This document shows, one piece after another, positions 1 to 64,000 of a stretch of DNA of 64,000 nt. The stretch covers positions 11,160,001 through 11,224,000 of the forward strand of contig CM060731.1 in the NCBI GenBank assembly GCA_030704615.1, read 5' to 3'. The notes beneath the pieces are model-generated. The model was not told where the DNA came from. It was given only the letters and a program-made list of their open reading frames with translations, and did not search any database. Positions within the stretch are counted from its first letter, which is position 1. Each line of letters begins with the position of its first letter. This DNA comes from Takakia lepidozioides (taxonomy: Eukaryota > Plantae > Bryophyta). The position numbers and the translations under genes were made by a program.

Positions 1-2447
1 ATGCAAGTGAAGTTAGGCAGAAAACTTCCCTGAATCTGTTTCCAGTCTGTGACATGGGGGAGGATATCATGGATGACCTCAAGGGTCTACCCACTCTCGG
101 CACCAGACTGAAATTTAAACTCAGGACAGGAAGTCTACCTTTGAACAGTAAACAGAAGCAGAGAGGAAAGGGAGAGTGCAATTGCGGCAACCCTCGAGGC
201 TGAGCCAAAAGCCCAGGCCCTTCTGAGGCCTAGTTTTTGGGCAAATCACACACAGCAGATTGATGCTTGTGTGAAGGGATTTCTAGAGGATCTGGAAAAC
301 CCGAATCAGTTCTTTGTATAAAGGTAAGTCTTACTACCAATGTCAGCCCCTGACAGAGGTAGGTTCTGTTCCTTTGGTTTCCGCTCAAACTGGGCGCGGG
401 GTCAATGGCCACAAGGCTACGGAAAACATCGTCTTATGAGTACATTCTCTCATCTTAAGCTCTTTGAGCTTCCCGTGGATGTATAGAGTTGCTTTCCTTC
501 CCTACTAATTACTTGCTTGGTTCAACTGTGTTGTTCTACTGGTGGCCTTTTGACCGTATATCTTCCAGTGGAGCTCATAATTACTAATAAAATTCCCTTG
601 AATAATAGTTGCTTTTGGGTTGCTTGTGGAGGGCCCCTCTCTCTTTCTTGTTTCTTTCTTTCTCTTGTCCCATAAGCTCTTTGAGCTTTCCATGGACGTT
701 ATAGAGTACCATTTCATTTCATCTCATATCTCTTCTATGGGTGGCACTTCCAGAATGTTTTATATTAATGTTCGCTTATACATGGCTGTGGGGAGAAGGA
801 AAAAAAATTCCAGATCACCAGTAGTCAGTGGTCAGAAACCTCCAGAAAACTTTTGTAAATCACCAAGTTTCACCAAGCCCATCTGCCGAGCAAAAGTGTG
901 ACATCCATTCCGACTTCAGATCACTTTTACCAGGACGCGTGTAGTACGCCTCGAGCAATGTAGAATGGTCAAGGAAAGATACAGAGCTCCCCTTTTTGGA
1001 CACAAAATCATGCCTTCAAATCCCACTGATAAGGTGGGCGGGTCTTCCTTTGGAGGAAACCTCTCAAAACGCCTTTAAAGAAGAATTGGAACTTCAAAAT
1101 ACATTCGGTGCCATTAAAGCCCACACTCCCGCGTTACATGTCCCTATTACACATGTTACAGACTACTCTACATTGAACTATGGGTCAAGCGACAACCTCG
1201 AGAGAAGCGGAGAGTCAACCTCACGGATTAAAAAGAGAGAGAACCTGAACAAGCTCAAGGGGGTACTTGTACGCGGGGCGACTGCTAGATTCCATAGCTT
1301 CACAGCTTGTCACATACGACAGCACCCCTCCCAGCGCTCATCATCCCGCAGACTTCCACAGCAACACCGTGACTTCAATTGTCAGTTCAACGACCCCCAT
1401 CCGCCCTCATCTTGATACTATCCCTTCTGCATTTCACTCCCTCACAACTGTGGAAGACAGATACCAAGGCATATTATTTGAATTGTACCCTTCACACCAT
1501 CCAATCCGGAGAAGCCGAGTGTCAGATATCTTGAACTGCAACCAAAATCCATCCACTACTCAAGTTTTTTTCTTAAGAAAAATTTGGTTAGGAATGCTGC
1601 TTAAAATACAGATACAGTCTTTTTACTTGGAGGTTCCCCATCACTGGAAGAGGTCTGCCTCATGTGCGTATGGTGGCTTCCCTTCATTGTCTGTGCTTCT
1701 AGTGTGTTGTTCCAGTTGGGCTCTTTGGGCTTTTGACAGAGGCCTTGAGCTTTGAGAACCCAAGTCCCTGGCAGCTTACCTGCACAGAGCTCTCGGTTTG
1801 GAGCGACGTTTGGTGTTCTTGAAATGGTGCCTTGTTGTTCTACTTGTATCATCGACCCTTGGCATCATATGGACATCTTTATAGTTCCTTCTCTTCTTGT
1901 GTCCCTCCCTTGCGCCATCTTGCCCATTATTTTTCTTCCTCTTTCTTCTGGTTTCTTTCCTCTTCAGGAGCATTTCTCGAAGTGCTCATTGGCAGAGGCC
2001 TTCAATTACAAGGACCTGAAGTGCTTAGGAGTTCTCTGTCTCCATGCACTGCTTGGATTGATTTGTTCTTGCAGATTCATTCCACTCTGCGCCTCCCTGT
2101 CAGAAATTTCTTCTCTCTTTTCCTTCTGTCTCCTTCTCTCTTTGGGCTTCTGTGGCCGTTTAAACAGTGTCTTTCTTTCTGGAAACTTGCAAATCCCTTT
2201 CACCCTGGTAGTGTATGCTGGCGTGCCAATATATATCCTCTCACCTAACTCTCTCTGCATTTGTATCTCGTCATTGACCAACCCCATTGAGGGCTACTCT
2301 CTCTCTTTGCAAAGCACCCCCATAGAATTAGGGTTTGCAAGACAGTCTGTCAACGTACCGATACTTGACATGTTACATATCCACGCAGTAGAACTTCTCT
2401 TACATCAGAGCACTTCAATTTAACAAAACTATCACAAATCTGCAGAT

Positions 2448-3000
2448 TTACACATTCTTGGTTTTGGCCATTTTGGAAGGAGGCCATCGGCCTTTTTTCC
2501 TTAGCTTGCGCTTGCGCACCAACCTCTTCCTTCGAAGCTCTAACCTCTTAGCTTTCTCCTTCAACAGCTCTGATTCTGACTTTAAAGAAGCTATGGCTGG
2601 GGTGGTAGCATCCGCCACAATCTCCGTCTCCGACTCTGGGGCATCTGCAGCAGCTTTGGTCGCCACATTCCTCTCCTCTGTAGCCTTCGACGTCAAGGAC
2701 GCACCATATGCACTGGCTCTCACCTGTCCACTGTAATCTCCTCCTTGACACACTGCCTTCCCGGATTTGAACCCCACTCTACGCCCTGCACGAGGTTACC
2801 ACATTCAAGCCTCACTCTCACATTCCAAAGGCCGAGTGACCGCAGTTTCTGCAAGAAAAACATTCTACATGAATTCACGTACCAGAAAATGGCCCGCAGC
2901 CAGGTCTCCATTGTGAGATATCCGAGGAAGCGGATGACGAGAGCGACAGATGCGAGAAGGCAGGCGCAAGGTGCTGCGGCAGAGAGAGCGCCATCGCCAT
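2448..3000 (-). CDS. PSRP5: Plastid-specific 50S ribosomal protein 5 (cL37), two exons: 3000-2883 and 2785-2448, about 151 aa
   Basis: C-terminus RLELRRKRLVRKRKLRKKGRWPPSKMAKTKNV matches the PSRP5 signature. Ser-rich transit-peptide-like exon 1 (MAMALSLPQHLAPAFSHLSLSSSASS). GT..AG intron 2882-2786 keeps the frame. Confidence 0.85.
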
Positions 3001-4059
3001 CTCCTCCCTTCCTCTCCTCTCCTCTCCTCGCGTTCTGGATAATTGCCCACCAACACAACAACACAGTACTGGGCAATTTTGAGCTAAATAAAAACAAACC
3101 AATCATTTCAAAGAATCATTTGTTATAATAAATAGTCTCAAATAATGAATATCCCAGGAGTAGAGGGTTTATGCACCTTCCATGGCAAGCCTGCTTTGGC
3201 TGGGTGTGTGTCACCCTGGTTCTCGCTCCCTATAGTCTTCCAAAGTGAGGGAATTGAGGGGGTGGGGGGGGAGAAGAAAAAAACCTTTCCTTTGGGAAAC
3301 TTTGCATTGTTGTGCAGAAGGGCAGCCCCTTCTGAGTGAGAGAGAGAAGCACACAAGATTGTTACTTTAATTCGCGCATTTGGAACTTGGAACATGAAGG
3401 CAAAATCTCAACACGCCTCATAAAAATAAAAATAAAATGTGGACTCTTGCTGTAACTTAGTAATGTGTCATTTGACCGGTAGGCTTACTGCTTTTCGATT
3501 GGAAAGTGGACACCTTCTTTGAACATGATACTTATGTGGTTTGAACCCACAACCAGTAATGAAATGGTATTTTTCTAACCCGTGGTTTAACCCTTAAGCA
3601 CCCACCAGGCCCGTTTTGGGCCTCGCTTTTTGGTTTTTGGTCCTTGGATTTCTCAGATTTCAATCAATTGAGCCCATTTTTTTTCTAGTGGATGCCGTCC
3701 ACTTGTCGGACAGGAATCCAGTGAGCGATTGATGGGATTTTTTGGTTAGGGTCAGGATTTTCGGTGGCCAAGGCGGTGGGGTCTGCTTTGCGGCGTGAGA
3801 GCAGCTCTCCCGCGCTTTTTGGGCTCTCTCACCTTGCGTGTTTGTCTTCCTGGCCTCACTGTGCTCGTGTTTCGGGAGCTCCACTGCGGCGTGTGTATGC
3901 AGGTGGCCGTTGCCCATAGTGTCGTTGAGATTTCTGCATTGTGGTTTTGCTTCATTACTACTCACCTTCATGGATAGCTGTTGCATTCAACGGACTACCT
4001 ACACTGCGATCTCCAGAGCATAGAGCATCTGTTGTTGTAGGTGTGATTGGGGAAGAGGT

Positions 4060-4343
4060 TGTCGTGCATCTAAGCATCGTGCCACAACATACATCGTTGT
4101 CCACCGCACAATCTAAGCACACAATCCTAGAAAGTTATATCACAATCGGATAAGAGATGAGAAATGAGAGAAGTGGAAGACAATGAAAACTCTCAAAGCA
4201 TGAAGCAATCACACTAAGAACAAGCCCTAGTCCTTCCATGACAGCTATCGTGCACCTAAGCATCGTGCCACAACATACATCGTTGTCCACCACACAATCT
4301 AAACACACAATCCTAGAAAGCTATACTACAATTGCCCCCCTAG
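4060..4343 (-). repeat. Copy C 3' terminus: B2 (4060-4144), A2 (~4149-4243), GC spacer, B1 (4246-4330), PPT (4331-4343)
   Basis: Two 85-bp direct repeats flank a unique block. Element-strand junction GCACGATA-GC-TGTCAT. PPT CTAGGGGGGCAAT. Confidence 0.85.
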
Positions 4344-4559
4344 CCGACGATTAGGTCCGTCTGACACCAGATAGCTGATAAGTATCCATCCCAATAAGAT
4401 CATCACTTGGTCATCAATCGCCCAAGTCCCACTATCTGAAGTCAATAGATCGAGAGACCGGGTGCAAAAGTAGCCCCATCGTTACTCGTCTTCCTACAAT
4501 CCATGGCTTCAATTGGGTGTCCATAGCATCAAACTCCCTTTAACTAGACCTTGGATCAC

Positions 4560-5038
4560 TTGTCAACCTCGCCACTGTCATGATCAAGCATCACATGTGC
4601 CACCCCCTTGAGCATTTGTCACACACCAACATGGTCGCGGCACCACCAGCATGCCCACATAGCATGCAACGCAACCCTGCAGATACCACTACAAGGTTAG
4701 GATCTATCATCCCATCCACATGTGGAAGATGACATGGCGCACAATTGTGCACATGGTCCTTCCATACCATGCCATCTCGACCCTCCAGAATCAACACTCT
4801 TGAAGGCAACACCTCCCAGACCCTTAGAATCACACGACCTGTTGTGACATCCAAGATCATAGGCGTTGTCTGCTACAGATACACATAGTCCCAGGATAGA
4901 AACGCCAAACATCTGGCCGATATCCCCCTCCACGTATAGTGGCGTACCTCAATGTGTCTCTGTGTTGGGCAATAGCAAGGTTCAAAAGCCATAGGCATGA
5001 CTCTCTTGAACAACTCTGCCCGTTGGGCACATGCTTGT
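4560..5038 (-). pseudogene. Copy C integrase C-terminus and PHD finger remnant
   Basis: NLAIAQHRDTLRYATIRGGGY...CMLCGHAGGAATMLVCDKCSRGWHM, homologous to A 5823-6647. Confidence 0.85.
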
Positions 5039-5575
5039 TGTCGTGCGCATACATATTGCTACACAACTACATCGTTGTCCAAACCACACCACATATATAT
5101 GCACAATAAAGTAGTCTGCCACAATAGATAAGAAAAACTAAGAACACACTGTTGACACAAAACATGACAACCAAAATCATCACTCTTTCGAATAGAAGTC
5201 GAGCCAGGGGCACCCCAAGCTATGGGGACTCCACCCCACAACAACCTATACTCCCATCATAAGCACACTCAGTCCTAAACGATGCAGGAGCTCGGTCGCG
5301 CAGGCTCAACTCGAGAGAAATGAGCCACGCGACTGCCGCTCTCGTGAAGATAAGGCCATTCAGGTATCAAACTAAACTTAACACCTGATTTAATACTTGA
5401 CCTAAATCCAAGTGTTAAATACAAATAACTAGTTTTATTCTAGTTGTTTTCACACTGTGCTTATTTAACTTGACAGCTGTCGTGCGCATACATATCGCTA
5501 CACAACTACATCGCTGTCCAAACCACACCACATATATATGCACAATAAAGTAGTCTGCCACAATCGCCCCCCTAG
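5039..5575 (-). repeat. Copy A 3' terminus: B2 5039-5123, A2 5127-5475, GC 5476-5477, B1 5478-5562, PPT 5563-5575
   Basis: B1 and B2 are 85-bp direct repeats. A2 matches 16618-16966. Palindrome GACAGCTGTC at 5472-5481. Confidence 0.92.
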
Positions 5576-5822
5576 CTGGTGGGTAGGTCCCTCTACCTCC
5601 AGATAGCTACAAGATGTAATAGCCACAGCCGTACTAAGTCCTCTATCACTGCCCCTATTGCACTCAAACTCTATAGACCAAGAGGCCGGGTACAAGAGTA
5701 GCCCCATCGTTAGTCGCCATCTTGCAATCTGTGAACTTGAGCCAGGACCTCGTGTGTTCAAGGTCTCCTAGTAGCTGGGCCTTGCGTTTCTTGTTAGCCT
5801 TCCATGGTTGTATCCACTCCCA

Positions 5823-7220
5823 CTATCCAATGCAATGTGGACATAACCAATCCCCATCCGAAACCATCTCAAGAGGTGGAGTCAAGCATCTCATATGCCA
5901 ACCTCTAGAGCATCGATCACACACCAGTATGGTGGCTGCCCCTTTAGCAGACCCACACAACATGCACCTCAAACCTGCAGATACCACCGCCAAGTTTGGG
6001 TCAATCCTGCCATCGACATTCGGAAGGTGACATGGCGCACAATTACGCACATGGTCCTTCCAAGTTATGCCATCCCGACCCTCCAAGACCAAGACGCATG
6101 AAGGCAAGACCTCTCGAACCCTCAAAATAACACGTCCTGCAGTCACATCCAGGATCGTATGAGCAGTCTGCTGCAGATAGACATAGTCACCAGGGTTGAA
6201 TCTCCGAACCCCAGGACGATAGCCCCCACCACGTATGGTAGCATACCTCAACGTATCACGGTGTTGTGCAATGGCAAGGTTCTCGAAAGCCATGGGCATG
6301 ACTCTCTTGAACAACTCTGCACGCTGCTCACATGCACGTGCCCACACGTCCGGATCGTCAAGGTTAAGAACTGTAGCAGCTTCTGTGCGAATGGATGTAG
6401 GCAAATCCGGCTCTCGGCCAAAGAGAAGAAAGTATGGTGAGAAGGAGGCAAGTGATGCTTGTTTGCTGAACCTGTAGCCCATGGCTAACCAAGGTAACTG
6501 AAGGTCCCAATCTCCTAGGTGTCCCTTCTGCAAGCCATACTTGCGCAAACCCCTCTTTACTGTCTGAACAACTCTCTCTGCCAAGCCATCGGCCTCAGGA
6601 TGATCCCGAGAAGTGGTGCGGTGGTCTATCAAGGCCTTGTCACACAAAGCCTAAACTCCCCCAAGAACTCTCTCCCTTGGTCCATGAGTACCTCAGCTGG
6701 AGCACCGAATCGGCTAAGCACACAATCCAAGAATGCATACGCAGCTCTCTCACTAGCCTTATCAGGCAATGGAACCAATTCAATCCACTTGGAGAAGTGC
6801 TCCACCATCACCAATACGTACTTGTTGTGGCGCATGGTCAGTGGCAATGGCCCTGCGAAGTCAAGACTCCACCTGTAGCCCAATCCCATGATCGGAAGAG
6901 GGTGCAATTGTGGAGTAGGGGCGTTGAATGAAGCACGCACCCTGTCACACACCATGCACCTAGCCACAAATTGTTGCACCTCTGTGTGCATACCACGCCA
7001 CCAATACTGCCCCTGCAGTAGACTATGAGTGCGTCGCACCCCAAAATGCCCCAACTCCTCATGGGCATGCCGCACTAACCGTGCCCGCTGTGTTGGGTGA
7101 GGCACAATCCTCACTCGACCATCCTCCCACACTCGGAGCGGGTGTGTCCCCTCCCACGTAAACCTCTTGGCTCGTTGTAGGATCCGATCCCTCTCCTTGG
7201 CAGTCACAGTGGCTGCAGTG
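5823..7220 (-). pseudogene. Copy A integrase (HHCC zinc finger, D-D35-E core) plus C-terminal PHD finger; one frameshift near 6650
   Basis: HAHEELGHFG...CMVC; WSLDF...DQGREF...GLAER; CMLC...CDRC...WHMRC...WLCPHC (C4HC3). Confidence 0.9.
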
Positions 7221-7222
7221 TC

Positions 7223-8956
7223 TCAAGTGCGGAGGTAGTCCAACACAACTGAATCCTCATGTATATCTTTGGCGCCACCTTGCTCATTGTTGGCCTCAGG
7301 GTCCTCAGACACTTGATCTACAGTCATCCCTGTTGCAGGTCCAACCTGGCCTTCCGCTGCCAAGATACACAGAAATGCAGATGCATGCCATCCGGGCACC
7401 ATCTCCTCGTCCGTCTCACCATGCCACCGAGCTCCAGTGTCATCCTGCTGGCTCGTGCATGGATTGCGACTCAACCCATCTGCATTGCGATTGACCAAAC
7501 CCGGTCGATGCACCACCTGAAAGTCATACTCTTGAAGGATGAGTGCCCACCGTGCAAGCTTCCCCGTAAGCTTGTCTGACTTCATCAACCACTTGAGTGG
7601 TTGGTGATCCGTGACAAGGGTGAAGAGATTGTCGTATAGATAGCACCTGAAGTGTGCCACGGCCCACACTGCAGCTAAGCATTCTCCCTCATATGAGCTA
7701 TACTTAGACTCTGCAGCATTGTTCGAGCGGCTAGCATAAGCCACTACGAACTCTCTTCCCTCATCATCCACCTGTGTGAGCACCGCTCCAAGCCCCAGCA
7801 TGCTCCAATCTGTATGCAGCTGAAAAGGACGCCCCCTGATAGGTCGTCTCAAGATGGGCGCCGAGGTCAACCTCGCCTTGAGCTCTTGAAAAGCTCGTTC
7901 TTGCTCATCTTCCCACTGCCACTCCTGGTCCACCTTGGTCAGCTTGGTTAGAGCCTTTGCAATGGCACTAAATCCCTTAACAAACCGTCTGTAATAGTTT
8001 GCTAACCCCATGAAAGCTCGAACTCGGCTCACATCCGTGGGGCGTGGAACCTGTGCAATGGACTCTACCTTAGTCTGCTGTACCCCCAATCCTCCAGGAT
8101 ATATCATATGACCCAGATACTCAATCTGGTTGTGGAAGAACTTGCACTTGCCCGGATGTAACTTCAATCCGTGCGTCCTCAAGCGCTCAAATACCCCCTG
8201 AAGGTGTCTCTCATGCTCCTCCACCGTAGCACTAAAGATGATGATGTCATCTATGTAGCACCGAGCAAACTCCACCCCTGCTAGAATCCTGTCCATGACT
8301 CTTTGAAACTCAGCGGGAGCGTTTTTAAGCCCAAATGGTAAGAACCACCACTGGTATAGGCAATCCTTCCCGTGCTCATTGATCCCCCAGAATGCCGTCT
8401 TTTGCTTATCCGCCTCTTTGATCGGCAACTGGTGATATCCGGATCGTAAATCCAACGTGCTAAAGACCTTGGAATGCCCAATGGCATCAAAGATCTCCTC
8501 TGGTGTCGGCATGGCATACCTATTGGACTTGGTCTGACGATTTACAGGCTGGTAATCACCGCACATACGTCTCTCCGTCCAATTGCCATAGACATCCTTC
8601 TTGGCTGGCATCACTGTGGCTGAAGCATACTCTCCACCAGAGAGCTCCACCAAACCTGCCTCCCAGAGATCTTGAGTCCTCATCTGAATCAAAGACCTCT
8701 CCATGTCACTGTATCTATAGGGTCTCCAAAAGATTGGCGTGTCAGTGGCCAACTCAATACGGATCTCTTGACCCTTCAGTGCTCCCAAGTCCTTCAAACT
8801 GAAGGCAAAGCAATTCCTGTAAGCCCTCAGGAACCGCCGTATACGTCGTCTCTCTCCTCCGATGACAATGGGTCCAATGTCAGGCTCCCAATTGTCCTCC
8901 GTAACTGCAACCTTAAGTCCAGTGGGCTTAGAGGTAGAGGACGCGTCCCGTGGTTG
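7223..8956 (-). CDS. Copy A reverse transcriptase and RNase H (Ty3/Gypsy type)
   Basis: [53 protein letters not shown]. Open in frame from the TAG at 8959-8957. Confidence 0.92.
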   Translation of the reverse strand, partial: QPRDASSTSKPTGLKVAVTEDNWEPDIGPIVIGGERRRIRRFLRAYRNCFAFSLKDLGALKGQEIRIELATDTPIFWRPYRYSDMERSLIQMRTQDLWEAGLVELSGGEYASATVMPAKKDVYGNWTERRMCGDYQPVNRQTKSNRYAMPTPEEIFDAIGHSKVFSTLDLRSGYHQLPIKEADKQKTAFWGINEHGKDCLYQWWFLPFGLKNAPAEFQRVMDRILAGVEFARCYIDDIIIFSATVEEHERHLQGVFERLRTHGLKLHPGKCKFFHNQIEYLGHMIYPGGLGVQQTKVESIAQVPRPTDVSRVRAFMGLANYYRRFVKGFSAIAKALTKLTKVDQEWQWEDEQERAFQELKARLTSAPILRRPIRGRPFQLHTDWSMLGLGAVLTQVDDEGREFVVAYASRSNNAAESKYSSYEGECLAAVWAVAHFRCYLYDNLFTLVTDHQPLKWLMKSDKLTGKLARWALILQEYDFQVVHRPGLVNRNADGLSRNPCTSQQDDTGARWHGETDEEMVPGWHASAFLCILAAEGQVGPATGMTVDQVSEDPEANNEQGGAKDIHEDSVVLDYLRT

Positions 8957-9249
8957 CTATGCTGCAACCTCTTGAGCAGTACTCCCTTCTTGCTCAGTCA
9001 ATGACAAGGCCTCATCCTGCCCCATCATCTCATCATTGAGAACCTCCTCATCCCGAGAAGAATCCCCAACCTCATCCATCACAGCTGCCTTGGCTACCAA
9101 CTCCATCTGAACCTCGAGCACCTCCCACGTGTGCCATGGATGTCTACACCCCGTGGTCCTCACCGGCTCGCCCCCACTTGCTGCCTGTACCGTCTCGGTA
9201 GGCAGAGAGACCGTCAAGGGAAGTGCACTCCGCACTCTACGTTGCTCAG

Positions 9250-10125
9250 CCATAGCCAAGCTGATAATCCAGGTCAAGCAATTGAGATCCATTGCTTGCC
9301 CCAACACCTGACGACGTGATGCCTCAGAAAAAGAGGGCACCGCCGTGGTACCAGTGGTGAAACCCATCGCCCGCTCGCGCTCGTCAGCATTGGGCTCTAC
9401 TAATTACTGCAACTGGCTATCCCACAAGAGGCCATGTCCACCATCCTGAAAAGCATGAGATCCTGGAAAGCTAAGCAGTGTAGGCAATGCGGCTTGTGGG
9501 TGACCCACCTTATTGACCACTGCCAAAGGTGATCGGTCATCATGTCTCACACGTTGAGACTGTCTCCCTATGTCCAAAATGCTATCCACCGTCAGGTGTG
9601 GTGGCCGCTGCACCCCATCAAATGCACACTTAAGCAGTGCGGGTGGCATCAAGTTAGTCCACCAAAGTCGTGGACGATGAGCCCGTGATCCCACTGCAGC
9701 TGCATCCAGCAACACTGCTGACCCAAGCCACGACCGGACTTAATGCACACTGGCCATCACCCTGGCCCGAGAATCACCCATCAGTGGCACATTCTCCAAG
9801 ATGTATGCTGGAGATACAGCTTGATGAAGCTGCAAGTGGCGCAAAACCCGCACCATCTCCCAAAACAGACCCGTCCTCGAGTCTCTTGCGCCCCCAATAA
9901 GGAAATGTCTGCTGGCAAGGCTTGTTGGTATCCACGAACTGCAGACACATGCAACAAGTCAGGGTACTGCTGTACCAACTGAGCCACATGGCGCAGTAAG
10001 ACGCGTCGTGCAATCTCATCCCTCTCCACATACATGTAACGCCTTACCCGCACACCTGCCTGTAGCACAGCAGCCAATCCGGTGCTGATCCCGCCAAACA
10101 AGTCCAGAAGGCAAATGCCTTCATC
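9250..10125 (-). pseudogene. Copy A DNMT3-like C5 cytosine methyltransferase, catalytic motif IV deleted
   Basis: Motif I LDLFGGIST, II YVERDE, VI ENV, VIII DAAAVGSRAHRPRLWWTN, IX ERERAMGF, X RQVLGQAM. About 87 bp containing GWPCQG is missing near 9885 relative to copy B. Confidence 0.88.
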
Positions 10126-10479
10126 CGGATACTGCCACACAATAGGTGTGGTATCCAATGGTGACAACTGAGGTGGTCCTGGTGCAATACCCGCACTCTC
10201 CTCCTCTCCTGACGGTACAAAAGCCTCTACCCAGGCTTGTTGCACCCGTCGATCAGCAACCTACTACAAATCCTTGCTCGTACCCCACAATGGAGTGTGA
10301 GCAACCATGGCAGGCAACTCCGCCATACCATGCATGTCATCCTGCTCTGCTGGAGATGGCACATCCTCTGCATGGGCATTGCCTTCCAGCAACTCTCCAG
10401 GCCAACTAACTGCAGCTGTAAAGGCAGCTAGTGTTGGCATCTTGCCCCGTTGGGCAGCCGCAATACCCCCAATGAATGT

Positions 10480-10870
10480 CACAGGGAGCTGTGCACGACG
10501 ACCATCCCCTGACTGCCATCCAGGCCTGTAGAATGCTGACTCCTCCCAAAAGTCCAGGGTGAAGCTCATGGGGTATAACACTGCCCCACCAACAAGGACA
10601 TCGTAAGAGACCGCGTCTGTCACAATGGCCTTGGCTCGCATTACTGAGCCATCGATAAGATGATCCGGCTGTAGTCTAATGGCCAACTGATGTCGTGTCA
10701 TGCCCCGAGCCTGCTCTGATCCTCCCAGAGATGTCTGTATCTGGAAAGGACAAGGCTCCATATCCGCCTCCATGAGGCCCAAACCTGCAATAGCAGCTCT
10801 ACCCAACATCAGTGGCTGAGCTCCCGAGTCCAACAAGACCCGTAGTGGCCGGTACTTCTTGCCTGCCGGT
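10480..10870 (-). CDS. Copy A retroviral-type aspartic protease domain
   Basis: RVLLDSGAQPLMLG ... YDVLVGGAVL within ORF 10264-11178. Confidence 0.85.
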
Positions 10871-11317
10871 CCACTCAAAGTAAAAATGCCTCCCTGGTTG
10901 TCTAACAAGACAACTCCAGGTGTCACCATGGCGCGCTCAAAGGCTGGCCTAGCTGGCAGCTCCGTCAACCTGGCAGCTGCAGCTTGCCATGGCGCAGCCG
11001 TGGCAGTCTTGATCCTCAAATCCGAGGATCCCTCTGCCACTACACCTTCCAGTAACTCCGCAGAAGATGAAGTGACCTCCCCACTCTCAAAGAGTGTTGC
11101 TGCTAGTCTGAACACTGCAGCTGGTCTTACCCCCGGCGTCGCAATCATGGTTGCCGAGAACAGTGGGGCTTGACACACAGAGGTGGCTGCCCCAACAACA
11201 CACCGGCTGCACTAGCCTTGGCAGCAGGTGTCAGTGCTGCACGTGTAGCTCTCCCCAATGGCATAGAAACCTCCGCCTCGGTAACAGTCAGGCGAGAACT
11301 AGGTGCCATGGATGGCG

Positions 11318-13067
11318 TCAACACTGTCTCCGCCAATGTGAATGACTGAGGAGCCTCGCCTGACGGCTTGCCTCCCCATGTTGTGGATCCAACTCCACCT
11401 CTACACCTCGTGGCTCAGGAACTCGTGCTGCTCCTCGAGTCACGGCTGCAGCAGACTCCACCTGCTTTAGTGGTAGTGCTGCTCCGCACATGAATCCCAT
11501 GCCTCCCATATCTCCTCCCTCAGGCGCAGGAGGTGGACCATCCCGCCTGGGAGCCGGTACCGCCTGAGCTGTAGCCATGGCAGCGAGCCTCTGCTCTAGC
11601 TGCTGAAGCCGGTTGGCCATGCCTTGGTCAACACCCTGACCTCCGCGTCCGTGGCCATGTTGAGCTTGCCCTTGGCCTGCACCTCGTGCCCGACCACCTC
11701 GTCCTCTCTGGGCTGGTCCACCTCGCCCCCGGCCACCATTGTTCCCTTGGAACTGGCCTGGGCGCAACTCAGGATGCAAGTCATAACACTGGGCATCTCC
11801 ATGCCCATACTTGCCACAATGCCCACACTGCAACTGTGCAGGCTGTGTTTGTGCCGGCCTTTTGCCACTCTCTGAGCAATCTCTCTTGACATGGGGTCCT
11901 CCACATGTCCAACATATCACCCCTGGTTGCTGTTGGCCTGCAAAAGATGCCACGGGCCTCTGCACCTGAGGTCCCCTGTAAGCTCCATGGAACTTGGGTT
12001 GGGAAACCTTGCCCCCCTGACCACGCTGTTGGGCAGTCCCTTGTGCCTGTGGGCTGGCAATTGCGCCTCGTGCAGGCATGTCCTTGCCAAACCAATGGTA
12101 ACAACTCGCTCCTCCACCATGTTGAGCTCAATCCGCTCAGCCAGCAGAAACACATCTGCTAATGTGGGTTGGGCTGCTTGTAACAGGGTTGCATCCCGCA
12201 CCCTTCTCCTGAGCTCCTTGTCCAAAATTCCATACCAAAACTGGATTGCCTGAGCTTCAGTAACCCCTTGGGTCACACTTATCAAGCGCCTCATACGAGT
12301 GTAGGCCTCTCGCAAGCTCTCATTGGGTTTGCGCTGGAAGTCTTGCAAACTTTGCAGCTTCTCTGTCCGTACACCTTGGTAGTTCCTCCGCAACTCCTGG
12401 AAGAACTCCACCACCGGGTGAATCTAGGCACATGTGTTGTAGTCGTGGCAGGAGGAGTAGTAGCACCTTTTGAACTGGTACCACCTGCAGAAGTATCGGC
12501 ACTACTTGTTCCACTACTAGTGCTGGTAGTGGGAGATATCGGTACTGATGCAGCTACTGGTCGCATCGTGCCTCGAGTAATGGAGACGTAGTCAGATGAC
12601 CAATACATCCTCCACTCCTCAATCTCTGCTTCATGTCCTCGCCTGAACTCGTGGTAATCGTCCATAGGCGGGCCTTCCAAATGCTGGAACAGCCCTTTCC
12701 ACGCCATGAATGGGGTGAATAGCTGTGGATTGCGCATTTGCTGCAAATCACACCAGCTGTCGAACTCCTGGATAAAGTCATCCAACTCGATTGTGCCCAC
12801 AGCTCCAGAGTACCTACGAGGCCCCTTGGTAGCTCCATACATCTCCTCCATGTCGTCCCACAACAATGGCAAATGAAACTGCACACCTGTTGATGAAGCT
12901 TCCGAGTCTGTGTCTGACTCTGCACTAGTTGAGGGTGGCGGTGAAGGTGGTCTGAACCAAATACCTCGTCTTGTGAACCCACTCTCACTATTACTGCCTG
13001 TAGCCGTACTCCCCTCAAAACCCTTGGGTAACTCCGTGATGACACTCACAATGTGCACCTCCCCCAC
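11318..13067 (-). pseudogene. Copy A gag (capsid-like region, two CCHC zinc knuckles, RGG-rich tract), frameshifted
   Basis: FQRKPNESLREAYTRM; CWTCGGPHVKRDC; CGHCGKYGHGDAQC; GGRGRGG repeats. Confidence 0.85.
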
Positions 13068-14759
13068 GTGACACTATAGGGCTCTAGTACTAATTCTAAT
13101 AGTGACACGGGTGGGCACCTGTTGCAGTTTAAGGGTCATATCCCAATGGCTCAGGGCACCTGCACCTGCATCCACCGCAAGAACTCCTATGGTTGGCTGG
13201 TCATCAACCCAGCCTCACCATAGAAGAAACACTGGTGGTCTTGCTGGTCATCACTCCAGCCTCACCACCGACAGCATACTCTAGGATTGACCGGTGATCA
13301 AATCCGGCCTAATCCCTATGAAAGCAAGCGCCCACACAAAACCAACATGGCGCACAGTCAAGCATGCAGGTGTTGGGGGGGATCCAAACACAAGAAATCA
13401 AAACATCAACACCCCCACACCAAAATCCAGCTGCAATGCTGATCCTGCAGAATATCCCAGCCCAAAACCCCGGACTGACTGGCCTCCACCAAGAGAGGCT
13501 TTGGCAACTACGAGTACAAGGTAATGAAAATAGTACAGAGATGGAGGGGAAGAATAGAAGCCCGCCAAGCAAGATCTAATCCTGATCTATGCTATCAACT
13601 TCCAGACTTCTCTCAAAGTGCCTCGCTCTGCATGATGGTAAGGTGTAGGAGGTATATCTATGTCCAGAAACCTGCCACTAACCTTGTCCCAAGCTACAGT
13701 AGCTCGCTCTAACCAACCCTCCTCCTCTTTCTGCCAGGTAGAGACAAAGCAACACACTGCTATCTCCCGCTCACTGAACACTAAAGAAAACAAAGGTAGG
13801 GTCTGATAGTCTCTCAACTCGAAAGCTTTGAGACGGTTGCGGGTGTCCTCATTGCGAATGACTGCATCTCCTTCAAACAGAACAAACTTGTCCTCGCTAA
13901 TGAACCCCCGCTCGTGGTTGCCTTGTGCAGAGCGTGTCCGGCTGCAACGCTGTCTGATTGCACAAACTTGTGTAGCTCCTGCTCCTCTGCTCTAGTACAC
14001 CACAGCCTTGTGGCTGAACACCTTGGTCCCCGGGGCTGTCTTTGGCTGTGTTCCAAGCCTAGCTTTCACCCACTTTGGTATTTCACTTACAGCTGCAGAA
14101 CTGCTGGCTCCAACAGAGTTCTGACTGTCCAAAGCGATATTGAGGCCCTCAACGCCAACTACAGCAGTCTGTTGTCTACTGCTAATGCCTGACTCCCAGT
14201 ATGCAATCAACTCGTCCAACTGTTCTCCACTCAAATCAGTCTGAGTTCCTTGGGAAACATAAATCTTGTCCCCTTGTGTGCACAGGCTAAGAGAAGAGAC
14301 CTGCCCTTCAATTACGTCCTCATTTCCCCCAGCCATACAAGGAGGACATCCACAGATTTGTCTCTCAAATAGACCAGAATTGGTTCTAGAAACAGAATTG
14401 TGGATCTTTCACGACACACTCACACTCTAAAAATTCCATAGATTTTTAGCAGAGTCCCAAAAACAGAAACCAGGTCTAGATAGGTAGATTTCCCCTTTCT
14501 GCAGCTATTCCCTCAAAAACTGAGTCAAACGGAGCTCATTTGACAGAGATATGGCCAAAGCGGCTCTGTAACTATAATAAATGACCTTAAATAGAAACAA
14601 ATACAACGAAAAATTATTTTAAATTGGTTCCCTTTGGTTCCCTGTTCCCACCTTTTTTTTTTTTTTTTTTTCACTACAGTATAGTCACCGTTCCCAGGTG
14701 CCCATCGATTAATGCACCAACCAAATTGGATTCACCAACGCAATGGTGTATGCTGATGC

Positions 14760-16270
14760 GATACATCTGATGTCAGCCGTCTGTCCAGTACCACAGATTG
14801 GAGGAGAGTAGCAAATCACACGCCCATCTTCCCCAAGCATAGTACAATCCAGGGCTGAAGGATGCAATTGCGACACTGCGCAGATCACATCATCTCCAAA
14901 GGGGCAACTAGCTTGTGAAAGAGATGCCTGCAAACAGGAGTTCCTGGTGGCAGCCATAACAGAAGGCCCGCTCCCTTCTTCCCATTTGCCTCGGCTAAAT
15001 CACCAATCTCTTCAAACAGGGGCACCTATTATCCTCTCCCGTGTATCTACACATTCCGGAGAAGCGGGATCAGTGTTGCCACATCCCTCGACAATATACT
15101 CGATAGATTTGGTGAACCCGATGACCACCTTTGACAGGGCTCAACGCACTCATCCCAGGTATATATTCCCATGTGTACTGTAGGTAGATGGTCATCTCAA
15201 GCTCATCGCCTTCAAAACCCTCCTTCACAACACAGCGCTTCCATCTGTGCAGCACTAAAGGCCTCCCAGGTAACTTTCTACTAAAGGATCTCCTTTGCGG
15301 TCCACAGTCACATTGTGAAGATCACACGCCAAATCCAGTAGCTGACTGCAAATTGTTGTAGCCTCTAATTCGGGTAAAATAATAAACACAACTGGATCGC
15401 TCAGGCACTGTCGACCTTATGGCAGTACACCGGCCCCTAGCTTCTTCTCTATTTTCTACCCTCCTTTGTAAGGGTTAACACGGCACATGATAAGCTAGGG
15501 GCTGGAGAAGCAGTACTGGAATCCATCTCATGCTTTTAAAATGACGCCAACGTCAGCCCATAATTTATCACTCAGCTCCCTGCAACGGATTGTTGTCCGC
15601 TATAGCTCTGTGCCAGGTCAATAGGGATTATGGGCTAAGGTAAACCTTGTGGGCTGCAGCCATTTGTGAGGCATTTAGTGACTGGTGGGGACGAGGCCCT
15701 TACACATTGTCTTCCTGTAGAGAACTTCCTCAAAACAGGTGTAAAAGATTTCAGAGAAGAGTAGAAAAGAAGCAACCGGCACTCACTGCACCCTAGTTTG
15801 TTGACGGCCCCCCGTGTGTCACGGCCGTGGACATTAAGAATCCATATCGGCTCGTAGCCCTCAGCAAGCAGGGAAGGAGCTGCAGTCTCTTCAGCAAAGG
15901 GCGCGGGGATAGTTGACTTGGTGCGCCTGGTCTCCGCACCAACACCAAAGTACTGCATCAACGTCTGTCCAGCTGAGAGCTTCACGCCAGAGCCAGCAGC
16001 CTTCAAATGAGGCAGCGTGTAAGGTAGATTGAGACGAAGAGTGATTCTTCTCCACAGATTTCAGTAGCATCTCCTTATGGGTGTCTACATCATTGCTCGG
16101 TACAGAGAACTCGTACGTGATCCAGTGGTGCAGGTACACGTTGTTCAGAGGCACAGACATACCCTTCTCGTCCACAAACTCCGCATAGCAGTCCCTAATT
16201 CCCAGATGGCCCTTCGGAGCATCCACCACGAAGTGTTTGTTCTTTACGTCTCCAAGACTAGAACAATGCG
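14760..16270 (-). pseudogene. Captured SURNod19 (stress up-regulated Nod 19)-like gene fragment inside copy A leader
   Basis: VDAPKGHLGIRDCYAEFVDEKGMSVPLNNVYLHHW; QYFGVGAETRRT; EGYEPIWILNVH..DTRG..KLGCSECR; CDLHNVT; GEDGRVICYSPPICGTG. Contains stops and a probable intron ~15330-15777. Confidence 0.8.
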
Positions 16271-16600
16271 GCGTCGCTGCTGGGTGGCTGGTTGCAGCCG
16301 CATCACTAATCGAACAACTCTAGAATGCTACCACAGCCTGCCCTGAAATCACCGCTCCAGTGGTCACCCCATTGGCCGCTTCCTCATTATATCCTCTTTC
16401 TTTATTGCTGCCACTTAATCCCCATTCTCAGATATATACACAGGTTGACAAAAATCGTAACAACATCTCAAGCTTTTTGTTCTGCTCCACTCGGCACACC
16501 TAACCAGTCTAACTGCAGACTCCCCGTGACCAAGCTACATTATAATAGTGCTTAAAAACAAAAACATCGTATCTAGCTTAGCACTAGAAAACTAGATAGA

Positions 16601-16617
16601 GCTCATCTCTCTCGAGT
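16601..16617 (-). promoter_or_regulatory. Putative self-priming primer-binding site of copy A
   Basis: Directly abuts A1 and is the exact 17-nt reverse complement of 16800-16816 inside A1. No tRNA-type TGG start. Confidence 0.6.
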
Positions 16618-16966
16618 GATAAGAAAAGCTAAGAACACACTGTTGACACAAAACATGACAACCAAAACCATCACTCTTTAGAATAGAAGTCGAGCCAGGG
16701 GCACCCCAAGCTATGGGGACTCCACCCCACAACAACCTATACTCCCATCATAAGCACACTCAGTCCTAAACGATGCAGGAGCTCGGTCGCGCAGGCTCAA
16801 CTCGAGAGAGATGAGCCACGCGACTGCCGCTCTCGTGAAGATAAGGCCGTTCAAGTGTCAAACTAAACTTGACACCTGATTTAACACTTGACTTAAATCC
16901 AAGTGTTAAATACAAATAACTAGCTTTATTCTAGTTGTTTTCACACTGTGCTTATTTAACTTGACA
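16618..16966 (-). repeat. Copy A 5' terminal repeat A1 (349 bp)
   Basis: Same length as A2 (5127-5475), about 11 substitutions counted by eye. Confidence 0.92.
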
Positions 16967-16970
16967 TTGT

Positions 16971-19190
16971 GTCCACACATCCAGATCATCAAGGTTGAGG
17001 ACTACTGCAGTCTCCCTGCGAATAGATGCAAGCAAATCTGGCTCTTGGCCAAAGAGCAGGAAATAAGGCGAGTACGAGGCAAGTGATGCTTGCTTGTTTG
17101 CTTGCTTGCAAGTGATGCTTGCATAGCCAACCAAGGTAGCTGAAGGTCCCAATCTCCCAAGTGTCCATTCTGCAAGCCATACTTGCACAAGCCTCGCTTG
17201 ACTATTTGCACAACCCTCTCGGCCAAGCCATCAGCCTCGGGATGATCCCGAGAAGGAGTGCGGTGATCTATCAAGGCTTGCTCACACAAAGCCTGAAACT
17301 CCCCCAAGAACTCTCTCCCCTGGTCCATGAGTACCTCGGCTGGAGCACCAAATTGGCTAAGCACTCGATCTAAGAATGCATACGTAGCCCCCTTACTTGT
17401 CTTGTCAGGCAATGCCACCAGTTCAATCCATTTGGAGAAATGTTCCACCATCATCAGCACATACTTGTTATGGCGAATCGTTACTGGCAATGGGCGTACG
17501 AAGTCAAGACTCCAACGATAGCCCAAACCCATAATGGGTAAAGGATGCAATTGTGGAGTAGGTGCATTGAAAGAAACCCGCACTCTATCACACACCATGC
17601 ACTTTGTCACTAACTATTGCACATCCGTGTGCATGCCCCGCCACCAATACTGTCATTGCAGCAAACTATGAGTGCGCCGCACCCCAAAATGTCCATACTC
17701 CTCATGGGCATGGCGTACCAATCGCGCTCGTTGTGTTGGATGAGGCATAATCCTCACTTGTATATCCTTCCATACTCGGAGTAGGTGAGCCCCCTCCCAC
17801 TTGAACCTCTTGGCTCGTTGTAGGATCCGATCTCTTTCCTTAGCAGTCACACTGGCTGCTGTCTCTCTAGTACAAAGATAGGCCAACACTGCTGCATCTT
17901 CATGTACATCCTTAGCACCACGAAGCTCCTCACTGATCTCTGGAAAGTCATGCACACTATCTCTATGACCAATCGCATGGGATGGACCAGCTTGAGCTCC
18001 CATTGCTAGAATGCATAAAAAGGCAGATGCATGTCATCCTGGCACCATCTCCTCATCCATCTCACCATGCCAATGAGCTCTTGTATCATCAAGCTCACTT
18101 GTGCATGGATTGCGACTCAATCCATCCGCATCCCGGTTGACTATTCTGGCTCGATGCACCACCTGGAAGTCGTACTCTTGAAGCATAAGTGCCCACCATA
18201 CAAGCTCCCATGTAAGCTTGTCTGACTCCATCAACACTTCAATGGTTGGTGATCCGTGACAAGCGTGAAGAGATTGACATAGAGGTAGCATCTAATGTAT
18301 CACTGCCCATACTGCAGCTAGACACTCCTTTTCGTAGGGACTGTACTTCGCCTCGGCATCATTGTTCGAGCAGCTAGCATATGCCACTACGAACTCTCTT
18401 CCCTCATCATCCACGTGTGTGAGCACTGCTCCAATCCCCAGCATACTCCAATCCGTATGTAGCTGGAAAGACCGCCCCCGAATAGGTCGCCTCAGAATAG
18501 GCGCAGAAGTCAATCGAGCCTTGAGTTCCTCAAAGGCTTCCTCCTGTTCCTCCTCCTACTGCCACTCTTGACCCACCTTGGTCAACTTGGTAAGAGCCTT
18601 TGCAATGCTGCTAAATCCCTTGACAAACCGTCGATAGTAGTTTGCCAACCCCATGAAAGCACGAACTCTGCTAACATCGATGGGGCATGAAATGCGTGCA
18701 ATGGCCTCCACCTTCATCTTTTGAACACCCAATCCTCCAGGGTATATCATGTGGCCCAAATACTCAATCTGGTTATGGAAGAACTTGCACTTCCCAGGGT
18801 GCAATTTCAACCCATGCGTTCTCAAGCGCTCAAACACCATCTGAAGGTGTCTCTCGTGCTCCTCAATCGTAGCACTAAAGATGATGATGTCATCAATGTA
18901 GCACCGGACGAAGTCTAGCCCCGCAAGAATCATATCCATGACCCTCTGAAACTCTGCAGGAGCATTCTTCAACCCAAATGGTAGGAACTGCCATTGGTAC
19001 AAGCAATCCTTCCCATGTTGGTCAATCCCCCAGAATGTCGTCTTTTGTTTGTCAGCCTCTTTGATTGGCAAATGGTGGTAAACGGATCGCAAGTCCAATG
19101 TGCTAAACACCTTTGCATGCCCAATGGCATCAAAGATCTCCTTTGGAGTTGGCATGGCATATCTATCGGACTTAGAATGACGGTTCACAG
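16971..19190 (-). pseudogene. Copy C integrase, RNase H and RT remnants
   Basis: WSLDF..DQGREF..AER; LHTDWS; YIDDI. RT N-terminus deleted and fused to DNMT near 19190. Confidence 0.88.
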
Positions 19191-20676
19191 CCCAAATCAA
19201 CCCTGGACCATTGTCTCGAAAAGCATGAGATGAGGAAAAACTCATGAGTGTAGGCAAGGCCGCACGTGGTTGTCCCAATCGATTAACCACTGCCAAAGGT
19301 GGATGGTCATCATGTCAATGTCGCACCCTCTGTGGTTGTCTCCCTTGGTCCAAAATGCACTCAACCGTGAGGTTGGGTGGTTGTTGATGGAATCATAGGC
19401 TCTCTTGAGCAACTCTGGTGGTGCAAGATTGGTCCACCACAACCTAGGCTTATGTGCCCATGAACCCACTGCAGCTGCATCCAATAATACGGTTAGTCCA
19501 ATCCAAGACCGCACCTGATGCACATAGCCATAACCCTGGCCCGATAATCCCCCATGAGAGGAACATTCTCCAGGATGTAAGCTGGAGGTTGCACTTGCCT
19601 CACCTGCAAGTCACGCAACACTTGTAACATCTCCCAAAACAAATGTGACATTGCATCATGCAAGCCATTCCCATGACCTGCGGGAGAGTGTCCTTGGCAA
19701 GGCCATCTATCACCAAGTCAATTGCACCATGCTGGCCCAAATCATCCGCCCCCAGCAAGGTAATGTCTGTTGGAAAGGCCTTTTGGTACCCTTGAATTGC
19801 TGAGAGAGACAGCAACTCAGGATACTGGTGTGTGAGCAAGGCAACGTGGCGCATAGAATTACATCGAGCTATCTCATCATTCTCCACATACAAATACTTT
19901 TGTACTTTAATCCCAGCTTGCAACACTCCTGCAAGCCCAGTGCTCATGCCTCCAAACAGGTCTAGCAAACAAATCCTTGAGTCAGATGGTTGCCAGGTAA
20001 TGGGCACTGTGTCCAAATGAGCTAACTAAGGAGGTCCAGGTGATGTCACTGAACTCCCCTCATTCATCAATGGAAATGCCTCATGCCATGCTTGGTGCAC
20101 ACACTCGTCTGCTACTCGCTGCAAATTCCCAACCGTACCCCACAGTGGAATATGAACAGGCACATGAGGAAGCAACTCAGCCTTGTATGCCAGTTGTTTG
20201 TCCTCATCAGATGGTGGCCTATCATCTGCATGGCTATTACCTCCAAGAGCTCACCACCCCAAGCCACAACCCCTAAGAATGCAGCCAATGTGGGCATCAT
20301 GTTCATATGATCCACCGCTACATTCCCAATAAACCGCACTGGGAGCAGTGCACGTTGGCCATCCCCTGACTGCCACTCCGGCCTGTAGGATGTTGTTTCC
20401 TCCCAAAAATCAAGAGTAAATCCCATGGGGTACAACACAGCCCCACCAACAAGCACATCATAGGACATCGCATCCGTAACAAAGGCTTTAGCTCTCATGA
20501 CTGAGCCGTCCGTAGGATGATCCGGCTGCAATCGAATGAAGAGCTCATGGCGTGTATCCATCGCGTCTTCTCTGAACCACCCAAAGATGTTTGAATTTGG
20601 AAATGGCAAGGCTCCAAGTTCGCCTCTGTAAGGCCCAAGCTTGCAATTGCTGCTCTCCCCAACATCAAAGGTTGTG
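19190..20676 (-). pseudogene. Copy C DNMT3-like methyltransferase and protease remnants
   Basis: ICLLDLFGGMSTG, YVENDE, frameshifted IDLVI/WPCQG, YILENV, DAAAVGSWAHKPRLWWTN; YDVLVGGAVL. Confidence 0.85.
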
Positions 20677-21217
20677 TGTCGCGGCCCTTTGCCTTGAGGG
20701 CAGGGGGTCGGGACACGAGAAGGGCTGCCCCTATGGTGGGGGTAGTGCCAACAATAGATGCGGGGGCTGAAGCACCCTAGAGTGCCCAAGGCACTCAAGG
20801 AGGCGGAGGCGCTCACAAGGTGGAGCCCCACAGACCGGGTTGCGGTGGGGGTGGTTCCAAGAGGGGTGGTGGTAGCTTAGTGGGTCTTAGTGGGGGTGGC
20901 ATAGGACTCACCATGGGGCGGAAACCTTGTGGTGGGAGTTGTGGGGAGTCTTGGGACTCATCACGGCCCAATGTGGCAGTGGTGGGTGGGCCAAGACTTA
21001 CCGCGACTCATCACCGAGAGTCGAGGGTTTTCGTGGTGGTTTGCCATAAAATGGCAGGGTTGTTTGTGAAACCCCTGCAGACAGTCACAGAAGTATATAT
21101 AGGGAGTAGTAACCCCGAGAACGGTGCAAGCCCGTTGGTGACCAAAAACTAGTGAGTAAGCGTGCGAGCCGGAAAGCGACCAAGGTGTGGGGAGCTATTC
21201 CGAACTGCCATCGACCA
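20677..21217 (+). repeat. Chromovirus LTR1, left part; runs into pol
   Basis: Colinear with 59254-59795. Confidence 0.8.
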
Positions 21218-22816
21218 GGTGTTCACGGACAATGTCACGGTGAAGTATTTTGCCACGCAACCTAAGTTGTCCCCAAAACAACTTAGGTGGCAAGATACTT
21301 TGGCGGTGTTCGACGTGGATATCCAGTACAAACCGGGAAGGGACAATGTGGTGGCCGATGCCTTAAGTAGAAAGCAGCAGCTCATGTTGGTGTACAGGGG
21401 CGAGACAAAGCTCCAAATGAAGATTCGGAATGCTTACCGGAAGGATGAGATGCGGAAGTCCCTGATGCGGGACTTCAGGATGGGGATTAAATCGCACTTC
21501 CACTTGTAAAATGGACTGCTCCGGTATAAGCAAAAACGTCTCTACGTGCCGAATGGAGGGATCAAAGATAGTCTCCTGAGATAATGCCACGGCGGAGTAG
21601 AGCGCACCGCGGCACTCTTGAAGAAAGAGTATTTATGGCCCAAGCTAAGGGAGTATGTCAAGACATGCATCTCATGCCAACAAAACTAGAGCGAGTACAA
21701 AAAGCAAGCGGGGCTTTTACAACCCTTGCCGATTCCAGAGGGGTCTTAGGAAAGTGTCTCGATGGATTTCATGACTGCTATGCCGCTGTCAAAAGGATTC
21801 GATGCAATCATGGTGGTGGTGGATAGGTTCAGTAAAATGGGCCATTACATTCCCACCAAAGAGACGGCAACTGCGCAGGAGACGGGGCGACTTTACTTCG
21901 CCCACGTCTTTAAGCATCATGGACTCCCGAAAGATATTGTCTCGGACCGCGATCCAAAATTTTGGAGGGCACTTTGGAAGAAGATGGGGACGAGGCTCAA
22001 GATGAGCACCGCCTTCCGACCTATGACAGACGGCCAAACGGAAAGAGTGAATTCCGTGGTGAAGCAACTCTTGCAGAATTACGTGTCGGCAGACCAATCA
22101 GACTGGGTGGAGCACTGGGACGCGGCAGAGTTCTGTTATAATAACACAAAACACTCCGCAATGGGAGTTTCCCCTTTGGTATTGTCTATGGAAAAGCACC
22201 TCTGGTACCAACAAGTTGGGTTGCCCAGGACGTTGAGGAACCGGCAGCAGCGGCGGTGCTGGAAGAACGCAAGCATTTGTTGAAGCTCGCAAAGTACAAC
22301 ATTGCCAAAGCTAGGAAATGGTGTGAACGGCAGGCGAATCGGAAGCGGAGGGAAGTTAAGTTTGAGGCAGGCATGGAGGTCTGGTTGAACATCAAGAATT
22401 TTCGACTACCTCCGGAAGTAAGTCCGAAGTTCGTACCTCCGTATGCGGGACCCTTTCGCATCCGGAAGGTTATGAATGAGGACGTGTATGAATTGGAGCT
22501 GCCGGCAAACAGCAAGGTGCACCCGGTATTCCACGTCTCCCTTTTGAAGCCTTACTTCAAAGATGAAGCGCGCCTGAATCGGCATCAAATGTTGCACCCG
22601 CCACCTGTGCTGTTGGATCATGAAAATGAACTTGAGTACAAGGTGGAGGCAGTGCTTAAGTCGAAGAAGTTCAAGAATCAAGAAACGGAATATCTCGTGA
22701 AATGGAAGGGATATCATCATGTGGAGGCATCTTGGGTGCGTGCCTCAGAAATGGGAAACGCATCCAAGGCGGTTGCAGCTTTAGAAGGGCGACCTCAAAA
22801 GCCGAAGAAGCGTTGA
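21218..22816 (+). pseudogene. Chromovirus RNase H end, integrase and chromodomain (first copy)
   Basis: NVVADALSRK; SMDF..VVVDRFSK..SDRDPKF..GQTER; GPF; HPVFHVSLLK; EYKVEAVL..EYLVKWKGY..SW. Confidence 0.9.
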
Positions 22817-23705
22817 TGGGGACATCAACCTTGGAGCATGGGGGAGGAAATGCATGCTTAGCCCCGCTTAGCTAGCTCATGAATCCGATTGCAAAAACTT
22901 GTATTGTACAAATTTTGTTATAAATGAAATGGTTTCCAAATGTTGTGCGTCTTATTTTGTTTGGAATGGTGATGCATGGTATGGTTGGCTAGTGTGTAGA
23001 ATGCATGCTAGCTTACAAAAGTGGGAGAGGTAAATAGGACGTAGTGCCAAAATCAGGTGACTCCCATCCAAGGGGCAAAGAAACTTGCGCCTTCTTTGGG
23101 AGTTCACGTCCTAGTGCGCACCTAGCGCGTGCGCGTACTATAACTGCCCTACCGAGGGGATTGCCTTGTAGTGCGGGCTAACACGGAAGCTACGTGCTTC
23201 CATTCACGTACTATAATCGTGTAGCCTCGGGATAAAGTCGTAGTGCGGCTTCGGCGTGTTCCCGTCCTCAGGCCAGAATTCCAAGGCGGACCCAATTGTA
23301 GTGATTGGGGCGCACGGTTAGTTCAAGGTTATCTTCCTAGTCAAAAAGGGGTTCAAGGTGAACCCTTGCTCAAGGTGATGCCAAAAGCGGCATCATGAGC
23401 GGTCGCAAGCAATGTTGTTGCAGGAAGGCGATTCGATCCTCGGGGAGGATCGTTCCTTGGCCTTGAAGTAGGCCAAGAAGAGTGCACTGGGTGGAGCTTG
23501 AGAGGCTCCACCCTTGGCCGGGACTTGGAGGAAGTCGGCCGAACTAGCTAGTGGAGAGTAGAGCCAAGTGGGGGTTTGGTTCTTTGCCATGGGACGCCAT
23601 GGTACGGAAATAAACTCCTTGATGTGGGACGCCACAACTTGGATGTTCGTTTCTATAAAATGGACAAGTCGATGAGGACATCGACTCCCTGTTGGTAGGG
23701 GTGTG

Positions 23706-23942
23706 TGTCGTGGCCTTTTGCCTTGAGGGTAGGGGGTCGGGACGTAGAGGGGTTGCCCCTGTGGTGGGGGCGGTGGCAGCGATAGGTGCCGGGGGCTGAA
23801 GCACCCTTGAGTGCCCAAGGCACTCAAGGAGGCGGAGGCGCTCACTAGGTGGAGCCCCACACACCGGTTGGGAGTTAGGAGCGCACATCAAAGCGAGTAA
23901 CTATGACTTGAAGGGGAGCTTACCGAAGTGAGGTGCGCGACA
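23706..23942 (+). repeat. Chromovirus LTR2 (internally deleted, 237 bp)
   Basis: Follows purine-rich GGTAGGGGTGTG, starts TGTCG, ends GCGCGACA. About 1 kb missing versus LTR3. Confidence 0.75.
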
Positions 23943-25027
23943 GGAAGTCAGTTATTGTTCGTGAATGGGATAATTTCCGGAACTGACGTGTCGTTGTTGG
24001 TAGACACAGGAGCGTCGCACTCCTTCATGACACCGGCAATGGCACAAAAACTGGGGCTCCCAACAAGTGACGTGAGGGCCTCTATTGAAGTGCGTTCTGC
24101 CAAAAAAGAACCACAACTAGCGACGAGGTTGGCGTTCGATGTTCCTCTTCAGCTAGGAAGTTGGGAGGGACGTGAGAACTTCACCATTTGCAAGATCGAT
24201 GGAGTGGATCTCATTTTGGGGATGACCTTTTTGAGCAGATCCGGAGCGGGATGGCTGCAAGAGAATAGTCACGCTACCGTGTGGGAATGGTGGCGAAGTT
24301 TTATGAGTGTCGGAAACGCCCAACCCAGTAGGAGGGTGAATAAACCTGTTGTCAGCAACGGAGTGGGCCGTGGAGGAGTCACACGAGCCCCAGTTTTTGC
24401 TTTACGTAAGAGATGTGAAGGGAGAAGGCGACAGGGAGTCGAGCCCGGATTGGATCAAGGGGATTTTGGAGAAATACCAGGATGAATTGCTAGAGGATTT
24501 ACCAAGTGGCTTGCCACCGCGAAGAGGAGTTGACCACAAGATTGAGGTGATACCGGGATCGGAGCCGCAGAGAGTTGGTCGAGCTGAAGGCTCAGCTCAA
24601 GGATCTAATGTCAAAAGGGTACATCCGGCCGAGTGTACGGAGCCCCGGTGCTATTCGCAGACAAGAAGGATGGGAAGTTGCGGATGTGTGTCGATAATAG
24701 GGCTCTGAATAAGGTGACCATAAAAAACCGGTACCATTTGCCAAGGATCGACGACCTCTTCGATCGGTTGGCAGGAGTGAAGTATTTCAGCCGGATCGAT
24801 TTGCGCTCCGGCTACCATCAAATCCGAGTGGCGGAAGGAGATGAGGAGAAGACCGCATGCAGGACAAGATATGGTTCATATGAGTTCTTGGTGATGCCTT
24901 TTGGGCTCACCAATGCACCCGCGACCTTTAACACGCTAATGAACAACCTTTTCCAGGAGTGGTTGGATGATCTTGTGATCGTGTACATCGACGACATCTT
25001 GGTGTACTCAAAAACAAAGGAAGAGCA
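23943..25027 (+). pseudogene. Chromovirus protease and RT N-terminal part
   Basis: LLVDTGASHSF; DLRSGYHQ; [27 protein letters not shown]; [12 protein letters not shown], interrupted by the CACTA. Confidence 0.9.
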
Positions 25028-27027
25028 CACTAGAAGAAAAACGTGGAATAACCACTCTATTAACCACTCATTATGAGTGGTAAAAGACACTAAACCATTT
25101 TGGCCCCAGAGTGATGAAGAACCAGTGGATTAGGACAAGTGAGTGGTAAAAGACATTGCGTGGCACTATTGGTTAAGGTCAGTGGTTCAAACCACTCACG
25201 TTCGGGTCCACCTGTTAGCTGACGTGTCACAGTGGTAAATTAACTTCTGTGACATGTCAATGACGTGTCACAAAGGTAAACTAACCACTTATGACGTGTC
25301 ACAGTGGTAAACTGACGTGTCATAGTGGTAAAGTAATGACTTCCGTTTTTGCAGTGGACACGTGTAAGCCGGTGGTCCGTGGATGATATTGGAGATTATG
25401 TCGACACGTGACGACACTCTCAGCATAGACACATGTTGTGTGTCAGTGCTACAAAATAGATAGAGTGAAAAATTCAATGACTTCCGAAACCACTCGTTGA
25501 GTGATCACGAAATGACTCATATAGTCATTCTATGAAAACTGAGAATATACAATATCATTCACAGCATGGTTATGTGAGTAGATGACGTCTCTTAGCAGAT
25601 CATTGGAGTGATTACCCACAGAGTGGTATGTAAACTGTTTGAGTCATCCATGGTGTCTCTCTGAGTGGGAACTATGGATTGGAGTGATTACTAACAGAGT
25701 GGTGTGTAAATGATTAGGAATACCACTGGAGGAATCCATACCACTAATACAGTAATATATAGGTGATTACTTATACCACTATATGAGTGGTATTATGGGC
25801 AATTGTGTGCATTTGGCTACTCCCACAGTTTTAAATTATACCACTATTACAGTGATGTGCAAGTGATTATGAACATGACTAGAGGAACACATACCACTAA
25901 TGTAGTGAAAGAAGTACCATTGGGGATTCAACCTCTACAAAATAGAATAGAATCCCAGAGAGTAAGTGCTGGAACATTGTCAACAAAATCCAGCCATGAT
26001 AAAAGTCTGAGCCTAACTTCTACATGGCCTCTCTGCATGCATGCTAGGAACACTGAACTCATGCCTTAAGTTCATGAAGTTTTTGCCTCAGTTGTCCCAC
26101 CATTGACTGGGGTCAGAAAAGTATTCATTCCACAGCTTCTCCTCGTCTCAGCTGTTACCTGTTTCTGGATACTTCCCTATTGTCACATTGGCAGTACCAT
26201 GTCAAAGTCGCTCCAAACTATCAAAGGCTCACACAACCAGCTAATTTGCAGAATTCAACATGAAAATTTAGGGCCTATTTTGATAAGAGGGAAAAAACAG
26301 GGTGAAATGTGTTGAAGAATGTGCCTTCATTACCAGTGCCTGAGTTTATCAACGATGCAATGGCGTGAGCCTTGCGCGTGAGCGCGCAAGCATACGCTCA
26401 CGCAGGAGTGACGTGGCGTGAGCGTGCACCTACGCTGACGTGGCGTGAGCATGATGTCAGCAGGCTGATATGATGACAAATGCTGATGTGGCATTGCGCC
26501 GTCATTTGTCACGTCAGCATGGACATGCGCCGCCTATAATCGAGGATGGTCTTATGACCGTGGGATTAATGCAAGGAATCCTTGGCTGAATACAATGAAG
26601 ACTACCATGGGGCCTACAATTGTAGCATCCAACATTGTGCAATTACAAATGTTTGTTTCACTTTTACAATTACAAGGACAAGAAAATATCCTCACAAAGT
26701 ATGCGCCATAGAGGCTGCCACGGGAAGACCTAGCTCCCTCCCCAAATAACAATGAGAGTTAGGATCATCTTCAAAAGATGATGGCATTGCATAGCGACAG
26801 GAAAACATGTAGACTTCGAAAAGTGCAATGATGCATATGCTTTTAAAAGTTGTCACTTAGAGCTCACTCAGTATAGTTGGAAGCATAATGAAGGGATAAG
26901 GGACGTCATATCATTGCACCGCCGACGATGTTGCAAACGAATTGATTTGAATTGAATTTCCATGACAATGTTGCAAATTGCACATTTTATAGCATGGTCG
27001 TCCACATATCACATTGCATAGCAGATG

Positions 27028-28140
27028 CTACCTATGTGTTGTATTCCGCTGCAATAGAGTATCGACCTCGTTGAAACTCAGAATAGCCTGGTGAACGAAG
27101 TTGTCACGTTTGGGATTGCAAACCATCATCTTCAAAAATATGAAATACAAATGTTTGCAGGGTATGAATTTACCTCTCTTGCCCAAACTGGTTGATAGCA
27201 TATTCACAAAATCAGGACATGTGCAATTGGGGAAATTGGAAACCGTGATGTCGTAGGCCCCGTCATGAACAGCAAATGTCAAAGTGATCATTGTGTACAC
27301 CCGACCGTATCCTGGATTGGGCACTTCCGTGGTGCTTGCAACACGAGCTTGGAGCATTCCTGCGGATTCCACTTTGCCGAAGTGTTCAGTGGTCGGAGGA
27401 AAACGCCGAACCAGCTTTCCATCTTATTTGGTTGGCCACAAGTGAGGATTTGCCAGAGGGACCCGAGAGGATGCAGAAGTAGAAGCACATGCATACAGTT
27501 GGGGTTTTCTCGCAAGGGAAAAGCCTGCCTCCTCCAGCATTGCAATCTCCTGACTCGTGAGATGTGTTCCCACCTTGACGGGCCAAACGGTTGGAGGAGC
27601 TAGCTTCATCACCACGGAAGGACGCACAGTTCCATGCAGACATCTACCACAATCGTCTGCGCAGAACCAAAATTTGTGGTTCTTGGCTTTCTGGTTGGCC
27701 GTATGGACGCATCACACCCGTGAAAGTCGGAGTAGGAGTCCGGGCACCACCTCTGGATATAGATGAAGTGCACTTTTCGAAATTAGTTGCCCTGATCGCT
27801 ATACATTTCACACGAGAACCTGCACTTGTGCGTTCTATGTGCCAAACGTGGTTGGGGAATGTTGACTTCAGCACATCAAGGAGGTAGTTTCTCTCCTGCA
27901 TCATTTCAGTGACATTGTTTGATGCTGGAGCCTGCCGTCGTGTCGGAGGTTTCTCCAGAATGGAGGTTCCGGACATGGATGTGTCATGCAGGGGAACACG
28001 AGGCTTCGAGAAGTTATCACGGTCTGCCCTGTACGAATCGGAATCTGAACTAGGTGGGGTGTTCAATTTCCTCTTACAGGAGCCGAATCTCTCCTCCCCT
28101 TCAAGATGTGGAATTCTAGAAACAAGTGGCGTTCCCTAGG
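27028..28140 (-). pseudogene. SWIM zinc-finger protein C-terminal part (transposon-associated)
   Basis: YDITVSNFPNCTCPDF...IPCKHLYFIF (CxC-xn-CxH); upstream frameshifted ORFs. Confidence 0.7.
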
Positions 28141-28144
28141 CATA

Positions 28145-29200
28145 CAAAAAAAAACAAAAAAAAACAGAAATGATGATCGGCGGCACCGACCATCGTATCC
28201 ACCCAAATGCCAAATGTCAAAAGCCACCTTAAATTTATTTAAAAACAAAACAAAAAAATAAAATCAAATAGTGATGATCGGTGGCACCGAAAGAAGTGAT
28301 TGTCGGCACCGGCCATCACATCCACCCAAATGCCGAATGTCAAAAACCAAAAAATAAATAAATAAATGATGATCAGCCATAGTGACAGAAGTGATGGTCG
28401 GCATCGACCATCGCATCCGCCCTAATGCCGAATGTCAAAAGTAAAAAAAAAAAGATCGGCGGCACTGACAGAAGTGATGGTCGGCACCGACCATCACATC
28501 CACCCAAATGCCGAATGTCAAAAGCCAAAAGAAAAAGAAAAAATAGAGAGTGGTGATCGGTAACAGAAGTGATGGTCAGCACTGATCATCACATCCACCC
28601 AAATGTCGAATGTCCCAAAAAAAAAAAAACGAAAAAGAATGATCGGCGGCACCGACAGAAGTGATTGTCGGCACCGATCATGGCATCCACCCAAATGCCG
28701 AATGTCAAAAAATTAAAATTTAAAAAAAAAATGATGATCGGCTGCACTGGCAGAAGTGATGGTCGGCACCGACCATCGCATCCGCCCAAATGCCGAATGT
28801 CAAAAGCCAATTAAAATTTATTAAGAAAAAAATAAAAAATAAACAAAAAGTGATGATCAACGGCACCGACAAAAGTGATGGTCGGTGCCGACCATCACAT
28901 CCACCCAAATGCCGAATGTCCCAAAAAAAAAACAGAGAGTGATGATCGGCGGCACCGACAGATGTGATGGTCGGCACCCAAATGTCGAATGAAAGAAAAG
29001 TATTTAAAAAAAAATGATCGGCGGCACCGACAGAAGTGATGGCCGACACCGATCATCACATCCATCCAAATGCCAAATATCAAAAGCAAAAAATAAAATA
29101 AAAAATAAAAATAAATAAATAACCAGAAGTAATGATCGGCACCGATCATCACATCCACCCAAATGCCGAATGTCAAATGCAAAAAAACAAAAAAAATTAT
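28145..29200. repeat. Tandem array of about 10 imperfect ~90-120 bp units with a hairpin core and A-rich spacers
   Basis: Unit GATCGGCGGCACCGACAGAAGTGATGGTCGGCACCGACCATCACATCCACCCAAATGCCGAATGTCAAAA followed by an A-rich tract. Confidence 0.9.
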
Positions 29201-29420
29201 GCGGCTACCGATTCCGCGGCTATAGGCCCCTTTCTCCCTGTTCTGTCCGCGGTCATAGGTACGCCCGTGGAAATGACATGGCGAGGCGTGACGTGACGTC
29301 AACCACGCTGACGAAGACTGCTGAAGTGGCGTCGGACCCTTGAGCCAACGTGGCGAGAACCGGTGACGTGGCGTGAGCTTGGCCGCGCTCACGCGGCTAG
29401 GCTCACGAGGAGGCATTCCC

Positions 29421-29700
29421 CGTACACTTCCAGCTTTGGTGATGCAACCATGCACCTCCGATGCCCTTTTCCAGGGCTGCCAGGCTTGCACACGCACTGC
29501 AAACGCACACAAACATGATGTGGTCGAACTTCACCCCTTCCCCCATCATTTGCTTTCAGGTCTCCAAAGCCCCATACAGCGCCCCTGCTCTGCACACCCC
29601 GTAAGCATCACATTCCACAATACCACATCTCATTCAGCCATAGTGTTGAACACTCCCTTGGCATCCTCAATGCTACCATATTTGGCATACATGGCCACCA
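29421..29700 (-). pseudogene. PLS-type PPR fragment
   Basis: MYAKYGSIEDAKGVFNTMAE*DVVLWN...EVHGCI; homologous to 44790-47330. Confidence 0.75.
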
Positions 29701-29702
29701 AA

Positions 29703-29840
29703 GGGGGGGTGCTATTCCGTGAGCCCGGAGGCGTGAGCCTGTGAGCCCAGGATACCGTGCGCCCAGCACAGGCTCACGCCACGTCAGCATGCATACAGGG
29801 CCTATTTCCGCGGGTATCACCTATTACCGCGGGTTGATCA
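29703..29840 (+). repeat. Left end of a second X-family element (X2)
   Basis: GGGGGGGTGCTATTCCGTGAGCC resembles the reverse complement of the X1 right end; shares CACGTCAGCATG and CTATnnCCGCGG motifs. Confidence 0.5.
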
Positions 29841-30417
29841 GCCCTTTCCAGGGAATGCAGACTGGATGTATTACATCCATTGTATCCATCCTTTCTATCC
29901 ATTGCATCCATTTAGACGTTATCAACATACCAAGCCCCTACATTGGAATGTGGCTCAATCGTGAGGAGGTGCACACTCACATCATCCAAAGCGGATCCCT
30001 GAGAAATGTTTTCTTACTCACCACCCTTGCGAACATGCCAGGTATGTGCGGGAGCATCATGGATGCTCACTAGAAGAATGCCTGAACGATCTTTGATCAC
30101 GTGGACTTTAACGTGATGGATTTATCAAGCATTCTTCTGGCAGGAATGGTTTGAGACCAACGAGCAAATGATGCGAGAATGCTCTACCCAAACCAAAGAC
30201 GTTTGTTTGTTTTTGCAATGCACACAAGCCTGTGAGCTCCACAAAACACTAAATAGATTGAAGGAACAATCCGGGTAGTCCATACAACCCCCATCTCCAA
30301 CGATAGTTTGTTCCCATGAATTTGCATCCCACGCAGACATTGCAAACATGACAACAAGGACACACAACCATCCCATTTCAAAATTGGCCCCGAATAAAAG
30401 CAAAAGAAAACTTCATA

Positions 30418-32610
30418 TCAAGTGTCACAGTCATCAGAATCAGTATCGACCTCCTCTGCTATGTCATCCACAAAGATTCCGGCCCCAACACCATCTTCTA
30501 CCATGGCCGTCGATGGTTGGACTGCGAGTGCCATGAACGGACATGCTTGCTGCGAGTGCCTCCGCATAGACGGGTAGCACGTAAGACTGAGGAGGACTTG
30601 AAAGAAGTCCAAAAAGGTGTGATAGCCCTGGAGGGTCAGTGGAAGCACACGGACTCCTACACAAGTCGACAAAAACGCATTTTGAATACAATGATGCAAT
30701 GCACAAGTCCAAGGAAGAGGATGTCTCTCATGTGCACTCTGCCTTAAGAACAGTGATTCTGGGTATTGAAACAACAATGCAAGCATCCACAGGTTGAACT
30801 TACCCACAGGCAAAGTCGAAGTCTAGCTCCTTGTCGAAAGTCTCCACTGTATCAATATCACCGGGAACGGGCTTCGGAAGGACTTGAGAAGTGTGTCCAC
30901 CCAAACCCATCAGGGTGTTCTTGTAAATCTCGACATCCCCTTCAATCCCAAAGAGATGTCTTGCACTAGCCTTGCAAGCGTGGTACGAAGCACCTGCAGT
31001 GGAATAGAACGAAGGAAACAGACATTGAAGACACATTTGGAACAGTGGGAAGTGCAGAAAGTGCAAGCTCAAACAAACCTGATGAAATGTGAATGTTGAA
31101 GAGACGAACATGTGCCCATTGACAAATCCAGAACTCTAGCGTCTGTGTAGGTGTAGCACTCCACAATCGTTTGAATAAAAGCCGGGCTCCTCTCCTTGAC
31201 CCCTCTCCAAGGAACCCCATTCCCCCTTTGCAAGCACACATTGCTGCCCACGTAGTTGTGGTGCATGTCATTCGTGGGAGGATCTGTCCTCTCGTCTATG
31301 AACTTGCCCCCATGAGTGATGCCAAACTCCCTAATGACGGCTGGAGTCGTAGGTGGATGCACCCGGACGAGACTAACAGCTTTAAATAGACGAGTCCACG
31401 AACAGGACATCCACAAGGAACTAAAAAGCTTGAAAACCAGGCCCCTACATATTCAGTTGAGCGACTTATGGAACTCCATCCGAGAACCACCAAGAAGAGG
31501 AATAAGAAGGCAGATTTACCTCCTGGACGATCCCCCTTTGTCAAGTACATGTTGTTCACACAATTCCATGTCTTCACGACCCTCATACCGGAGGCTTTCA
31601 AATAGCTGGCAAGTGCACGGCGACAGCGAAGGTCGATGGACTGAATGAGCAGCAAACACCTGCATCGGATAGAAAGAAATTGCAAAAGGAGAAAACCCAC
31701 CGCCAGTAGCGCTCATCAAAAGCATTCCAACCTGGACAAGCACTGGTTGGAGGAACATCCGGGACTGGCAACCCATCAGGGATGTCTAAGATGATGAGTT
31801 CGGCTGCATATGGCTTCTCCTTCCCGTTCACCGAGGATCTAGTCATTTAGCCTGCAAACAAGCATGCAATGAAATGCTCAAGACGCTTGAAACGAGCCAT
31901 GCCCACAACACACAAGAAGCAAAAGACAACACGCATCGTGCTGAGGAACTCCACAATCCTCTCCCACACTGGTGATGGATCGCCCTTGTAATCAGATTTC
32001 TTGGACTCCATCATGGCAAGGAACCCGACGTTGGCCATCTCCAACTTGGTAGGGCGAATGACCCTCGTGGGATCCTCCACCGCATGGTACGGGTCCTTAG
32101 GATCAACCACCCCCTTGTTCTTTCTCCCGGATCCCCTATCATGCGGTGGAGTCTCTTTGGTCAGCTGGACATCCGCCGCAGGGCCAGTTTCTGCAACACT
32201 TCCCTGCCCAACAACCTGCCCTTGCGCTCCCTTCCCCCTACCCCTTCCTTTCCCCACACCAACAGCAACATCCTTTCCCTTCGCCTTTCTACCTTTACCC
32301 GGGGTATCCTGAGCGGGAGGCTCCTTCTCTGCAAGTGTCCTCAAATTTCTATTTCGAGGTCGGCAGCTACGGCGGTAGCTGCCACATGCTCATTCTCTCT
32401 CCTCAAAGACACCTCCTGCGCTGGGGTCTCAGAAACAGGGCAATCCAAATACCAACCATAAGCAGAAAGATGGTCTGGGCCCTAGTCCTACAAGATCCCC
32501 GTAGTAAACATGGTCTGGTTGCCAGCAGGAACTAGCCACAAGTCCACGAAATCAGGATGTTTGTCCAAGCAGTTCTCTGCCATGAGAACATACTTTATGT
32601 ACCTGTAGGC
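30418..32610 (-). pseudogene. Spliced gene ending in a beta-class N4C/N6A DNA methyltransferase-like domain; upstream exons probably at 43720-44560
   Basis: AELIILDIPDG (motif IV-like), FFLSDAG, KERSPAFIQTIVECYT..DARVLDLSMGT/ASYHACKASARHLFGIEGDVEIY (motif X-I-II-like). GT..AG intron 31109-30994. Confidence 0.7.
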
Positions 32611-32777
32611 ACAGAGACAGCCTCATTATGCAATGCAACTATTGTCTCCCAGCTTTTCTACCACATCACGAAGACCCCCTAAAAGAGTATGCGGCACCGC
32701 ACACTGCAACCACCACACACAAAATAGCCTGAAGGGCCCAGGGTATGCACGTTGGTGTTACTACACACGGATAGAGC

Positions 32778-33133
32778 TGTCAAGTTAAATAAACACAGTG
32801 TGAAACTAACTAGAATAAATCTAGTTTTTTGTATTTAACACTTGGATTTAGTTCAAGTGTTAAGTCAGGTGTCAAGTTTAGTTTGACACCTGAACCGTCT
32901 TATCTTCACGAGAGCGTCAGTCGTGCGGCTCATCTCTCTCGAGTTGAGCCTGCACGACCGAGCTCCTTCACTGCTTAGAATCGGAGTGTGCTTATGAAGG
33001 GAGAATAGGATGTTGTGGGGTGGAGTCCCCATAGCTTGGGGTGCCCCTGGCTCGACTCTTAGTTTTAATGAGTGATTGTGTTGTGTTGAGTGTTTCTTTG
33101 TTATCAGACATGTGAGTTTAGTTATTTCAATCA
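32778..33133 (+). repeat. Copy B 5' terminal repeat A1 (356 bp)
   Basis: Matches 43264-43619. Confidence 0.92.
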
Positions 33134-33149
33134 CTTGAGAGAGATGATC
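33133..33149 (+). promoter_or_regulatory. Putative self-priming primer-binding site of copy B
   Basis: ACTTGAGAGAGATGATC is 15/17 complementary to GCTCATCTCTCTCGAGT at 32928-32944. Confidence 0.55.
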
Positions 33150-33507
33150 TTGCATCTGTGAGTGCCAGAGGTGAGTTTAGTTGTAGCACTTGTGGTTTTT
33201 GTTTTGAAAGTGAGAAAAGAAAATTATGGTGGTTTGTAGATTATGTTTGTGACAAGCTGGTTGAGACAGAGAAGCGATTATCTGTGTTCAGGTAATCTTT
33301 AGTTAGAAAGATGTCAAGTTTGGCCACTGGAGCGATGGTTAGAAAGCACGGTGAAGCCTTCTACTGTCTATCAGCTTTGTCATCGTTGTTGCCATCAAAA
33401 GGCTGACGGTGTGACAATGGCGGTGCCTTCCAGTGCCTAGGTTGAACGTACATGCCAGCACCTGGCATCGTCGGAGCATACTGGTCACCACCAACCTGTG
33501 CATTATG

Positions 33508-33769
33508 CGCCACCGTCGGTGCGGAAGCCGATGACGAAAGAATATCCTTCTTGCTAAAGGAGTTGGATGGTAAAGATATTACGGAGGTGATTGCTTCCGG
33601 TAGGGAGAAGTTTGCATCTATGCCATCAGGCGTAGGCGGCGGCGGCGGTGTTGTGGTGGCTTCCTCTGGTGGAGGTGGAGATGGAGGTGCTGCTGCTGCA
33701 CCTGTTGGAGAAAAGGAGGAAAAGAAGGAGGAGTCTAATGATGACATGGGTTTCAGCCTTTTCGACTAA
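33508..33769 (+). pseudogene. RPP2: Captured 60S acidic ribosomal protein P2 fragment (N-terminus missing)
   Basis: [39 protein letters not shown]...[13 protein letters not shown]. Confidence 0.88.
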
Positions 33770-33944
33770 GCTTGGGATGCAGTTTTGCAGCGCATCCGAT
33801 GGTTACTTTGATGCTATCTCAACTGCATGTGGCTGTTGAGCATTACTTAACAGTCGTTTTATACCTGCGCTGGTGCTGGTGGAGGTGACGCCATCGCCAC
33901 AGGAGCACCTTGCTTTATCCTCGGGGCGGCTGCTTGTTCTTCAG

Positions 33945-34065
33945 CTTATGTCTTCAACCTCCTCCAGATAGTCATTGAAGTCTCGAAGTGATGAAAACCC
34001 GTCCTCTCGTTTATTGAACAAGTTCTGAATTTTCCGACGCACAACAATCTCCTTGTTCATTTCGC
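33945..34065 (-). pseudogene. Captured MAT1 (CAK assembly factor) fragment
   Basis: KEIVVRRKIQNLFNKREDGFSSLRDFNDYLEEVEDI. Confidence 0.75.
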
Positions 34066-34229
34066 AGTGTTCGGCTTGTCCTTCTTGATCAACGCACTCT
34101 CTCAGACATTTCTGTGCTCTCAACTCCAAGCTAGGAAGAAAGAGGAGCAAAAGCTGGGGGCTGGATTCCGGAACTTGGTCGCAGACGGGCATTTGAAGAG
34201 GCCTTCATGAGTATGTGGATGAAGATAGC

Positions 34230-34830
34230 TGATATTGGAGAAGGTCATAAGTTGCATGAACCACAACCAAAGTTCCCTGCTTTGTGGTGGCACTCATGCA
34301 GAATGATTCTACCCCTTGTGATCTCAATGTCTTTTGAAACATGGGCCAGCAATCTGCTGCCTCTGGGATATCCATCTTGTTGTAAGCCACTACGTGTGGT
34401 TTAAGTGCCAAGTTGGCGTTGAAGAGCTGCAGCTCCAAGCGCACTGCTTCATACTCCTGAACAGCTTGCACACTTGTACCGTCCACCACCTGCACTAGGA
34501 CACGGCAATGCTCTGTGTGACGGAGGGACTCATGGCCCAAGCCCCCATGTGCTCTTCCAGCAGGCCGGGTAGATCAGCCACCACCATTGATGTGTCAAAA
34601 TCCAATGCCACTACCCCTAAGTTGGGCAGCAGTGTAGTGAAGGGATAGCTGGCAATTTCAGGGCGCACAGCACTGATGGCACTCAAAAGTGTGCTCTTGC
34701 CAGCATTTGGAACGGCCACTATGCCCACATCTGCAACCAGCTTCAGCTCCAATTCCACCCACATTTCTGCACCCTCTTCGCCATTTTCGGCCATCTGAGG
34801 AGTCTTGTTGCGACCAGTTTTGAGGCAGTG
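34230..34830 (-). pseudogene. Captured Obg-family GTPase fragment
   Basis: [23 protein letters not shown]; [11 protein letters not shown]; DLPGLLE; [15 protein letters not shown]; NKMD. Confidence 0.88.
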
Positions 34831-35599
34831 TTGCCTCACCCACCCCGACCTCCCGGCAGCAGCAGCTCCTGCTTCCCTGGAGTGGTCAATTCCAGCAGAA
34901 CATCTCCATTCCTTTAGTCTTCCCAACGCCGTGGCAACTCTGTGTTGACATTGGCTTCACCTGCTTTAGCCTTGGAAAGCTATTATGAAGGTTTGAAGAA
35001 GGCGTCCAAGGAATTCTTAGGGAACCTGCAGTGAATCGCAAAAAACGTGGGAACAAGGAACCAAAGGAAACCAATTGAAAATAGTTTTTCCTTGTATTTG
35101 TGTCTATTTAAGGTCATATATTATATTTACAGAGCCTCTTTGGCCATATCTTTGTCATATGAGCTCCGTTTGACACAGTTTTTGAAGGGATAGCTGTAGA
35201 AAGGGGAAATCTACCTACCTATTTAGTTTTTTGGACTCTGCTAAAAATCTATGGAATTTTTTGAGTGTGAGTGTGCTATGAAAGATCCACAATTCTGTTT
35301 CTAGAACCTGTTGTGGTTTACATGAGAGACAAATATGTGGATGTCCTCCTTATATGGCTGGGGGAAATGATGACGTAATTGAAGGGTCGGTGGTGAGGCT
35401 GGAGTGATGACCAGCAAGACCACCAGTGTTTCTTCTATGGTGAGGCTAGGTTGATGACCAGCCAACCATAGGAGTTCTTGTGGTGGATGCACGTGCACAT
35501 GCCCTGAGCCACTAGGATATGACCCTTAAACTGCAACAGGTGCCCACCCGTGTCACTATTAGAATTAGTACTAGAGCCTTATAGTGTCACGTAGGGGAG

Positions 35600-37300
35600 G
35601 TGCACGTTATGAGTGTCATCACGGAGTTACCCAAGGGTTTTGAGGGGAGTACGGCTACAGGCAGTCGCAGTGAGAGTGGGTTCACAAGACGAGGTATTCG
35701 GTTCAGACCACCTTCACCTCCACCATCAACTACTGTAGAGTCTGACACAGACCTGGAGGCTTCATCAACAGGTGTGCAGTTTTCTTCGCCATTATTGTGG
35801 GACGACATGGAGGAGATGTATGGAGCTACTAAGGGGCCTCGTAGGTACTCTGGAGCTGTGGGCACAATCGAGCTGGATGACTTTATCCAGGAGTTCGACA
35901 GCTGGTGTGATTTGCAGCAGATGCGCAATCCACAGCTGTTCACTCCATTCATGGCGTGGAAGGGATTGTTCCAGCATTTTGAAGGCCCGCCTATGGATGA
36001 TTACCACGAGTTCAGGCGAGGATATGAAGCAGAGATTGAGGAGTGGCGGATGTATTGGTCACCTGACTACGTCTCCATTACTCGAGGAACAACGCGACCA
36101 GTAGCGACATCAGCACCAATACCTCCCACGGCCAGCACTAGTAGTGGAACAAGTAGTGCTGGTACTTCTGTAGAAGGTGCTACTACTCCTTCTGCCACGA
36201 CTACAACACATGTGCCTAGATTCAGCCCGGTGGTGGAGTTCTTCCAGGAGTTGCGGAGAAACTACCAAGGTGTACGGACAGAGAAGCTGCGAAGTTTGTA
36301 AGACTTCCAGCGCAAATCCAGTGAGAGCCTGCGAGAGGCCTACACTTGTATGAGGCGCTTGATAAGTGTGACCCAAGGGGTTACTGAAGCTCAGGCAATC
36401 CAGTTCTGGTATGGAATTTTGGACAAGGCGCTCAGGAGAAGGGTGCGGGATACAACCCTGTTACAAGCAACCCAACCCACATTAGCAGATGTGTTTCTAC
36501 TGGCTGAGCGGATTGAGCTCAACATGCTGGAGGAGCGTGTTGTTACCATTGGATTTGGCAAGGACATGCCTGCACGAGGCGCAGCTGCCAGCCCATAGGC
36601 ACAGGGGACTGCCCAACAGCGTGGGCAGGGGGGCAAGGTTTCCCAACCCAAATTCCATGGAGCTTACAGGGGACCTCAGGTGCAGAGGCCAGTAGCATCT
36701 TTTGCAAGCCAACAGCAACCAGGGGTGATATGTTGGACATGTGGAGGACCCCATGTCAAGAAAGATTGCCCAGAGAGTGGCAAAAGGTCGGCACAAGCAC
36801 AGCCTACATAGTTGCAGTGTGGGCATTGTGGCAAGTATGGGCATGGAGATGCCCGGTGTTATGACTTGCACCCTGAGTTGCAGCAAGGCCAGTTCCAAGG
36901 GAACAATGGTGGCCGAGGGCGAGCTGGAGCACCTCAGAGAGGACGAGGTGGTCAGGCACGAGGTGTAGGACGAGGGCAAGCACAGTATGGCCAAGGACGT
37001 GGAGACCAGGGCGTTGACCAAGGCATGGCCAACCGGCTTCAGCAACTAGAGCCAAGGCTTGCTGCCATGGCCACAACTCAGGTGGTACCAGCTCCAAGAC
37101 CTGAGGGTCCACCTCATGTTCCTCCTTAGCAGCGTCATCCTGACGGAGGAGACATGGGAGGCATAGGATTTATGTGTGGGGCAACACTACCATTAGTGCA
37201 GGTGGAGTCTGCTGCAGCCGTCACTCGAGGAGCAGCACGAGTTCCTGAGCCACGAGGTGCAGAGGTGGAGTTAGATCCACATCGTGGGGAGGCAAGCCAT
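35600..37300 (+). pseudogene. Copy B gag with two CCHC knuckles; premature stops
   Basis: Homologous to A 11318-13067. Confidence 0.87.
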
Positions 37301-37799
37301 TAGGCTAGGTTGCCTCAATCATTCACCTTGGGGGAGATAGTGTCGACGACATCCATGGCACCTAATTCCCGCCCGACAGATACAGCGGCCGTTATTGTGC
37401 CATTGGGGAGAGCTACACGTGTAGCACTGACACCTGTTGCCAAGGCTAGTGTAGCCAGTGCGTTGTTGGGGGCAGCCACCTCTGTGTGTCAAGCCCCACT
37501 GTTCTCGGCGACCATGATCGCGACGCCAGGGGTAAGACCAGCTGCAGTGTTCAGACTAGCAGCAACACTCTGCGAGAGTGGGGAGGTCACTTCATCTTCT
37601 GCGGAGTTGGTGGAAGGTGTAGTGGCAGAGGAATCCTCGGATTTGAGGGTCAAGACTGCCACAGCTGCGCCATGGCAAGCTGTAGCTACCAGGTTGACGG
37701 AGCTGTCAGCTAGGCCAGCCTTTGAGCGCGCCATGGTAACACCTGGAGTTGTCTTGTTAGACAACCAGGATGTCATTTTCTCTTTGAGTGGACCGGCAG

Positions 37800-38190
37800 G
37801 CAAGAGGTACCGGCCACTGCGGGTCTTGTTGGACTCGGGAGCTCAGCCACTGATGTTGGGCAGAGCTGCTATTGCATGTTTGGGCCTCATGGAGGCGGAT
37901 ATAGAGCCTTTTCTTTTTTAGATACAGACATCTCTGGGAGGATCAGAGCAGGCTCGGGGCATGACACGGCGTGAGTTGGCCATTAGACTACAGCCGGATC
38001 ATCCTATAGATGGCTCAATGATGCGAGCCAAGATGTGACAGATGCGGTCTCTTACGATGTCCTTGTTGGTGGGGCGGTGTTATATCCTATGGGCTTCACC
38101 CTGGATTTTTGGGAGGAGTCAGCATCCTACAGGCCTGGATGGCAGTCAGGGGATGAAGTACAACTCCCTGTGACATTCATTGGGGGTGTT
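37800..38190 (+). pseudogene. Copy B aspartic protease
   Basis: RVLLDSGAQPLMLG; YDVLVGG. Confidence 0.85.
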
Positions 38191-38529
38191 GCTGCTGCCC
38201 AGCGGGGCAAGATGCCAACACTAACAGCCTTCACAGCTGCAGTTAGTTGGCATGGAGAGTTGCTGGAGGGCAATGCCCATGCAGAGGATGTGCCACCTCC
38301 AGCAGAGCAGGATGACATGCATGGTACGGCGGAGTTGTCTGCTATGATTGCTCACACTCCATTGTGGGATACGAGCAAGGATTTGCAGCAGGCTGCTGAT
38401 AGACGGGTGCAACAAGCCTGGGTAGAGGCCTTTGTACCGTCAGGAGAGGAGGAGAATGCGGTGATTGCACCAAGACCACCTGAGTTGTCGCCATTGGACA
38501 CCACACCTCTTGTGTGGCAGTGCCCGGAT

Positions 38530-39490
38530 GAAGGCACATGCCTTCTGGACTTGTTTGGCGGGATGAACACTGGATTGGCTGCATTGCTGCAGGCAGGTGT
38601 ACGAGTTTGACGTTACCTGGAGAGGGATGAGACTGCACGACGCATCTCACTGCGCCATGTTGCTCAGTTGGTGCAGCAGTATCCTGATTTGTTGCCAGTG
38701 TCTGCAGTTCGTGGATACCAACAGGCATTGCCAGCCGACATCTCTTTGCTGGGGGCGCATGATTTGGAGCGGGTTGACCCTATTCACTTGGTAGTGGCAG
38801 GTTGGCCTTGCCAAGGGCATTCATCAGCCGGGCATGACAATGGGTTACAAGACTCAAGGTCACGCCTGTTTTGGGAGATATTGAGGGTCCTACGCTATTT
38901 ACAACTTCAGCAGACAGACTCTCCGGCATATATCTTGGAGAATGTGCCATTGATGGGTGATTCTCGGGCCAAGGTGATGGCCAGTGTGCATCAAGTGCGG
39001 TCTTGGCTTGGGTTAGCAGTGTTGCTGAACGCAGCTGTAGTGGGGTCACGGGCTCATCGCCCACGACTATGGTGGACCAACTTGATGCCACCTGCACTGC
39101 TCAAGCGTGCATTTGATGGGGTGCAGCGGCCACCACACCTGACGGTGGATAGCATTTTGGACATAGGGAGACAGTCTCAACGTGTGAGACATGATGACCG
39201 ATCACCTTTGGCAGTGGTCAATAAGGTGGGTCACCCACAAGCCGCATTGCCTACACTGCTTAGCTTTCCAGGATCTCATGCTTTTCGGGATGGTGGACAT
39301 GGCCTCTTGTGGGATAGCCAGTTGCAGTAATTAGTAGAGCCCAATGCTGACGAGCGCAAGCGGGCGATGGGTTTCACCACTGGTACCACGGCGGTGCCCT
39401 CTTTTTCTGAGGCATCACGTCGTCAGGTGTTGGGGCAAGCAATGGATCTCAATTGCTTGACCTGGATTATCAGCTTGGCTATGGCTGAGC
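38530..39490 (+). pseudogene. Copy B DNMT3-like C5 cytosine methyltransferase with all major motifs; frameshift ~38610, TAA at 39328
   Basis: I LDLFGGMNTG; IV LVVAGWPCQG; VI YILENV; VIII GSRAHRPRLWWTN; IX ERKRAMGF; X RRQVLGQAM. Confidence 0.92.
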
Positions 39491-39780
39491 AGCGCAGAGT
39501 ACGGAGTACACTTCCCTTGATGGTCTCCCTGCCTACCGAGATGGTACAGGCAGCCAGTGGGGGCGAACAGGTGAGGACCACGAGGTGCATGCCGCATCCA
39601 TGGCACACGTGGGAGGTGCTCGAGGTTCAAAAGGAGTTGGCAGCCAAGGTGGCGGTAATGGATGAGGTTGGGGATTTTTCTTGGGTTGAGGAGGTCCTCA
39701 AGGATGGGATGATGGGGCAGGATGAGACATTGTCACTGACAGAGGAGGCAGTGATCACTGCTCAAGAGGTTGCAGCATAG

Positions 39781-42700
39781 CAACCACGGGACGCGTCTTC
39801 TACCTCTAAGCCTGCTGGACTCAAGGTTGCAGTCACGAAGGACAACTGGGAGCCTGATGTTGGACCTATAGTCACCGGAGGAGAGAAACGACGTATACGG
39901 CGGTTCTTGAGGGCTTACAGGAACTGCTTTGCCTTCAGTTTGAAGGACTTAGGAGCACTGAAGGGTCAAGAGATTCGCATTGAATTGGCTACTGACACGC
40001 CAATCTTTCGGAGACCCTATAGATACAGTGACATGGAGAGGTCTTTGATTCAGATGAGAACTCAGGACCTTTGGGGGCTGGTTTGGTGGAGCTATCTGGG
40101 GGAGAGTATGCTTCAGCCACAGTGATGCCAACCAAGAAGGATGTCTATGGCAATTGGACGGAGAGACGTATGTGCGGTGATTACCGGCCTGTAAATCGTC
40201 AGACCAAGTTCGATAGGTATGCCATGCCGACACCAGATGAGATCTTTGATGCCATTGGGCATGCCAAGGTCTTTAGCACTTTGGATTTACGATCCGGATA
40301 TCACCAATTGCCGATCAAGGAGGCGGATAAGCAGAAGACGACATTCTGGGGGATCAATGAGCACGGGAAAGATTGCCTATACCAGTGGCGGTTCTTACCA
40401 TTTGGGCTTAAGAATGCTCCGGCAGAGTTTTCAGAGAGTCATGGACAAGATTCTAGCAGGGGTGGAGTTTGCTCGGTGCTACATAGATGACATCATCATC
40501 TTTAGTGCTACGGTGGAGGAGCATGAGAGACACCTTCAAGTGGTATTTGAGCACTTGAGGGCGCACGGATTGAAGTTACATCCGGGGAAGTGCAAGTTTT
40601 TCCACAACCAAATTGAGTATCTGGGTCACATGATATATCTTGGAGGATTGGGGGTACAGCAGACTAAGGTAGAGGCCATTGCACGGATTCCACGCCCCAC
40701 GGATGTGAGCCGAGTTCGAGCTTTCATGGGGTTAGCAAACTATTATAGACGGTTTGTTAAGGGATTTAGTGCCATTGCAAAGGCTCTAACCAAACTGACC
40801 AAGATGGACCAGGAGTGGCAGTGGGAAGATGAGCAAGAACAAGCTTTTCAAGAGCTCAAGGCGAGGTTGACCTCGGCGCCCATCTTGAGACGACTTATCA
40901 GGGGGCGTCCTTTTCAGCTGCATACAGATTGGAGCATGCTGGGGCTTGGAGCGGTGCTCACATAGGTGGATGATGAGGGAAGAGAGTTCGTAGTGGCTTA
41001 TGCTAGCCGCTCGAACAACACTGCAGAGTCTAAGTATAGCTCATATGAGGGAGATTGCTTAGCTGCAGTGTGGGCCGTGGCACACTTCAGGTGCTATCTA
41101 TACGGCAATCTCTTCACCCTTGTCACGGATCACCAACCACTCAAGTGGTTGATGGAGTCAGACAAGCTTACGGGGAAGCTTGCACGGTGGGCACTCATCC
41201 TTCAAGAGTATGACTTTCAAGTTGTGCATCGACCGGGTTTGGTCAATCGGGATGCAGATGGGTTGAGTCGCAATCCATGCACGAGCCAGCAGGATGACAC
41301 TAGAGCTCGGTGGCATGGTGAGACGGACGAGGAGATGGTGCCTGGATGGCATGCATCTGCATTTCTGTGTATCTTGGCAGCGGAAGGCCAGGTTGGACCT
41401 GCAACAGGGATGACTGTAGATCAAGTGTCTGAGGACCCTGAGGCCAGCAATGAGCAAGGTGGCGCCAAAGATATACATGAGGATTCAGCTGTGTTGGACT
41501 ACCTCCGCACTGGAGACACGACAGCCACTGTGACTGCCAAGGAGAGGGATCGGATCCTACAACGAGCCAAGAGGTTCAAGTGGGAGGGGAGACACCTGCT
41601 CCGAGTGTGGGAGGATGGTCAAGTGAGGATTGTGCCTCACCCAACACAGCGGGCACGGTTAGTGCGGCATGCCCATGAGGAGTTGGGGCATTTTGGGGTG
41701 CGACGCACTCATAGTCTACTGCAGGGGCAGTATTGGTGGCGTGGTATGCACACAGAGGTGCAATAATTTGTGGCTAGGTGCATGGTGTGTGACAGGGTGC
41801 GTGTTTCATTCAATGCCCCTACTCCACAATTGCACCCTCTTCCGATCATAGGATTGGGCTACAGGTGGAGTCTTGATTTCGCAGGGCCGTTGTCACTAAC
41901 CATGCGCCACAACAAGTACGTGTTGGTGATGGTGGAGCACTTCTCCAAGTGGATCGAGTTGGTTCCATTGCATGATAAGGCTAGTGAGGGAGCTGCGTAT
42001 GCATTCTTGGATTGTGTACTTAGCCGATTTGGTACTCCAGCTGAGGTACTCACGGACCAAGGGAGAGAGTTCTTGGGGGAGTTTTCAGGCTTTGTGTGAC
42101 AAGGCCTTGGTAGACCACCGCACCACTTCTCGGGATCATCCTGAGGCCAATGGCTTGGCAGAGAGGGTTGTTCAGACAGTAAAGAGGGGTTTGCGCAAGT
42201 ATGGCTTGCAGAAGGGACACCTAGGAGATTGGGACCTTCAGTTACCCTGGTTAGCCATGGGCTATAGGTTCAGCAAGCAAACATCACTTGCCTCATTCTC
42301 ACCATACTTTCTTCTCTTTGGCCGAGAGCCGGATTTGCCTACATCCATTCGCAGAGAAGCTGCTATAGTTCTTAACCTTGACGATCCGGACGTCTGGGCA
42401 CGTGCATGTGATCAACGTGCAGAGTTGTTCAAGAAAGTCGTGCCCATGGCTTTCGAGAACCTTGCCATTGCACAACATCGTGATACGTTGAGGTATGCTA
42501 CCATACGTGGTGGGGGCTATCGTCATGGGGTTCGAAGATTCAACCCTGGTGACTATGTCTATCTGCAGCAGACTGCTCCTACGACCTTGGATGTGACTGC
42601 AGGACGTATTATTTTGAGGGTTCGAGAGGTCTTGCCCTCAGGCGTCTTGATCTTGGAGGGTCGGGATGGCATAACTTGGAAGGACCATGTGCGTAATTGT

Positions 42701-42916
42701 ACGTCATGTCACCTTCCGAATGTCGATGGCAGGATTGACCCAAACCTGGCAGTGGTACCTGCAAGTTTGAGGTGCATGTTGTGTGGGTCTGCTAGAGGGG
42801 CAGCTACCATGCTGGTGTGTGATCGATGCTCTAGAGGTTGGCATATGGGATGCTTGACTCCACCTCTTGAGATGGTTCCTGATGGGGATTGGTTATGTCC
42901 GCATTGCATTGGATAG
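39781..42916 (+). pseudogene. Copy B RT-RNase H-integrase-PHD
   Basis: YIDDI, TDWS, DDE residues, C4HC3 PHD at ~42773-42910; several frameshifts and stops. Confidence 0.92.
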
Positions 42917-43162
42917 TGGGAGTGGATACAACCATGGAAGGCTAACAAGAAATGCAGGGCCAAGCTACTAGGAGACCTTGAACACACGAGATCCTGGCTC
43001 AAGTTCACAGATTGCAAGACGGCGACTAACGATGGGGCTACTCTTGTACCCGGCCTCTTGGTCTATAGAGTTTGAGTACAATAGGGACAGTGATAGAGGA
43101 CTTAATACAGCTGTGGCTATTACATCTTGTAGCTATCTAAAATTAAAGGGACCTATCCACCA

Positions 43163-43705
43163 GCTAGGGGGGCGATTGTGGCAGACTACTTTATTGTGCA
43201 TATATGTGTGGTGTAGTTTGGACAACGATGTAGTTGTGTAGCGATACGTATGCGCACGACAACTGTCAAGTTAAATAAACACAGTGTGAAACTAACTAGA
43301 ATAAATCTAGTTATTTGTATTTAACACTTGGATTTAGTTCAAGTGTTAAGTCAGGTGTCAAGTTTAGTTTGACACCTAAACCGTCTTATTTTCACGAGAG
43401 CGTCAGTCGTGCGGCTCATCTCTCTTGAGTTGAGCCTGCACGACCGAGCTCTTTCACTGCTTAGAATCAGAGTGTGCTTATGAAGGGAGAATATGATGTT
43501 GTGGGGTGGAGTCCCCATAGCTTGGGGCGCCCCTGGCTCGACTCTTAGTTTTAATGAGTGATTGTGTTGTGTTGAGTGTTTCTTTGTTATCAGACATGTG
43601 AGTTTAGTTCTTTCAATCATTGTGGCAGACTACTTTATTGTGCATATATGTGTGGTGTAGTTTGGACAGCGATGTAGTTGTGTAGCGATACGTATGCGCA
43701 CGACA
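43163..43705 (+). repeat. Copy B 3' terminus: PPT ~43164-43176, B1 43177-43261, 2-nt spacer, A2 43264-43619, B2 43621-43705
   Basis: 85-bp B repeats; junction GACA-AC-TGTC. Confidence 0.93.
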
Positions 43706-44789
43706 GAGCAAATGTGTGTGCGGCACCGCACACTCATATGAGCCAGCACAAAACAGGTTGGATGGAGGAGATGTATCTTTGCAAATCAAAGAAGCATGGT
43801 CTATTTCGCATCTGTAAAGGCATCGTTTCTAGGCTTCCTCTCCTTTCTCTTGCTGGTCAAGCTCATTTGTTCGACTGATGCCACCCTCTTTGTTGAACTC
43901 CCTGAAGAAACAAGATTGCCACACTGTGGCTCTCCATTTCCGCATGTATGCTTGGAAGGAGACCTTCGGTGCTGTCATGGTGATGTCATAGTCAGCCAGC
44001 TGCGTATGTAAAACAGACTGGGCTCTTTCCTCCAACTGCAAAACAACTTGAATGCAAGAATGAACTAGAAATCAATCACAACCAATGTAACATGGAAAGA
44101 GAACGACAAAAAAGCGAAACGAAAGTGACACAGCAAAAGACATCATACCTGGCTCCAGTAAGTGGTCTTGTGAAGCCATGTGTCCATCATATTGTCACTG
44201 ACAGGAATGACACGCTGGTCTTCTTCTCTTTCTCCGGCCTGGGGAACATGTGGATATCCCTAACAGTGGGATCGGAGTTCCATATTTGTAGCCACTTCAC
44301 CTTCTATTATGAAGACACAATGGCGGTAGACAACCTGTGTAACTTCTCCTGGGCCATCTCCGGCTTGCCTGGCTTGTTGTAATGGTTTTTCACCTCTTGA
44401 AGAAACTGCGGTCCGAATGATGGGTCGGCAATTCTCAACTGCTTAACAAAAGCACTCATAATAGTCCGTCATATGTAATCTGTTCCACATCTACGTCGTT
44501 CTGACATTGCGATGCCCAGCGCGAACCTGTTATATTGGTGTTTTCCGAAGCAGGTCGGTGATAAAAGCATTCGAAAACTGTGAGTGCGAATATTTTTCCT
44601 AGCTCGATAAATAGGCTTACTGGAATACTACAGCTCTACCCCTGAGGAGAGAAGGACAACAAAGGGGGTTGAGAGTCACATCAAGCAAGAGATGACCGCC
44701 ACAGCAGTGGGCCTTGTTCTATCAATTGCGCTGCTACCATTGCTGTTTCCAGTTGACCATCTACCCACTCGTAGCCGTTGTGTTGTTGA

Positions 44790-47330
44790 AGAAGGTGCCC
44801 CCCCTTCCCCCATCATTTGCTCATAGCTCTCCAAAGCCTCCATCCCACGTCCCTGCCGTGCATACCATGCAAGCATCACACTCCACGACACCACATCTCG
44901 TTCAGCCATAGTGTCGAACACTCCCTTTGCATCCTAGATGCACCCACATTTTGCAAACATGTTCACCAGGGTTTTGTTCACGATGACATCTGGTACAATT
45001 CCAACTCTGAAGATGTCGCCATGGACCTCTTTCCCCTAAGTTGCCAGGGCAGTGTTCAGATTGACATTTGGCACAATTCTAGCTTTGATGATATCCCCAT
45101 GCACCTCTTGCCCTTCTCTAGGGCTGCTAGGCTTGCACAAGAATTGCAAATGCACACAAACATGATGTGCTTCCCCCATCCTTTGCTCATAGGTCTCCAA
45201 AGCCTCCATCCCACGTCCCTGCCGTGCATACCTTGCAAGCATCGCACTCCACGACACCACATCTCGTTCAGCCATAGTGTCGAACACTCCCTTTGCATCC
45301 TAGATGCACCCACATTTTGCAAACATGTTCACGAGGGTATTGTTCAGAATGACATCTGGTACAATTCCAACTCTGAAGATGTCGCCATGGACCTCTTTCC
45401 CCTTTTCCAAAGCTGCTAGGGCAGTGTTCAGATTGACATTTGGCACAATTCCAGCTTTGATGATATCCCCATGCACCTCTTGCCCTTCTCTAGGGCTGCT
45501 AGGCTTGCACAAGAATTGCAAATGCACACAAACATGATGTGCTTCCCCCATCCTTTGCTCATAGGTCTCCAAAGCCTCCATCCCACGTCCCTGCCGTGCA
45601 TACCTTGCAAGCATCGCACTCCACGACACCACATCTCGTTCAGCCATAGTGTCGAACACTCCCTTTGCATCCTAGATCCTAGATCCCTTTGCACCCACAT
45701 TTTGCAAACATGTCCACCAGGGTATGGTTTAGAATGACATTTGGTACAATTCCAGCTCTGAAGATGTCGCCATGGACCTCTTTCCCCTTTTTCCAGAGCT
45801 GCCAGGGCAGTGTTCATAATGACATTTGGTACATTTCCAGCTTTGATGATACCCCATGCACCGCTTTGCCCTTGTCCAGGCTCGATGCACCCACATTTTG
45901 CATAAATGTCCACCAGGGTATGGTTCAGAATGACATCTCTTTGCCCTCGTCCAGGCTCAATGCACCCACATTTTGCATACATGTCCACCAGGGTATGGTT
46001 CAGACTGACATTTGGTACAATTCCAGCTCTGAAGATGTCACCATGGACCTCTTTCCCCTTTTTCCAGAGCTGCCAGAGCAGTGTTCATAATGACATTTGG
46101 TACAATTCCAGCTTTGATGATACCCCATGCACCTCTTTGCCCTCGTCCAGGCTCGATGCACCTACATTTCGCATACATGTCCACCAGGGTATGGTTCAGA
46201 CTGACATTTGGTACAATTCCAGCTTTGATGATACCCCATGCACCTCTTTGCCCTCGTCTAGGCTCGATGCACCCACATTTCGCATACATGTCCCCCAGGG
46301 TATGTTTCAGACTGACATTTGGTACAATTCCAGCTCTGAAGATGTCGCCATGGACCTCTTTACCCTTTTCCAGAGCTGCCAGGGCAGTGTTCAGATTCAC
46401 ATTTGGTACAATTCCAGCTTTGATGATATCCCCATGCACCTCTTTGCCGGCGCCCTTCTCCAAGCCGGCTACCAGGCTTGCACAAGCATTGCAAATGCAC
46501 ACAAACATGATGTGCTTCCCCCATCATTTGCTCATAGCTCTCCAAAGCCTCCATTCCACATCCCTGCTGTGCATACCCTGCAAGCACATCATATCGCACT
46601 CCACGACACCACATGTCGTTCAGCCATAGTGTCGAACACTCCCTTTGCATCCTAGATGCACCCACATTTTGCAAACATGTCCACCAGGGTATTATTCAGA
46701 ATGTCATCTGGTACAATTCTAGCTCTGAAGATGTCGCCATGCACCTCTTTCCCCATTTCCAAAGCTGCCAGGGCAGTGTTCAGATTGACATTTGGCACAA
46801 TTCCAGTTTTTATGATATCCCTATGCACGTCTTGCCCTTTTCCAGGGCTGCCAGGCTTGCACGCACATCGCAAATGCACACAAACATGATGTGCTTCCCC
46901 CATCATCTGCTCACAGCTCTCCAAAGCCTCCATCCCACGTCCCTGCCGTGTATACCCTGCAAGCATCGCACTCCACGACACCACATCTTGTTCAGCCATA
47001 GTGTCAAACACTCCCTTTGCATCCTAGATGCACCCACATTTTGCACACATGTTCACCGGGATATTGTTCAGAATGACATCTGATACAATTCCAGCTCTGA
47101 AGATGACGCCATGGACCTCTTTCCCATTTTCCAAAGCTGCTGGGGCAGTGTTCAGATTGACATTTGGCACAATTCCAGCTTTGATGATATCCCCATGCAA
47201 CTCTTGCCCTTCTCCAGGGCTGCTAGGCTTGCACAAACATTGCAAATGCACACAAACACGATGTGCTTCCCCCATCATTTGCTCATAGGTCTCCAAAACC
47301 TCCATCCCACGTCCATGCCGTGCATACCCT
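44790..47330 (-). pseudogene. Tandemly amplified PLS-type PPR pseudogene (units ~366-372 bp plus a sub-array of shorter units)
   Basis: Repeated MFAKCGCI*DAKGVFDTMAERDVVSWSAML..YA.QGRGMEALE..GKEVHG. Confidence 0.88.
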
Positions 47331-50300
47331 GGACCAAGCTGACTCTCCCAAGAACCTTGTAAACATCAGCGAGGACTTAAGTGTGCAACAACGATAAGGC
47401 TTAGTGCTTGAGGGGAAGAAAAAACATCGCATTGGTCCATGAGAACCACCATGGTGCAGCTAAGCGAGCAGAGATTGAAACACGACCTGCTAAGACCAAG
47501 CTGATTCTCCCAAGAACCTTGTAAACATCAAGAAGACCAAATCATGGTGCTAACAGGAGCCAAAAGCCCACATTTGCAGGATGGACAAACTTCTTCACAT
47601 CCTACATTAAGAAAAAGCCACACCTTTGCGATTGCGATTGTCCCACCATCATGAAGGATCTGTAAAAAACTCATGCGAGCTCTACTCCGTGCTGCAAATT
47701 TAGGGCCGAGTCTGATGAGAGGGCAAAACAGGCTGAAATAGGTCGAAGAAGAAGGTGCCCTCACCACATTGTCGTCGACCTTGTGTCATGACCCATGGAG
47801 GATTTGACAGACCATGAACCCAAACGGACCTCTTGTGTGTGTTGCTTGTGTCTGTAGTCAGGTAATGTCGGATTGTCCATGAGAACCACCACGGTGCAGC
47901 ATCGCGAGCAGAGATTGAAACGCGACTTGCTAAGACCAACCTGCACGAGGACTTAGTGTGCACAGCAACGATAGGGCTTAGTGGGGCTTAGTGGGTAGGG
48001 AATTCCAAAAAGGCCTTGATGTGAAATGCATTGCAATTCACTTGATCACCTAGGGAATTCCAAATAGGCCTTGATGTGAAATGCAGCGCAATTCACTTGA
48101 TCAGATGCCAATTCAATTGAACTAACCCTAATTTGCAATTCAATTGAATTGCTGACTGCAATTCAATTGAATTGTAATCTATAATTTTTAACGCAGTTTT
48201 GTATATAATATATTATCATGTGTATGTATATGTATATGTATCGTATACACATATACATACGAGAGTATAAGATGAATATACATGCTGGCCCGTCTATTCC
48301 TGCTGCCCGTCCATCCTTTGCTTGTGGTAAGGCCTAAGTCACGACATGAGTCGCGTACCCTAAAGGAGAGATATATACTAGAGAGAGAGCGAGAGGGGAA
48401 AGGGAGAGAGAAATGAAGTGATGAAGGGTTTTTAGGGCAGAGGTGCCCTAAAAGTGAAAGGATCAAATCAGTTGGAGGACGAGAAGTAACGAGAGAAGAA
48501 TGCAACAACAAGTTTAGGGTTGAGCGGTGGTGGAGCGGTGGTGGCGCTATGTATGATGGAAGCCTTCTTGGATCACCAAATGACAAGATCTGCCCATGAG
48601 TAAGCACATTCCCATATTGGCATGAGTTTCCCCAATCATTGATAAAGATATCATTTTAGCTAAAGCTGTAGTTCTTGTGTACGTGCAGGTGACTCATGAG
48701 TTTTGAGGAGAGAACTTTAGGGGTAGTAGAGTGGGTTACCAAACGCTCCTCAACACATACACTGAAAGAAAGAGCTTGATCACATGGTTTGTCTTCAACC
48801 TGCCCACACTGTGTACTGTGGTTTGCTAATATATTTTAGGATAGCCTGCGCATCAACGACCCTGAGAAATTTTTGTGTATCAATCTCTTCTGAGGATGAG
48901 TTTGACTGGTGGGTGTTGCTTACAATCTAAATATGTTAGCATGTTTCATCTGCACCTTGAGACACTAACCAATTTCATACTGCCAAGCCCTTATAGTGCC
49001 AATATATGGCTATGTACATATACCAAACATGATACCACTGTAAGAGTATCAACGTCTAAGAGTTGATATATTAAACTCTCTATCGAACACACAGCCCAAT
49101 TGCAACATGATACCTTTGCAAGGGTATCGAAACAAGATTATTGGAGATAATTCTCGAAATGAACATGTCTTTTGTTTTCTCTGGGGTTGTGTCATGGGGG
49201 CCAGATACTAGTGCCAGGGGAGTACATGATGATGCAGGGGAAGCCATTCATCAATTGTGAGGTTTGAAATTGTTTGTTTCCTTCAGAGGTAGCCATATAT
49301 CTTTTGCCAGTGAATCAGAGGAAGCTGAAGCACTTCTGAGTAAGCCATCTGTCTCCCAAAGGGTCCCCCAAAAAATGAGATGGAGCTAGCCCTGGCATGC
49401 ACATCAAACCCATTTAGCTCACAAGCAGTTTAAGGAGGTTTGCATAAACATTTGGCCAAGGTTTGAGGGCTTTGCCTCATTCCAACAACAATATTTACCA
49501 AAGCACATAACGTGCTTGTAATAACACTCGGGCTGCATGTGGGGTTCATGGGATGCTGAATGGAAGTTGAGGAATTTGAAAGGCTGGAGTGGGAATCGAG
49601 AGCATGAATGCTAAGTTCTACAATAGTGATGAGATTATGGTTGTAGTGCAACGTTGTAGTGGGTTTGTTATTGGCAGCCCAACACTTGCAAGCCACATGC
49701 CCACTCCTATGAAGGTGTGACTGGTGATCTAGTGACCAGTCACTTAGTCAAACCAGCGATACGCAGGCAGTGGGTAGAGTGGTGGATGAGCAGCACATGG
49801 AGAGAGGTGTGCACATGGAAGATCAATGTCAAGTCCATATCAGCCCCTATGCCAAGTTATATTGCTTCCTCTTGTGGTCAATACCTCTACATTCTTTTGT
49901 ACTGGAACCGCAGATTGATTGAAAAGCACATGGACAACGGTCTGCACAGGAAGATCACTACCAAGTCCATATTAGCCCATACGCAAGTGACCACTTGTAG
50001 CAGACCTCTAACCTGCTTCATGACTGGTGATTCCGTTGTTCCTCAGATGTGGGAATCATGCAGAACATAATTCATCAACTAAGTTCTTTAAATCTTCCTC
50101 TTTGTTGCGGGATACTCAGATTGCAAACAACACGAGCAAAATGAAAACACGGGGCTATGAAGGAAGGAAGCAGATCGGATGGTCGTTCAGGACCATATTC
50201 AAATTCCAAAAGTTGCAAGAAATGGAAAACAACAAAATGCAGGTCAACTTCTCATGTATCCAGGCATTGCCGTGGACTCACTCACTCAATCACTGAGATT

Positions 50301-50454
50301 TAAATTAACTTAAGTCTGCAATATGACTGGTTACTCAAAATTTGGTTCTCAGTGTGAGTAAAGTTGATTAAATTGATGCCCCTAAACCGAAACTCCATGT
50401 CAAATAGATATAAGAGCTGGTTGAAGGCACTGTGTACTGGCCTAAAACCAACCA

Positions 50455-50572
50455 CATAGTCACAAAGGTCTAGATCGGCCACATCCTGAAGCATCGACTG
50501 CCTGTTTCGCAGCTGTTGAATGGCTTCTAGTGGGTTTGGCACAATCACGTCTGGATACTTCTGCTTAAAATC
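50455..50572 (-). pseudogene. Captured inositol-tetrakisphosphate 1-kinase (ITPK)-like exon
   Basis: DFKQKYPDVIVPNPLEAIQQLRNRQSMLQDVADLDL, preceded by a TGTAG acceptor. Confidence 0.7.
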
Positions 50573-51998
50573 CTACAAATGCACAAGCACCAGATCAGCA
50601 ACATGGCCAAAGAGTGAGTGAATTGGACTCCCAATGTACCCATTTACATGCTTAATCCTAAAGCAGTCACTGTATCCACAGCCTCAAAATATGTACATAG
50701 CCTCGGCCTACAACTTTTATGTTGTATGCACCCATTTAGCAAAGGTTCTTGGGAGCTATACTTGAGGCTAGGAAAACCACCCAGCGCCTACACAGCCTGC
50801 AAACCACATTCCTCTTGGTAGGACAATAGCGACATAGCCTCCCTACAATGGAGTAGTGTAGTCCGTATCTTTGTACCATTATTTGGGCACTTTTCTTAGG
50901 CAACTAGAATGTCAAAAAGAGAGTAAGAAGAAACACACAAACAAGTCTCAGAATTTTCTCCATACTTACAAGGTAAAGGTAGCCAAAAAAGAGGCCCTGA
51001 TTCGATTAGTTCTACATTCCTTCCTCTTCATCATCATCATGCTCCTCCTCCTCCTCCTCCTCCTCCTCCTCCTCCTCCCCCTTCCCCCCCCTCCCCCTCC
51101 CCCTCCCCCTCCTCATCTGCATCGTCGTCATCTGTTTCTTCCTCCTCTCCCTCATCTCCTCCATCATTGTTTGTCCCTTCTTCATCCTCCGTGTTTGCAC
51201 ACAGGGTCCCCTCTGTGGGCATGTAAACACAACGGACAAAGAGGTCCAGCTGAGTACTCATGCCGCCCTTCAAATTCAGTTTTAGCCAGATACTATGCTC
51301 GTACCTCAAACCCTTGTTGATAATTTCACAATTGTCAAACAAGAAATCACGAACGAACTTCTTTGAGATTGAATTGATGCGGGACTCTATTAGAAGCACT
51401 TTTGGTCATTGCAACCTTCAACGTACCCCTGTTATCAAGTCTTGAGATGGTACCATTAACCATGAAATCCAAGCCTAAGGTAGAGCATGTAGTTTTAAAG
51501 GACACATCGTCCATCCTGGGATTCACCCCAAAAACTACACATGAAGCCCTAGATTTGGCATAAGTAACCACTTGTGAGGGATCACCCTGAGGAGTGTTGA
51601 TGTTGATAGGAGCTAAATTTTTGATTGTTTTCGCAAGCCATAAGTTTAAGCACAGGAACCAACCCGAGCCCAAGTGCCGAGTATGCTAGACAGAGCATAC
51701 GACTGCCCAATTTGGGCGGAGGAGCTGCCCCCAAGCGGTAGGAGTCCGCTTGTTACCATTCAGAGATCACACTCCAGGGAGTTGCAGGGAATGGCCCGTG
51801 TAGGCATATTCTAAAGAGGGAAAGGCCCCAAGCTTTCCAACTAAATCCAATGCACTACCTTACCTGAAGCAAAACGCTTAAGGTCGAAACAAACAAGGAC
51901 ACGAGGTCAGAAGGCCGGCATTTAGTGACAGAGACATTAATGTACTCCCGTTTCAAGTCCACCCAATGTCAATAGGCTTCCTAGAGGACAGGGAGAAA

Positions 51999-52001
<3 letters not shown>

Positions 52002-52055
<54 letters not shown>
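52002..52055. repeat. (GA)n microsatellite
   Basis: Direct inspection. Confidence 0.95.
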
Positions 52056-52058
<3 letters not shown>

Positions 52059-54133
52059 GAAATGAAATAGGGTTTGGTTGTTTGTTTCTGCCTTGGCACC
52101 TAAGGTGATATTAGTTGTCCTCCGCATACATATCCAGCACACCAGAAAGAGAAGAAAGCTCTTTGAACTTACTTGAAGCATCTTGTATTTCCGAGGGTGC
52201 AGCATCATTCATACTCAGGATGGACACGGTTGCCTTACCAAATGTGTCAGCTCTGCTGCTGCCTCTTCCTTGGCCTCTTCCTGTCCACCCAACCATGACA
52301 CGTACCATGAAAAACTCACTTGACATTTCTATCCCACTCTTCTTATTGAGTAAACCAGAAACAATAGACATCATGTAGCCAAGTGCTACGCGATGAACAG
52401 CTGTAGAATCTAACAAGCGAGGACTGGGATAAAAACAGAGATAAGAATGCATACGTTGCCAATCCCTCTGTAGGTATACTAAACAGGGCAACTACCTCAT
52501 AACGATACCTCAACCTGCATATAGGCTGATTTGACCAGGTTTCTTTGTAAGTCATGCGCTATACCTCTGGTGGTATACTAAACAGGGCTACTGTCTCATG
52601 ACGATACCTCCGCATAAATATAGATTAATTTGGCCAACTTTTCTTGTAAAATGAAATACTATACCTCTGTAGATATATCAAACAGGGCTACAACCTAATG
52701 ACGATACCTCTACTAGTATATATGTGTAATATATATCTCTCCTTTAGGGTACGCGACTCATGTCGTGACTTAGGCCTTACCACAAGCAAAGGATGGACGG
52801 GCAGCAGGAATAGACGGGCCAGCATGTATATTCATCTTATACTCTCATATGTATATGTGTATATGATACATATACATATACATACACATGATAATATATT
52901 ATATATATTATATACAAAACTGCGTTAAAAATTATAGATTACAATTCAATTGAATTGCAAATTAGGGTTAGTTCAATTGAATTGGCATCTGATCAAGTGA
53001 ATTGGCATATGATCAAGTGAATTGCGCTGCATTTCACATCAAGGCCTATTTGGAATTCCCTAATCACCCCCTAAAAGTGCGCAATTCAATTGAATTGCAA
53101 GGGCAATTCAATTGAACTAACCCTAATTTGCAATTCAATTGAATTGTCGGCACACGATTCAATTGAATTGCGAATTGGCAATTCAATTGAATTGTAATAT
53201 ATAATTTTTAACTTATTTCTGTATATAATATAATATATGTATATGTATATATTTAAATTATACATATATACATACACAGGTATAAGCTAAAAATACATGT
53301 TGCCCGTCTATTCTTGCTGTCCGTCTGTCAATCCTTTGCCCGTGGTAAGGCTTGAGCCCAAGATAAGCCTAAGGGAGAGCGAGAGAGGGGAAGTCACGAA
53401 GCGCTTGTAAAAGCGGGATTGTCTCTCTTTGTGGATGTTGGTGCCAATATATGGCTATGTACATATACCAAACATGATACCAATGTAAGAGTATCAACGT
53501 GTAAGAGTTTGATATATTAAACTTATATAGAACACACATCCCAACTTCAACATGATACCTTTGTAAGGGTATCAAATTTTTTGATAATTCTCAAGATGAA
53601 CATATTTTTTGTTTTCTTTGTCCTGGGCCAGATACTAGTGTTAGGGGACTACATGGTGATGCAGGGGAAGCCTTTCATCAATTGTCAGGTTTGATTTTGT
53701 CTGTTTTTTTCGGAGCCAGCCATGTTTCTTTTGCCAGTGAATCACAGCAAGCTGCTGATCTGTCTCCGTCTCTGGCTCTCCCTTTCTCGCTGAGGCTGAG
53801 GGTGGTTTCACAACTCCACAATTTCCTCAAGGGCACAAGAAAGAGGGCCAGCAAGAATAGACGGGCAACATGTATTTTTAGCTTATACTCTTATATGTGT
53901 ATAAATATAATTTGAATATATACATGTACATATATATTATATATTATATACATAAATAAGTTAAAAATTATAGATTACAATTCAATTGAATTGTAGTCAG
54001 CAATTCAATTGAATTGCCAACTAGCGATTCAATTGAATTGCGCACTTTTAGGGGGGTGATCAAGTGAATTGCAATGCATTTCACATCAAGGCCTTTTTGG
54101 AATTCCCTAAGTGGGGCTTAGTGCATGAGGGGG

Positions 54134-54210
54134 AAAAAAAACAACGCGAGGAGTTTGAACCCGCGACCCCGCGACACGCAGGAAGAGCCTTACCAGTACG
54201 CTACATGCAC
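54134..54210 (-). ncRNA. tRNA-derived Pol III-like element (SINE head or tRNA pseudogene)
   Basis: A-box-like TAGCGTACTGG, B-box GGTTCAAACTCC, followed by a T run; cloverleaf incomplete. Confidence 0.35.
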
Positions 54211-54609
54211 ACATTTGAAATTTCCCCCCAAAAGTATGCATATATTGTACATACGTGATGGGCAACTTTTTAAGTTTTTAACCTTTTTACAAACCCTATA
54301 AGTAATTTTTTTTAAATAAATTTTAAATGAAACCTCAGGCCCTTGAGGAGGGGAAAAAATTAACCCCCTTTCATTTATGGGCCATGAGACCTACAGGATG
54401 ATCAACGCCTAGACATACCATCGTCACAAACAATCCCACACATGGGGTAATGCAGCAAGTTTGAACCCTGAACCACCAGGGCAACACACTCTGCACTTAC
54501 CAACCGATGTGCTTTTTAAAAATCTTTTGCACTTTGATTTTTTTTTTAAAAATTCATTTTAGTGGTTACAAGTGAGCACATAGATGTATTCCATGGAGAT
54601 AAACAAAAC

Positions 54610-54928
54610 TGTTTTTCCGGTGTCTTCACGGTGGATGTATCCCATGGAGCGTTACATGAAAGATCTTAAGGGATACGTTAGGAATTACGCAAAGCCAGAA
54701 GGGAGTACGGCTACAGGGTATGTTCTGGATGAGGCCATGGGGTTCATGACTGAGTATGTGCAATCATTTGATGCAACTCAACGGCGGACTTGGGATGCAA
54801 ATGCGGAGGAAGGGGTTGAGGACGAGGTCTTCGAAGGTGTCGGCAAAAAGCGGGACATGACTGGAGCTGGGAGAGATGCAGCACAAATTTTGTATATGCT
54901 GAACAATACCAATGTCATGGCTCCTTAG
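54610..54928 (+). pseudogene. CACTA transposase fragment (DUF4218-like)
   Basis: PVSSRWMYPMERYMKDLKGYVRNYAKPEGS..GYVLDEAMGF. Confidence 0.85.
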
Positions 54929-56171
54929 GTGCAGTGAGTACTTCTTTTCATTGCACCTTATTCATATCAAGTTCAATTTCAATTCTGACTGTCACCAGTG
55001 TAATCAAACCACCCACAAAGTCACAAATGTCAGTGGTTCATCCTGATTATAACCAATGCTGTAGTAACGGAATGTTTGAGTGAGTGACTTGTTGGAAGAA
55101 CATATTCATTTACAAGTCATTCTGCTCACTCCTCCAGTGGTTTGAAACAGTGGTTTTCAAAGTATCATTCATGCTAGGTATTTTTTGATAAGTAATGCAA
55201 TACTTCATTGCTAACATGTGTCATTCTTGTTGCCATGTTGTGACAAAAAGTATGCAACAAAGAAGGCACAGTTCACAGCAGACAGAGAGACATTTGTTGA
55301 TGAATGGCATGCCAATCGACGTCTACCTTATCAGATCTGCCAATACCCAGGTCATTAGATGGTCCCACGGCTCTAAATAAAGAAGACCTGGCTATGTTGG
55401 CTACCATTCAAGCGGCATTTGTGCAACCAACTGCTATTCCAGTTGAGCAAAGTGATTTAGAGGGCGACGAATATGTTTCAGATTCAGAATAAAGTTTATT
55501 GTTGGAACCATTTGTTCAATAGCATCATCCCACAATGGTCTGGCCACTTGTCTATTTTTCAAAGTCTGTCACAGCTGCACAAACCACTTAAAGTTTTTCA
55601 TGTATCACCAAAAAAGTGGTACCAATCACTGTTGTGTAGGCAACCACTCATGAGCAACCACTAGAATAGTGGTTCCAATTACTGCAGTATCTTTCACCAC
55701 CCACTCTCCACCACTGTCAAAGTGGTACAAATCAATGAGGTGTCTTTAACCACTCAAAATCAACGTGCATTGTCCCGTCCACGTGGAATATTATATTTAT
55801 GAATTAAAATATATTTTCAAATCATAAATCACAAATAAAATTTGAATTATTACACGTGGAGTAGCAAGTGGTTTCAACCACTTCCCATCATTGAGGTGTC
55901 TATAACCACTCACAATGTACCACTGCACTCGTCCACATGGAATATTATATTTATTAATTAAAATATATTACCAAACTAATAATAATAAATAAAAACAAAT
56001 TATTACACGTGGACTATTGAGTGGTTGACACCACTTCCAACCACTGTCTCTGATGCCACCGTGGCATTTTATTGGGATTAACCACTGGCAAGTGGTTACT
56101 AGTGGTTTATAGAGTGGGAAAGACAGTAGTGATTAAAAGGCCAATGGTTATTCCGCGTTTTTCTTCTAGTG

Positions 56172-58379
56172 GCACCTGGAGCACCTAAAAAGGGTGTTCC
56201 AGAAATTACGAGAAGGGAAGCTGTATGCGAAAGCTTCAAAGTGCAAATTCGGGGTCACAAAAGTGGAGTTCCTAGGGCATGTGATTACACAGGAGGGGAT
56301 CAAAATGGATGACAAAAATGTGATAGCGATCTTGGACTGGGAGCCTCCGACTTCGGTCCCGGGAGTGCAATCATTTCTACGACTCGCCTCCTATTACCGA
56401 AAGTATGTGAGAAATTTCGCCAAGATCGCGGGGCCACTGTCAGACCTTCTGTATAAATCCAAGGTATGGGTATGGAACACCTTTTGTGGCCAAGCTTTTG
56501 CCGAGTTGAAGCAGCGGATGGCGGAAGCTCCAGTCCTAAAAATCCCGGAGTTCGATCGTCCATTTGAGATTCATACAGATGCGTTGGACTTCGTAATTGG
56601 GGGTGTGCTCATGTAGGATGGACGGCTAGTGGCTTACGAAAATAAGAAACTGAATGAAGTGGAGCGACGGTGGCCTACGCACGAGAAAGAAATGAAGGTG
56701 GTGGTGCATTGCCTTGAGCTTTGGCGCCACTATGTTGGTTCCAACCCGGTGAAGGTGTTCACGGACAAGGTCACGGTGAAGTATTTTGCCACGAAGCCTA
56801 AGTTGTCCCCAAAACAACTTAGGTGGCAAGACACTTTTGTGGTGTTCAACGTGGATATCCAGTACAAACCGGGACGGGACAATGTGGTGACCGATGCCTT
56901 AAGTAGAAAGCAGCAGCTCATGTTGGTGTACAGAAGCGAGACGACGCTCCAAAGGAAGATCCGGAAGGCTTACCAGAAGGATGAGATGGCAAAGTTTGTG
57001 ATGCGGGACTTGAGGATGGGGGTTAAATCGCACTTCCACTTGCAAAATGGACTGCTCCGGTACAAGCAAAAACGTCTCTATGTGCCGAAGGGAGGGATCA
57101 GAGATAGTCTCTTAAGAGAATGTCATGATGGCCCGCATGCAAGCCACGGCGGAGCCAAACGCACCGCGGCGCTCTTGAAGAAAGAGTATTTCTGGCCCAA
57201 ACTGAGGGAGGAGGCCGAGGAATATGTGAAGACATGCACCACGTGCCAACAAAACCGGAGCGAGTACTAAAAGCAAGTGGGGCTCTTACAACCCTTGCCG
57301 ATTCCAGAGGGGTCTTAGGAAAGTGTCTCGATGGATTTCATGACTGTTATGTCGCTGTCAAAAGGATTTGATGCAATCATGGTGGTGGTGGATAGGTTCA
57401 GTAAAATGGGCCGTATCATTCCCACAAGATATACGGCAACGGCACAGGAGACAGGGCAACTTTACTTCGCCCACGTCTTCAAGCATCATGGACTCCCGAA
57501 GGATATTGTCTCGGACCGGGATCCAAAGTTTACAAGTAAATTTTGGAGGGCACTTTGGAAGAAGGTGGGGACGAGGCTCAATATGAGCACCGCCTTCCGA
57601 CTGACGACGGACGACCAAACGGAAAGAGTGAATTTCGTGGTGAAGCAGATCTTGCGGAATTATGTGTCGGCAGACCAATCAGACTGGGTGAAGCATTTGG
57701 ATGCGGCAGAGTTCTGTTATAATAACACAAAACACTCCGCAACGGGAGTTTCCCCTTTCGTATTAGTCTATGGAAAAGCACCTCTGGTGCCAACAAGTTG
57801 GGCCGCCCAGGACGTTGAGGAATCGGCAGCAACAGCGGTGCTGGAAGAATGCGAGCGTTTGTTGAAGCTCGCAAAGTACAACATTGCCAAAGCAAGGAAA
57901 CGGTATGAGCGGCAGGCAAATCGGAAGCGGAGGGAAGTTAAGTTTGAGGCAGGCACGGAGGTCTGGTTGAACATCAAGAATTTTCGACTGCCTCCGGAAG
58001 TGAGTCCGAAGTTCGTACCTCCGTATGTGGGGCCCTTTCGCATCCGGAAGGTTGTGAATGAGGACGTGTATGAATTGGAGCGGCCAACAAACAGCAAAGT
58101 GAATCTGGTATTCCACGTCTCCCTTTTGAAGCGCGTCCGAATTGACATCAAATATTGCATCCGCCACATGTGCTGTTCGATCATGAAAATGAACCTGAGT
58201 ACGAGGTGGAGGCAGTGTTTAAGTCGAGGGGGTTCAAGAATCAAGAAACGGAGTATCTCGTGAAATGGAAGGGCTATCATCAAGTGGAGGCAACTTGGGT
58301 GCGTGCCTCAGAAATGGGAAACGCATCCGAGGCGGTTGCAGCTTTCGAAGGGCGACCTCAAAAGCGGAAGAAGCATTGA
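56172..58379 (+). pseudogene. Chromovirus RT C-terminus, RNase H, integrase and chromodomain (second copy)
   Basis: SKCKF..VEFLGH; HTDA; EKEM..VVHCL; MDF..SDRDPKF..QTER; EYEVEAV..YLVKWKGY. Confidence 0.9.
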
Positions 58380-59253
58380 TGGGGACATCAACCTTAGAGC
58401 GTGGAAGAGGAAATGCATGCTTAGCCCGACTTAGCTAGCTCAGGAATCCGATTGCAAAAACTTGTGTTGTACAAATTTTGTTATAAATGAAATGATTTTC
58501 AAATGATGTGCTTCCTATTTTGTTTGGAATGGTGATGTATGGTATGGTTGGCTAGTGTGTAGAATCCATGCTAACTTACAAAAGTGGGAGGGGTAAATTG
58601 GATTAATCGTGTGTTGCGTAGTGCCAAAATCGGGTGACTCCCATCCAAAGGGCAAGATAACTTGCGCCTTCTTTGGGAGTTCAGGTGCAAGTGCGCACCT
58701 GGAGCGTGCGAGTACTATAACTGCGCTACCGAGGGGGTTGCCTTGTAGTGCGGGCTAACGCGGAACCTACGTGCTTCCGTTCACGTACTATAATCGTGTA
58801 GCCTCGGGACGAAGTCGTAGTTGGGCTTCGGCGTGTTCCCGTACCTCAGGCCAGCATTCCAAGGTTGACCCAATTGTAGTGATCAAGGTGCACGGTTTTT
58901 TCAAGGTGAACCTTTGCTCAAGGTGGTGCCAAAAGCGGCATCATGAGCGGTCGCAAGCAATGTTGTTGCAGTAAGGCGATTCGATCCTCGGGGAGGATCG
59001 TTCCTTGGCCTTGAAGTAGGCCAAGAAGAGTGTACTAGGTGGATCTTGAGAGGCTCCACCCTTGGCGGGGACTTGGAGGAAGTCGGCCGAACTAGCTAGT
59101 GGAGAGTAGAGTCAAGTGGGGGTTTTGTTCTTTGCCATGGGACGCCATGGTACGGAAACAAACTCCTTGATGTGGGACACCACAACTTGGATGTTCGTTT
59201 CTACAAAATGGACAAGTCGATGAGGACATCGACTCCCTGTTGGTAGGGGTGTG

Positions 59254-60490
59254 TATCGCGGCCCTTTGCCTTGAGGGCAGGGGGTCGGGACACGAGAGGG
59301 GCTGCCCCTGTGGTGGGGGCAGTGGCAACAATAGATGCGGGGGCAGAAGCACCCTAGAGTGCCCAAGTCACTCAAGGAGGCGGAGGCGCTCACTAGGTGG
59401 AGCCCCACACACCGGGTTGCGGTGGGGGTGGTTCCACGAGGGGTGGTGGTAGCTTAGTGGGTCTTAGTGGGGGTGGCATAGGACTCACCATGGGGCGGAA
59501 ACCTTGTGGTGGGAGTTGTGGGGATTCTTGGGACTCATCACGGCCCAATGTGGCCGTGGTGGGTGGGCCAAGACTCACCGCGACCCGTCACCGGGAGTTG
59601 AGGTTTTTCGTGGTGGTTCGCCATAAAATGGCAGGGTTGTTTGTGAAACCCCGGCGGACAGTCACAAAAGAATATATAGGGAGTAGTAACCCCGAGAATG
59701 GTGCAAGCTCGTTGGTAACCAAAAACTAGTGAGTAAGCGTGCGAGCCGGAAAGCGATCAAGGTGTGGGGAGCTGTTCCGAACTGCCATCGACCCGGTGTT
59801 CACGGACAATGTCACGTTGAAGTATTTTGCCACGCAATCTAAGTTGTCCCCAAAACAACTTAGGTGGCAAGATACTTTGGCGGTGTTCGACGTGGATATC
59901 CAGTACAAACTGGGACAGGACAATGTGGTGGCCGATACCTAAAGTAGAAAGCAGCAGCTCATGTTGGTATACAGGGGCGAGACGGCGCTCCAAAGGAAGA
60001 TTCGGAAGGCTTTCCGGAAGGATGAGATGGCGAAGTCCGTGATGCGGGACTTGAGGATGGGGGTTAAATCGCAGTTCCACTTGCAAAATGGACTGCTCCG
60101 GTATAAGCAAAGGCGTCTCTACGTGCCGAAGGGAGGGATCAGAGATAATCTCCTGAGAGAATGCCAGATGGCCTGCTTGCGGGCCACGACAAAGCGAAGC
60201 GTTGGAGCGTTGGAGCCAAGCCTGTTGGTGACCAAAAACTAGTGAGTAAGCATGCGAGCCGGAAAACGACCAAGGTGTGGGAGCTGTTCTGGGCTGCCAC
60301 CGACCAAAGGGAATTTCCACTTGGCCCAAATTGAGAGAGGGTCTTGTGGGGGAGTGAAGGGGGACCATTATGTCCCGGTGAGCAGCCGAAGCTCCGAGTT
60401 GGCCCGACGGCCAGTTTGGAAGTTAGGCGCGCGCATCAAAGCGAGTAACTTTGACTTGAAGGGGAGCTTACCAAAGTGAGGTGCGCGACA
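59254..60490 (+). repeat. Chromovirus LTR3 (1237 bp) containing a pol fragment at ~59795-60170
   Basis: Follows GGTAGGGGTGTG, matches LTR1 and LTR2, ends GCGCGACA before the TSD. Confidence 0.8.
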
Positions 60491-62520
60491 CTGTGCTCGC
60501 AAGTCCAACAAGACCCACAGTGGCCTATACCTCCTCTCGATTGGACCACCCAACTGAAACACTCCATCCTGATTGTCCACCAGGACTACTCCAGAAGTCA
60601 CCATGTTGCGCTCAATGGCTGGCATAGCTGGCAACTCCTACAACCTTGCAGCTGCCACTTGCCATGGCGTAGTTGTGGCTGACTTCACCCTCGAATCCAA
60701 AGCATCCATAGATTACACCTTATTCGTTATCTTCGCAGATGGTGCCGATGCATCATCACTATCACAAAGTCTAGCTGCTAGTCTAAACACAACAGCTGGC
60801 CGAATCCCTGACATTGCAATGGTCATTACAGAAAACAATGGAGCTTGGTAAACAGCCGTAGCCACCCCTAACAATGTACTGGCTGCACCTTGCTTTGCAG
60901 CACCACCCATTGACATATCCCAAGCCACACACTACTCTCCCTAATGACACTCGTGGCTCTACCTCTGACACACTTGGGCGAGCGGGTGCCATCGATGGCG
61001 TAGTTGGCACTGTCTCAGCCAATGTAAAGGACTGTGGAAGCCTTGACTGACAACTTGCTTCCCCCCTTTGTGGATCATAATCCACATCCGCTCCTCTTGG
61101 CTTAGGAGCATGCGTTGCTGCTCAAGTAACAGCAGTTGCAGAATCCAATACATGCAATGGCCCTGCAAGTGCGGCTCCACACATGAAGTACCAATCTAGT
61201 CTTCCCTAGGCATATGAGGTTGTGCAGGTGGGGCTTAAACCTCAGGCTTGGATCCGGTGCAACATGAGTAATGGCCATGGCAGAAAGACGTTGCTCTAGC
61301 TGGGCAAGTCTATCCACCATGCATTGGTCATGACCTTGACCCTGACCCTGTGCTCCTTGGTTTTGGTTACGACCTCCACCACGACCTCTACCTCTCTGGA
61401 CTACATTGCCTTGTCATCGGCCACCATTGTTCTCTTGGAACTAGCCTGGCCGCAGCTCAGGATGCATTTCATAACAATGGGCCTCCTCATGCCCATACTT
61501 TCCACAATGCCCACAGTGTAGTTGTGTAGGCTGTGCCTGTGCCGGCCCTTTGCCTCTCTTCGGGCAATCCTTCTTGGACATGGAGTCCTCCACAATCCCA
61601 ACATGACACACTCGTCTGTTGCTGGCCTGAGAATGAAGGAAGAAACCTTTGCATTTGAGATCCTCTCTGACCTTCGGTGGGCTTCGTCTGAGCCCCTTTG
61701 TTGCCTTGAGCACGTTGGTGGGTTGGTTGTTGTTGGCTAGGAGCCCACTTCGTTGTGCTTCCTTGCCAAACCCCACCATGACCACTTGCTCCTCCACCAT
61801 GTTGAGCTCTATCTGCTCTGCTAGCAAAAACACATTTGCTAAGGTGGGTTGGGCTACTTGTATGAGACTTGCATCCTGCACCCTTCTCCTCAGTTCCTTG
61901 TCCAGGATCCCATACCAGAACTGGACTGCCTGAGCTTCTGTAACCCCTTAGGTTACGTTTATTAAGCGTCTCATGCGAGTGTAAGCCTCCCTCAAACTCT
62001 CAGTAGACCTTCGTTGGAACTCTTGCAAGCTCCGCAACTTCTCTGTTCTTATCCCTTGGTAGTTTCTCCTCAACTCCTCGAAGAACTCCACAACTGGGTT
62101 AAAGGCAAGCACGGGTGCTAGTGCTAAAACAAGAGCTTAAGTGGATTTCCCAGCTCCTGTACCACTTGTCCCACTACTAGTGCTTGCAGTTGGGGATGTT
62201 GGTGTAGCTGTTGTCGCCACTGCCCTTGTGTCTCTAGTGATGGAGACATAGTTAGGTGACCAATACTCTCGCCACTCCTTAATCTTCATTGCATCTCCCC
62301 GCCTAAATTCATGGTAATCATCCATGGGCGGCCCCTCACGGTGCTGGAATAGCCCCTTCTACGCCATAAAGGGCGTAAACAGTTGTGGATTGCGCATTTG
62401 CTGCAAATCATACCAACTGTCAAACTCCTGTATGAAGTCATCAAGTTTGATGGTGCCCACAGCTCCAGAGTACCTACATGGCCCCTTGGTAGCTCCATAC
62501 ATCTCCTCCATTGTGTCCAA
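60491..62520 (-). pseudogene. Copy C gag and protease N-terminal remnants
   Basis: MEEMYGATKGP..YSGAVGTI; CGHCGKYGHEEAHC; RYRPLWVLLD. Confidence 0.87.
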
Positions 62521-64000
62521 CCACCCCGAGGCCTTCGTCATTGAAGCTATTCTCGGCATCAAGACTCAAACCTCCCTCGACGTATACGGCGCCACTTGTG
62601 TTGACACATATTACCTATGTAAATGGGCGGGTTTCCCTGCTACTGATAACACCTGGCAGATCAAAGACGATCTCTTTGGGACCCATGATGATTGCGACCC
62701 TACTCACAACTGTAGCCTCCTTATCACCTTCTACAAAACAACTAACACCAATTACTTAGCGTACACCCACCAACATCATGTTTCTCAAACCCAACCAATC
62801 GATGCCCGATACATCCGTACCCCCTTGAATGCTCCATATATTCATATACACATCTCTGAATGCAACCCCGACAAAGATATTACCCAAATCTTCCCCATTA
62901 TATGCCCTAGGCGCCTGACATCCCATATCTACACACTTAACGGTCACTTCACCGGCTCTATATCTAATGTCAGACTCGCCTGGCTCTAGAATAGATATGA
63001 CGCCTCCTCCACTGACACCATCCTGTTACAACCCCCAAAACAAGACTTCGCCACTGAGGTCTGCTGGCTTGTTGACCGATACTTACGCGATACCCCCACG
63101 AAAAAAACCCCACACCCCTGATAAACTAGCTCAAGCATATACCCATAGCACTATACCCTCCGACATCCTCAAATTCCTCGTCTCTACATTCCAGCTTACC
63201 CACTCATACTACTCCAGCCCACCTATATGCCCCCTGGAGCTTCTTCTTACGCCAGCCCGCATCCTCGAGACTGTGTATTTGGAGCCTTGGGCCCCGCTAC
63301 CCAACACTCTTGGTCCGGCGGTGGCCTTGCACACCCACCTCCCAGGCCCTCACACATGAGGCTCTCCTATGGGAGCGCCTCGCTACCCACTCCTCCCCCT
63401 CCGCCTACACTATTCTCATTCTTACTCATCAAAGCTCACCTGATCACCAACATCCCCTTCTACAACTTCATCCAGAAGTAATACTGTTAGCCACTATTGA
63501 ACCCAACCATCTTCGCTACACACACAACCTACCATTCCCAAAATACCTCCGCCACAAAGAAACTATCTGACCCTAATTCTGCTTGTTTAGGCTACCTCAT
63601 GACCCCCCATACCCTCCGACTTCCCCGCTCATCTCAATCGTCTACTTTCCGATACCCATAACATGTTACTCACGCCATATGTACTCATCTCCACCCACAT
63701 GCAACCCCACCGCTAGGCTACCCACTAAGCTAAAAGCATGGACCTTAGCACCCCCCCCGCCCCAGCCCCACTCATACTATCTCCCACAACGCCCCCCCCC
63801 AGGTTCACCTTGGGCCCACTTCCCCAAAATACCCCCCCCCCCCCCTCCACTCATACTACACAGACGGCTCCCAATTTGGCTCCTGCGCCGAATACGGCGT
63901 CTACCATGCTGCTACTAACAAAGGTACTGCACATCGTCTCCCAGGCCCCACGACCATACTCGGCGCCGAACTTATGGCCATTTTTGAAGCTCTGTCACAA
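62521..64000 (+). mobile_element. 5'-truncated retroelement (likely non-LTR): chromodomain-like, PCIF1-like methyltransferase-like and RNase H1 domains; runs off the window
   Basis: FVIEAILG..YYLCKWAGFPATDNTWQ; SYYSSP..SYASPHPRDCVFGALG..SWSGGGLAHPP..YTILIL; YYTDGS..YGVY..TILGAELMAIFEAL (63848-64000). Confidence 0.65.

Follow-up and report, generated by a model that had tools for sequence, protein, structure and literature searches.

Three copies of one LTR element (copies A, B and C) were found by self-comparison in the 64-kb window, i.e., the whole stretch of eukaryotic, repeat-rich DNA that was analysed, and their repeats are split into two segments, A and B, such that the left end carries A and the right end B. 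The reading that we hold to be fairly probable is that the integrase cuts a palindrome inside the LTR, while host end-joining links the two ends that reverse transcription leaves. The provirus would then be a permuted 2-LTR circle, and its inserted ends (TGTC...GACA) would come from the middle of the terminal repeat.

By the domains that they encode, the copies are Ty3/gypsy elements with a cytosine methyltransferase and a PHD-finger DDE integrase, kin of KnitGypsy-Dnmt3. A domain scan of open reading frames (ORFs) returned gag, C5 methyltransferase, RT, RNase H, an H2C2 zinc finger, rve and PHD, with gag followed by RT-RNase H-integrase and the rve DDE core as in Ty3/gypsy elements; copy A holds gag, DNMT, RT, RNase H, rve and PHD. 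PF00145 is present in copy B, where the GWPCQGHS and ENV motifs are found with PC and ENV intact, as well as in two relatives (L029 and P0007), and the ORFs of a further relative, L050, gave no methyltransferase Pfam match. The scanned ORFs of copies A and B, L050 and L029 gave no protease Pfam match, the copies being frameshifted. In the PDB, relative P0013 is matched best by Ty3 Gag-Pol, and the named proteins closest to the RT of the element belong to the liverworts Calypogeia and Marchantia, which would suggest a bryophyte-like host. A PHD finger takes the place of the chromodomain on the integrase, and 34 residues separate the second catalytic D from the E in 76 of 77 matched relatives (core P0001-P0240; window 5826-7222), one fewer than the 35 counted by hand in the chromovirus integrase of the window. 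The TGTC...GACA ends and the 4-bp target duplication (TSD) agree with the TG...CA ends and 4-6 bp TSDs of Ty3/gypsy elements, as do a PBS after the left repeat, here of the self-priming type, and a PPT before the right one. Two complete matching terminal LTRs are not found, as all 13 left ends carry A without B and the right end is B. A viral sequence collection yielded 40 pattern matches and no confirmed relative, and a search for shorter proteins, made with a possible Ginger origin of the integrase in view, returned only unnamed or family-like ones among 120 listed of 408. One integrase-PHD relative (P0204) is named from the chlorophyte Tetrabaena socialis, hence the clade may extend beyond streptophytes.

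Table 1. Positions of the three element copies and their parts in the 64-kb window.
Feature	Position	Strand	Remark
Right flank of copy C, ACCT in element sense (AGGT on +)	4056..4059	-	candidate 4-bp target duplication, partner outside window
Copy C terminal B2, 89 nt	4060..4148	-	ends GCACGACA; right integrated end
Copy C A/B joint, CG	4148-4147	-	first two bases of B2
Copy C internal A, 95 nt	4149..4243	-	starts TGTCATGG; probably shortened by deletion
Copy C junction palindrome	4240..4249	-	GATAGCTGTC (family form GACAGCTGTC); predicted integrase cut site
Copy C B1, 89 nt	4246..4334	-	immediately 3' of PPT
Copy C PPT	4335..4345	-	GGCTAGGGGGG
Copy C integrase C-terminus and PHD finger	4584..5034	-	frameshifted; copy A interrupts at 5035-5038
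Copy A, complete	5039..16966	-	A-body-B-GC-A-T-B; nested in copy C; TSD ACAA
Copy A B2	5125-5039	-	
Copy A A3	5475-5127	-	
Copy A B1	5566-5478	-	
Copy A PPT	5577-5567	-	
Copy A PBS	16617-16601	-	complementary to 16816-16800
Copy A A5	16966-16618	-	
Copy C integrase N-part, RNase H, RT and DNMT region	16971..20676	-	
Copy B, complete	32778..43705	+	A-body-B-AC-A-B; TSD GAGC
Copy B A5	32778-33132	+	
Copy B PBS	33133-33149	+	complementary to 32928-32944
Copy B PPT	43162-43172	+	
Copy B B1	43173-43261	+	
Copy B A3	43264-43618	+	
Copy B B2	43619-43705	+	
Copy C gag-side continuation beyond nested chromovirus-like insertion	60491..62524	-	homology stops at 62524

Copy C lies on the minus strand and, interrupted by two nested insertions, is recognisable from 4060, its 3' end, as far as 62524 (Table 1). 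Its end reads PPT-B-GC-A-B, which bears out the split architecture that the first-pass annotation had described. The uniform B length of 85 bp reported there for six instances holds when counted from TG (85 nt, or 87 from ATTG), but with the PPT as the starting point copy C has a terminal B of 89 nt, versus 87 nt for copies A and B, a discrepancy that arises from the differing A/B joints of the three window copies (CG kept in copy C, T in copy A, nothing in copy B). All six B copies end in GCACGA(C/T)A, as had been noted, and the B of copy C is indeed diverged, with 37-39 ungapped matches out of 87 to the B of copies A and B and an alignment that takes two compensating 1-nt gaps. The GC-TGTC junction ascribed to all instances is present in copies A (GACAGCTGTC) and C (GATAGCTGTC), i.e., in 2 of 3, but copy B (GACAACTGTC) reads GACA-AC-TGTC; this variant and the GATA-GC-TGTC of copy C each amount to one C:G to T:A change.

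The same layout was found outside the window in an integrase-PHD alignment search, from which the best 80 of 418 confirmed metagenome loci were taken; after removal of 10 repeat insertions and 26 loci that were unclassifiable owing to contig ends or decay, 44 remained. These loci come from short-read metagenome assemblies, in which repeats may collapse or chimerise. Among the 44 classified from the best 80 of 418, B-palindrome-A or A-B stands at the 3' end of 22 distinct loci from two other families, while the 3' end is at the first B in 21, one of which (L028) is ambiguous. In the single locus L010, one whole B-GT-A lies between the PPT and the self-priming site (8527-9317), which may be a collapsed assembly or the form that a 1-LTR circle would give. 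Complete relatives start at A and are flanked by 4-bp target duplications, and the full order PPT-B-palindrome-A-B with a 4-bp TSD recurs in the two other families, one of them ~50% identical in integrase, although the A and B sequences are unrelated between the families that share the layout. Because layout and palindrome recur in this way, the permutation is no one-off event and its mechanistic origin, for which the first-pass annotation had argued, is supported; the variants shared by B1 and B2 of the same copy (see below) point the same way. Ten elements with both ends have a 4-bp TSD that is exact in 7, has one mismatch in 2 and is missing in 1 (L048). The spacer of the palindrome is 2 nt in 24 of 24 tabulated junctions, a set outside which L059 (GACATCTATC) falls, and 7 are perfect palindromes; of 26 deviations, 24 are C>T or G>A, the changes that decaying methylated DNA would show. 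Across all families, A opens with a TGTCRTG-like sequence and B ends in CAYGACA, forming an imperfect 7-bp inverted repeat, from which copies A and B depart with TGTCAAG.

At 10 of 12 left ends, the 15 bases that follow the 5' A can pair with a segment within A (p<=0.023 against shuffles), the complement being not significant in L002 (p 0.43) and L019 (p 0.14). Unrelated sequences serve for this complement in three families, a fourth family (L010) has it at 16 of 16 positions, and where a TATA-like box was found, the complement begins 26-32 nt after it. A tRNA primer was rejected, as the PBS complement sits inside A. The complementarity instead suggests self-priming that matches the description of Tf1, Sushi and Tcn1, which have no tRNA primer site and in which the predicted 5' end of the RNA can pair with the bases that follow the left repeat (PMC6317226, PMC5006619). 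Since the PPT adjoins B and the self-primer adjoins the 5' A, the repeat copied by reverse transcription would be B-GC-A, and hence its ends would differ from the inserted ends.

At the A/B joint, where the ends of B-GC-A would meet, 7 types were found among 15 copies of family 2, namely AATAT (5 copies), AAT (5), ATAT, AATTAT, AATTCAT, a short loss and a ~230-nt deletion at a 3-nt microhomology (L060, L074 and L050 were parsed by eye from sequence strings), in contrast to the PPT/B joint, which is AT in 25 of 27. The longer of these A/B joints extend along the primer-site sequence, and the joint of L006 holds a 17-nt insert, 11 nt of which are copied from nearby A. Many contigs of the host species cover the family, and they show A/B joint variants of -1, -2, -3 and +1. 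Templated inserts and microhomology are marks of polymerase-theta joining. The B1 and B2 of a copy have 67 minority substitutions in common in family 2, compared with a mean of 30.6 and a maximum of 58 in 5000 shuffles, and three diagnostic sites distinguish copy A from copy B in both of their B's; the own B2 is the best match to the own B1 in only 6 of 13 family-2 copies. As B1 and B2 are homogenised within copies, both stem from one recent template, with the joint probably made anew. The A/B joint is therefore likely an end-joining scar, as at a 2-LTR circle junction.

Eleven elements with both ends comprise 5 with the two-LTR form, 6 with the one-LTR form (A-body-B), which is thus as common in relatives, and 0 with the mirror form. 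In the left-end order, judged from the window and the metagenome loci, B was upstream of A and the PBS at 0 of 13 left ends, in line with the first-pass expectation that copy C would not begin with a full B+A LTR, and the mirror form (A-B-GC-A-body-B) was seen at 0 of 13. Descent of the one-LTR copies as a separate lineage was rejected, since the two forms are interspersed on the tree (9 changes versus a shuffled mean of 8.3), a weak test because the tree is star-like, with 16 of 24 inner branches open. Their origin as older decay products was also rejected, the one-LTR copies not being older than the two-LTR copies (p=0.82, one-sided). The mixing of forms and the lack of any greater age of the one-LTR copies fit an origin of the forms at insertion, as far as so weak a tree can tell.

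The proposed route would begin with self-primed, Tf1-like reverse transcription, giving a linear B-GC-A-body-B-GC-A whose ends would not be integrase sites. The integrase would nick after CA on both strands of GACA^GCTGTC, leaving recessed CA-3'OH ends with 2-nt overhangs, which is the geometry of normal 3'-processed LTR ends. The A/B scar would be made anew in each cycle, either before insertion, as in a 2-LTR circle, or afterwards, as repair of a break. If the primer-side palindrome is used for both ends and the leftover ends are joined, A-body-B-GC-A-B would result; if one LTR's worth is used, the product would be A-body-B, a dead end lacking the 3' R region. Only the former would keep a full 3' repeat and could be copied again, such that the lineage could not do without end-joining. 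In every case the left end derives from the primer-side palindrome. A simple, symmetric 2-LTR-circle model was rejected, as it predicts the mirror form seen in 0 of 13.

The same internal cut could also be combined with another origin of the A/B joint, in which the RT jumps end to end within the particle, from the plus-strand 3' end onto the other cDNA end. Two-base clamping by the RT of Tf1 bears on this alternative, and among the 15 joints of family 2, 5 have the sequence that an AT overlap of 2 nt should produce, the rest clustering around a flush join; a jump in one direction might also help to account for the missing mirror form. However, the templated 17-nt insert of L006 and the ~230-nt microhomology deletion, which belongs to L047, resemble host alternative end-joining, and no version of the jump was found that strictly excludes the mirror form. 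We consider it unlikely, although it is the alternative that fares best beside host end-joining.

A further alternative follows the PAT and Ngaro elements: RNA would run from A1 into B2, the internal B1-A2 would template a circle, and a DDE integrase would have replaced the tyrosine recombinase. PAT and Ngaro have split direct repeats in precisely this A1-B1-A2-B2 order, shared with TOC1 and VIPER, as outlined in PMC4157794; the absence of the mirror form follows naturally, and the Klebsormidium repeats were called DIRS-like by de Mendoza et al. (2018). PAT, TOC1, Ngaro and VIPER, however, encode a tyrosine recombinase (PMC4157794), whereas the window element has an rve integrase, a PPT, a self-primer, TG...CA ends and a 4-bp TSD. 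No tyrosine recombinase was detected among 33 window ORFs plus another 66 from copy A, L050 and L029, in a scan that took ORFs of at least 85-150 aa. In addition, four families have a conserved PPT adjoining B1 and a self-primer adjoining A1, B2 begins at the PPT cleavage point, the joint should be inherited and yet varies and carries primer-site letters, and one-LTR copies with exact TSDs would require a second process. This alternative is accordingly rated as distinctly improbable. The element thus reads as one that works like a self-priming Ty3/gypsy element with circle-junction integration and not as one of DIRS order.

A one-off rearrangement, nested solo-LTR insertion or assembly artefact, suggested by the nest of insertions in the window and by a short A in copy C that is itself probably a deletion, is hardly credible, as it is contradicted by the recurrence of the layout in families with unrelated A and B, and three host copies of two subfamilies share that layout with 22 loci of two other families (among the best 80 of 418), TSDs bracket the permuted form and the B copies track their own element.

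The first-pass annotation had further suggested that a fixed 85-bp distance from the PPT to the cut may be a spacing constraint, here considered as a ruler for the integrase. The last G of the PPT is 89 nt away from the end of B in each of the three window copies, diverged as they are, and the host contigs show no indel inside B above a 3% threshold. Nor does B vary freely in length within family 1, where the distance is 117 in 14 of 14 readable loci. However, the relatives with the same palindrome differ in spacing, with 108 in L010 and 174-191 in family 2, which varies even within itself. The ruler is thereby refuted at the level of the clade and must be seen as very improbable; the equal B length in the window is explained by shared descent, and a family-specific spacing preference may be compatible with the data.

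KnitGypsy-Dnmt3 of Klebsormidium nitens combines a Gypsy pol with a Dnmt3-type cytosine methyltransferase, and the legend of Fig. 4c ascribes to it a DIRS-type repeat structure with Gypsy domains (de Mendoza et al., 2018, PMC5890265). It thus shares a Gypsy pol and a C5 methyltransferase with the window element, and its repeats may be split likewise; the available text and supplement of PMC5890265 contain no TSD, palindrome, primer site, PPT or integration mechanism, nor any occurrence of 'phd'. A 2026 preprint mentions Gypsy-DNMT3 once in its available text. Klebsormidium RTs, not necessarily those of KnitGypsy-Dnmt3, and the window copies fall in one group of 30 rows with an SH-aLRT of 99, in a quick tree with few outgroups.

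IS3 family elements integrate by way of a circle junction. These and the Ginger elements have an rve-type DDE enzyme, TG...CA ends and an action on ends within continuous DNA, as is proposed for the window element, but are DNA transposons without RT; Ginger transposons end in TGTNR and make a 4-bp TSD, with a PHD in one family (PMC2836005). Tf1, Sushi and Tcn1 have the self-priming complementarity in common with the window element (PMC6317226, PMC5006619), but are chromoviruses with matched full terminal LTRs, in contrast to its PHD-finger integrase and LTR-internal inserted ends. The integrases of HIV-1 and foamy virus act on the palindrome at the 2-LTR junction, where their cut yields CA-3' ends (PMC4372172, PMC1905944), and an internal palindrome cut that regenerates CA-3' ends is likewise proposed here. 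In these viruses it is a back-up route at a real LTR-LTR junction, whereas in the window element the palindrome lies inside the LTR, the real LTR-LTR junction would be kept as a proviral scar and the route would be obligatory.

No description of the palindrome or of the integration mechanism was found in the literature searched, which lay outside Repbase and the subscription journals, where a prior account may exist; the family and its repeat order are already in print, the mechanism apparently not. To our knowledge, all well-studied LTR elements insert the ends made by RT. Circle-junction integration was once proposed for retroviruses and was later treated as a side path, and LTR-internal ends in a natural lineage would make it testable on a native substrate. 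We see the chances as evenly balanced for the broader proposition that a green-plant clade has moved its integrase sites to mid-LTR, with every productive copy a permuted 2-LTR circle and the circle-junction route obligatory. If true, this would call for an integrase able to cut within continuous DNA (the family has 34, not 35, D-to-E residues) and for a dependence on host end-joining, and it would supply an integrase that may insert from a 10-bp internal site. Such a lineage might further serve as a bridge from LTR elements to DIRS-order split repeats or back, and LTR-finding programs that require two matching terminal repeats would miss this DNA-methyltransferase-bearing family or set its bounds wrongly.

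The short A of copy C, which the first-pass annotation had taken as a distinct and natively short segment, does measure 95 nt, but a native origin is probably wrong. When contigs of the host species from four public runs are compared with the end of copy C, those that diverge on one side do so at 4236 (13 in run X1, 4 in X2 and 10 in X3) and those that diverge on the other do so at 4238 (4 in X2). The two points enclose a 3-nt overlap, which is the pattern expected from a deletion at a microhomology. The middle of A has thus probably been lost by deletion at the 3-nt microhomology at 4236-4238; a rare short subfamily is the alternative, though not the simplest reading. At the loose end at 4149, relatives run on into a PBS-like primer site, the complement of which is absent from the copy C end (best 9 of 14). 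The A of L047 is likewise short, at 75 nt, and meets B at a microhomology of 3 nt. The window lacks the 5' end of copy C and contains TGTCATGGAAGG once, and because a native short A is probably wrong, the earlier prediction that this end starts TGTCATGGAAGG probably fails beyond the first 8 bases.

The near-identical copies A and B hold different captured pieces of host genes between the primer site and gag: SURNod19 fragments with a poly-A run at their end in copy A (14660-16600), and fragments of a 60S acidic ribosomal protein, MAT1 and an OBG GTPase in copy B (33140-35040). The position looks like a slot for swappable cargo. The chromodomain insertion in copy C (20677-60490) ends in TGTCGCG...CGCGACA with a likely 5-bp TSD (TTGTG/CTGTG), and the first ~165 nt and the last 75 nt of a unit at 23706-23942 stand separately at its two ends; it is possibly a second family with off-register ends. 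Two tandem arrays unrelated to the element lie at 28168-29196 (~90-bp units) and 44669-47430 (~370-bp units).

Follow-up and report, generated by a model that had tools for sequence, protein, structure and literature searches.

The window, by which we mean the whole stretch of 64,000 nucleotides from Takakia lepidozioides that was analysed (contig CM060731.1, positions 11,160,001 to 11,224,000), is a deep nest of repeats. Using self-BLAST and direct reading we found in it two elements, copy A on the minus strand (16966..5039) and copy B on the plus strand (32778..43705), which both consist of target site duplication (TSD), repeat A1, body, polypurine tract (PPT), repeat B1, two nucleotides, repeat A2, repeat B2 and TSD, the layout that a sequence-only reading of this DNA had described. 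Copy A is flanked by TTGT as read on the plus strand (left TSD 16967..16970, right TSD 5035..5038), and 33 contigs of the older host family from sequencing run X1 cross the insertion point with a single TTGT, so that TTGT is a true duplication. Its left terminus is repeat A1 (16618..16966, minus strand like the following features), which starts with TGTC and is followed by a self-priming primer-binding site (PBS, 16601..16617). The 5' leader carries Nod19 gene fragments ending with a poly(A) run (14653..16319, PF07712 matches). Then come a broken gag region (11318..13073, weak PF03732), a protease region with an LLDSGA motif (10264..11211, aligning with residues 644-791 of P0033, its protease domain span), a broken C5 cytosine methyltransferase (9266..10260, tblastn; the copy B counterpart matches PF00145), reverse transcriptase (RT) together with RNase H (RH; 7223..8956, PF00078, PF17917, PF17919) and a DDE integrase (H2C2, rve, with a frameshift between D and E) with a C-terminal PHD finger (5823..7222). 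The PPT (5566..5577) is followed by B1 (5478..5562, ending in GACA), A2 (5127..5475), the A2/B2 joint (5124..5126), which reads as two RT-defined ends joined, and B2 (5039..5123), the right terminus. At the B1/A2 junction lies GACAGCTGTC (5472..5481), the perfect palindrome GACA-GC-TGTC. A1 and A2 differ at 11 of 349 positions, B1 and B2 at 2 of 85.

Copy B lies between two copies of GAGC (left TSD 32774..32777, right TSD 43706..43709) and on the plus strand comprises A1 (32778..33132), a degenerate PBS with a perfect run of just 5 nt (33133..33147), a leader with host gene fragments (33446..34956: a 60S acidic ribosomal protein on the plus strand, a MAT1-like match and an Obg GTPase on the minus strand), the region for gag, protease, methyltransferase, RT, RH, integrase and PHD with several stops and frameshifts (35585..42916), the PPT (43162..43173), B1 (43177..43261), A2 (43264..43618) and B2 as right terminus (43621..43705), with 9 differences in 355 positions between A1 and A2 and 1 in 85 between B1 and B2. 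Its junction reads GACA-AC-TGTC (43258..43267), the family contigs mostly having G at 43262. The motif GACAnnTGTC occurs exactly twice in the window, namely at the B1/A2 junctions of copies A and B. Both the TSDs at the start of A1 and the end of B2 and the junction palindrome, perfect in copy A, had been claimed before and held up here. A third and older relative, copy C, had been overlooked by the sequence-only reading; it is the host into which copy A inserted and has the same right end as the other two (4330-4060), with PPT, B1 (4330-4246), GC, a short A2 (4243-4149) and B2 (4144-4060) on the minus strand (4060..4344). Its body with integrase, RT, methyltransferase and protease (16971..20667, minus strand) continues at 4584-5034 and 60491-62524. 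For copy C no left end was found within the window; TGTCATGG at 26967 was rejected as a candidate, copy C gag lying at 60491-62524.

The encoded order in copies A and B is Gag-PR-C5 methyltransferase-RT-RH-DDE integrase-PHD. A Pfam profile search identified rve, H2C2 and PHD domains in the integrase region, and by a pattern scan copy C and 9 of 11 relatives show the D-to-E spacing of 35 positions in frame, copies A and B each having one frameshift between these residues. None of the 82 proteins scanned had a Pfam match to tyrosine recombinase families, in agreement with the earlier claim of a D-D35-E integrase and no recombinase. The C5 cytosine methyltransferase between PR and RT (PF00145, E 2e-12) had been overlooked before and is present within the Gypsy pol of the relatives too, as in KnitGypsy-Dnmt3. 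The pol order PR-RT-RH-IN with a DDE integrase, the PBS after the 5' repeat and the PPT before the 3' repeat are those of Ty3/Gypsy elements, as are the TG...CA termini and the TSD, which at 4 bp falls into the 4-6 bp range of the group (7 exact and 2 near among 10 elements). A chromodomain at the integrase C-terminus, as in the chromoviruses Tcn1 and Tf1, was not found, and a PHD finger is located there instead. The split direct repeats A1-B1-A2-B2 are those of PAT, Ngaro and VIPER, but rve is present where these have a tyrosine recombinase and no DDE integrase. Judged by these features, the elements in the window are Gypsy retrotransposons with a C5 methyltransferase whose inserted ends lie at an internal palindrome of the LTR.

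In the Tf1 mechanism of self-priming, the PBS is complementary to the 5' end of the element itself instead of a tRNA. Within A, some 30 nt below a TATA-like box, lies a site complementary to the PBS that immediately follows A1, and in copy A this site (16801..16816, minus strand), the predicted RNA 5' end and self-primer, forms a 16-nt Watson-Crick run that was matched by 0 of 500 shuffles. Among 12 A1/PBS pairs, which represent four unrelated LTR sequence types, 11 contained a perfect run of 10-17 nt, equalled by 0-3 of 500 shuffles. As this self-priming site follows A1 and the PPT stands directly before B1, the predicted reverse-transcribed LTR is B+A, which supports the earlier proposal; the ATCA end given for it needs a small correction, the final A being the first base of the PBS pairing. 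The opposite assignment, A+B with a merely truncated 5' LTR, was rejected because no PPT precedes A2 and the PBS adjoins A1. Relic TG and CA persist near the RT-defined ends in several families.

Relatives were scored as contig loci (L numbers) and as contigs of run X1, and the related contigs probably come mostly from few host genomes. The genome_contigs source contributed 3 loci, two of them sharing one assembly, and the 19 pattern matches in viral_contigs included no relatives. Chlorophyte, charophyte, liverwort and moss relatives, among them those of Marchantia, Klebsormidium, Closterium and Haematococcus, were named from proteins, the layout being read on contigs. All 14 distinct left ends read flank|A and all 30 distinct right ends tallied read B|flank (17 B-A-B, 13 B only), which supports the earlier proposal that the integration ends lie at the internal palindrome. 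The remaining hallmark of Ty3/Gypsy elements, two complete LTRs (B+A...B+A) with outer ends and TSDs where PPT and PBS define them, which would have contradicted the sequence-only reading, was found at 0/14 left and 0/30 right ends. The right-end tally leaves out L001, L011, L013 and L042 (B-A followed by the PBS or the contig end), L031 (fold-back), L036 (B interrupted), L037, L044 and L047 (contig ends), L080 (B-A-B with an irregular end) and the duplicates L050, L052/L062 of L051, and L076; the left-end tally leaves out L041, which equals L040, and L024/L025, where the start of A is off the contig; in the terminal count, L015 deviates by one base. L001, L011 and probably L042 read PPT-B-A-PBS and represent either a repeat collapse or a 1-LTR circle. 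A 4-bp TSD adjoined every terminus, all termini being TGT(C)-(A/G)-TG-like, and in the 10 elements with both ends seven TSDs were exact, two had one mismatch and one (L068) showed no match. Among the loose ends listed for run X1, the B end is where 27 contigs leave the element, their flanks being unlike one another (agreement 0.38), and rare conventional ends may occur in that organism besides; X7 (2 contigs, RNA by guess) was left out and summed contig depth was not taken as copy number.

The junction spacers, read on the plus strand of the loci in 20 rows, were GC (14), AC (3), GT (2) and AT (1), plus one AA (L071), with four chance rows set aside and three of the GC rows representing one insertion; AC, GT and AT are products of CHG decay of GC. 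The A2/B2 joint is less regular. It is within about 2 nt of flush in 13 of 18 cases, four have larger lesions (L065, L072, L080, L082) and one is unclear, and deletions were also seen at four unitig joints in run X1; the joint differs between sister copies, whereas the termini are exact. In copies A and B and in L052, L060, L065, L068, L071 and L072, private indels or substitutions are common to B2 and the B1 of the same copy, and as B2 also has no TSD of its own it is not an independent solo insertion, which the sequence-only reading had named as a possible refutation. In the F1 family, which is saturated, B1 and B2 are no nearer to each other than to other copies, and in L064 and L068 (2 of 7 in their family) B1 is without the last 13-15 nt repeat unit that is present in B2. 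L031 ends in the PBS and an inverted copy of its own A (168/180 nt) cut at GACA; it is a single contig without a left end and possibly a library or assembly chimera.

Because the A2/B2 joint is variable and the termini are exact, the integrase likely uses the internal GACA-GC-TGTC while the ends made by RT are joined to each other. We lean slightly towards a model in which the integrase acts on a polar, probably linear copy and cuts the palindrome nearest each end, the leftover RT-made ends being joined. Self-priming of the Tf1 type together with priming at the PPT would give a cDNA B-A-body-B-A with the LTR B-GC-A, in which the att sites would have shifted to the B|A junction, and cutting after each CA would produce two ends with 2-nt 5' overhangs, shaped like 3'-processed retroviral ends. 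The A2/B2 joint brings together the A end and the start of B on its PPT side, trimmed to varying extents and in some cases with large lesions, and would be an end-to-end join of the RT-made ends, for which a jump of RT to the other end, cDNA end joining or host repair after strand transfer are candidate routes. The left end used would always be A1, so that joined molecules would give a replication-competent A-body-B-A-B and unjoined ones a dead-end A-body-B, while a plus-strand fold-back may lead to a copy ending in an inverted A. We further consider it quite probable that in an old green-plant Gypsy clade the att sites have shifted from the ends of the cDNA to a palindrome in the LTR that is passed on with the RNA, with the integrase working as site-specific endonuclease as the normal route and joined ends being needed for a replication-competent copy.

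Junction intermediates are known from the insertion sequences IS3/IS911, IS30 and IS21, and in a similar way the cDNA might first be closed to a 2-LTR circle by end joining, whereupon the integrase would cut one B|A palindrome in an IS3/IS30-like manner, a route that we regard as possible but doubtful. Such a circle would yield A-body-B-A-B in one cut, and the A2/B2 joint resembles a non-homologous end-joining junction. For the integrases of HIV-1 and foamy virus, cutting of the palindrome at a 2-LTR junction has been described, and integration can be fed by such circles (PMC4372172, PMC1905944). In a closed circle, however, nothing distinguishes the two palindromes for 85 nt to one side and about 300 nt to the other, and therefore the mirror form A-B-A-body-B would be expected about as often as the normal one; it was found at 0 of 14 distinct left ends (chance 0.5^14 = 6e-5, or 4e-4 at 43% expectation), and the three B-only elements for which a TSD and both ends are available (L008, L009, L041) all have the normal left end. 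Also L031 pairs an inverted site. The free 2-LTR circle as put forward in the sequence-only reading was thus not upheld: since the mirror form is missing, 13 of 30 right ends are without A2-B2 and one copy is folded back, a polar, probably linear substrate appears to fit better. The B-only share of 13/30 is nevertheless close to one half, as collapsed mirror forms would give, a mirror form, if made, could vanish by A-by-A recombination, which also yields A-body-B, and the circle survives if the 5' LTR already has integrase bound to it or mirror products collapse immediately. A-body-B may as well originate from 1-LTR circles or later B-by-B recombination.

It is improbable that the element is copied like PAT or Ngaro, with an RNA running through B2, template switches rebuilding the repeats and the integrase acting on cDNA ends A...B. 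The layout A1-B1-A2-B2 is indeed shared with PAT, Ngaro and TOC1 (PMC4157794) and B2 is longer than B1 in L064 and L068, but the conserved PPT before B1 and the covarying self-PBS after A1 place priming at other ends, B2 carries the private markers of its own B1, the A2/B2 joint varies among sister copies and a tyrosine recombinase is absent among the 82 proteins scanned. Rearrangement of ordinary B-A...B-A elements once inserted, nesting of copies or an assembly artefact, which a deep repeat nest might suggest, are highly improbable, as the same order with 4-bp TSDs recurs in four unrelated LTR sequence types and independent assemblies, none of the 14 left and 30 right ends is conventional and empty-site contigs exist.

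The layout itself had been thought undescribed, which proved only partly right. KnitGypsy-Dnmt3 from Klebsormidium nitens (de Mendoza et al. 2018, PMC5890265) combines a Gypsy pol with a cytosine methyltransferase, and the legend of its Fig. 4c notes DIRS-type repeats (A-coding-B-A-B) with Gypsy domains, all of which is shared by the Takakia element; section 9, the Fig. 4 legend and the supplementary text of that paper say nothing of a TSD, a priming site, a palindrome at the junction, product classes or how integration proceeds, and the present clade differs in reaching liverworts and mosses. The K. nitens protein P0090 (RT-RH-IN-PHD) falls within the RT-RH clade of the window copies (FastTree, midpoint root, 0.90 whole-group support, published KnitGypsy-Dnmt3 sequences being outside the tree), and as P0090 is annotated without a methyltransferase domain we do not equate it with KnitGypsy-Dnmt3. 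PAT, TOC1, Kangaroo, Ngaro and VIPER are described with split direct repeats A1-body-B1-A2-B2, some with a methyltransferase domain, and with a tyrosine recombinase and no integrase (PMC4157794); the Takakia element is set apart from them by its DDE integrase, PPT, Gypsy-type RT and 4-bp TSD. The chromoviruses Tf1/Sushi and Tcn1 have a PBS pairing with their own 5' end like the Takakia element, but complete LTRs and a chromodomain (PMC6317226) instead of split repeats and a PHD finger, and in the RT-RH tree the present clade is apart from the chromodomain-bearing proteins of the set. Cleavage by a DDE integrase at an internal palindrome has precedent (PMC1905944, PMC4372172). In HIV-1, foamy virus and IS elements a DDE enzyme cuts a head-to-head att palindrome in duplex DNA to give CA-3' ends, for the retroviruses as a side route, with a palindrome arising from end joining and a conventional provirus, whereas in the Takakia element the palindrome is RNA-inherited inside the LTR and gives the only end type seen. 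Troyka (PMC12440569), with a 3-bp TSD and CG termini, is unrelated. REXdb was built from LTR-FINDER calls, which require two LTRs, and libraries of this type would therefore miss the layout. Our literature search, with most subscription journals and Repbase Reports outside it, found no integration mechanism for such elements. The present work is thus partly new: the TSDs, priming sites, palindrome, product classes and the proposed mechanism are added to a layout noted once before, in an alga, and unexplained there.

In summary these elements break the rule by which the integrated ends of an LTR element are set by its PPT and primer site. If our model is true, they would be a natural system in which cleavage of an internal palindrome, a debated side activity in HIV-1 and foamy virus, is the main route, and a third way to integrate an LTR retroelement, with the DIRS/PAT layout reached by a DDE enzyme. 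This suggests how split direct repeats may originate from an ordinary LTR and bears on the origin of PAT and Ngaro. For bryophytes and algae it points to a repeat family that is missed or mis-bounded by tools depending on two LTRs, and for which A1/A2 and B1/B2 can serve to date insertions.

The window (GC 49%) is composed of nested retrotransposons, and by self-BLAST and direct reading we recognised two copies of one Gypsy element, copy A at 16966..5039 on the minus strand and copy B at 32778..43705 on the plus strand, with a body identity of 90–94%. Both read A1-body-PPT-B1-nn-A2-B2 (A1/A2 and B1/B2, repeat halves; PPT, polypurine tract; nn, junction spacer) and possess a 4 bp TSD just outside the A1 start and the B2 end (TTGT in A, GAGC in B), while duplication lengths of 3, 5 or 6 bp tried at these ends gave no fit. 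The split-repeat layout with TSDs outside A1 and B2 proposed in a sequence-only reading could thus be confirmed for both copies. Within the window GACAnnTGTC is found solely at the two B1|A2 junctions. Copy C, an older relative and the host of the A insertion, shows the same type of right end with an A2 of 95 nt, and in run X1, a sequencing run whose contigs include the repeat families of the window, 33 copy-C-family contigs reading across the A insertion point carry a single TTGT. The split-repeat feature is real and recurrent across a divergent clade. A chromovirus-type nest at 20677-60490 (chromodomain, Tf2-like SH3, 5-bp duplication TTGTG/CTGTG) splits copy C and holds copy B; the LTR ends of this nest, TGTCG...CGACA, are similar to the split element's att motif. 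Long imperfect tandem arrays are located at 28142-29211, 44804-47331 and 52462-54113, listed along with a palindromic MITE-like repeat that is also present near 48047-48380.

Directly after A1 lies the primer-binding site (PBS), whose bases repeat, in reverse-complementary form, a stretch within A that sits some 30 nt below a TATA-like box. Such a self-complementary PBS was detected in 11 of 12 elements with four unrelated LTR sequence types, in perfect runs of 10–17 nt whose length was matched by 0–3 of 500 shuffles; in copy B the PBS has decayed. As the PPT lies right before B1 and the self-priming site after A1, the predicted reverse-transcribed LTR is B-nn-A, and the earlier assignment of the LTR as B plus A holds as a prediction. 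The arrangement is like that described for Tf1/Sushi and Tcn1 in passages of PMC6317226.

For the ends set by integration we kept 80 of 362 related stretches from a scan of metagenome contigs and obtained 3 related loci from genome contigs; for the end tallies duplicates were removed, the window copies added and some rows dropped. All 14 left ends show flank followed by a TGTCA-like start of A, and all 30 tallied right ends show B ending in GACA and then flank. Flank before B or after A was not found in this census except at locus L006, where unrelated sequence follows A1. The 4-bp TSD of the ten both-ended elements is exact in seven, has one mismatch in two and does not match in one. Among the rows listed from run X1, at least 27 contigs of the organism of the window sequence have unlike flanks (agreement 0.38) that diverge at the B end. 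Of 20 rows, 14 have GC as the B|A spacer, and the variants AC, GT and AT are the products expected from CHG deamination of CAG/CTG; the spacer of copy B has an A where family contigs mostly carry G. In line with retroviral chemistry, cleaving both strands after CA would give two ends with 2-nt 5' overhangs. CAG/CTG sites within the junction palindrome decay as though methylated, and one could speculate that methylation might protect the live att junction carried in the chromosome by every full copy.

The A2|B2 joint is made up of the end of A and a variable stretch of 2–4 nt belonging to B on its PPT side. It is flush to within about 2 nt in 13 of 18 cases, one is ambiguous, and four carry larger lesions, namely an A2 shortened to about 75 nt (L065), a B2 shortened to 29 nt with an intact TSD (L082), an 18-nt insert (L072) and trimming (L080); in run X1 four joints have deletions at this place. 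In the window copies and six elements of family F2, the B1 and B2 of a single element have private markers in common, and A2 is closest to its own A1 in five of five, showing that both repeats are re-copied every cycle; for family F1 the B1/B2 comparison gave no information. In L064:13106-13268 and L068:13686-13846 B1 is without the last 15-nt repeat unit kept in B2, and its end is still junction-like. If the integrase makes the termini and end joining makes the joint, precise termini would be expected together with an imprecise internal joint.

Two models share the core that the att sites have moved inside and the ends of reverse transcription are joined, which is very probably correct as far as sequence can tell; they are judged from genomic copies, which do not record the order of cutting and joining. 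In the first, whose substrate is a duplex that is linear or polar in some other way, the integrase would take the palindrome closest to each end. Thirteen of the 30 right ends are without A2-B2, three of them (L008, L009 and L041) belonging to whole A-body-B elements with TSDs, and L031:3361-3878 is a fold-back right end made up of A2, PBS and the inverted first 180 nt of its own A (168 of 180 nt match, cut at GACA with AT-rich flank beyond), as would arise from plus-strand DNA folding back on its primer copy. The nearest-palindrome rule would cover all three classes (normal, A-body-B and fold-back), and we are inclined to rank the polar substrate above the second model, a closed 2-LTR circle with a bias or loss of mirror products, which shares the core and seems rather doubtful. 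Since two locally identical palindromes in a closed circle should give normal and mirror A-B-A-body-B elements equally often, but the mirror was seen at none of 14 left ends, the circle integration originally proposed is supported in its shared core and disfavoured in its simple free-circle form. Contigs L001 (9285 nt, ends overlapping by 127 nt), L011 and L042 have the order PPT-B-GC-A-PBS-body and are either 1-LTR circles or collapsed repeats; the assembly of L001 and L002 is labelled cyanobacterium, with plant contamination being the probable explanation.

Pfam and tblastn identified gag, protease, C5 cytosine methyltransferase, RT, RNase H, H2C2/rve integrase and a C-terminal PHD finger, with 35 positions between the second D and E of the integrase in copy C and nine of 11 relatives scanned; stops and frameshifts have left copies A and B without intact reading frames. 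Tyrosine recombinase families had no Pfam match in the 82 proteins scanned. The methyltransferase at 38329-39468 (+) retains motifs resembling I, IV (PCQ), VI (ENV) and VIII. RT-RH-IN-PHD relatives, many with methyltransferase, occur in Marchantia, Calypogeia, Sphagnum, Closterium and Klebsormidium, and proteins from Haematococcus and Tetraselmis, among whose listed domains methyltransferase and PHD are absent, cluster along with them. An RT-RH tree (132 sequences, FastTree, midpoint root) separates this clade (support 0.90) from the chromodomain-bearing and animal Gypsy proteins (1.00), the Marchantia protein P0005 being the nearest neighbour of the window copy. Just upstream of a common 355-nt segment, copies A and B carry different host gene fragments at the same leader position. 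Those of A (14653-16319, minus) come from Nod19 and end in poly(A); those of B (33446-34956) comprise part of a 60S acidic ribosomal protein, a MAT1-like match and, in antisense, part of an Obg GTPase. The pattern resembles mRNA captured into a cargo slot.

The layout is in print once, as the Fig. 4c legend of de Mendoza et al. 2018 (PMC5890265) gives KnitGypsy-Dnmt3 a DIRS-like repeat arrangement with Gypsy domains; section 9 and other passages of that paper contain no integration mechanism for it. The earlier remark that no description of such elements was known therefore fails for the layout and stands for the mechanism as far as searched, since our literature search, with most subscription journals outside its coverage, found no paper on it. 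Otherwise, split direct repeats are the defining feature of PAT, Ngaro and VIPER, all without integrase according to passages of PMC4157794, whereas the window element has one. Internal cleavage of the 2-LTR palindrome by HIV-1 integrase appears in parts of PMC1905944 and PMC4372172 as a side route yielding normal proviruses. New here are the self-priming evidence fixing the ends of reverse transcription, a census of the termini, two further product classes (A-body-B and fold-back) and the absent mirror product, which counts against a simple free-circle route. Furthermore, a passage of PMC6338049 states that land plants such as tracheophytes lack methyltransferase-bearing transposons, and the liverwort and moss matches widen their range to bryophytes.

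Follow-up and report, generated by a model that had tools for sequence, protein, structure and literature searches.

A beta-class amino-methyltransferase-like gene with an acidic tetrad residue, nested within a CACTA element of the moss Takakia lepidozioides

INTRODUCTION

Few beta-class amino-methyltransferases have been described in eukaryotes, and for land plants our literature searches found the Marchantia enzyme alone. Marchantia MpDN4MT1a and MpDN4MT1b are encoded by two tandem host genes, contain a TSPPY motif and have demonstrated 4mC activity, according to the accessible text of their description (bioRxiv 2021.02.12.428880). The bdelloid rotifer enzyme N4CMT has an SPPY motif fused to a chromodomain and is the product of a host gene that silences transposons, as given in the available parts of PMC8885841 and PMC10406627. 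In the portion of PMC12344493 at hand, Marchantia and Adineta are the only 4mC cases named. Related domains are also carried by mobile elements. The DAM-like methylases of DIRS elements have been called likely inactive, and permuted eukaryotic clades with unusual motifs have been described (PMC4738411, in part). In the accessible part of a further report, DAM-LTRs are stated to be absent from streptophytes, the Dam domains there being in retroelements (bioRxiv 10.64898/2026.05.21.726589).

Here we describe a methylase-like gene in a window of 64,000 nucleotides of the Takakia lepidozioides genome; the window is the whole stretch of DNA that was analysed, and all positions refer to it. An earlier note on this DNA had proposed an intron-containing, bacterial-type beta-class gene inside a DNA transposon. 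Like the PF01555 enzymes CcrM, M.MboIIA, M1.HpyAVI, M.RsrI and M.PvuII, the plant family to which the gene belongs has motif IV before motif I, is colinear with them over 206 profile columns and retains D-x-P, a Trp, the motif-I Asp and the motif-II Glu. Unlike these enzymes, where the fourth tetrad residue is Tyr or Phe, it has Asp or Glu at this position and WRGxREK in place of HPTQK; it also scores below the Pfam cut-off, contains introns and has an N-terminal extension of ∼450 aa and a conserved C-terminal tail.

The family shares with Marchantia DN4MT1 a prokaryote-type beta-class domain in a seed-free land plant, but has D-x-P-[D/E] rather than TSPPY; the two are set apart on the published description (seen in part). 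No protein named DN4MT1 was among the matches of our homologue searches with an exon and with the family profile. With bdelloid N4CMT, as far as the available text describes it, the family shares a PF01555-type domain with spliceosomal introns in a eukaryote, but lacks the (T)SPPY motif. The DIRS and LTR DAM-like methylases resemble it in that an amino-methylase domain is carried by a mobile element; in the sources as available to us, those domains are unpermuted, Dam-type, have NPP and lie in retroelements, whereas the plant family has a permuted domain of the beta class, encoded by an intron-rich gene that stands alone. None of the permuted clades described in the accessible part of PMC4738411 fits the plant family. 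The best reading is a family distinct from Marchantia DN4MT1 and rotifer N4CMT.

RESULTS AND DISCUSSION

Layout of the gene

Six-frame translation placed both motif blocks on the minus strand, within 30804-31846. The ELIILDIPDG block contains the tetrad D-I-P-D, with codons at 31786-31775 (−). The VLDLSMGT block ends at 31111 and is followed by a 116-nt GT..AG intron (31109-30994, −), after which the sequence continues as ASYHAC..RHLFGIE. The methylase-like domain consists of four pieces (31846-31655, 31654-31520, 31395-31110 and 30993-30804, −) and the gene as a whole spans approximately 44507-30421 (−). Its parts, in the order of transcription, are:

43800..44507, minus strand: first two exons, encoding the N-terminal domain; interrupted by four stops and, near 44216, by a frameshift
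31967..32596, minus strand: middle exon or exons, a short conserved block and a low-complexity basic linker; three stops; boundaries approximate
31655..31846, minus strand: exon piece with the motif-IV strand, the tetrad D-I-P-D (31786-31775), GLPVP, the conserved Trp and the first helix
31520..31654, minus strand: continuation of the exon past a frameshift, strand-helix-strand
31396..31519, minus strand: intron of 124 nt; donor GT, acceptor GG, in contrast to AG at this position in L208 and L210
31110..31395, minus strand: exon with a variable (target-recognition-like) region, the WRG-x-x-E block (counterpart of HPTQK) and the start of SAM-binding motif I
30994..31109, minus strand: GT..AG intron of 116 nt that cuts motif I, at the same codon and phase as in L208, L209 and L210
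30804..30993, minus strand: exon with the remainder of motif I, a helix and the acidic motif-II strand (LFGIE)
30421..30656, minus strand: last exon; encodes the conserved tail motif S-P-P-x-S/T-[FY]-x-L-P at the C-terminus; 3′ boundary approximate

L208, L209 and L210 are loci on metagenome contigs. The window gene is colinear with L208 and with proteins of 758-810 aa from the moss Ceratodon purpureus. The moss proteins match the window collinearly between 44450 and 30497; the N-terminal domain, linker, methylase-like domain and tail therefore constitute one gene, and the long N-terminal fusion noted earlier is real. The N-terminal domain is predicted, with low confidence, to be helical; it belongs to no known family and had no match in the ESM Atlas. 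The motif-I intron interrupts the identical codon in the identical phase in all four DNA loci, and the position of the intron before it is common to three of three, in agreement with the description of the gene as intron-containing.

Evidence for the methyltransferase fold

None of the four domain pieces encoded by the window exons matched PF01555 at E ≤ 1, none of the 97 window open reading frames did so at E ≤ 0.1, and single-exon word-index homologue searches gave no match. Annotation misses the family because an intron cuts the SAM motif and single exons score nothing in Pfam. All three moss proteins compared with PF01555 matched it (E 0.0024-0.034, 14.5-18.3 bits), below the gathering cut-off of 26.7 bits. 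There was a PHROG methylase match (E 2.5e-5), and tblastn gave weak matches, mostly to annotated phage methylases. For one window exon, 26 of the 30 ESM Atlas matches were assigned to PF01555 with a score of 0.92; 156 of 256 features were shared, below the 170 that are typical of same-family matches. Against the PDB, a profile that included intron tails returned only photosystem I noise, and the moss profile found no sequence at E ≤ 10, although N4CMT structures are in the PDB.

A usable frame was obtained for 183 of 203 fetched phage loci, and a reference profile was built from 162 distinct beta-class methylases of phages. This set was grown from three seeds chosen for matching the moss protein, which introduces a slight bias, and positions described as ‘invariant’ are so relative to the phage set only, because the seeds were picked by that match. 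The spliced window model scored 24.6 bits on the phage profile, with the match covering the SAM block only. The best of 500 shuffled sequences, 166 of which were reported at all, scored 2.3 bits, and the reversed spliced model −3.6 bits. A profile of seven plant-type sequences matched the phage profile with a probability of 98.3% over 206 columns. The catalytic half alone (the first 163 columns) gave a probability of 85% (E 6e-6), compared with at most 7% in 30 column shuffles, and this alignment puts D-x-P on DPPY. The catalytic motif and the SAM-binding block thus lie, as had been claimed, in that order within one colinear domain.

An AlphaFold model from the five moss sequences alone had a pLDDT of 28.6. 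With 78 phage rows added, a confident core was predicted, the loop after motif IV having low confidence. The latter model matches MboIIA (Z 17.8, rmsd 3.1, 201 residues aligned) and CcrM (E 1.7e-10), and also HpyAVI and N4CMT, but these matches are circular because phage methylases were in the alignment from which it was built. At the level of profile comparison, the assignment of the window pieces to a predicted beta-class amino-methyltransferase fold of bacterial type is confirmed.

An old and repeated family

A phmmer search with one exon against 1.84 billion representatives gave eight matches. Six were family fragments with 31-44% identity, and two (P0004 and P0007) were dropped as repetitive or low-complexity proteins. 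A profile of the six fragments found three C. purpureus proteins, and two more were cluster members (KAG0632178, KAG0614198, KAG0605740, KAG0624017 and KAG0561977 together). These proteins resemble the window gene in end-to-end architecture, in the domain (31% identity) and in D-x-P-acid-GLPVP; unlike the window copy, they have intact reading frames as annotated. The UniRef entry A0A8T0GTT4 has the automatic label ‘DNA methylase N-4/N-6 domain-containing protein’. Each of the five moss records is on a contig of a different length, in keeping with a mobile gene.

A metagenome scan yielded three loci (L208, L209 and L210) from 36 candidates; a scan with moss-specific patterns yielded none from 449. 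L208 (290-3060) contains nearly the whole gene, with one frameshift in the catalytic exon, on a contig with 35% GC; over its 3.7 kb there was no SWIM or transposase similarity to the window. A scan of viral contigs with N-terminal patterns, which is a weak test of viral origin, gave none from 76. Domain identities among the window, L208, L210 and moss sequences are 24-38%, so the family is old.

Other copies of the window gene were seen through the short contigs of sequencing runs, in which depth is no copy number. In one run, 3195 contigs map to 2081 bases of the gene, and the methylase-like gene is plainly highly repeated. The family is apparently old, repeated and separate from the Marchantia enzyme. 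Full-text literature searches, which covered main texts, found no description of it, and it is apparently undescribed so far. A PPR-methylase fusion, as in clade 2 of Iyer, was discarded as a description of the gene, as the moss proteins have no PPR match and the PPR pieces in the window lie outside the gene.

The fourth tetrad residue is acidic in three lineages

The motif-IV tetrad is DIPD in the window, DAPE in all five moss proteins and DIPE in L208, with GLPVP next in each case; these three lineages have 30-35% mutual identity. In the phage alignment the fourth residue is Tyr in 95 of 95 rows and the second varies (P, L, I or M). The aromatic fourth residue of the (D/N/S)-P-P-(Y/F/W) tetrad is absent from all three readable plant-type lineages, and on this alignment an acidic residue in its place is common to the family.

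The earlier note had regarded the tetrad of this copy as atypical. DIPD is indeed present and its acid is shared by three lineages, so that what had appeared as a peculiarity of one copy is a family trait. Because the fourth position is acidic in all three, DIPD is not a decayed DPPY, and the corresponding origin from DPPY or DIPY was rejected on two grounds: relatives carry Glu, and the differences to other copies spare the tetrad codons. The latter applies to the 40 best supported of the 204 differences, 27 of which lie within 30804-31846 and alter 24 codons, nine of them silently. The codon adjacent to the tetrad was covered by 41 contigs.

Other positions are also changed. The Lys of W-x-K (95 of 95 phage rows) is replaced in the plant-type family, as is the His of HPTQK (94 of 95 rows), where a family-specific WRGxREK is found. 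In motif I (D-x-x-x-G-x-G), the first Gly is kept in the window and is Ser in moss; the last is Cys in the window and L210 and Gly in moss, L208 and L209. The Asp and Pro of motif IV have been retained, as have the Trp that follows, the Asp of motif I and the Glu of motif II.

Among the moss paralogues (five informative pairs of six, with one identical pair and the near-duplicate P0016 set aside), identity is 91-93% in the domain, 77-82% in the N-terminus, 58-72% in the linker and 80-88% in the tail. Since the domain is the best conserved region, the altered active site appears to be under constraint rather than decaying. Replacement of the corresponding Tyr by Gly abolishes activity in HP0593 (PMC3036652, available text), and in N4CMT the Tyr at the fourth tetrad position was modelled as stacking on the target base (PMC10406627, available text). 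The proposal of an N4C/N6A enzyme similar to those of the liverwort and rotifers is therefore not supported, given the acidic fourth residue and the replacement of other near-invariant active-site positions.

The window copy is disrupted

Relative to contigs of other copies, and with matching loose ends, the window gene lacks 1 nt near 31845, 1 nt at ∼31653 and 5 nt immediately before the splice donor at 31519; in most runs, each of these gaps is visible in a small share of the depth. The splice acceptor at 31397-31396 is GG, whereas relatives have AG, and the upstream exons contain at least seven stops. With these frameshifts, stops and the lost acceptor the window copy is unable to make the protein; it is dead, as the earlier note had recognized in calling it disrupted.

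The gene appears to belong to an insert nested in a CACTA element

The following features surround the gene:

25028..56171: enclosing CACTA element, termini CACTAGAAGAAAAACG, 3-bp GCA duplication
26342..44710: nested insert, bordered by GCCT at either end; contains the methylase-like gene, the SWIM gene, a PPR piece and the tandem array
27031..28135, minus strand: gene with a frameshift, encoding a SWIM-like zinc finger at the C-terminus (PF04434, E 0.0022, below the cut-off)
28168..29196: tandem array located upstream of the SWIM gene, ten units of 73 nt with an internal palindrome
29703..29790: G-rich block resembling a terminus, located downstream of the methylase-like gene and containing CGTGAGC / TGACGTGG motifs
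32777..43706, plus strand: Ty3/Gypsy element in an intron of the methylase-like gene, 4-bp GAGC duplication

The CACTA terminus is present in exact copies at 25028 and, in inverted orientation, at 56171. GCA borders the element at both ends, and the sequence flanking it on either side is Gypsy reverse transcriptase. The sole transposase remnant within it is a DUF4218 match (54584-54925, +, E 6.8e-16), on the strand opposite to the methylase-like gene; no complete TnpD transposase was found in the element.

Contigs that join ∼26337 to 44711, as expected of an empty site, were observed in one sample (four in run X1 and one in run X2), although such contig joints can also arise from repeats. This joint and the GCCT on both sides indicate that an insert of 18.4 kb (7.4 kb without the later Gypsy element) is apparently nested in PPR-type cargo. 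Its two ends have no joining terminal inverted repeat, the duplication reads 4 bp, and neither a transposase nor a DDE domain was found in it. In three runs, the summed contig depth over the gene exceeded that over the CACTA left end by a factor of 2.6-8, and the empty-site joint skips the gene. The gene thus appears to belong to the nested insert rather than to the CACTA element's own gene set. The earlier placement of the gene inside a DNA transposon is physically correct (25028-56171), but it is apparently part of a more abundant insert within that element. G-rich blocks similar to that at 29703-29790 occur at 26350-26460 and 29340-29421, giving three CGTGAGC/TGACGTGG blocks in the insert. 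The SWIM part may be a separate Mutator-like unit. Compared with Mutator-like elements, which have long terminal inverted repeats, duplications of 9-11 bp and a DDE transposase with SWIM, the insert shows a SWIM-like finger and the G-rich terminus-like blocks.

Possible functions of the family

Because an acidic residue replaces the catalytic tyrosine, the protein would be likely to bind rather than to methylate DNA. With a probability of about 0.5, we favour a mobile-element-borne SAM- and DNA-binding regulator with a rebuilt active site, rather than a conventional writer of 4mC or 6mA. On this view, a mobile element of seed-free land plants would have taken up a prokaryotic beta-class methylase in the distant past, and the gene would have acquired introns and a helical N-terminal domain. 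The pocket for SAM, with the motif-I Asp and motif-II Glu, would have been retained, as would the Asp-x-Pro in contact with the amino group of the base; the aromatic ring that stacks on the flipped base, and with it canonical methyl transfer, would have been lost. Intact copies could bind the DNA of their own element, the CGTGAGC/TGACGTGG blocks being possible sites, and counter host silencing by reading or shielding bases there. Against a pseudo-enzyme, the second tetrad residue varies in phage and the Asp, Pro, Trp, a Lys and the motif-I Asp are kept, so that catalysis by another route is possible. Against an element-borne protein stands the nested insert's lack of any detected transposase.

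The retained motif-IV Asp and Pro, downstream Trp, motif-I Asp and motif-II Glu, in a domain that is the most conserved region, would also fit intact copies that are active DNA amino-methyltransferases, marking their own element with 4mC or 6mA through a non-canonical D-x-P-[D/E]. We consider this the less likely reading. Unusual motifs in strand 4 are known from other permuted eukaryotic clades too (PMC4738411, in the part available), and element-borne methylases with conserved pockets have been reported (bioRxiv 10.64898/2026.05.21.726589). The accessible text of the latter source describes streptophytes as being without abundant 6mA, which speaks against such activity. The absence of the aromatic fourth residue from three of three lineages also argues against it, as do the loss of the W-x-K Lys and HPTQK His and the Ser in place of the first motif-I Gly in moss. 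A broader form, in which an ancient element family carries a base-modifying enzyme with a new D-x-P-[D/E] chemistry that marks or unmasks its own DNA against 5mC silencing by the host, is in our estimate doubtful. If it were true, this would be the first case of a plant non-retroviral element with an anti-silencing factor derived from an amino-methylase, and a source of non-5mC marks in mosses and their relatives that has gone unrecognized. A redirected domain, active as a methyltransferase on RNA, protein or a small molecule, seems very improbable. The SAM-binding block is the best-scoring part and prokaryotic amino-methylases recruited by eukaryotes have often turned to RNA (PMC4738411, in the part available), but no RNA-binding domain is fused to the gene, the nearby PPR pieces being separate decayed repeats, and RNA amino-methylases also keep the aromatic fourth residue (PMC8885841, in the part available).

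We think it unlikely that the family is one of host genes in seed-free plants, with copies that transposons picked up and multiplied as passive cargo. Intron positions conserved over a deep divergence would suit a host gene, captured host pieces (PPR, ITPK and ribosomal-protein) are common in the window, and the gene has no transposase next to it. However, the gene is present and repeated at high depth over its full length, from start to tail, while the captured ribosomal-protein and GTPase pieces have ∼1/150 of its depth in run X1, and moss has several dispersed paralogues. With a conserved non-canonical site and intact Ceratodon proteins, a new catalytic variant and the pseudo-enzyme reader that we favour are cleanly separable, and either outcome would inform the question of how methylation machinery borrowed by plant mobile elements is turned against silencing by the host.

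Other elements in the window

The Gypsy element within the gene encodes a DNMT3-like C5 methylase (38500-39480, +; PF00145, E 2.2e-12) upstream of its reverse transcriptase, with a C-terminal PHD finger. A second copy of this methylase is located at ∼9300-10130 (−); both copies are broken, and Gypsy sequences with the DNMT3-like methylase are very abundant in the runs. The element resembles the Klebsormidium Gypsy-Dnmt3 type (PMC5890265, as described in the accessible text). Within the Gypsy span, and at low depth, are a 60S acidic ribosomal protein piece (33446-33769, +) and an OBG GTPase piece (34498-34956, −).

Decayed tandem PPR units with a 372-nt period, also very abundant in the runs, occupy 44670-47330 and 29420-29710 (−). 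The region 47996-54109 is a separate element with TAGGG termini and long inverted repeats; it has a second pair of ends at 48051-53062 and an acidic frame at ∼51040-51260, and contains a piece (∼50440-50580) that we take to be from an inositol-tetrakisphosphate kinase. At 25980-26330 (−) there is a degenerate frame with the motif W-x-E-Y-F-x-D-P-x-Q-W-W-D-N, reminiscent of the organellar ssDNA-binding (OSB) proteins. A further CACTA-like terminus, with one mismatch to the 25028/56171 pair, was found at 3677-3690 (−). Two frames at 15638-16319 (−), located among Gypsy remnants, have matches to stress up-regulated Nod 19 (PF07712, E 2.5e-21 and 1e-14).

Follow-up and report, generated by a model that had tools for sequence, protein, structure and literature searches.

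Gypsy retrotransposons that carry a DNA methyltransferase (DNMT) domain are already known (de Mendoza et al. 2018, PMC5890265). KnitGypsy-Dnmt3 of Klebsormidium nitens, the closest described element, has the Gypsy domain set and an unpermuted Dnmt3-related domain in its coding region, as does the element analysed here; it is reported to have a Ka/Ks below 0.2 and, again as here, DIRS-like repeats in the order A-coding-B-A-B (PMC5890265). In yeast, the domains of SymbioDIRS-Dnmt3 carried out de novo CG methylation and the DNMT of KnitGypsy-Dnmt3 gave no methylation, a result its authors call inconclusive (PMC5890265). The role of these retrotransposon-borne enzymes was left open in 2018 (PMC5890265), since experiments in the algal hosts are difficult. 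Such elements in 'streptophytes' are also mentioned in a preprint (bioRxiv 10.64898/2026.05.21.726589) and by Sarre et al. 2025, who cite de Mendoza et al. 2018.

The DNA studied here (the window, a stretch of 64,000 nucleotides in full) comes from Takakia lepidozioides and carries copies of a split-repeat Ty3/Gypsy element:

32778-43705, + strand: copy A, full-length, TGTC...GACA, with the duplication GAGC at 32774-32777 and 43706-43709
33150-35040, unstranded: leader cargo specific to copy A, made of host-gene pieces without interruptions, from acidic ribosomal P protein (sense), MAT1 (antisense) and Obg GTPase (antisense)
35798-37300, + strand: copy A Gag, a capsid-like region and two Cys/His knuckles, stop-broken
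37720-38130, + strand: copy A aspartic protease, LLDSGAQ at 37826, with one stop and one frameshift
39781-41260, + strand: copy A reverse transcriptase and RNase H, YIDD at 40480, frameshifted
41540-42760, + strand: copy A integrase, with H2C2 finger, DDE core and C-terminal part
42773-42913, + strand: copy A PHD finger at the integrase C-terminus (PF00628, E 1.5e-10)
5039-16966, - strand: copy B, full-length, laid out as copy A, inserted in the copy C integrase with an ACAA duplication; leaky stop at 8959-8957
14680-16330, - strand: copy B leader cargo, a SURNod19-like coding sequence (E 4e-35), then an A-run
16971-20667, - strand: copy C 5' part, with the protease end, a cut-down DNMT (~19990-19214), RT-RH and the integrase start
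4062-5034, - strand: copy C 3' part, with the integrase end, PHD, polypurine tract and B1-A2-B2
60491-62524, - strand: copy D, gag to protease start, with no DNMT within the window

The domain order protease (PR), reverse transcriptase (RT), RNase H (RH), integrase (IN), the DDE integrase, the TG...CA termini, the 4-bp duplication and the polypurine tract (PPT) are those of Ty3/Gypsy, while twin identical terminal LTRs are replaced by split repeats in the order A-body-B-A-B. We rejected chromovirus identity on the PHD that stands in place of a chromodomain at the integrase C-terminus, Troyka identity (described with CG...CG termini and a 3-bp duplication, PMC12440569) on the TGTC...GACA ends and 4-bp duplications, and DIRS-order PAT/Ngaro identity on the presence of an rve integrase, with no tyrosine recombinase match in the two ORFs of a related locus, L022, or in the six-frame leaders of copy A, copy B (cargo part) and another relative, L015. 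The RT-RNase H of copy B is an open frame of 577 codons, its gag matches PF03732 weakly (E 2.5e-4), and copy C belongs to a diverged subfamily (68-81% to copy A). The three DNMT-bearing copies of the window (A, B and C) are all dead; none is intact.

The leader cargo of copies A and B sits between repeat A and gag and differs between them. In copy A it matched the Pfam families of acidic ribosomal P protein (PF00428, E 5e-17), MAT1 (1e-12) and Obg GTPase (8e-12). The cargo pieces look like captured spliced mRNAs, and the leader of L015 held no host-gene cargo. Copy B also has about 1 kb of extra leader (13272-14304), in which one long frame is almost open and Pfam gives no match. Elsewhere in the window, tandem frameshifted PPR-like repeats of ~370 nt lie at 44669-47430 and 29422-29700, with weak PPR matches, and a 73-nt unit occurs 10 times at ~95 nt spacing at 28168-29196, each ending in an A-run.

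The methyltransferase itself is laid out as follows:

38521-39498, + strand: DNMT3-like C5 cytosine methyltransferase domain of copy A, motifs I-X unpermuted in one frame, with stops at 38608 and 39328
38548-38562, + strand: motif I, DLFGG
38611-38628, + strand: motif II, RYLERD
38800-38820, + strand: motif IV, GWPCQGH
38938-38946, + strand: motif VI, ENV
39052-39081, + strand: motif VIII, AHRPRLWWTN
39352-39375, + strand: motif IX
39433-39447, + strand: motif X, GQAMD
9190-10140, - strand: copy B DNMT, from which an 88-nt deletion took out motif IV (PCQ)

The initial annotation of this DNA had proposed a DNMT3-type enzyme in unpermuted order, and had named PF00145 as a check. Copy A scored above the gathering threshold of that family, with E 2.2e-12 for the stop-free part only and E 4e-12 (46.6 bits, cut-off 22) for the domain with stops written as X, and its motifs I-X stand in standard order. 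Among solved structures compared by sequence, the 29 best were DNMT3A, DNMT3B and DNMT3C (top E 3.9e-9), and M.HhaI came next at 7e-5. The structure was modelled not on copy A but on its natural stop-free relative L022 (49% identical); the AlphaFold model had a mean pLDDT of 90, and its top Foldseek matches were DNMT3B/3A (E 8e-19, TM 0.70 by query and 0.79). The domain is genuine and of DNMT3 type, nearer to DNMT3 than to other C5 methyltransferases in both sequence and fold, as had been proposed. The unpermuted motif order ruled out a DRM, and a host plant DNMT3 was ruled out by the position inside an element with target duplications and by the lack of any DUF3444 match when the whole ORF1 of L022 and of the related protein P0023 was scanned with Pfam. 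Two comparisons that bear on a viral source were uninformative about descent: in a protein-cluster atlas, phage and streptophyte C5-methyltransferase clusters scored equally against the domain, and 17 IMG/VR loci matched it over part of its length only (best E 3e-11).

A further claim, that the domain occupies the same position with all its motifs in three copies, stood in its first half: the PR-DNMT-RT position is shared by A, B and C, but the motif set is not. Copy A has the two in-frame stops (38608 and 39328) and a 6-nt deletion inside motif II; copy B, without motif IV, has no PF00145 match at E 0.01; and copy C is broken by several frameshifts and by the deletion of motifs IX-X, the linker and the RT start. 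The stop at 39328 is common to A and B, so that a defective parent is possible; a mutation hot spot is tentatively favoured, since the same codon is a stop in three further loci (L010, L011 and L013). The best sequencing run gave 13,275 contig records on 1.7 kb. Among the 40 listed of 207 differences from copy A, none alters the Cys or ENV codons, and transitions prevail, which is what decay of one copy in an abundant family would produce.

The initial annotation had also described the enzyme as embedded in the polyprotein. It does lie between protease and RT, but a conserved TAG (39778-39780) splits it from RT, within this feature:

39778-39786, + strand: TAG CAA CCA, a type I (UAG-CAR-YYA) read-through signal that closes the Gag-PR-DNMT frame, in frame with RT

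Sequences of the form UAG-CAR-YYA are classed as type I read-through motifs (PMC3542737), and the signal in its TMV context gave 6-10% read-through in stable Arabidopsis lines (PMC2754532). TAG CAA CCA occurs alike in copies A and B, ~93 codons past the DNMT and in the RT frame; in the window, only 5 of 1435 TAG stand in this read-through context. A metagenome scan yielded 33 loci, most of them Sphagnum-protein-like by eye, and stop-CAR-YY was found at the junction in all 24 of the 24 loci with an uninterrupted junction (17 TAG, 7 TAA), which include repeat assemblies of one locus and so represent a lower independent count. The full YYA was present in 4 of the 24, including L022 and L025 (TAG CAG TTA) and L026 (TAG CAA TCA); moss-type loci fall short of it with CAA CCC. 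L022, L025 and L026 are distant relatives whose linker proteins are otherwise unlike those of the window, and the signal is still there. L022 presents the intact design, with 1369 codons of Gag-PR-DNMT, TAG CAG TTA and 1047 codons of RT-RH-IN-PHD. Many database proteins stop 57-181 residues after the DNMT, and in a few (P0027, P0042 and P0204) the DNMT is fused to RT with no stop between. Because stop-CAR-YY after the DNMT is conserved, the DNMT closes the Gag-PR-DNMT frame rather than belonging to Pol. The stop is likely leaky in this element, judging by its sequence context, and the DNMT would then be made about as frequently as Gag. The initial annotation noted neither this stop nor two features described below, a self-priming site and an att-like junction inside the element.

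The DNMT is under purifying selection. Between copies A and B its dN/dS was 0.168 (292 codons), with 0.204 for RT-RH, 0.316 for the integrase core and 0.305 for gag; between A and C it was 0.14, and among the stop-free L022, L025 and L026 it was 0.142, 0.12 and 0.10. Most cross-lineage dS was saturated, and those values were left out. Pairs of decayed moss-type copies gave 0.38-0.75, like their own RT (0.44-0.49). Comparing dN/dS across copies had been suggested as a check, and the window values (0.14-0.17) are well off 1; together with the fixed place of the domain in distant relatives and the single clade seen whether the tree is built from DNMT or from RT, they support the earlier view of a core domain rather than cargo.

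A protein search returned 29 relatives, the named ones being from Marchantia polymorpha (57-74% identity), Calypogeia fissa and Sphagnum; no Klebsormidium-named protein was among the database matches to the DNMT. A profile search returned 408 clusters at E<1e-30, and among the best 150, those with a second domain mostly carry retrotransposon domains. Sorted by domain order, 257 DNMT proteins comprised 63 PR-DNMT-(RT), 132 RH-DNMT-IN and 62 with the domain alone. In midpoint-rooted FastTree trees, from which rows without a second domain or with <290 residues were left out, the PR-DNMT type formed one clade both for the DNMT (31 of 110 rows, support 0.97) and for RT-RH (6 of 46 rows, support 1.0), and the window copy joined liverwort and moss-type sequences (support 1.0). 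Catalytic PC is present in 44 of the 63 PR-DNMT-type proteins and xC in 14 more; DNMTs of the land-plant clade carry PC, and relatives at 46-94% identity retain the SAM loop together with the catalytic Cys, ENV and the Arg of motif VIII. The family had been called unusual for land plants. Land-plant relatives do exist in Marchantia, Calypogeia and Sphagnum, but two things make the family less unusual than suggested: its wide occurrence in bryophytes, and a domain content and repeat layout in common with KnitGypsy-Dnmt3.

The DNMT domain has changed position within one PHD-Gypsy lineage. A second, larger PHD-Gypsy group has the same DNMT clade between RNase H and integrase (the 132 of 257 proteins above); its named members include Haematococcus and Cymbomonas, and P0029 and P0031-P0033 belong to it. 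The DNMTs of this group often have EC for PC and are often missed by PF00145. Many of the proteins have an extra C-terminal domain that looks amino-methyltransferase-like by eye; the 'DAM' label on it denotes self-similarity to P0029/P0032 only, and four proteins carrying the labelled domain had no adenine-methyltransferase match in Pfam.

The ends of copy A are as follows:

32778-33133, + strand: repeat A1, 345/354 identical to A2, likely comprising the promoter-proximal part of U3, R and U5
33134-33147, + strand: predicted self-priming primer-binding site, complementary to a site inside A1
43166-43176, + strand: polypurine tract directly 5' of B1
43177-43261, + strand: repeat B1, 86/87 identical to B2, TG...CA
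43258-43268, + strand: internal junction GACA-AC-TGTCA (right end, 2 nt, left end), a predicted att site
43264-43619, + strand: repeat A2
43621-43705, + strand: repeat B2; the A2/B2 joint varies by copy and is a predicted end-joining scar

The A-body-B-A-B layout is shared by copies A, B and L015, and all four copies with both ends (A, B, L015 and L016) have TGTC...GACA termini and are flanked by 4-bp duplications (GAGC in A, ACAA in B, and AAGG and CACA). No tRNA-type primer site (TGG start) lies directly after A1. The primer-binding site there is perfectly complementary to the middle of repeat A over 11 nt in copy A, 17 in copy B and 16 in L015, each matched in 0 of 2000 shuffles; the stem that it forms with A has a z of -5.9, and both stem strands differ between the window family and L015. 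The joint between B1 and A2 reads GACA-NN-TGTCA in A, B, L015, L022 and L026, and GATA-GC-TGTCA in C. By itself the 11-nt pattern does not exceed chance (2 matches against 0.96 expected); what gives it weight is where it lies, at the repeat boundary. The A2/B2 joint is unlike in all five of five copies, and in L016 it retains 9 nt of the primer-binding site. Two loci, L009 (11637-11748) and L013 (6946-7057), end at B without A2-B2, which could reflect either B1-B2 recombination, insertion of a one-LTR circle or insertion at the other att site.

Taken together, the self-priming stem, the PPT, the 4-bp duplications, GACA-NN-TGTC and the variable A/B joint point to a two-LTR circle that would integrate at an internal site. 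The element RNA would prime itself on the stretch after repeat A, and the polypurine tract 5' of B would start the plus strand, so that (B+A)-body-(B+A) DNA results. Joining of its ends would form a circle, and the integrase may then nick after CA on each strand of the upstream GACA-NN-TGTC site, so as to insert the element as A-body-B-A-B. The ends left by nicking after CA are those of processed retroviral DNA. A strand jump that adds B, with no circle, could also account for this arrangement. The repeat anatomy accounts for DIRS-like ends on a Gypsy element and predicts a productive circular intermediate.

We looked for a trace of the enzyme's activity in the CpG content of the elements. Relative to a codon-shuffle null, silent C|G at codon boundaries was 0.36 in A, 0.36 in B and 0.34 in C, and 0.35 in L022, 0.61 in L026 and 0.07 in L001. 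The control, a single chromovirus family without a DNMT, is represented in the same window by two copies, at 0.85 and 0.69:

21217-25076 and 56617-60306: chromovirus copies with chromodomain PF00385, CpG controls

Both chromovirus copies show CWG depletion instead of CpG depletion. In L001, a nearly intact element, 6 silent CpG were observed where 89.5 are expected. The silent CpG loss fits CG methylation in the replicating line. However, the host-like cargo (0.51-0.57) and the window as a whole (0.55) are CpG-poor as well, so host methylation alone may explain the loss in the element. Recent C-to-T differences between A and B are equal in CHG (0.067) and CG (0.073), as expected from host silencing.

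We hypothesize, with moderate confidence, that in intact elements the DNMT is made in bulk with Gag, packaged, and methylates CG in the element's new cDNA before insertion. The initial annotation had likewise inferred packaging and methylation of the element's own cDNA or circle, for which the Gag fusion and the CpG depletion relative to one control family give indirect support. Most ribosomes would stop after the DNMT and a minority would read on into RT-RH-IN-PHD; the protease would free the DNMT inside the particle, and the enzyme would mark the element's DNA, which could then enter the genome already CG-methylated like host DNA. Against this proposal stand the lack of yeast activity of the Klebsormidium domain (PMC5890265), the incomplete signal of moss-type loci, the TAA at 7 of the 24 junctions and the relatives in which DNMT and RT are fused; bulk DNMT also exceeds what catalysis on one or two DNA copies needs. 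A more far-reaching reading would have an old green-lineage PHD-Gypsy branch, abundant in bryophytes including Marchantia, in which an active de novo CG DNMT in the capsid polyprotein and a circle opened by the DDE integrase at the att site together yield pre-methylated copies; this combined picture is tentative, and doubtful as a whole. If true, it would give plant genomes a second way of methylating DNA de novo.

The excess of enzyme would be explained if the DNMT were mainly non-catalytic, a Gag-fused DNA- or RNA-binding coat that guards or organises the cDNA circle, for which capsid-like amounts are to be expected. The place of the domain before the leaky stop fits such a coat, as do the EC in place of PC in 81 of 132 RH-DNMT-IN and 14 of 63 PR-DNMT relatives and the inactivity of the Klebsormidium domain in yeast (PMC5890265). 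We nevertheless consider a coat unlikely, given the catalytic residues and SAM loop retained across the 46-94% identity range, the PC of the land-plant clade and a depletion that is specific to CpG. Alternatively, an active DNMT may serve self-restraint, with new or existing copies methylated for host silencing, which would limit damage, and the PHD steering insertion to H3K4-unmethylated chromatin. The best PDB matches of this PHD include CHD4, KDM5A/B PHD1, PHF21A, AIRE and UHRF1. The PHDs of CHD4, KDM5, PHF21A, AIRE and UHRF1 read unmethylated H3K4, like the ADD of animal DNMT3. Self-restraint was an option raised by de Mendoza et al. (PMC5890265), and in moss it is DNMT3b that initiates heterochromatic methylation at CG and CHH (PMC6453930). 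The very high abundance of the family, with its 13,275 contig records, speaks against restraint, and we judge it likewise unlikely, although sequence alone cannot separate it from methylation of the element's own cDNA. Finally, that the DNMT is a captured piece of a host gene, as functionless for its carrier as the leader cargo, would suit the host pieces in the leaders and the broken state of all three window copies, but is very improbable and largely refuted by the selection and distribution data: dN/dS is 0.10-0.17 between lineages, the in-frame place is constant in stop-free relatives, the 408 clusters mostly carry retrotransposon domains among the best 150 with a second domain, the DNMT stays constant where leader cargo changes per copy, and the DUF3444 of host plant DNMT3 has no match.

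For the favoured reading, cDNA methylation by a packaged DNMT, the leaky stop narrows the mechanism, since it implies methyltransferase in capsid-like amounts. The Marchantia polymorpha relatives (57-74% identity) bring the question within reach of a genetic model for which methylomes and methylation mutants exist. DNMT-bearing elements also inflate plant DNMT gene counts, and they would be missed by search tools that need twin LTRs.

Compared with known systems, host PpDNMT3a/b have a DNMT3-type catalytic domain, as here, but with DUF3444 (Yaari et al. 2019, PMC6453930), and in host DRM the DNMT3-type catalytic domain is permuted, whereas that of the window is unpermuted (PMC6453930). Tf1/Sushi and Tcn1 chromoviruses are likewise predicted to self-prime without a tRNA (Neumann et al. 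2019, PMC6317226), but unlike the element here they have ordinary twin LTRs and a chromodomain; the consulted text of that survey has 0 mentions of a PHD or methyltransferase. EpiLTRs/DAM-LTRs (bioRxiv 10.64898/2026.05.21.726589) are, like this element, LTR elements with a DNA methyltransferase and a chromatin reader. Their DNMT, sister to DNMT4, occupies the 3' end of pol in elements that also encode a chromodomain and DAM, whereas the window element has a DNMT3-like domain after the protease, a PHD and no DAM. SymbioDIRS-Dnmt3 of Symbiodinium shares the Dnmt3-type domain and A-B-A-B split repeats but uses a tyrosine recombinase, where the window element has a DDE integrase and 4-bp duplications (PMC5890265). 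In the literature searched, neither land-plant members nor the leaky stop nor an att site inside the element are described, and subscription papers, Repbase or supplements may contain them; if true, the integration route is without precedent there among LTR retrotransposons. Set beside KnitGypsy-Dnmt3 by description only, the element has liverwort and peat-moss relatives where the other is from an alga, and it has a PHD, a self-priming site, 4-bp duplications and an att junction, which the passages on KnitGypsy-Dnmt3 do not mention (PMC5890265). In KnitGypsy-Dnmt3 the DNMT lies in the Pol ORF with RT (PMC5890265), whereas here a likely leaky stop stands between the two.

Follow-up and report, generated by a model that had tools for sequence, protein, structure and literature searches.

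A conserved in-frame stop codon, a candidate readthrough site, parts methyltransferase from reverse transcriptase in Gypsy-Dnmt3 retrotransposons

KnitGypsy-Dnmt3 of Klebsormidium nitens combines Gypsy domains with DIRS-like repeats and a DNA methyltransferase (DNMT) in its Pol open reading frame (ORF), and it has been proposed that DNMT-bearing retrotransposons may add methyl groups to the DNA that is reverse-transcribed from them (de Mendoza et al., 2018; PMC5890265). In the available part of that text the term 'stop codon' occurs in one passage, on Symbiodinium LINEs. Streptophyte DNMT3 retrotransposons are also mentioned in 10.64898/2026.05.21.726589, the available part of which contains neither 'stop codon' nor 'readthrough', and in PMC12344493, which in its available part does not touch the junction between DNMT and reverse transcriptase (RT) considered here.

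According to excerpts of the sources cited, UAG-CAR-YYA constitutes the type I readthrough signal of tobacco mosaic virus (TMV) (PMC3159437; PMC2194720), 3' stems are chiefly tied to readthrough sites that lack CAR-YYA (PMC3159437), and in alphaviruses, furo- and tobraviruses split-arm stems 8-12 nt past the stop stimulate readthrough (Firth et al., 2011; PMC3159437). Among retroelements, an in-frame stop between pol and env is suppressed in the Ty1/copia element SIRE1 of soybean (PMC2829016; PMC2194720), and an in-frame Gag/Pol stop ahead of the protease is found in Tj1 of fission yeast, Tosmo1-3 and Tcry1 (10.1101/2022.12.06.519325) as well as in MuLV and Candida Tca2, for which readthrough at the stop with its predicted pseudoknot was undetectable in S. 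cerevisiae (PMC2194720). Ogre/Tat elements are split after the protease via a spliced spacer of approximately 274 nt (PMC6317226).

The window, a stretch of 64,000 nucleotides from the moss Takakia lepidozioides, carries two copies, A and B, of a Gypsy-Dnmt3 (KnitGypsy-Dnmt3-like) retrotransposon, which shows the Gypsy domain order of protease (PR), RT, RNase H (RH) and integrase (INT), with a PHD finger after the integrase as the last domain of the frame that follows the stop (Table 1). Copy A is inserted in the integrase gene of an older copy, C/D, which has lost the stop site through a deletion equivalent to positions 39290-40186 of copy B. The DIRS-like split repeats (A, coding, B, A, B) occur also at the loci L034, L036 and L068. 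The protease displays a DSG motif, no protease was detected by Pfam in the copy B piece 37304-37918, and the protease family PF13650 is carried by the relatives P0249 and P0250. The methyltransferase is intronless, non-rearranged and of the Dnmt3 type with catalytic motifs present, and among solved structures it matches DNMT3A best (E 7e-9), with PC and ENV aligned. DNMT and RT within one Pol ORF are not found in the window element, only in more distant relatives.

Table 1. Coordinates of the retrotransposon copies and of the features around the stop site (position 1 is the first letter of the window)
Feature	Position	Strand	Basis or remark
Copy A, whole element, TG..CA ends, same A-coding-B-A-B layout as copy B, 4-bp target duplication TTGT	5039..16966	-	
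Older copy C/D, part	16969..20667	-	further parts 4584-5034, 60491-62511
Copy A, TAG-CAA-CCA	8951..8959	-	sequence; reads 8959-8951
Copy A, predicted long-range stem	8843..8946	-	folding; arms 8946-8930 and 8860-8843
Copy B, whole element, TG..CA ends, 4-bp target duplication GAGC	32778..43705	+	
Copy B, split direct repeats	A(32777-33133), coding, B(43175-43261), A(43263-43619), B(43619-43705)	+	
Copy B, ORF1: Gag with CCHC knuckles, protease, Dnmt3-like methyltransferase	35807..39777	+	broken by stops and a frameshift
Copy B, protease DSG motif	37832..37840	+	
Copy B, Dnmt3-like C5 methyltransferase domain, motifs I, IV (PCQ), VI (ENV), VIII (RPR) to X	38542..39462	+	PF00145
Second stop common to A and B, TAA-TTA-GTA inside DNMT	39328..39330	+	decay-type; Gln in relatives
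Copy B, TAG-CAA-CCA	39778..39786	+	
Copy B, conserved in-frame TAG closing ORF1 (Gag-PR-DNMT)	39778..39780	+	stop at the same site in relatives too
Copy B, CAA-CCA, matches CAR-YYA readthrough context	39781..39786	+	motif as given in an excerpt of PMC3159437
Copy B, ORF2: RT, RNase H, integrase, PHD finger	39781..42916	+	broken by frameshifts and stops
Copy B, 5' arm of predicted long-range stem (weakened there)	39791..39807	+	11-27 nt past the stop
Copy B, 3' arm of predicted long-range stem	39877..39894	+	Gly-Gly-Glu-Lys/Arg-Arg codons

Both copies possess the in-frame TAG-CAA-CCA between Gag-PR-DNMT and RT-RH-INT-PHD that a preliminary description of the window had reported, the TAG being in frame with the DNMT C-terminus on its 5' side and with the RT N-terminus on its 3' side. 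Counting both strands, the window has 1,435 TAG triplets, and CARYYA follows five of them, including the sites of copies A and B. The frame had been described as continuing for 53 codons into RT; it is indeed open there, but the limit was set wrongly, as it stays open for 98 codons in copy B, until a 1-nt gap near 40075, and for 577 codons in copy A. Within the first 53 post-stop codons, the approximate earlier count of 10 synonymous changes among 15 differences proved exact (pN/pS 0.17). The first in-frame Met of both copies lies 85 codons past the stop, within RT. In the window, as in the distant element L081 discussed below, the RT core is without a preceding AUG, and the downstream frame is open, in frame, under purifying selection and devoid of a start of its own; in a Sphagnum-type family of relatives it has an ATG at codon +3.

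The preliminary description had further argued that A and B keep the stop under selection. The purifying signal is there, but as a proof of retention the two copies are weak, since both are decayed and share also the decay-type TAA at 39328; because of this second shared stop, the synonymous changes were no longer counted as proof. In the alignment of 2,309 codons, eight stops are private to B, four are private to A and two are common, and conversion of CAG/CAA to a stop accounts for 10 of the 12 private ones. The shared TAA sits 150 codons upstream of the TAG, and A and B differ at only 17 of the 500 bases around it. As independent hits are expected to yield only about 0.14 shared stops, both shared stops were probably inherited from a common source. 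A stop shared by A and B can thus, judged from these two sequences, be plain decay, and this pair alone proves little.

Support for the readthrough interpretation of the preliminary description comes from outside the window, namely from the stops of relatives, from L081 and from intact ORF1 proteins. From 150 relatives in a metagenome scan, 80 were kept, and 60 of these align at the site to one Sphagnum-type family, to which the S. fallax protein P0001 corresponds; these 60 loci collapse to 52 distinct copies, which as members of one family are non-independent. The site codon is TAG in 38, TAA in 13 and GAG in one of the 52 and never CAG or CAA, and the stop, present in 51/52, compares with 12/43 (at most 28%) in the next most stop-rich of 500 codon columns; besides the single GAG copy, the database protein P0063 is an exception in this family, with Leu. 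The TAG>TAA rate at the site (0.25) is inside the range of 19 other TAG triplets of the family (0.05-0.34), so TAG is likely the original codon. Past the stop, CAA is found in 50, CCC in 48 and an in-frame ATG, three codons on, in 51 of the 52 copies; CAA-CCC fails CAR-YYA at the sixth base, and the +3 ATG shows no extra conservation, being kept no better than most other ATG columns. Stops fill 44 of the 260 cells in CAG columns of the family.

Eleven of the other 20 metagenome loci end or break before the site and seven (L070, L074, L075, L077-L080) form a second peat-moss family, which has a stop in 6/7, CAA in 3/7, TCA in 7/7 and an ATG five codons past the stop, and which was given little weight as all its copies are decayed and frameshifted upstream. 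The remaining two are L066, which reads CAA-TAG-CAA-CCA, and the decayed and frameshifted L076, which is ambiguous, with TAT-CAA-ATA in the RT frame and TAG in another frame. Three scans for relatives in viral_contigs found none. The proposed CARYYA leaky-stop context holds for window copies A and B, L066 and L081, all with UAG plus CAR-YYA, but is not universal, given the CAA-CCC of the Sphagnum-type family. CAA-(C/T)CA follows the stop in most families. The conserved Trp at the RT start is spaced from the stop by 22, 16, 23 and 25-27 codons in four families, in frame every time.

L081 is a single locus from a scan of prokaryote genomes, located on a contig within a cyanobacterial assembly and by content a eukaryotic retrotransposon. 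Gag through the PHD finger is encoded in a single frame of 2,210 codons, which is interrupted just once, by the TAG-CAA-TCA at codon 1163, before it closes after the PHD at codon 2211; CARYYA follows eight of the 2,237 in-frame positions, and the first Met lies 117 codons past the stop, inside RT. Identity amounts to 48% with copy B over DNMT and 66% with copy A over RT, and with 38 of 145 four-fold sites in agreement with copy A these sites are saturated, so the signal common to L081 and the window is, on this comparison of sequences, not due to recent ancestry. The search for a sense codon in intact copies, as suggested in the preliminary description, found TAG in L081, no CAG or CAA among the 52 Sphagnum-type copies, and intact ORF1 proteins ending at the site.

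Named relatives of the window element come from Sphagnum fallax, Marchantia polymorpha and Calypogeia fissa. The Marchantia ORF1 proteins P0031, P0032, P0038 and P0039 (1,280-1,281 aa) are intact and terminate at the site, where P0025 (1,319 aa), which like P0046 (1,040 aa, RT to PHD) derives from contigs of 8,781 nt, ends as well, as do P0220-P0227 and others and the ORF1 proteins of the Calypogeia type and the L081 group. A search with the L081 DNMT, reaching 2,080 residues, gave 44 matches: all 24 with at least 44% identity are without an RT domain, and 19 of the remaining 20 carry RT, RNase H or integrase. In another protein search, reaching 3,868 residues, fused forms appear, spliced gene models apart, only at 46% identity or less. 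Among 150 protein representatives, 19 distant ones run from DNMT into RT unbroken, seven have RT before DNMT and one is short with the linker skipped. The stop is absent from more distant relatives, some of them from Closterium, the source of two of ten looked-up proteins, which may be spliced models; K. nitens is absent by name among the protein-search matches.

An RT tree built on 30 of 34 rows, the other four being of insufficient length, unites the seven rows with a stop or two ORFs in a single clade (99/98). A quick DNMT tree (42/42 rows) places 23 such rows in two clades (99 and 98) with no fused row within; support for joining these two clades is lacking, and the RT-first layout is found in several of the rows that were classed as fused. 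A single gain of the stop, which would have arisen once from a single-frame ancestor, is the simplest reading of the trees. By these sequence comparisons, a stop between the methyltransferase and RT frames is conserved in this Gypsy-Dnmt3 lineage and retained across families.

Downstream of the stop a long-range stem is predicted, which starts approximately 10 nt past it, closes some 70-85 nt further on and was spotted first by folding in copy A and the Sphagnum-type L006, where it joins approximately nt 11-27 past the stop to the Gly-Gly-Glu-Arg-Arg codons, L081 then being out of sample. In L081 the same two places pair with other letters (-34.9 kcal/mol), a strength equalled by none of 2,168 other positions and by one of 2,000 synonymous shuffles. 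Stems are as strong at 45/2,362 positions and in 17/2,000 synonymous shuffles for copy A, at 1/1,318 positions and in 9/2,000 shuffles for L006, in 24/2,000 shuffles for L061, in 109/2,000 (not significant) for L001 and at 138/2,633 positions for L004, and the stem of copy B is not significant (650/2,298 positions; 411/2,000 shuffles). It is erratic in the decayed copies of the second peat-moss family (0.1-17.6 expected pairs). The predicted stem is consequently strong in L081, L006, L061 and copy A and weak in copy B and L001. Each family has arm sequences of its own, and an arm pairs only with its partner from the same family: exchange of arms between L081 and either the window or the Sphagnum-type family yields only -7 to -14 kcal/mol. 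As the register moves by as much as 4 nt and the loop length varies between families, the likeness is positional and not a pair-for-pair covariation.

Three other explanations of the junction were weighed. The TAG could be a decay mutation from CAG by methyl-cytosine deamination, shared by descent or through a double hit at a hot spot, as this is the main decay route of A and B and in the CAG columns of the Sphagnum-type family, and another such stop is common to A and B. Given the relatives, this reading is largely refuted and retains next to no probability: Gln is found in none of the 52 Sphagnum-type copies at a site whose stops exceed those of any other column, the TAG is the sole internal stop of the otherwise unbroken L081, and intact liverwort and L081-group ORF1 proteins terminate at this site. 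RT-RH-INT might alternatively be made separately, by reinitiation past the stop or from an internal transcript, with an AUG or a near-cognate start. The TAG-CAA-CCC-ATG-G of the Sphagnum-type family and the downstream ATG of the second peat-moss family would suit such a start, and an excerpt of PMC2194720 reports promoter activity of the Tca2 junction in tests. However, with the first in-frame ATG 85 codons past the stop in both window copies and 117 in L081, an AUG start would remove the conserved RT N-terminus, the Sphagnum-type ATG is no better conserved than most ATG columns, and CAA-YCA and the fixed frame would be left unexplained, which makes separate synthesis unlikely.

Splicing could also remove the stop as in Ogre, with TAG/CAA serving as a phase-0 3' splice site or with an intron that spans the stop. 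The peat-moss families indeed display an acceptor-like TTTTGC(A/G)TAG followed by CA and, past the stop, a run of pyrimidines that ends in AG, and the gene models P0001-P0004 (Sphagnum, Marchantia) skip the stop, but they do so at four different places, none of the four at TAG/CAA. A competing AG is present 5 nt (window) or 3 nt (L081) upstream of the AG of TAG, no donor at 6/8 matches is shared, the one in copy B being lost in A and none occurring in L006 and L081, and no Ogre-type non-coding spacer with conserved donor and acceptor was found at the junction in the window or in the sequences of relatives. As, moreover, the 300 nt upstream are higher in G+C than the RT core, L081 possesses the stem without a pyrimidine tract and CAA-YCA is not needed for splicing, this explanation is considered very unlikely.

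Observations that speak against readthrough are the CAA-CCC-ATG of the Sphagnum-type family, the weak stems of copy B and L001, the TAG as a possible splice acceptor in itself, the second stop common to A and B and the division of the stop-bearing rows between two clades of the DNMT tree; Tca2, whose in-frame stop gave no detectable readthrough in S. cerevisiae, calls for further caution. Programmed readthrough, with a minority of ribosomes passing the TAG, is nevertheless considered likely, as it accounts together for the frame, the context, the stem and the missing start. Most ribosomes would halt at the TAG to release Gag-PR-DNMT as the main product, while a few would insert an amino acid there and produce the full polyprotein as a minor product to be cut by the element's protease, the predicted stem helping the CAR-YYA signal. 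Methyltransferase and protease would accordingly be made at the level of Gag, and RT and integrase would remain low. A more far-reaching proposal is offered tentatively: a composite leaky stop, made of CAR-YYA and a long-range stem and placed after the methyltransferase, might let protease and methyltransferase be packaged at Gag level, so that many methyltransferases per particle would mark new cDNA prior to integration with RT and integrase being scarce, and the recoding site would set the dose of an epigenetic enzyme.

With respect to significance, a stop placed behind DNMT would lead one to expect far more of the enzyme than of RT and integrase, by which the self-methylation idea becomes testable in Marchantia, where intact ORF1 copies exist. 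For early land plants the junction represents a likely instance of natural readthrough, with TMV-type context and a predicted long-range stem, and the Sphagnum and Marchantia gene models that splice around the stop are probably wrong. For a place after the protease, only splicing was found described in plants; frameshifts after the protease occur in some retroviruses. No description of this junction was found in the openly accessible text that the literature search covered. Gypsy-Dnmt3 elements, CAR-YYA and the 3' stem are each known; their combination and position were not found described.

The element resembles KnitGypsy-Dnmt3 in its Gypsy domain set, Dnmt3-type methyltransferase and DIRS-like split repeats, and differs from it, compared by description only, in the conserved stop that parts DNMT from RT and in its named relatives, which are mosses and liverworts. 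With TMV type I signals it has in common a UAG that precedes CAA-CCA or CAA-TCA, as seen in the window, L066 and L081, whereas the host sequence here is a cellular retrotransposon, a predicted 3' stem is added and one family has CAA-CCC. The stem is predicted to resemble those of alphaviruses, furo- and tobraviruses, with arms split by a long loop and a start approximately 10 nt past the stop, which is UAG-CAA here and not UGA-CUA/CGG. Like SIRE1, the stop of which has a CARYYA context, it would be a plant LTR retrotransposon passing an in-frame stop, but SIRE1 is a copia element with its stop after pol and before env. The common denominator with Tj1, Tosmo1-3, Tcry1, MuLV and Tca2 is an in-frame stop which is proposed here to hold RT and integrase low relative to Gag, though it is located after protease and methyltransferase, and unlike in Ogre the two ORFs abut across one codon, with the spacer absent.

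The conserved TAG at the junction of the methyltransferase (DNMT) and reverse transcriptase (RT) reading frames is bypassed at four differing positions by the gene models of the related proteins P0001 (Sphagnum fallax) and P0002-P0004 (Marchantia), and these stop-skipping models are likely annotation artefacts. The last two residues of many ORF1 proteins are small and hydrophobic (VA, IA, VS, AV), resembling the AAV stretches found at other domain borders; the position of the stop may be an old putative protease cut site. An intact eukaryotic retrotransposon (L081:1-9218) was recovered within a cyanobacterial genome assembly, where its presence is likely due to contamination.

The DNMT of copies A and B carries a further common stop, a TAA distinct from the junction TAG. 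Around this second shared stop the two copies are unusually similar, with 17 differences in 500 positions as compared to 55 in 500 in the adjoining stretch. A shared stop within such a similar stretch suggests that templates both recombinant and defective have been mobilised.

Some related proteins display an alternative layout, in which RT comes first and is followed by DNMT continuing into integrase-like sequence (P0157, P0173, P0177, P0184, P0201, P0207, P0239, P0241, P0242 and P0248). In the RT tree, which included six rows of this layout, those six form a single clade (support 100/99).

The antisense Obg-family GTPase fragment of copy B, found neither in copy A nor in any of the 80 metagenome loci, is possibly host sequence captured by the element. 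Insertions are nested across window positions 4584-62511, with the integrase of the older copy C/D interrupted by copy A and the same copy additionally split by approximately 40 kb containing copy B and chromodomain Gypsy elements.

Features of the window and their coordinates
Feature	Position	Strand	Remarks
Second shared DNMT stop	39328-39330	+	copy B; also at the corresponding site in copy A
Obg-family GTPase fragment	34498-34956	-	Pfam MMR_HSR1, GTP1_OBG; 5' region of copy B
Split direct repeats	43175-43705 (copy B); 5039-5564 (copy A)		TG..CA ends; 4-bp target duplication
Chromodomain Gypsy elements	21750-25073; 56617-60166		within the insertion splitting copy C/D
Tandem repeat arrays	28156-29211; 44669-47430		repeat lengths approximately 93 and 372 nt
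MFS transporter match	50862-51317	+	weak; Pfam E 0.006, under cut-off

With respect to its termini, the element bearing the split direct repeats is an integrase element having DIRS-like ends.
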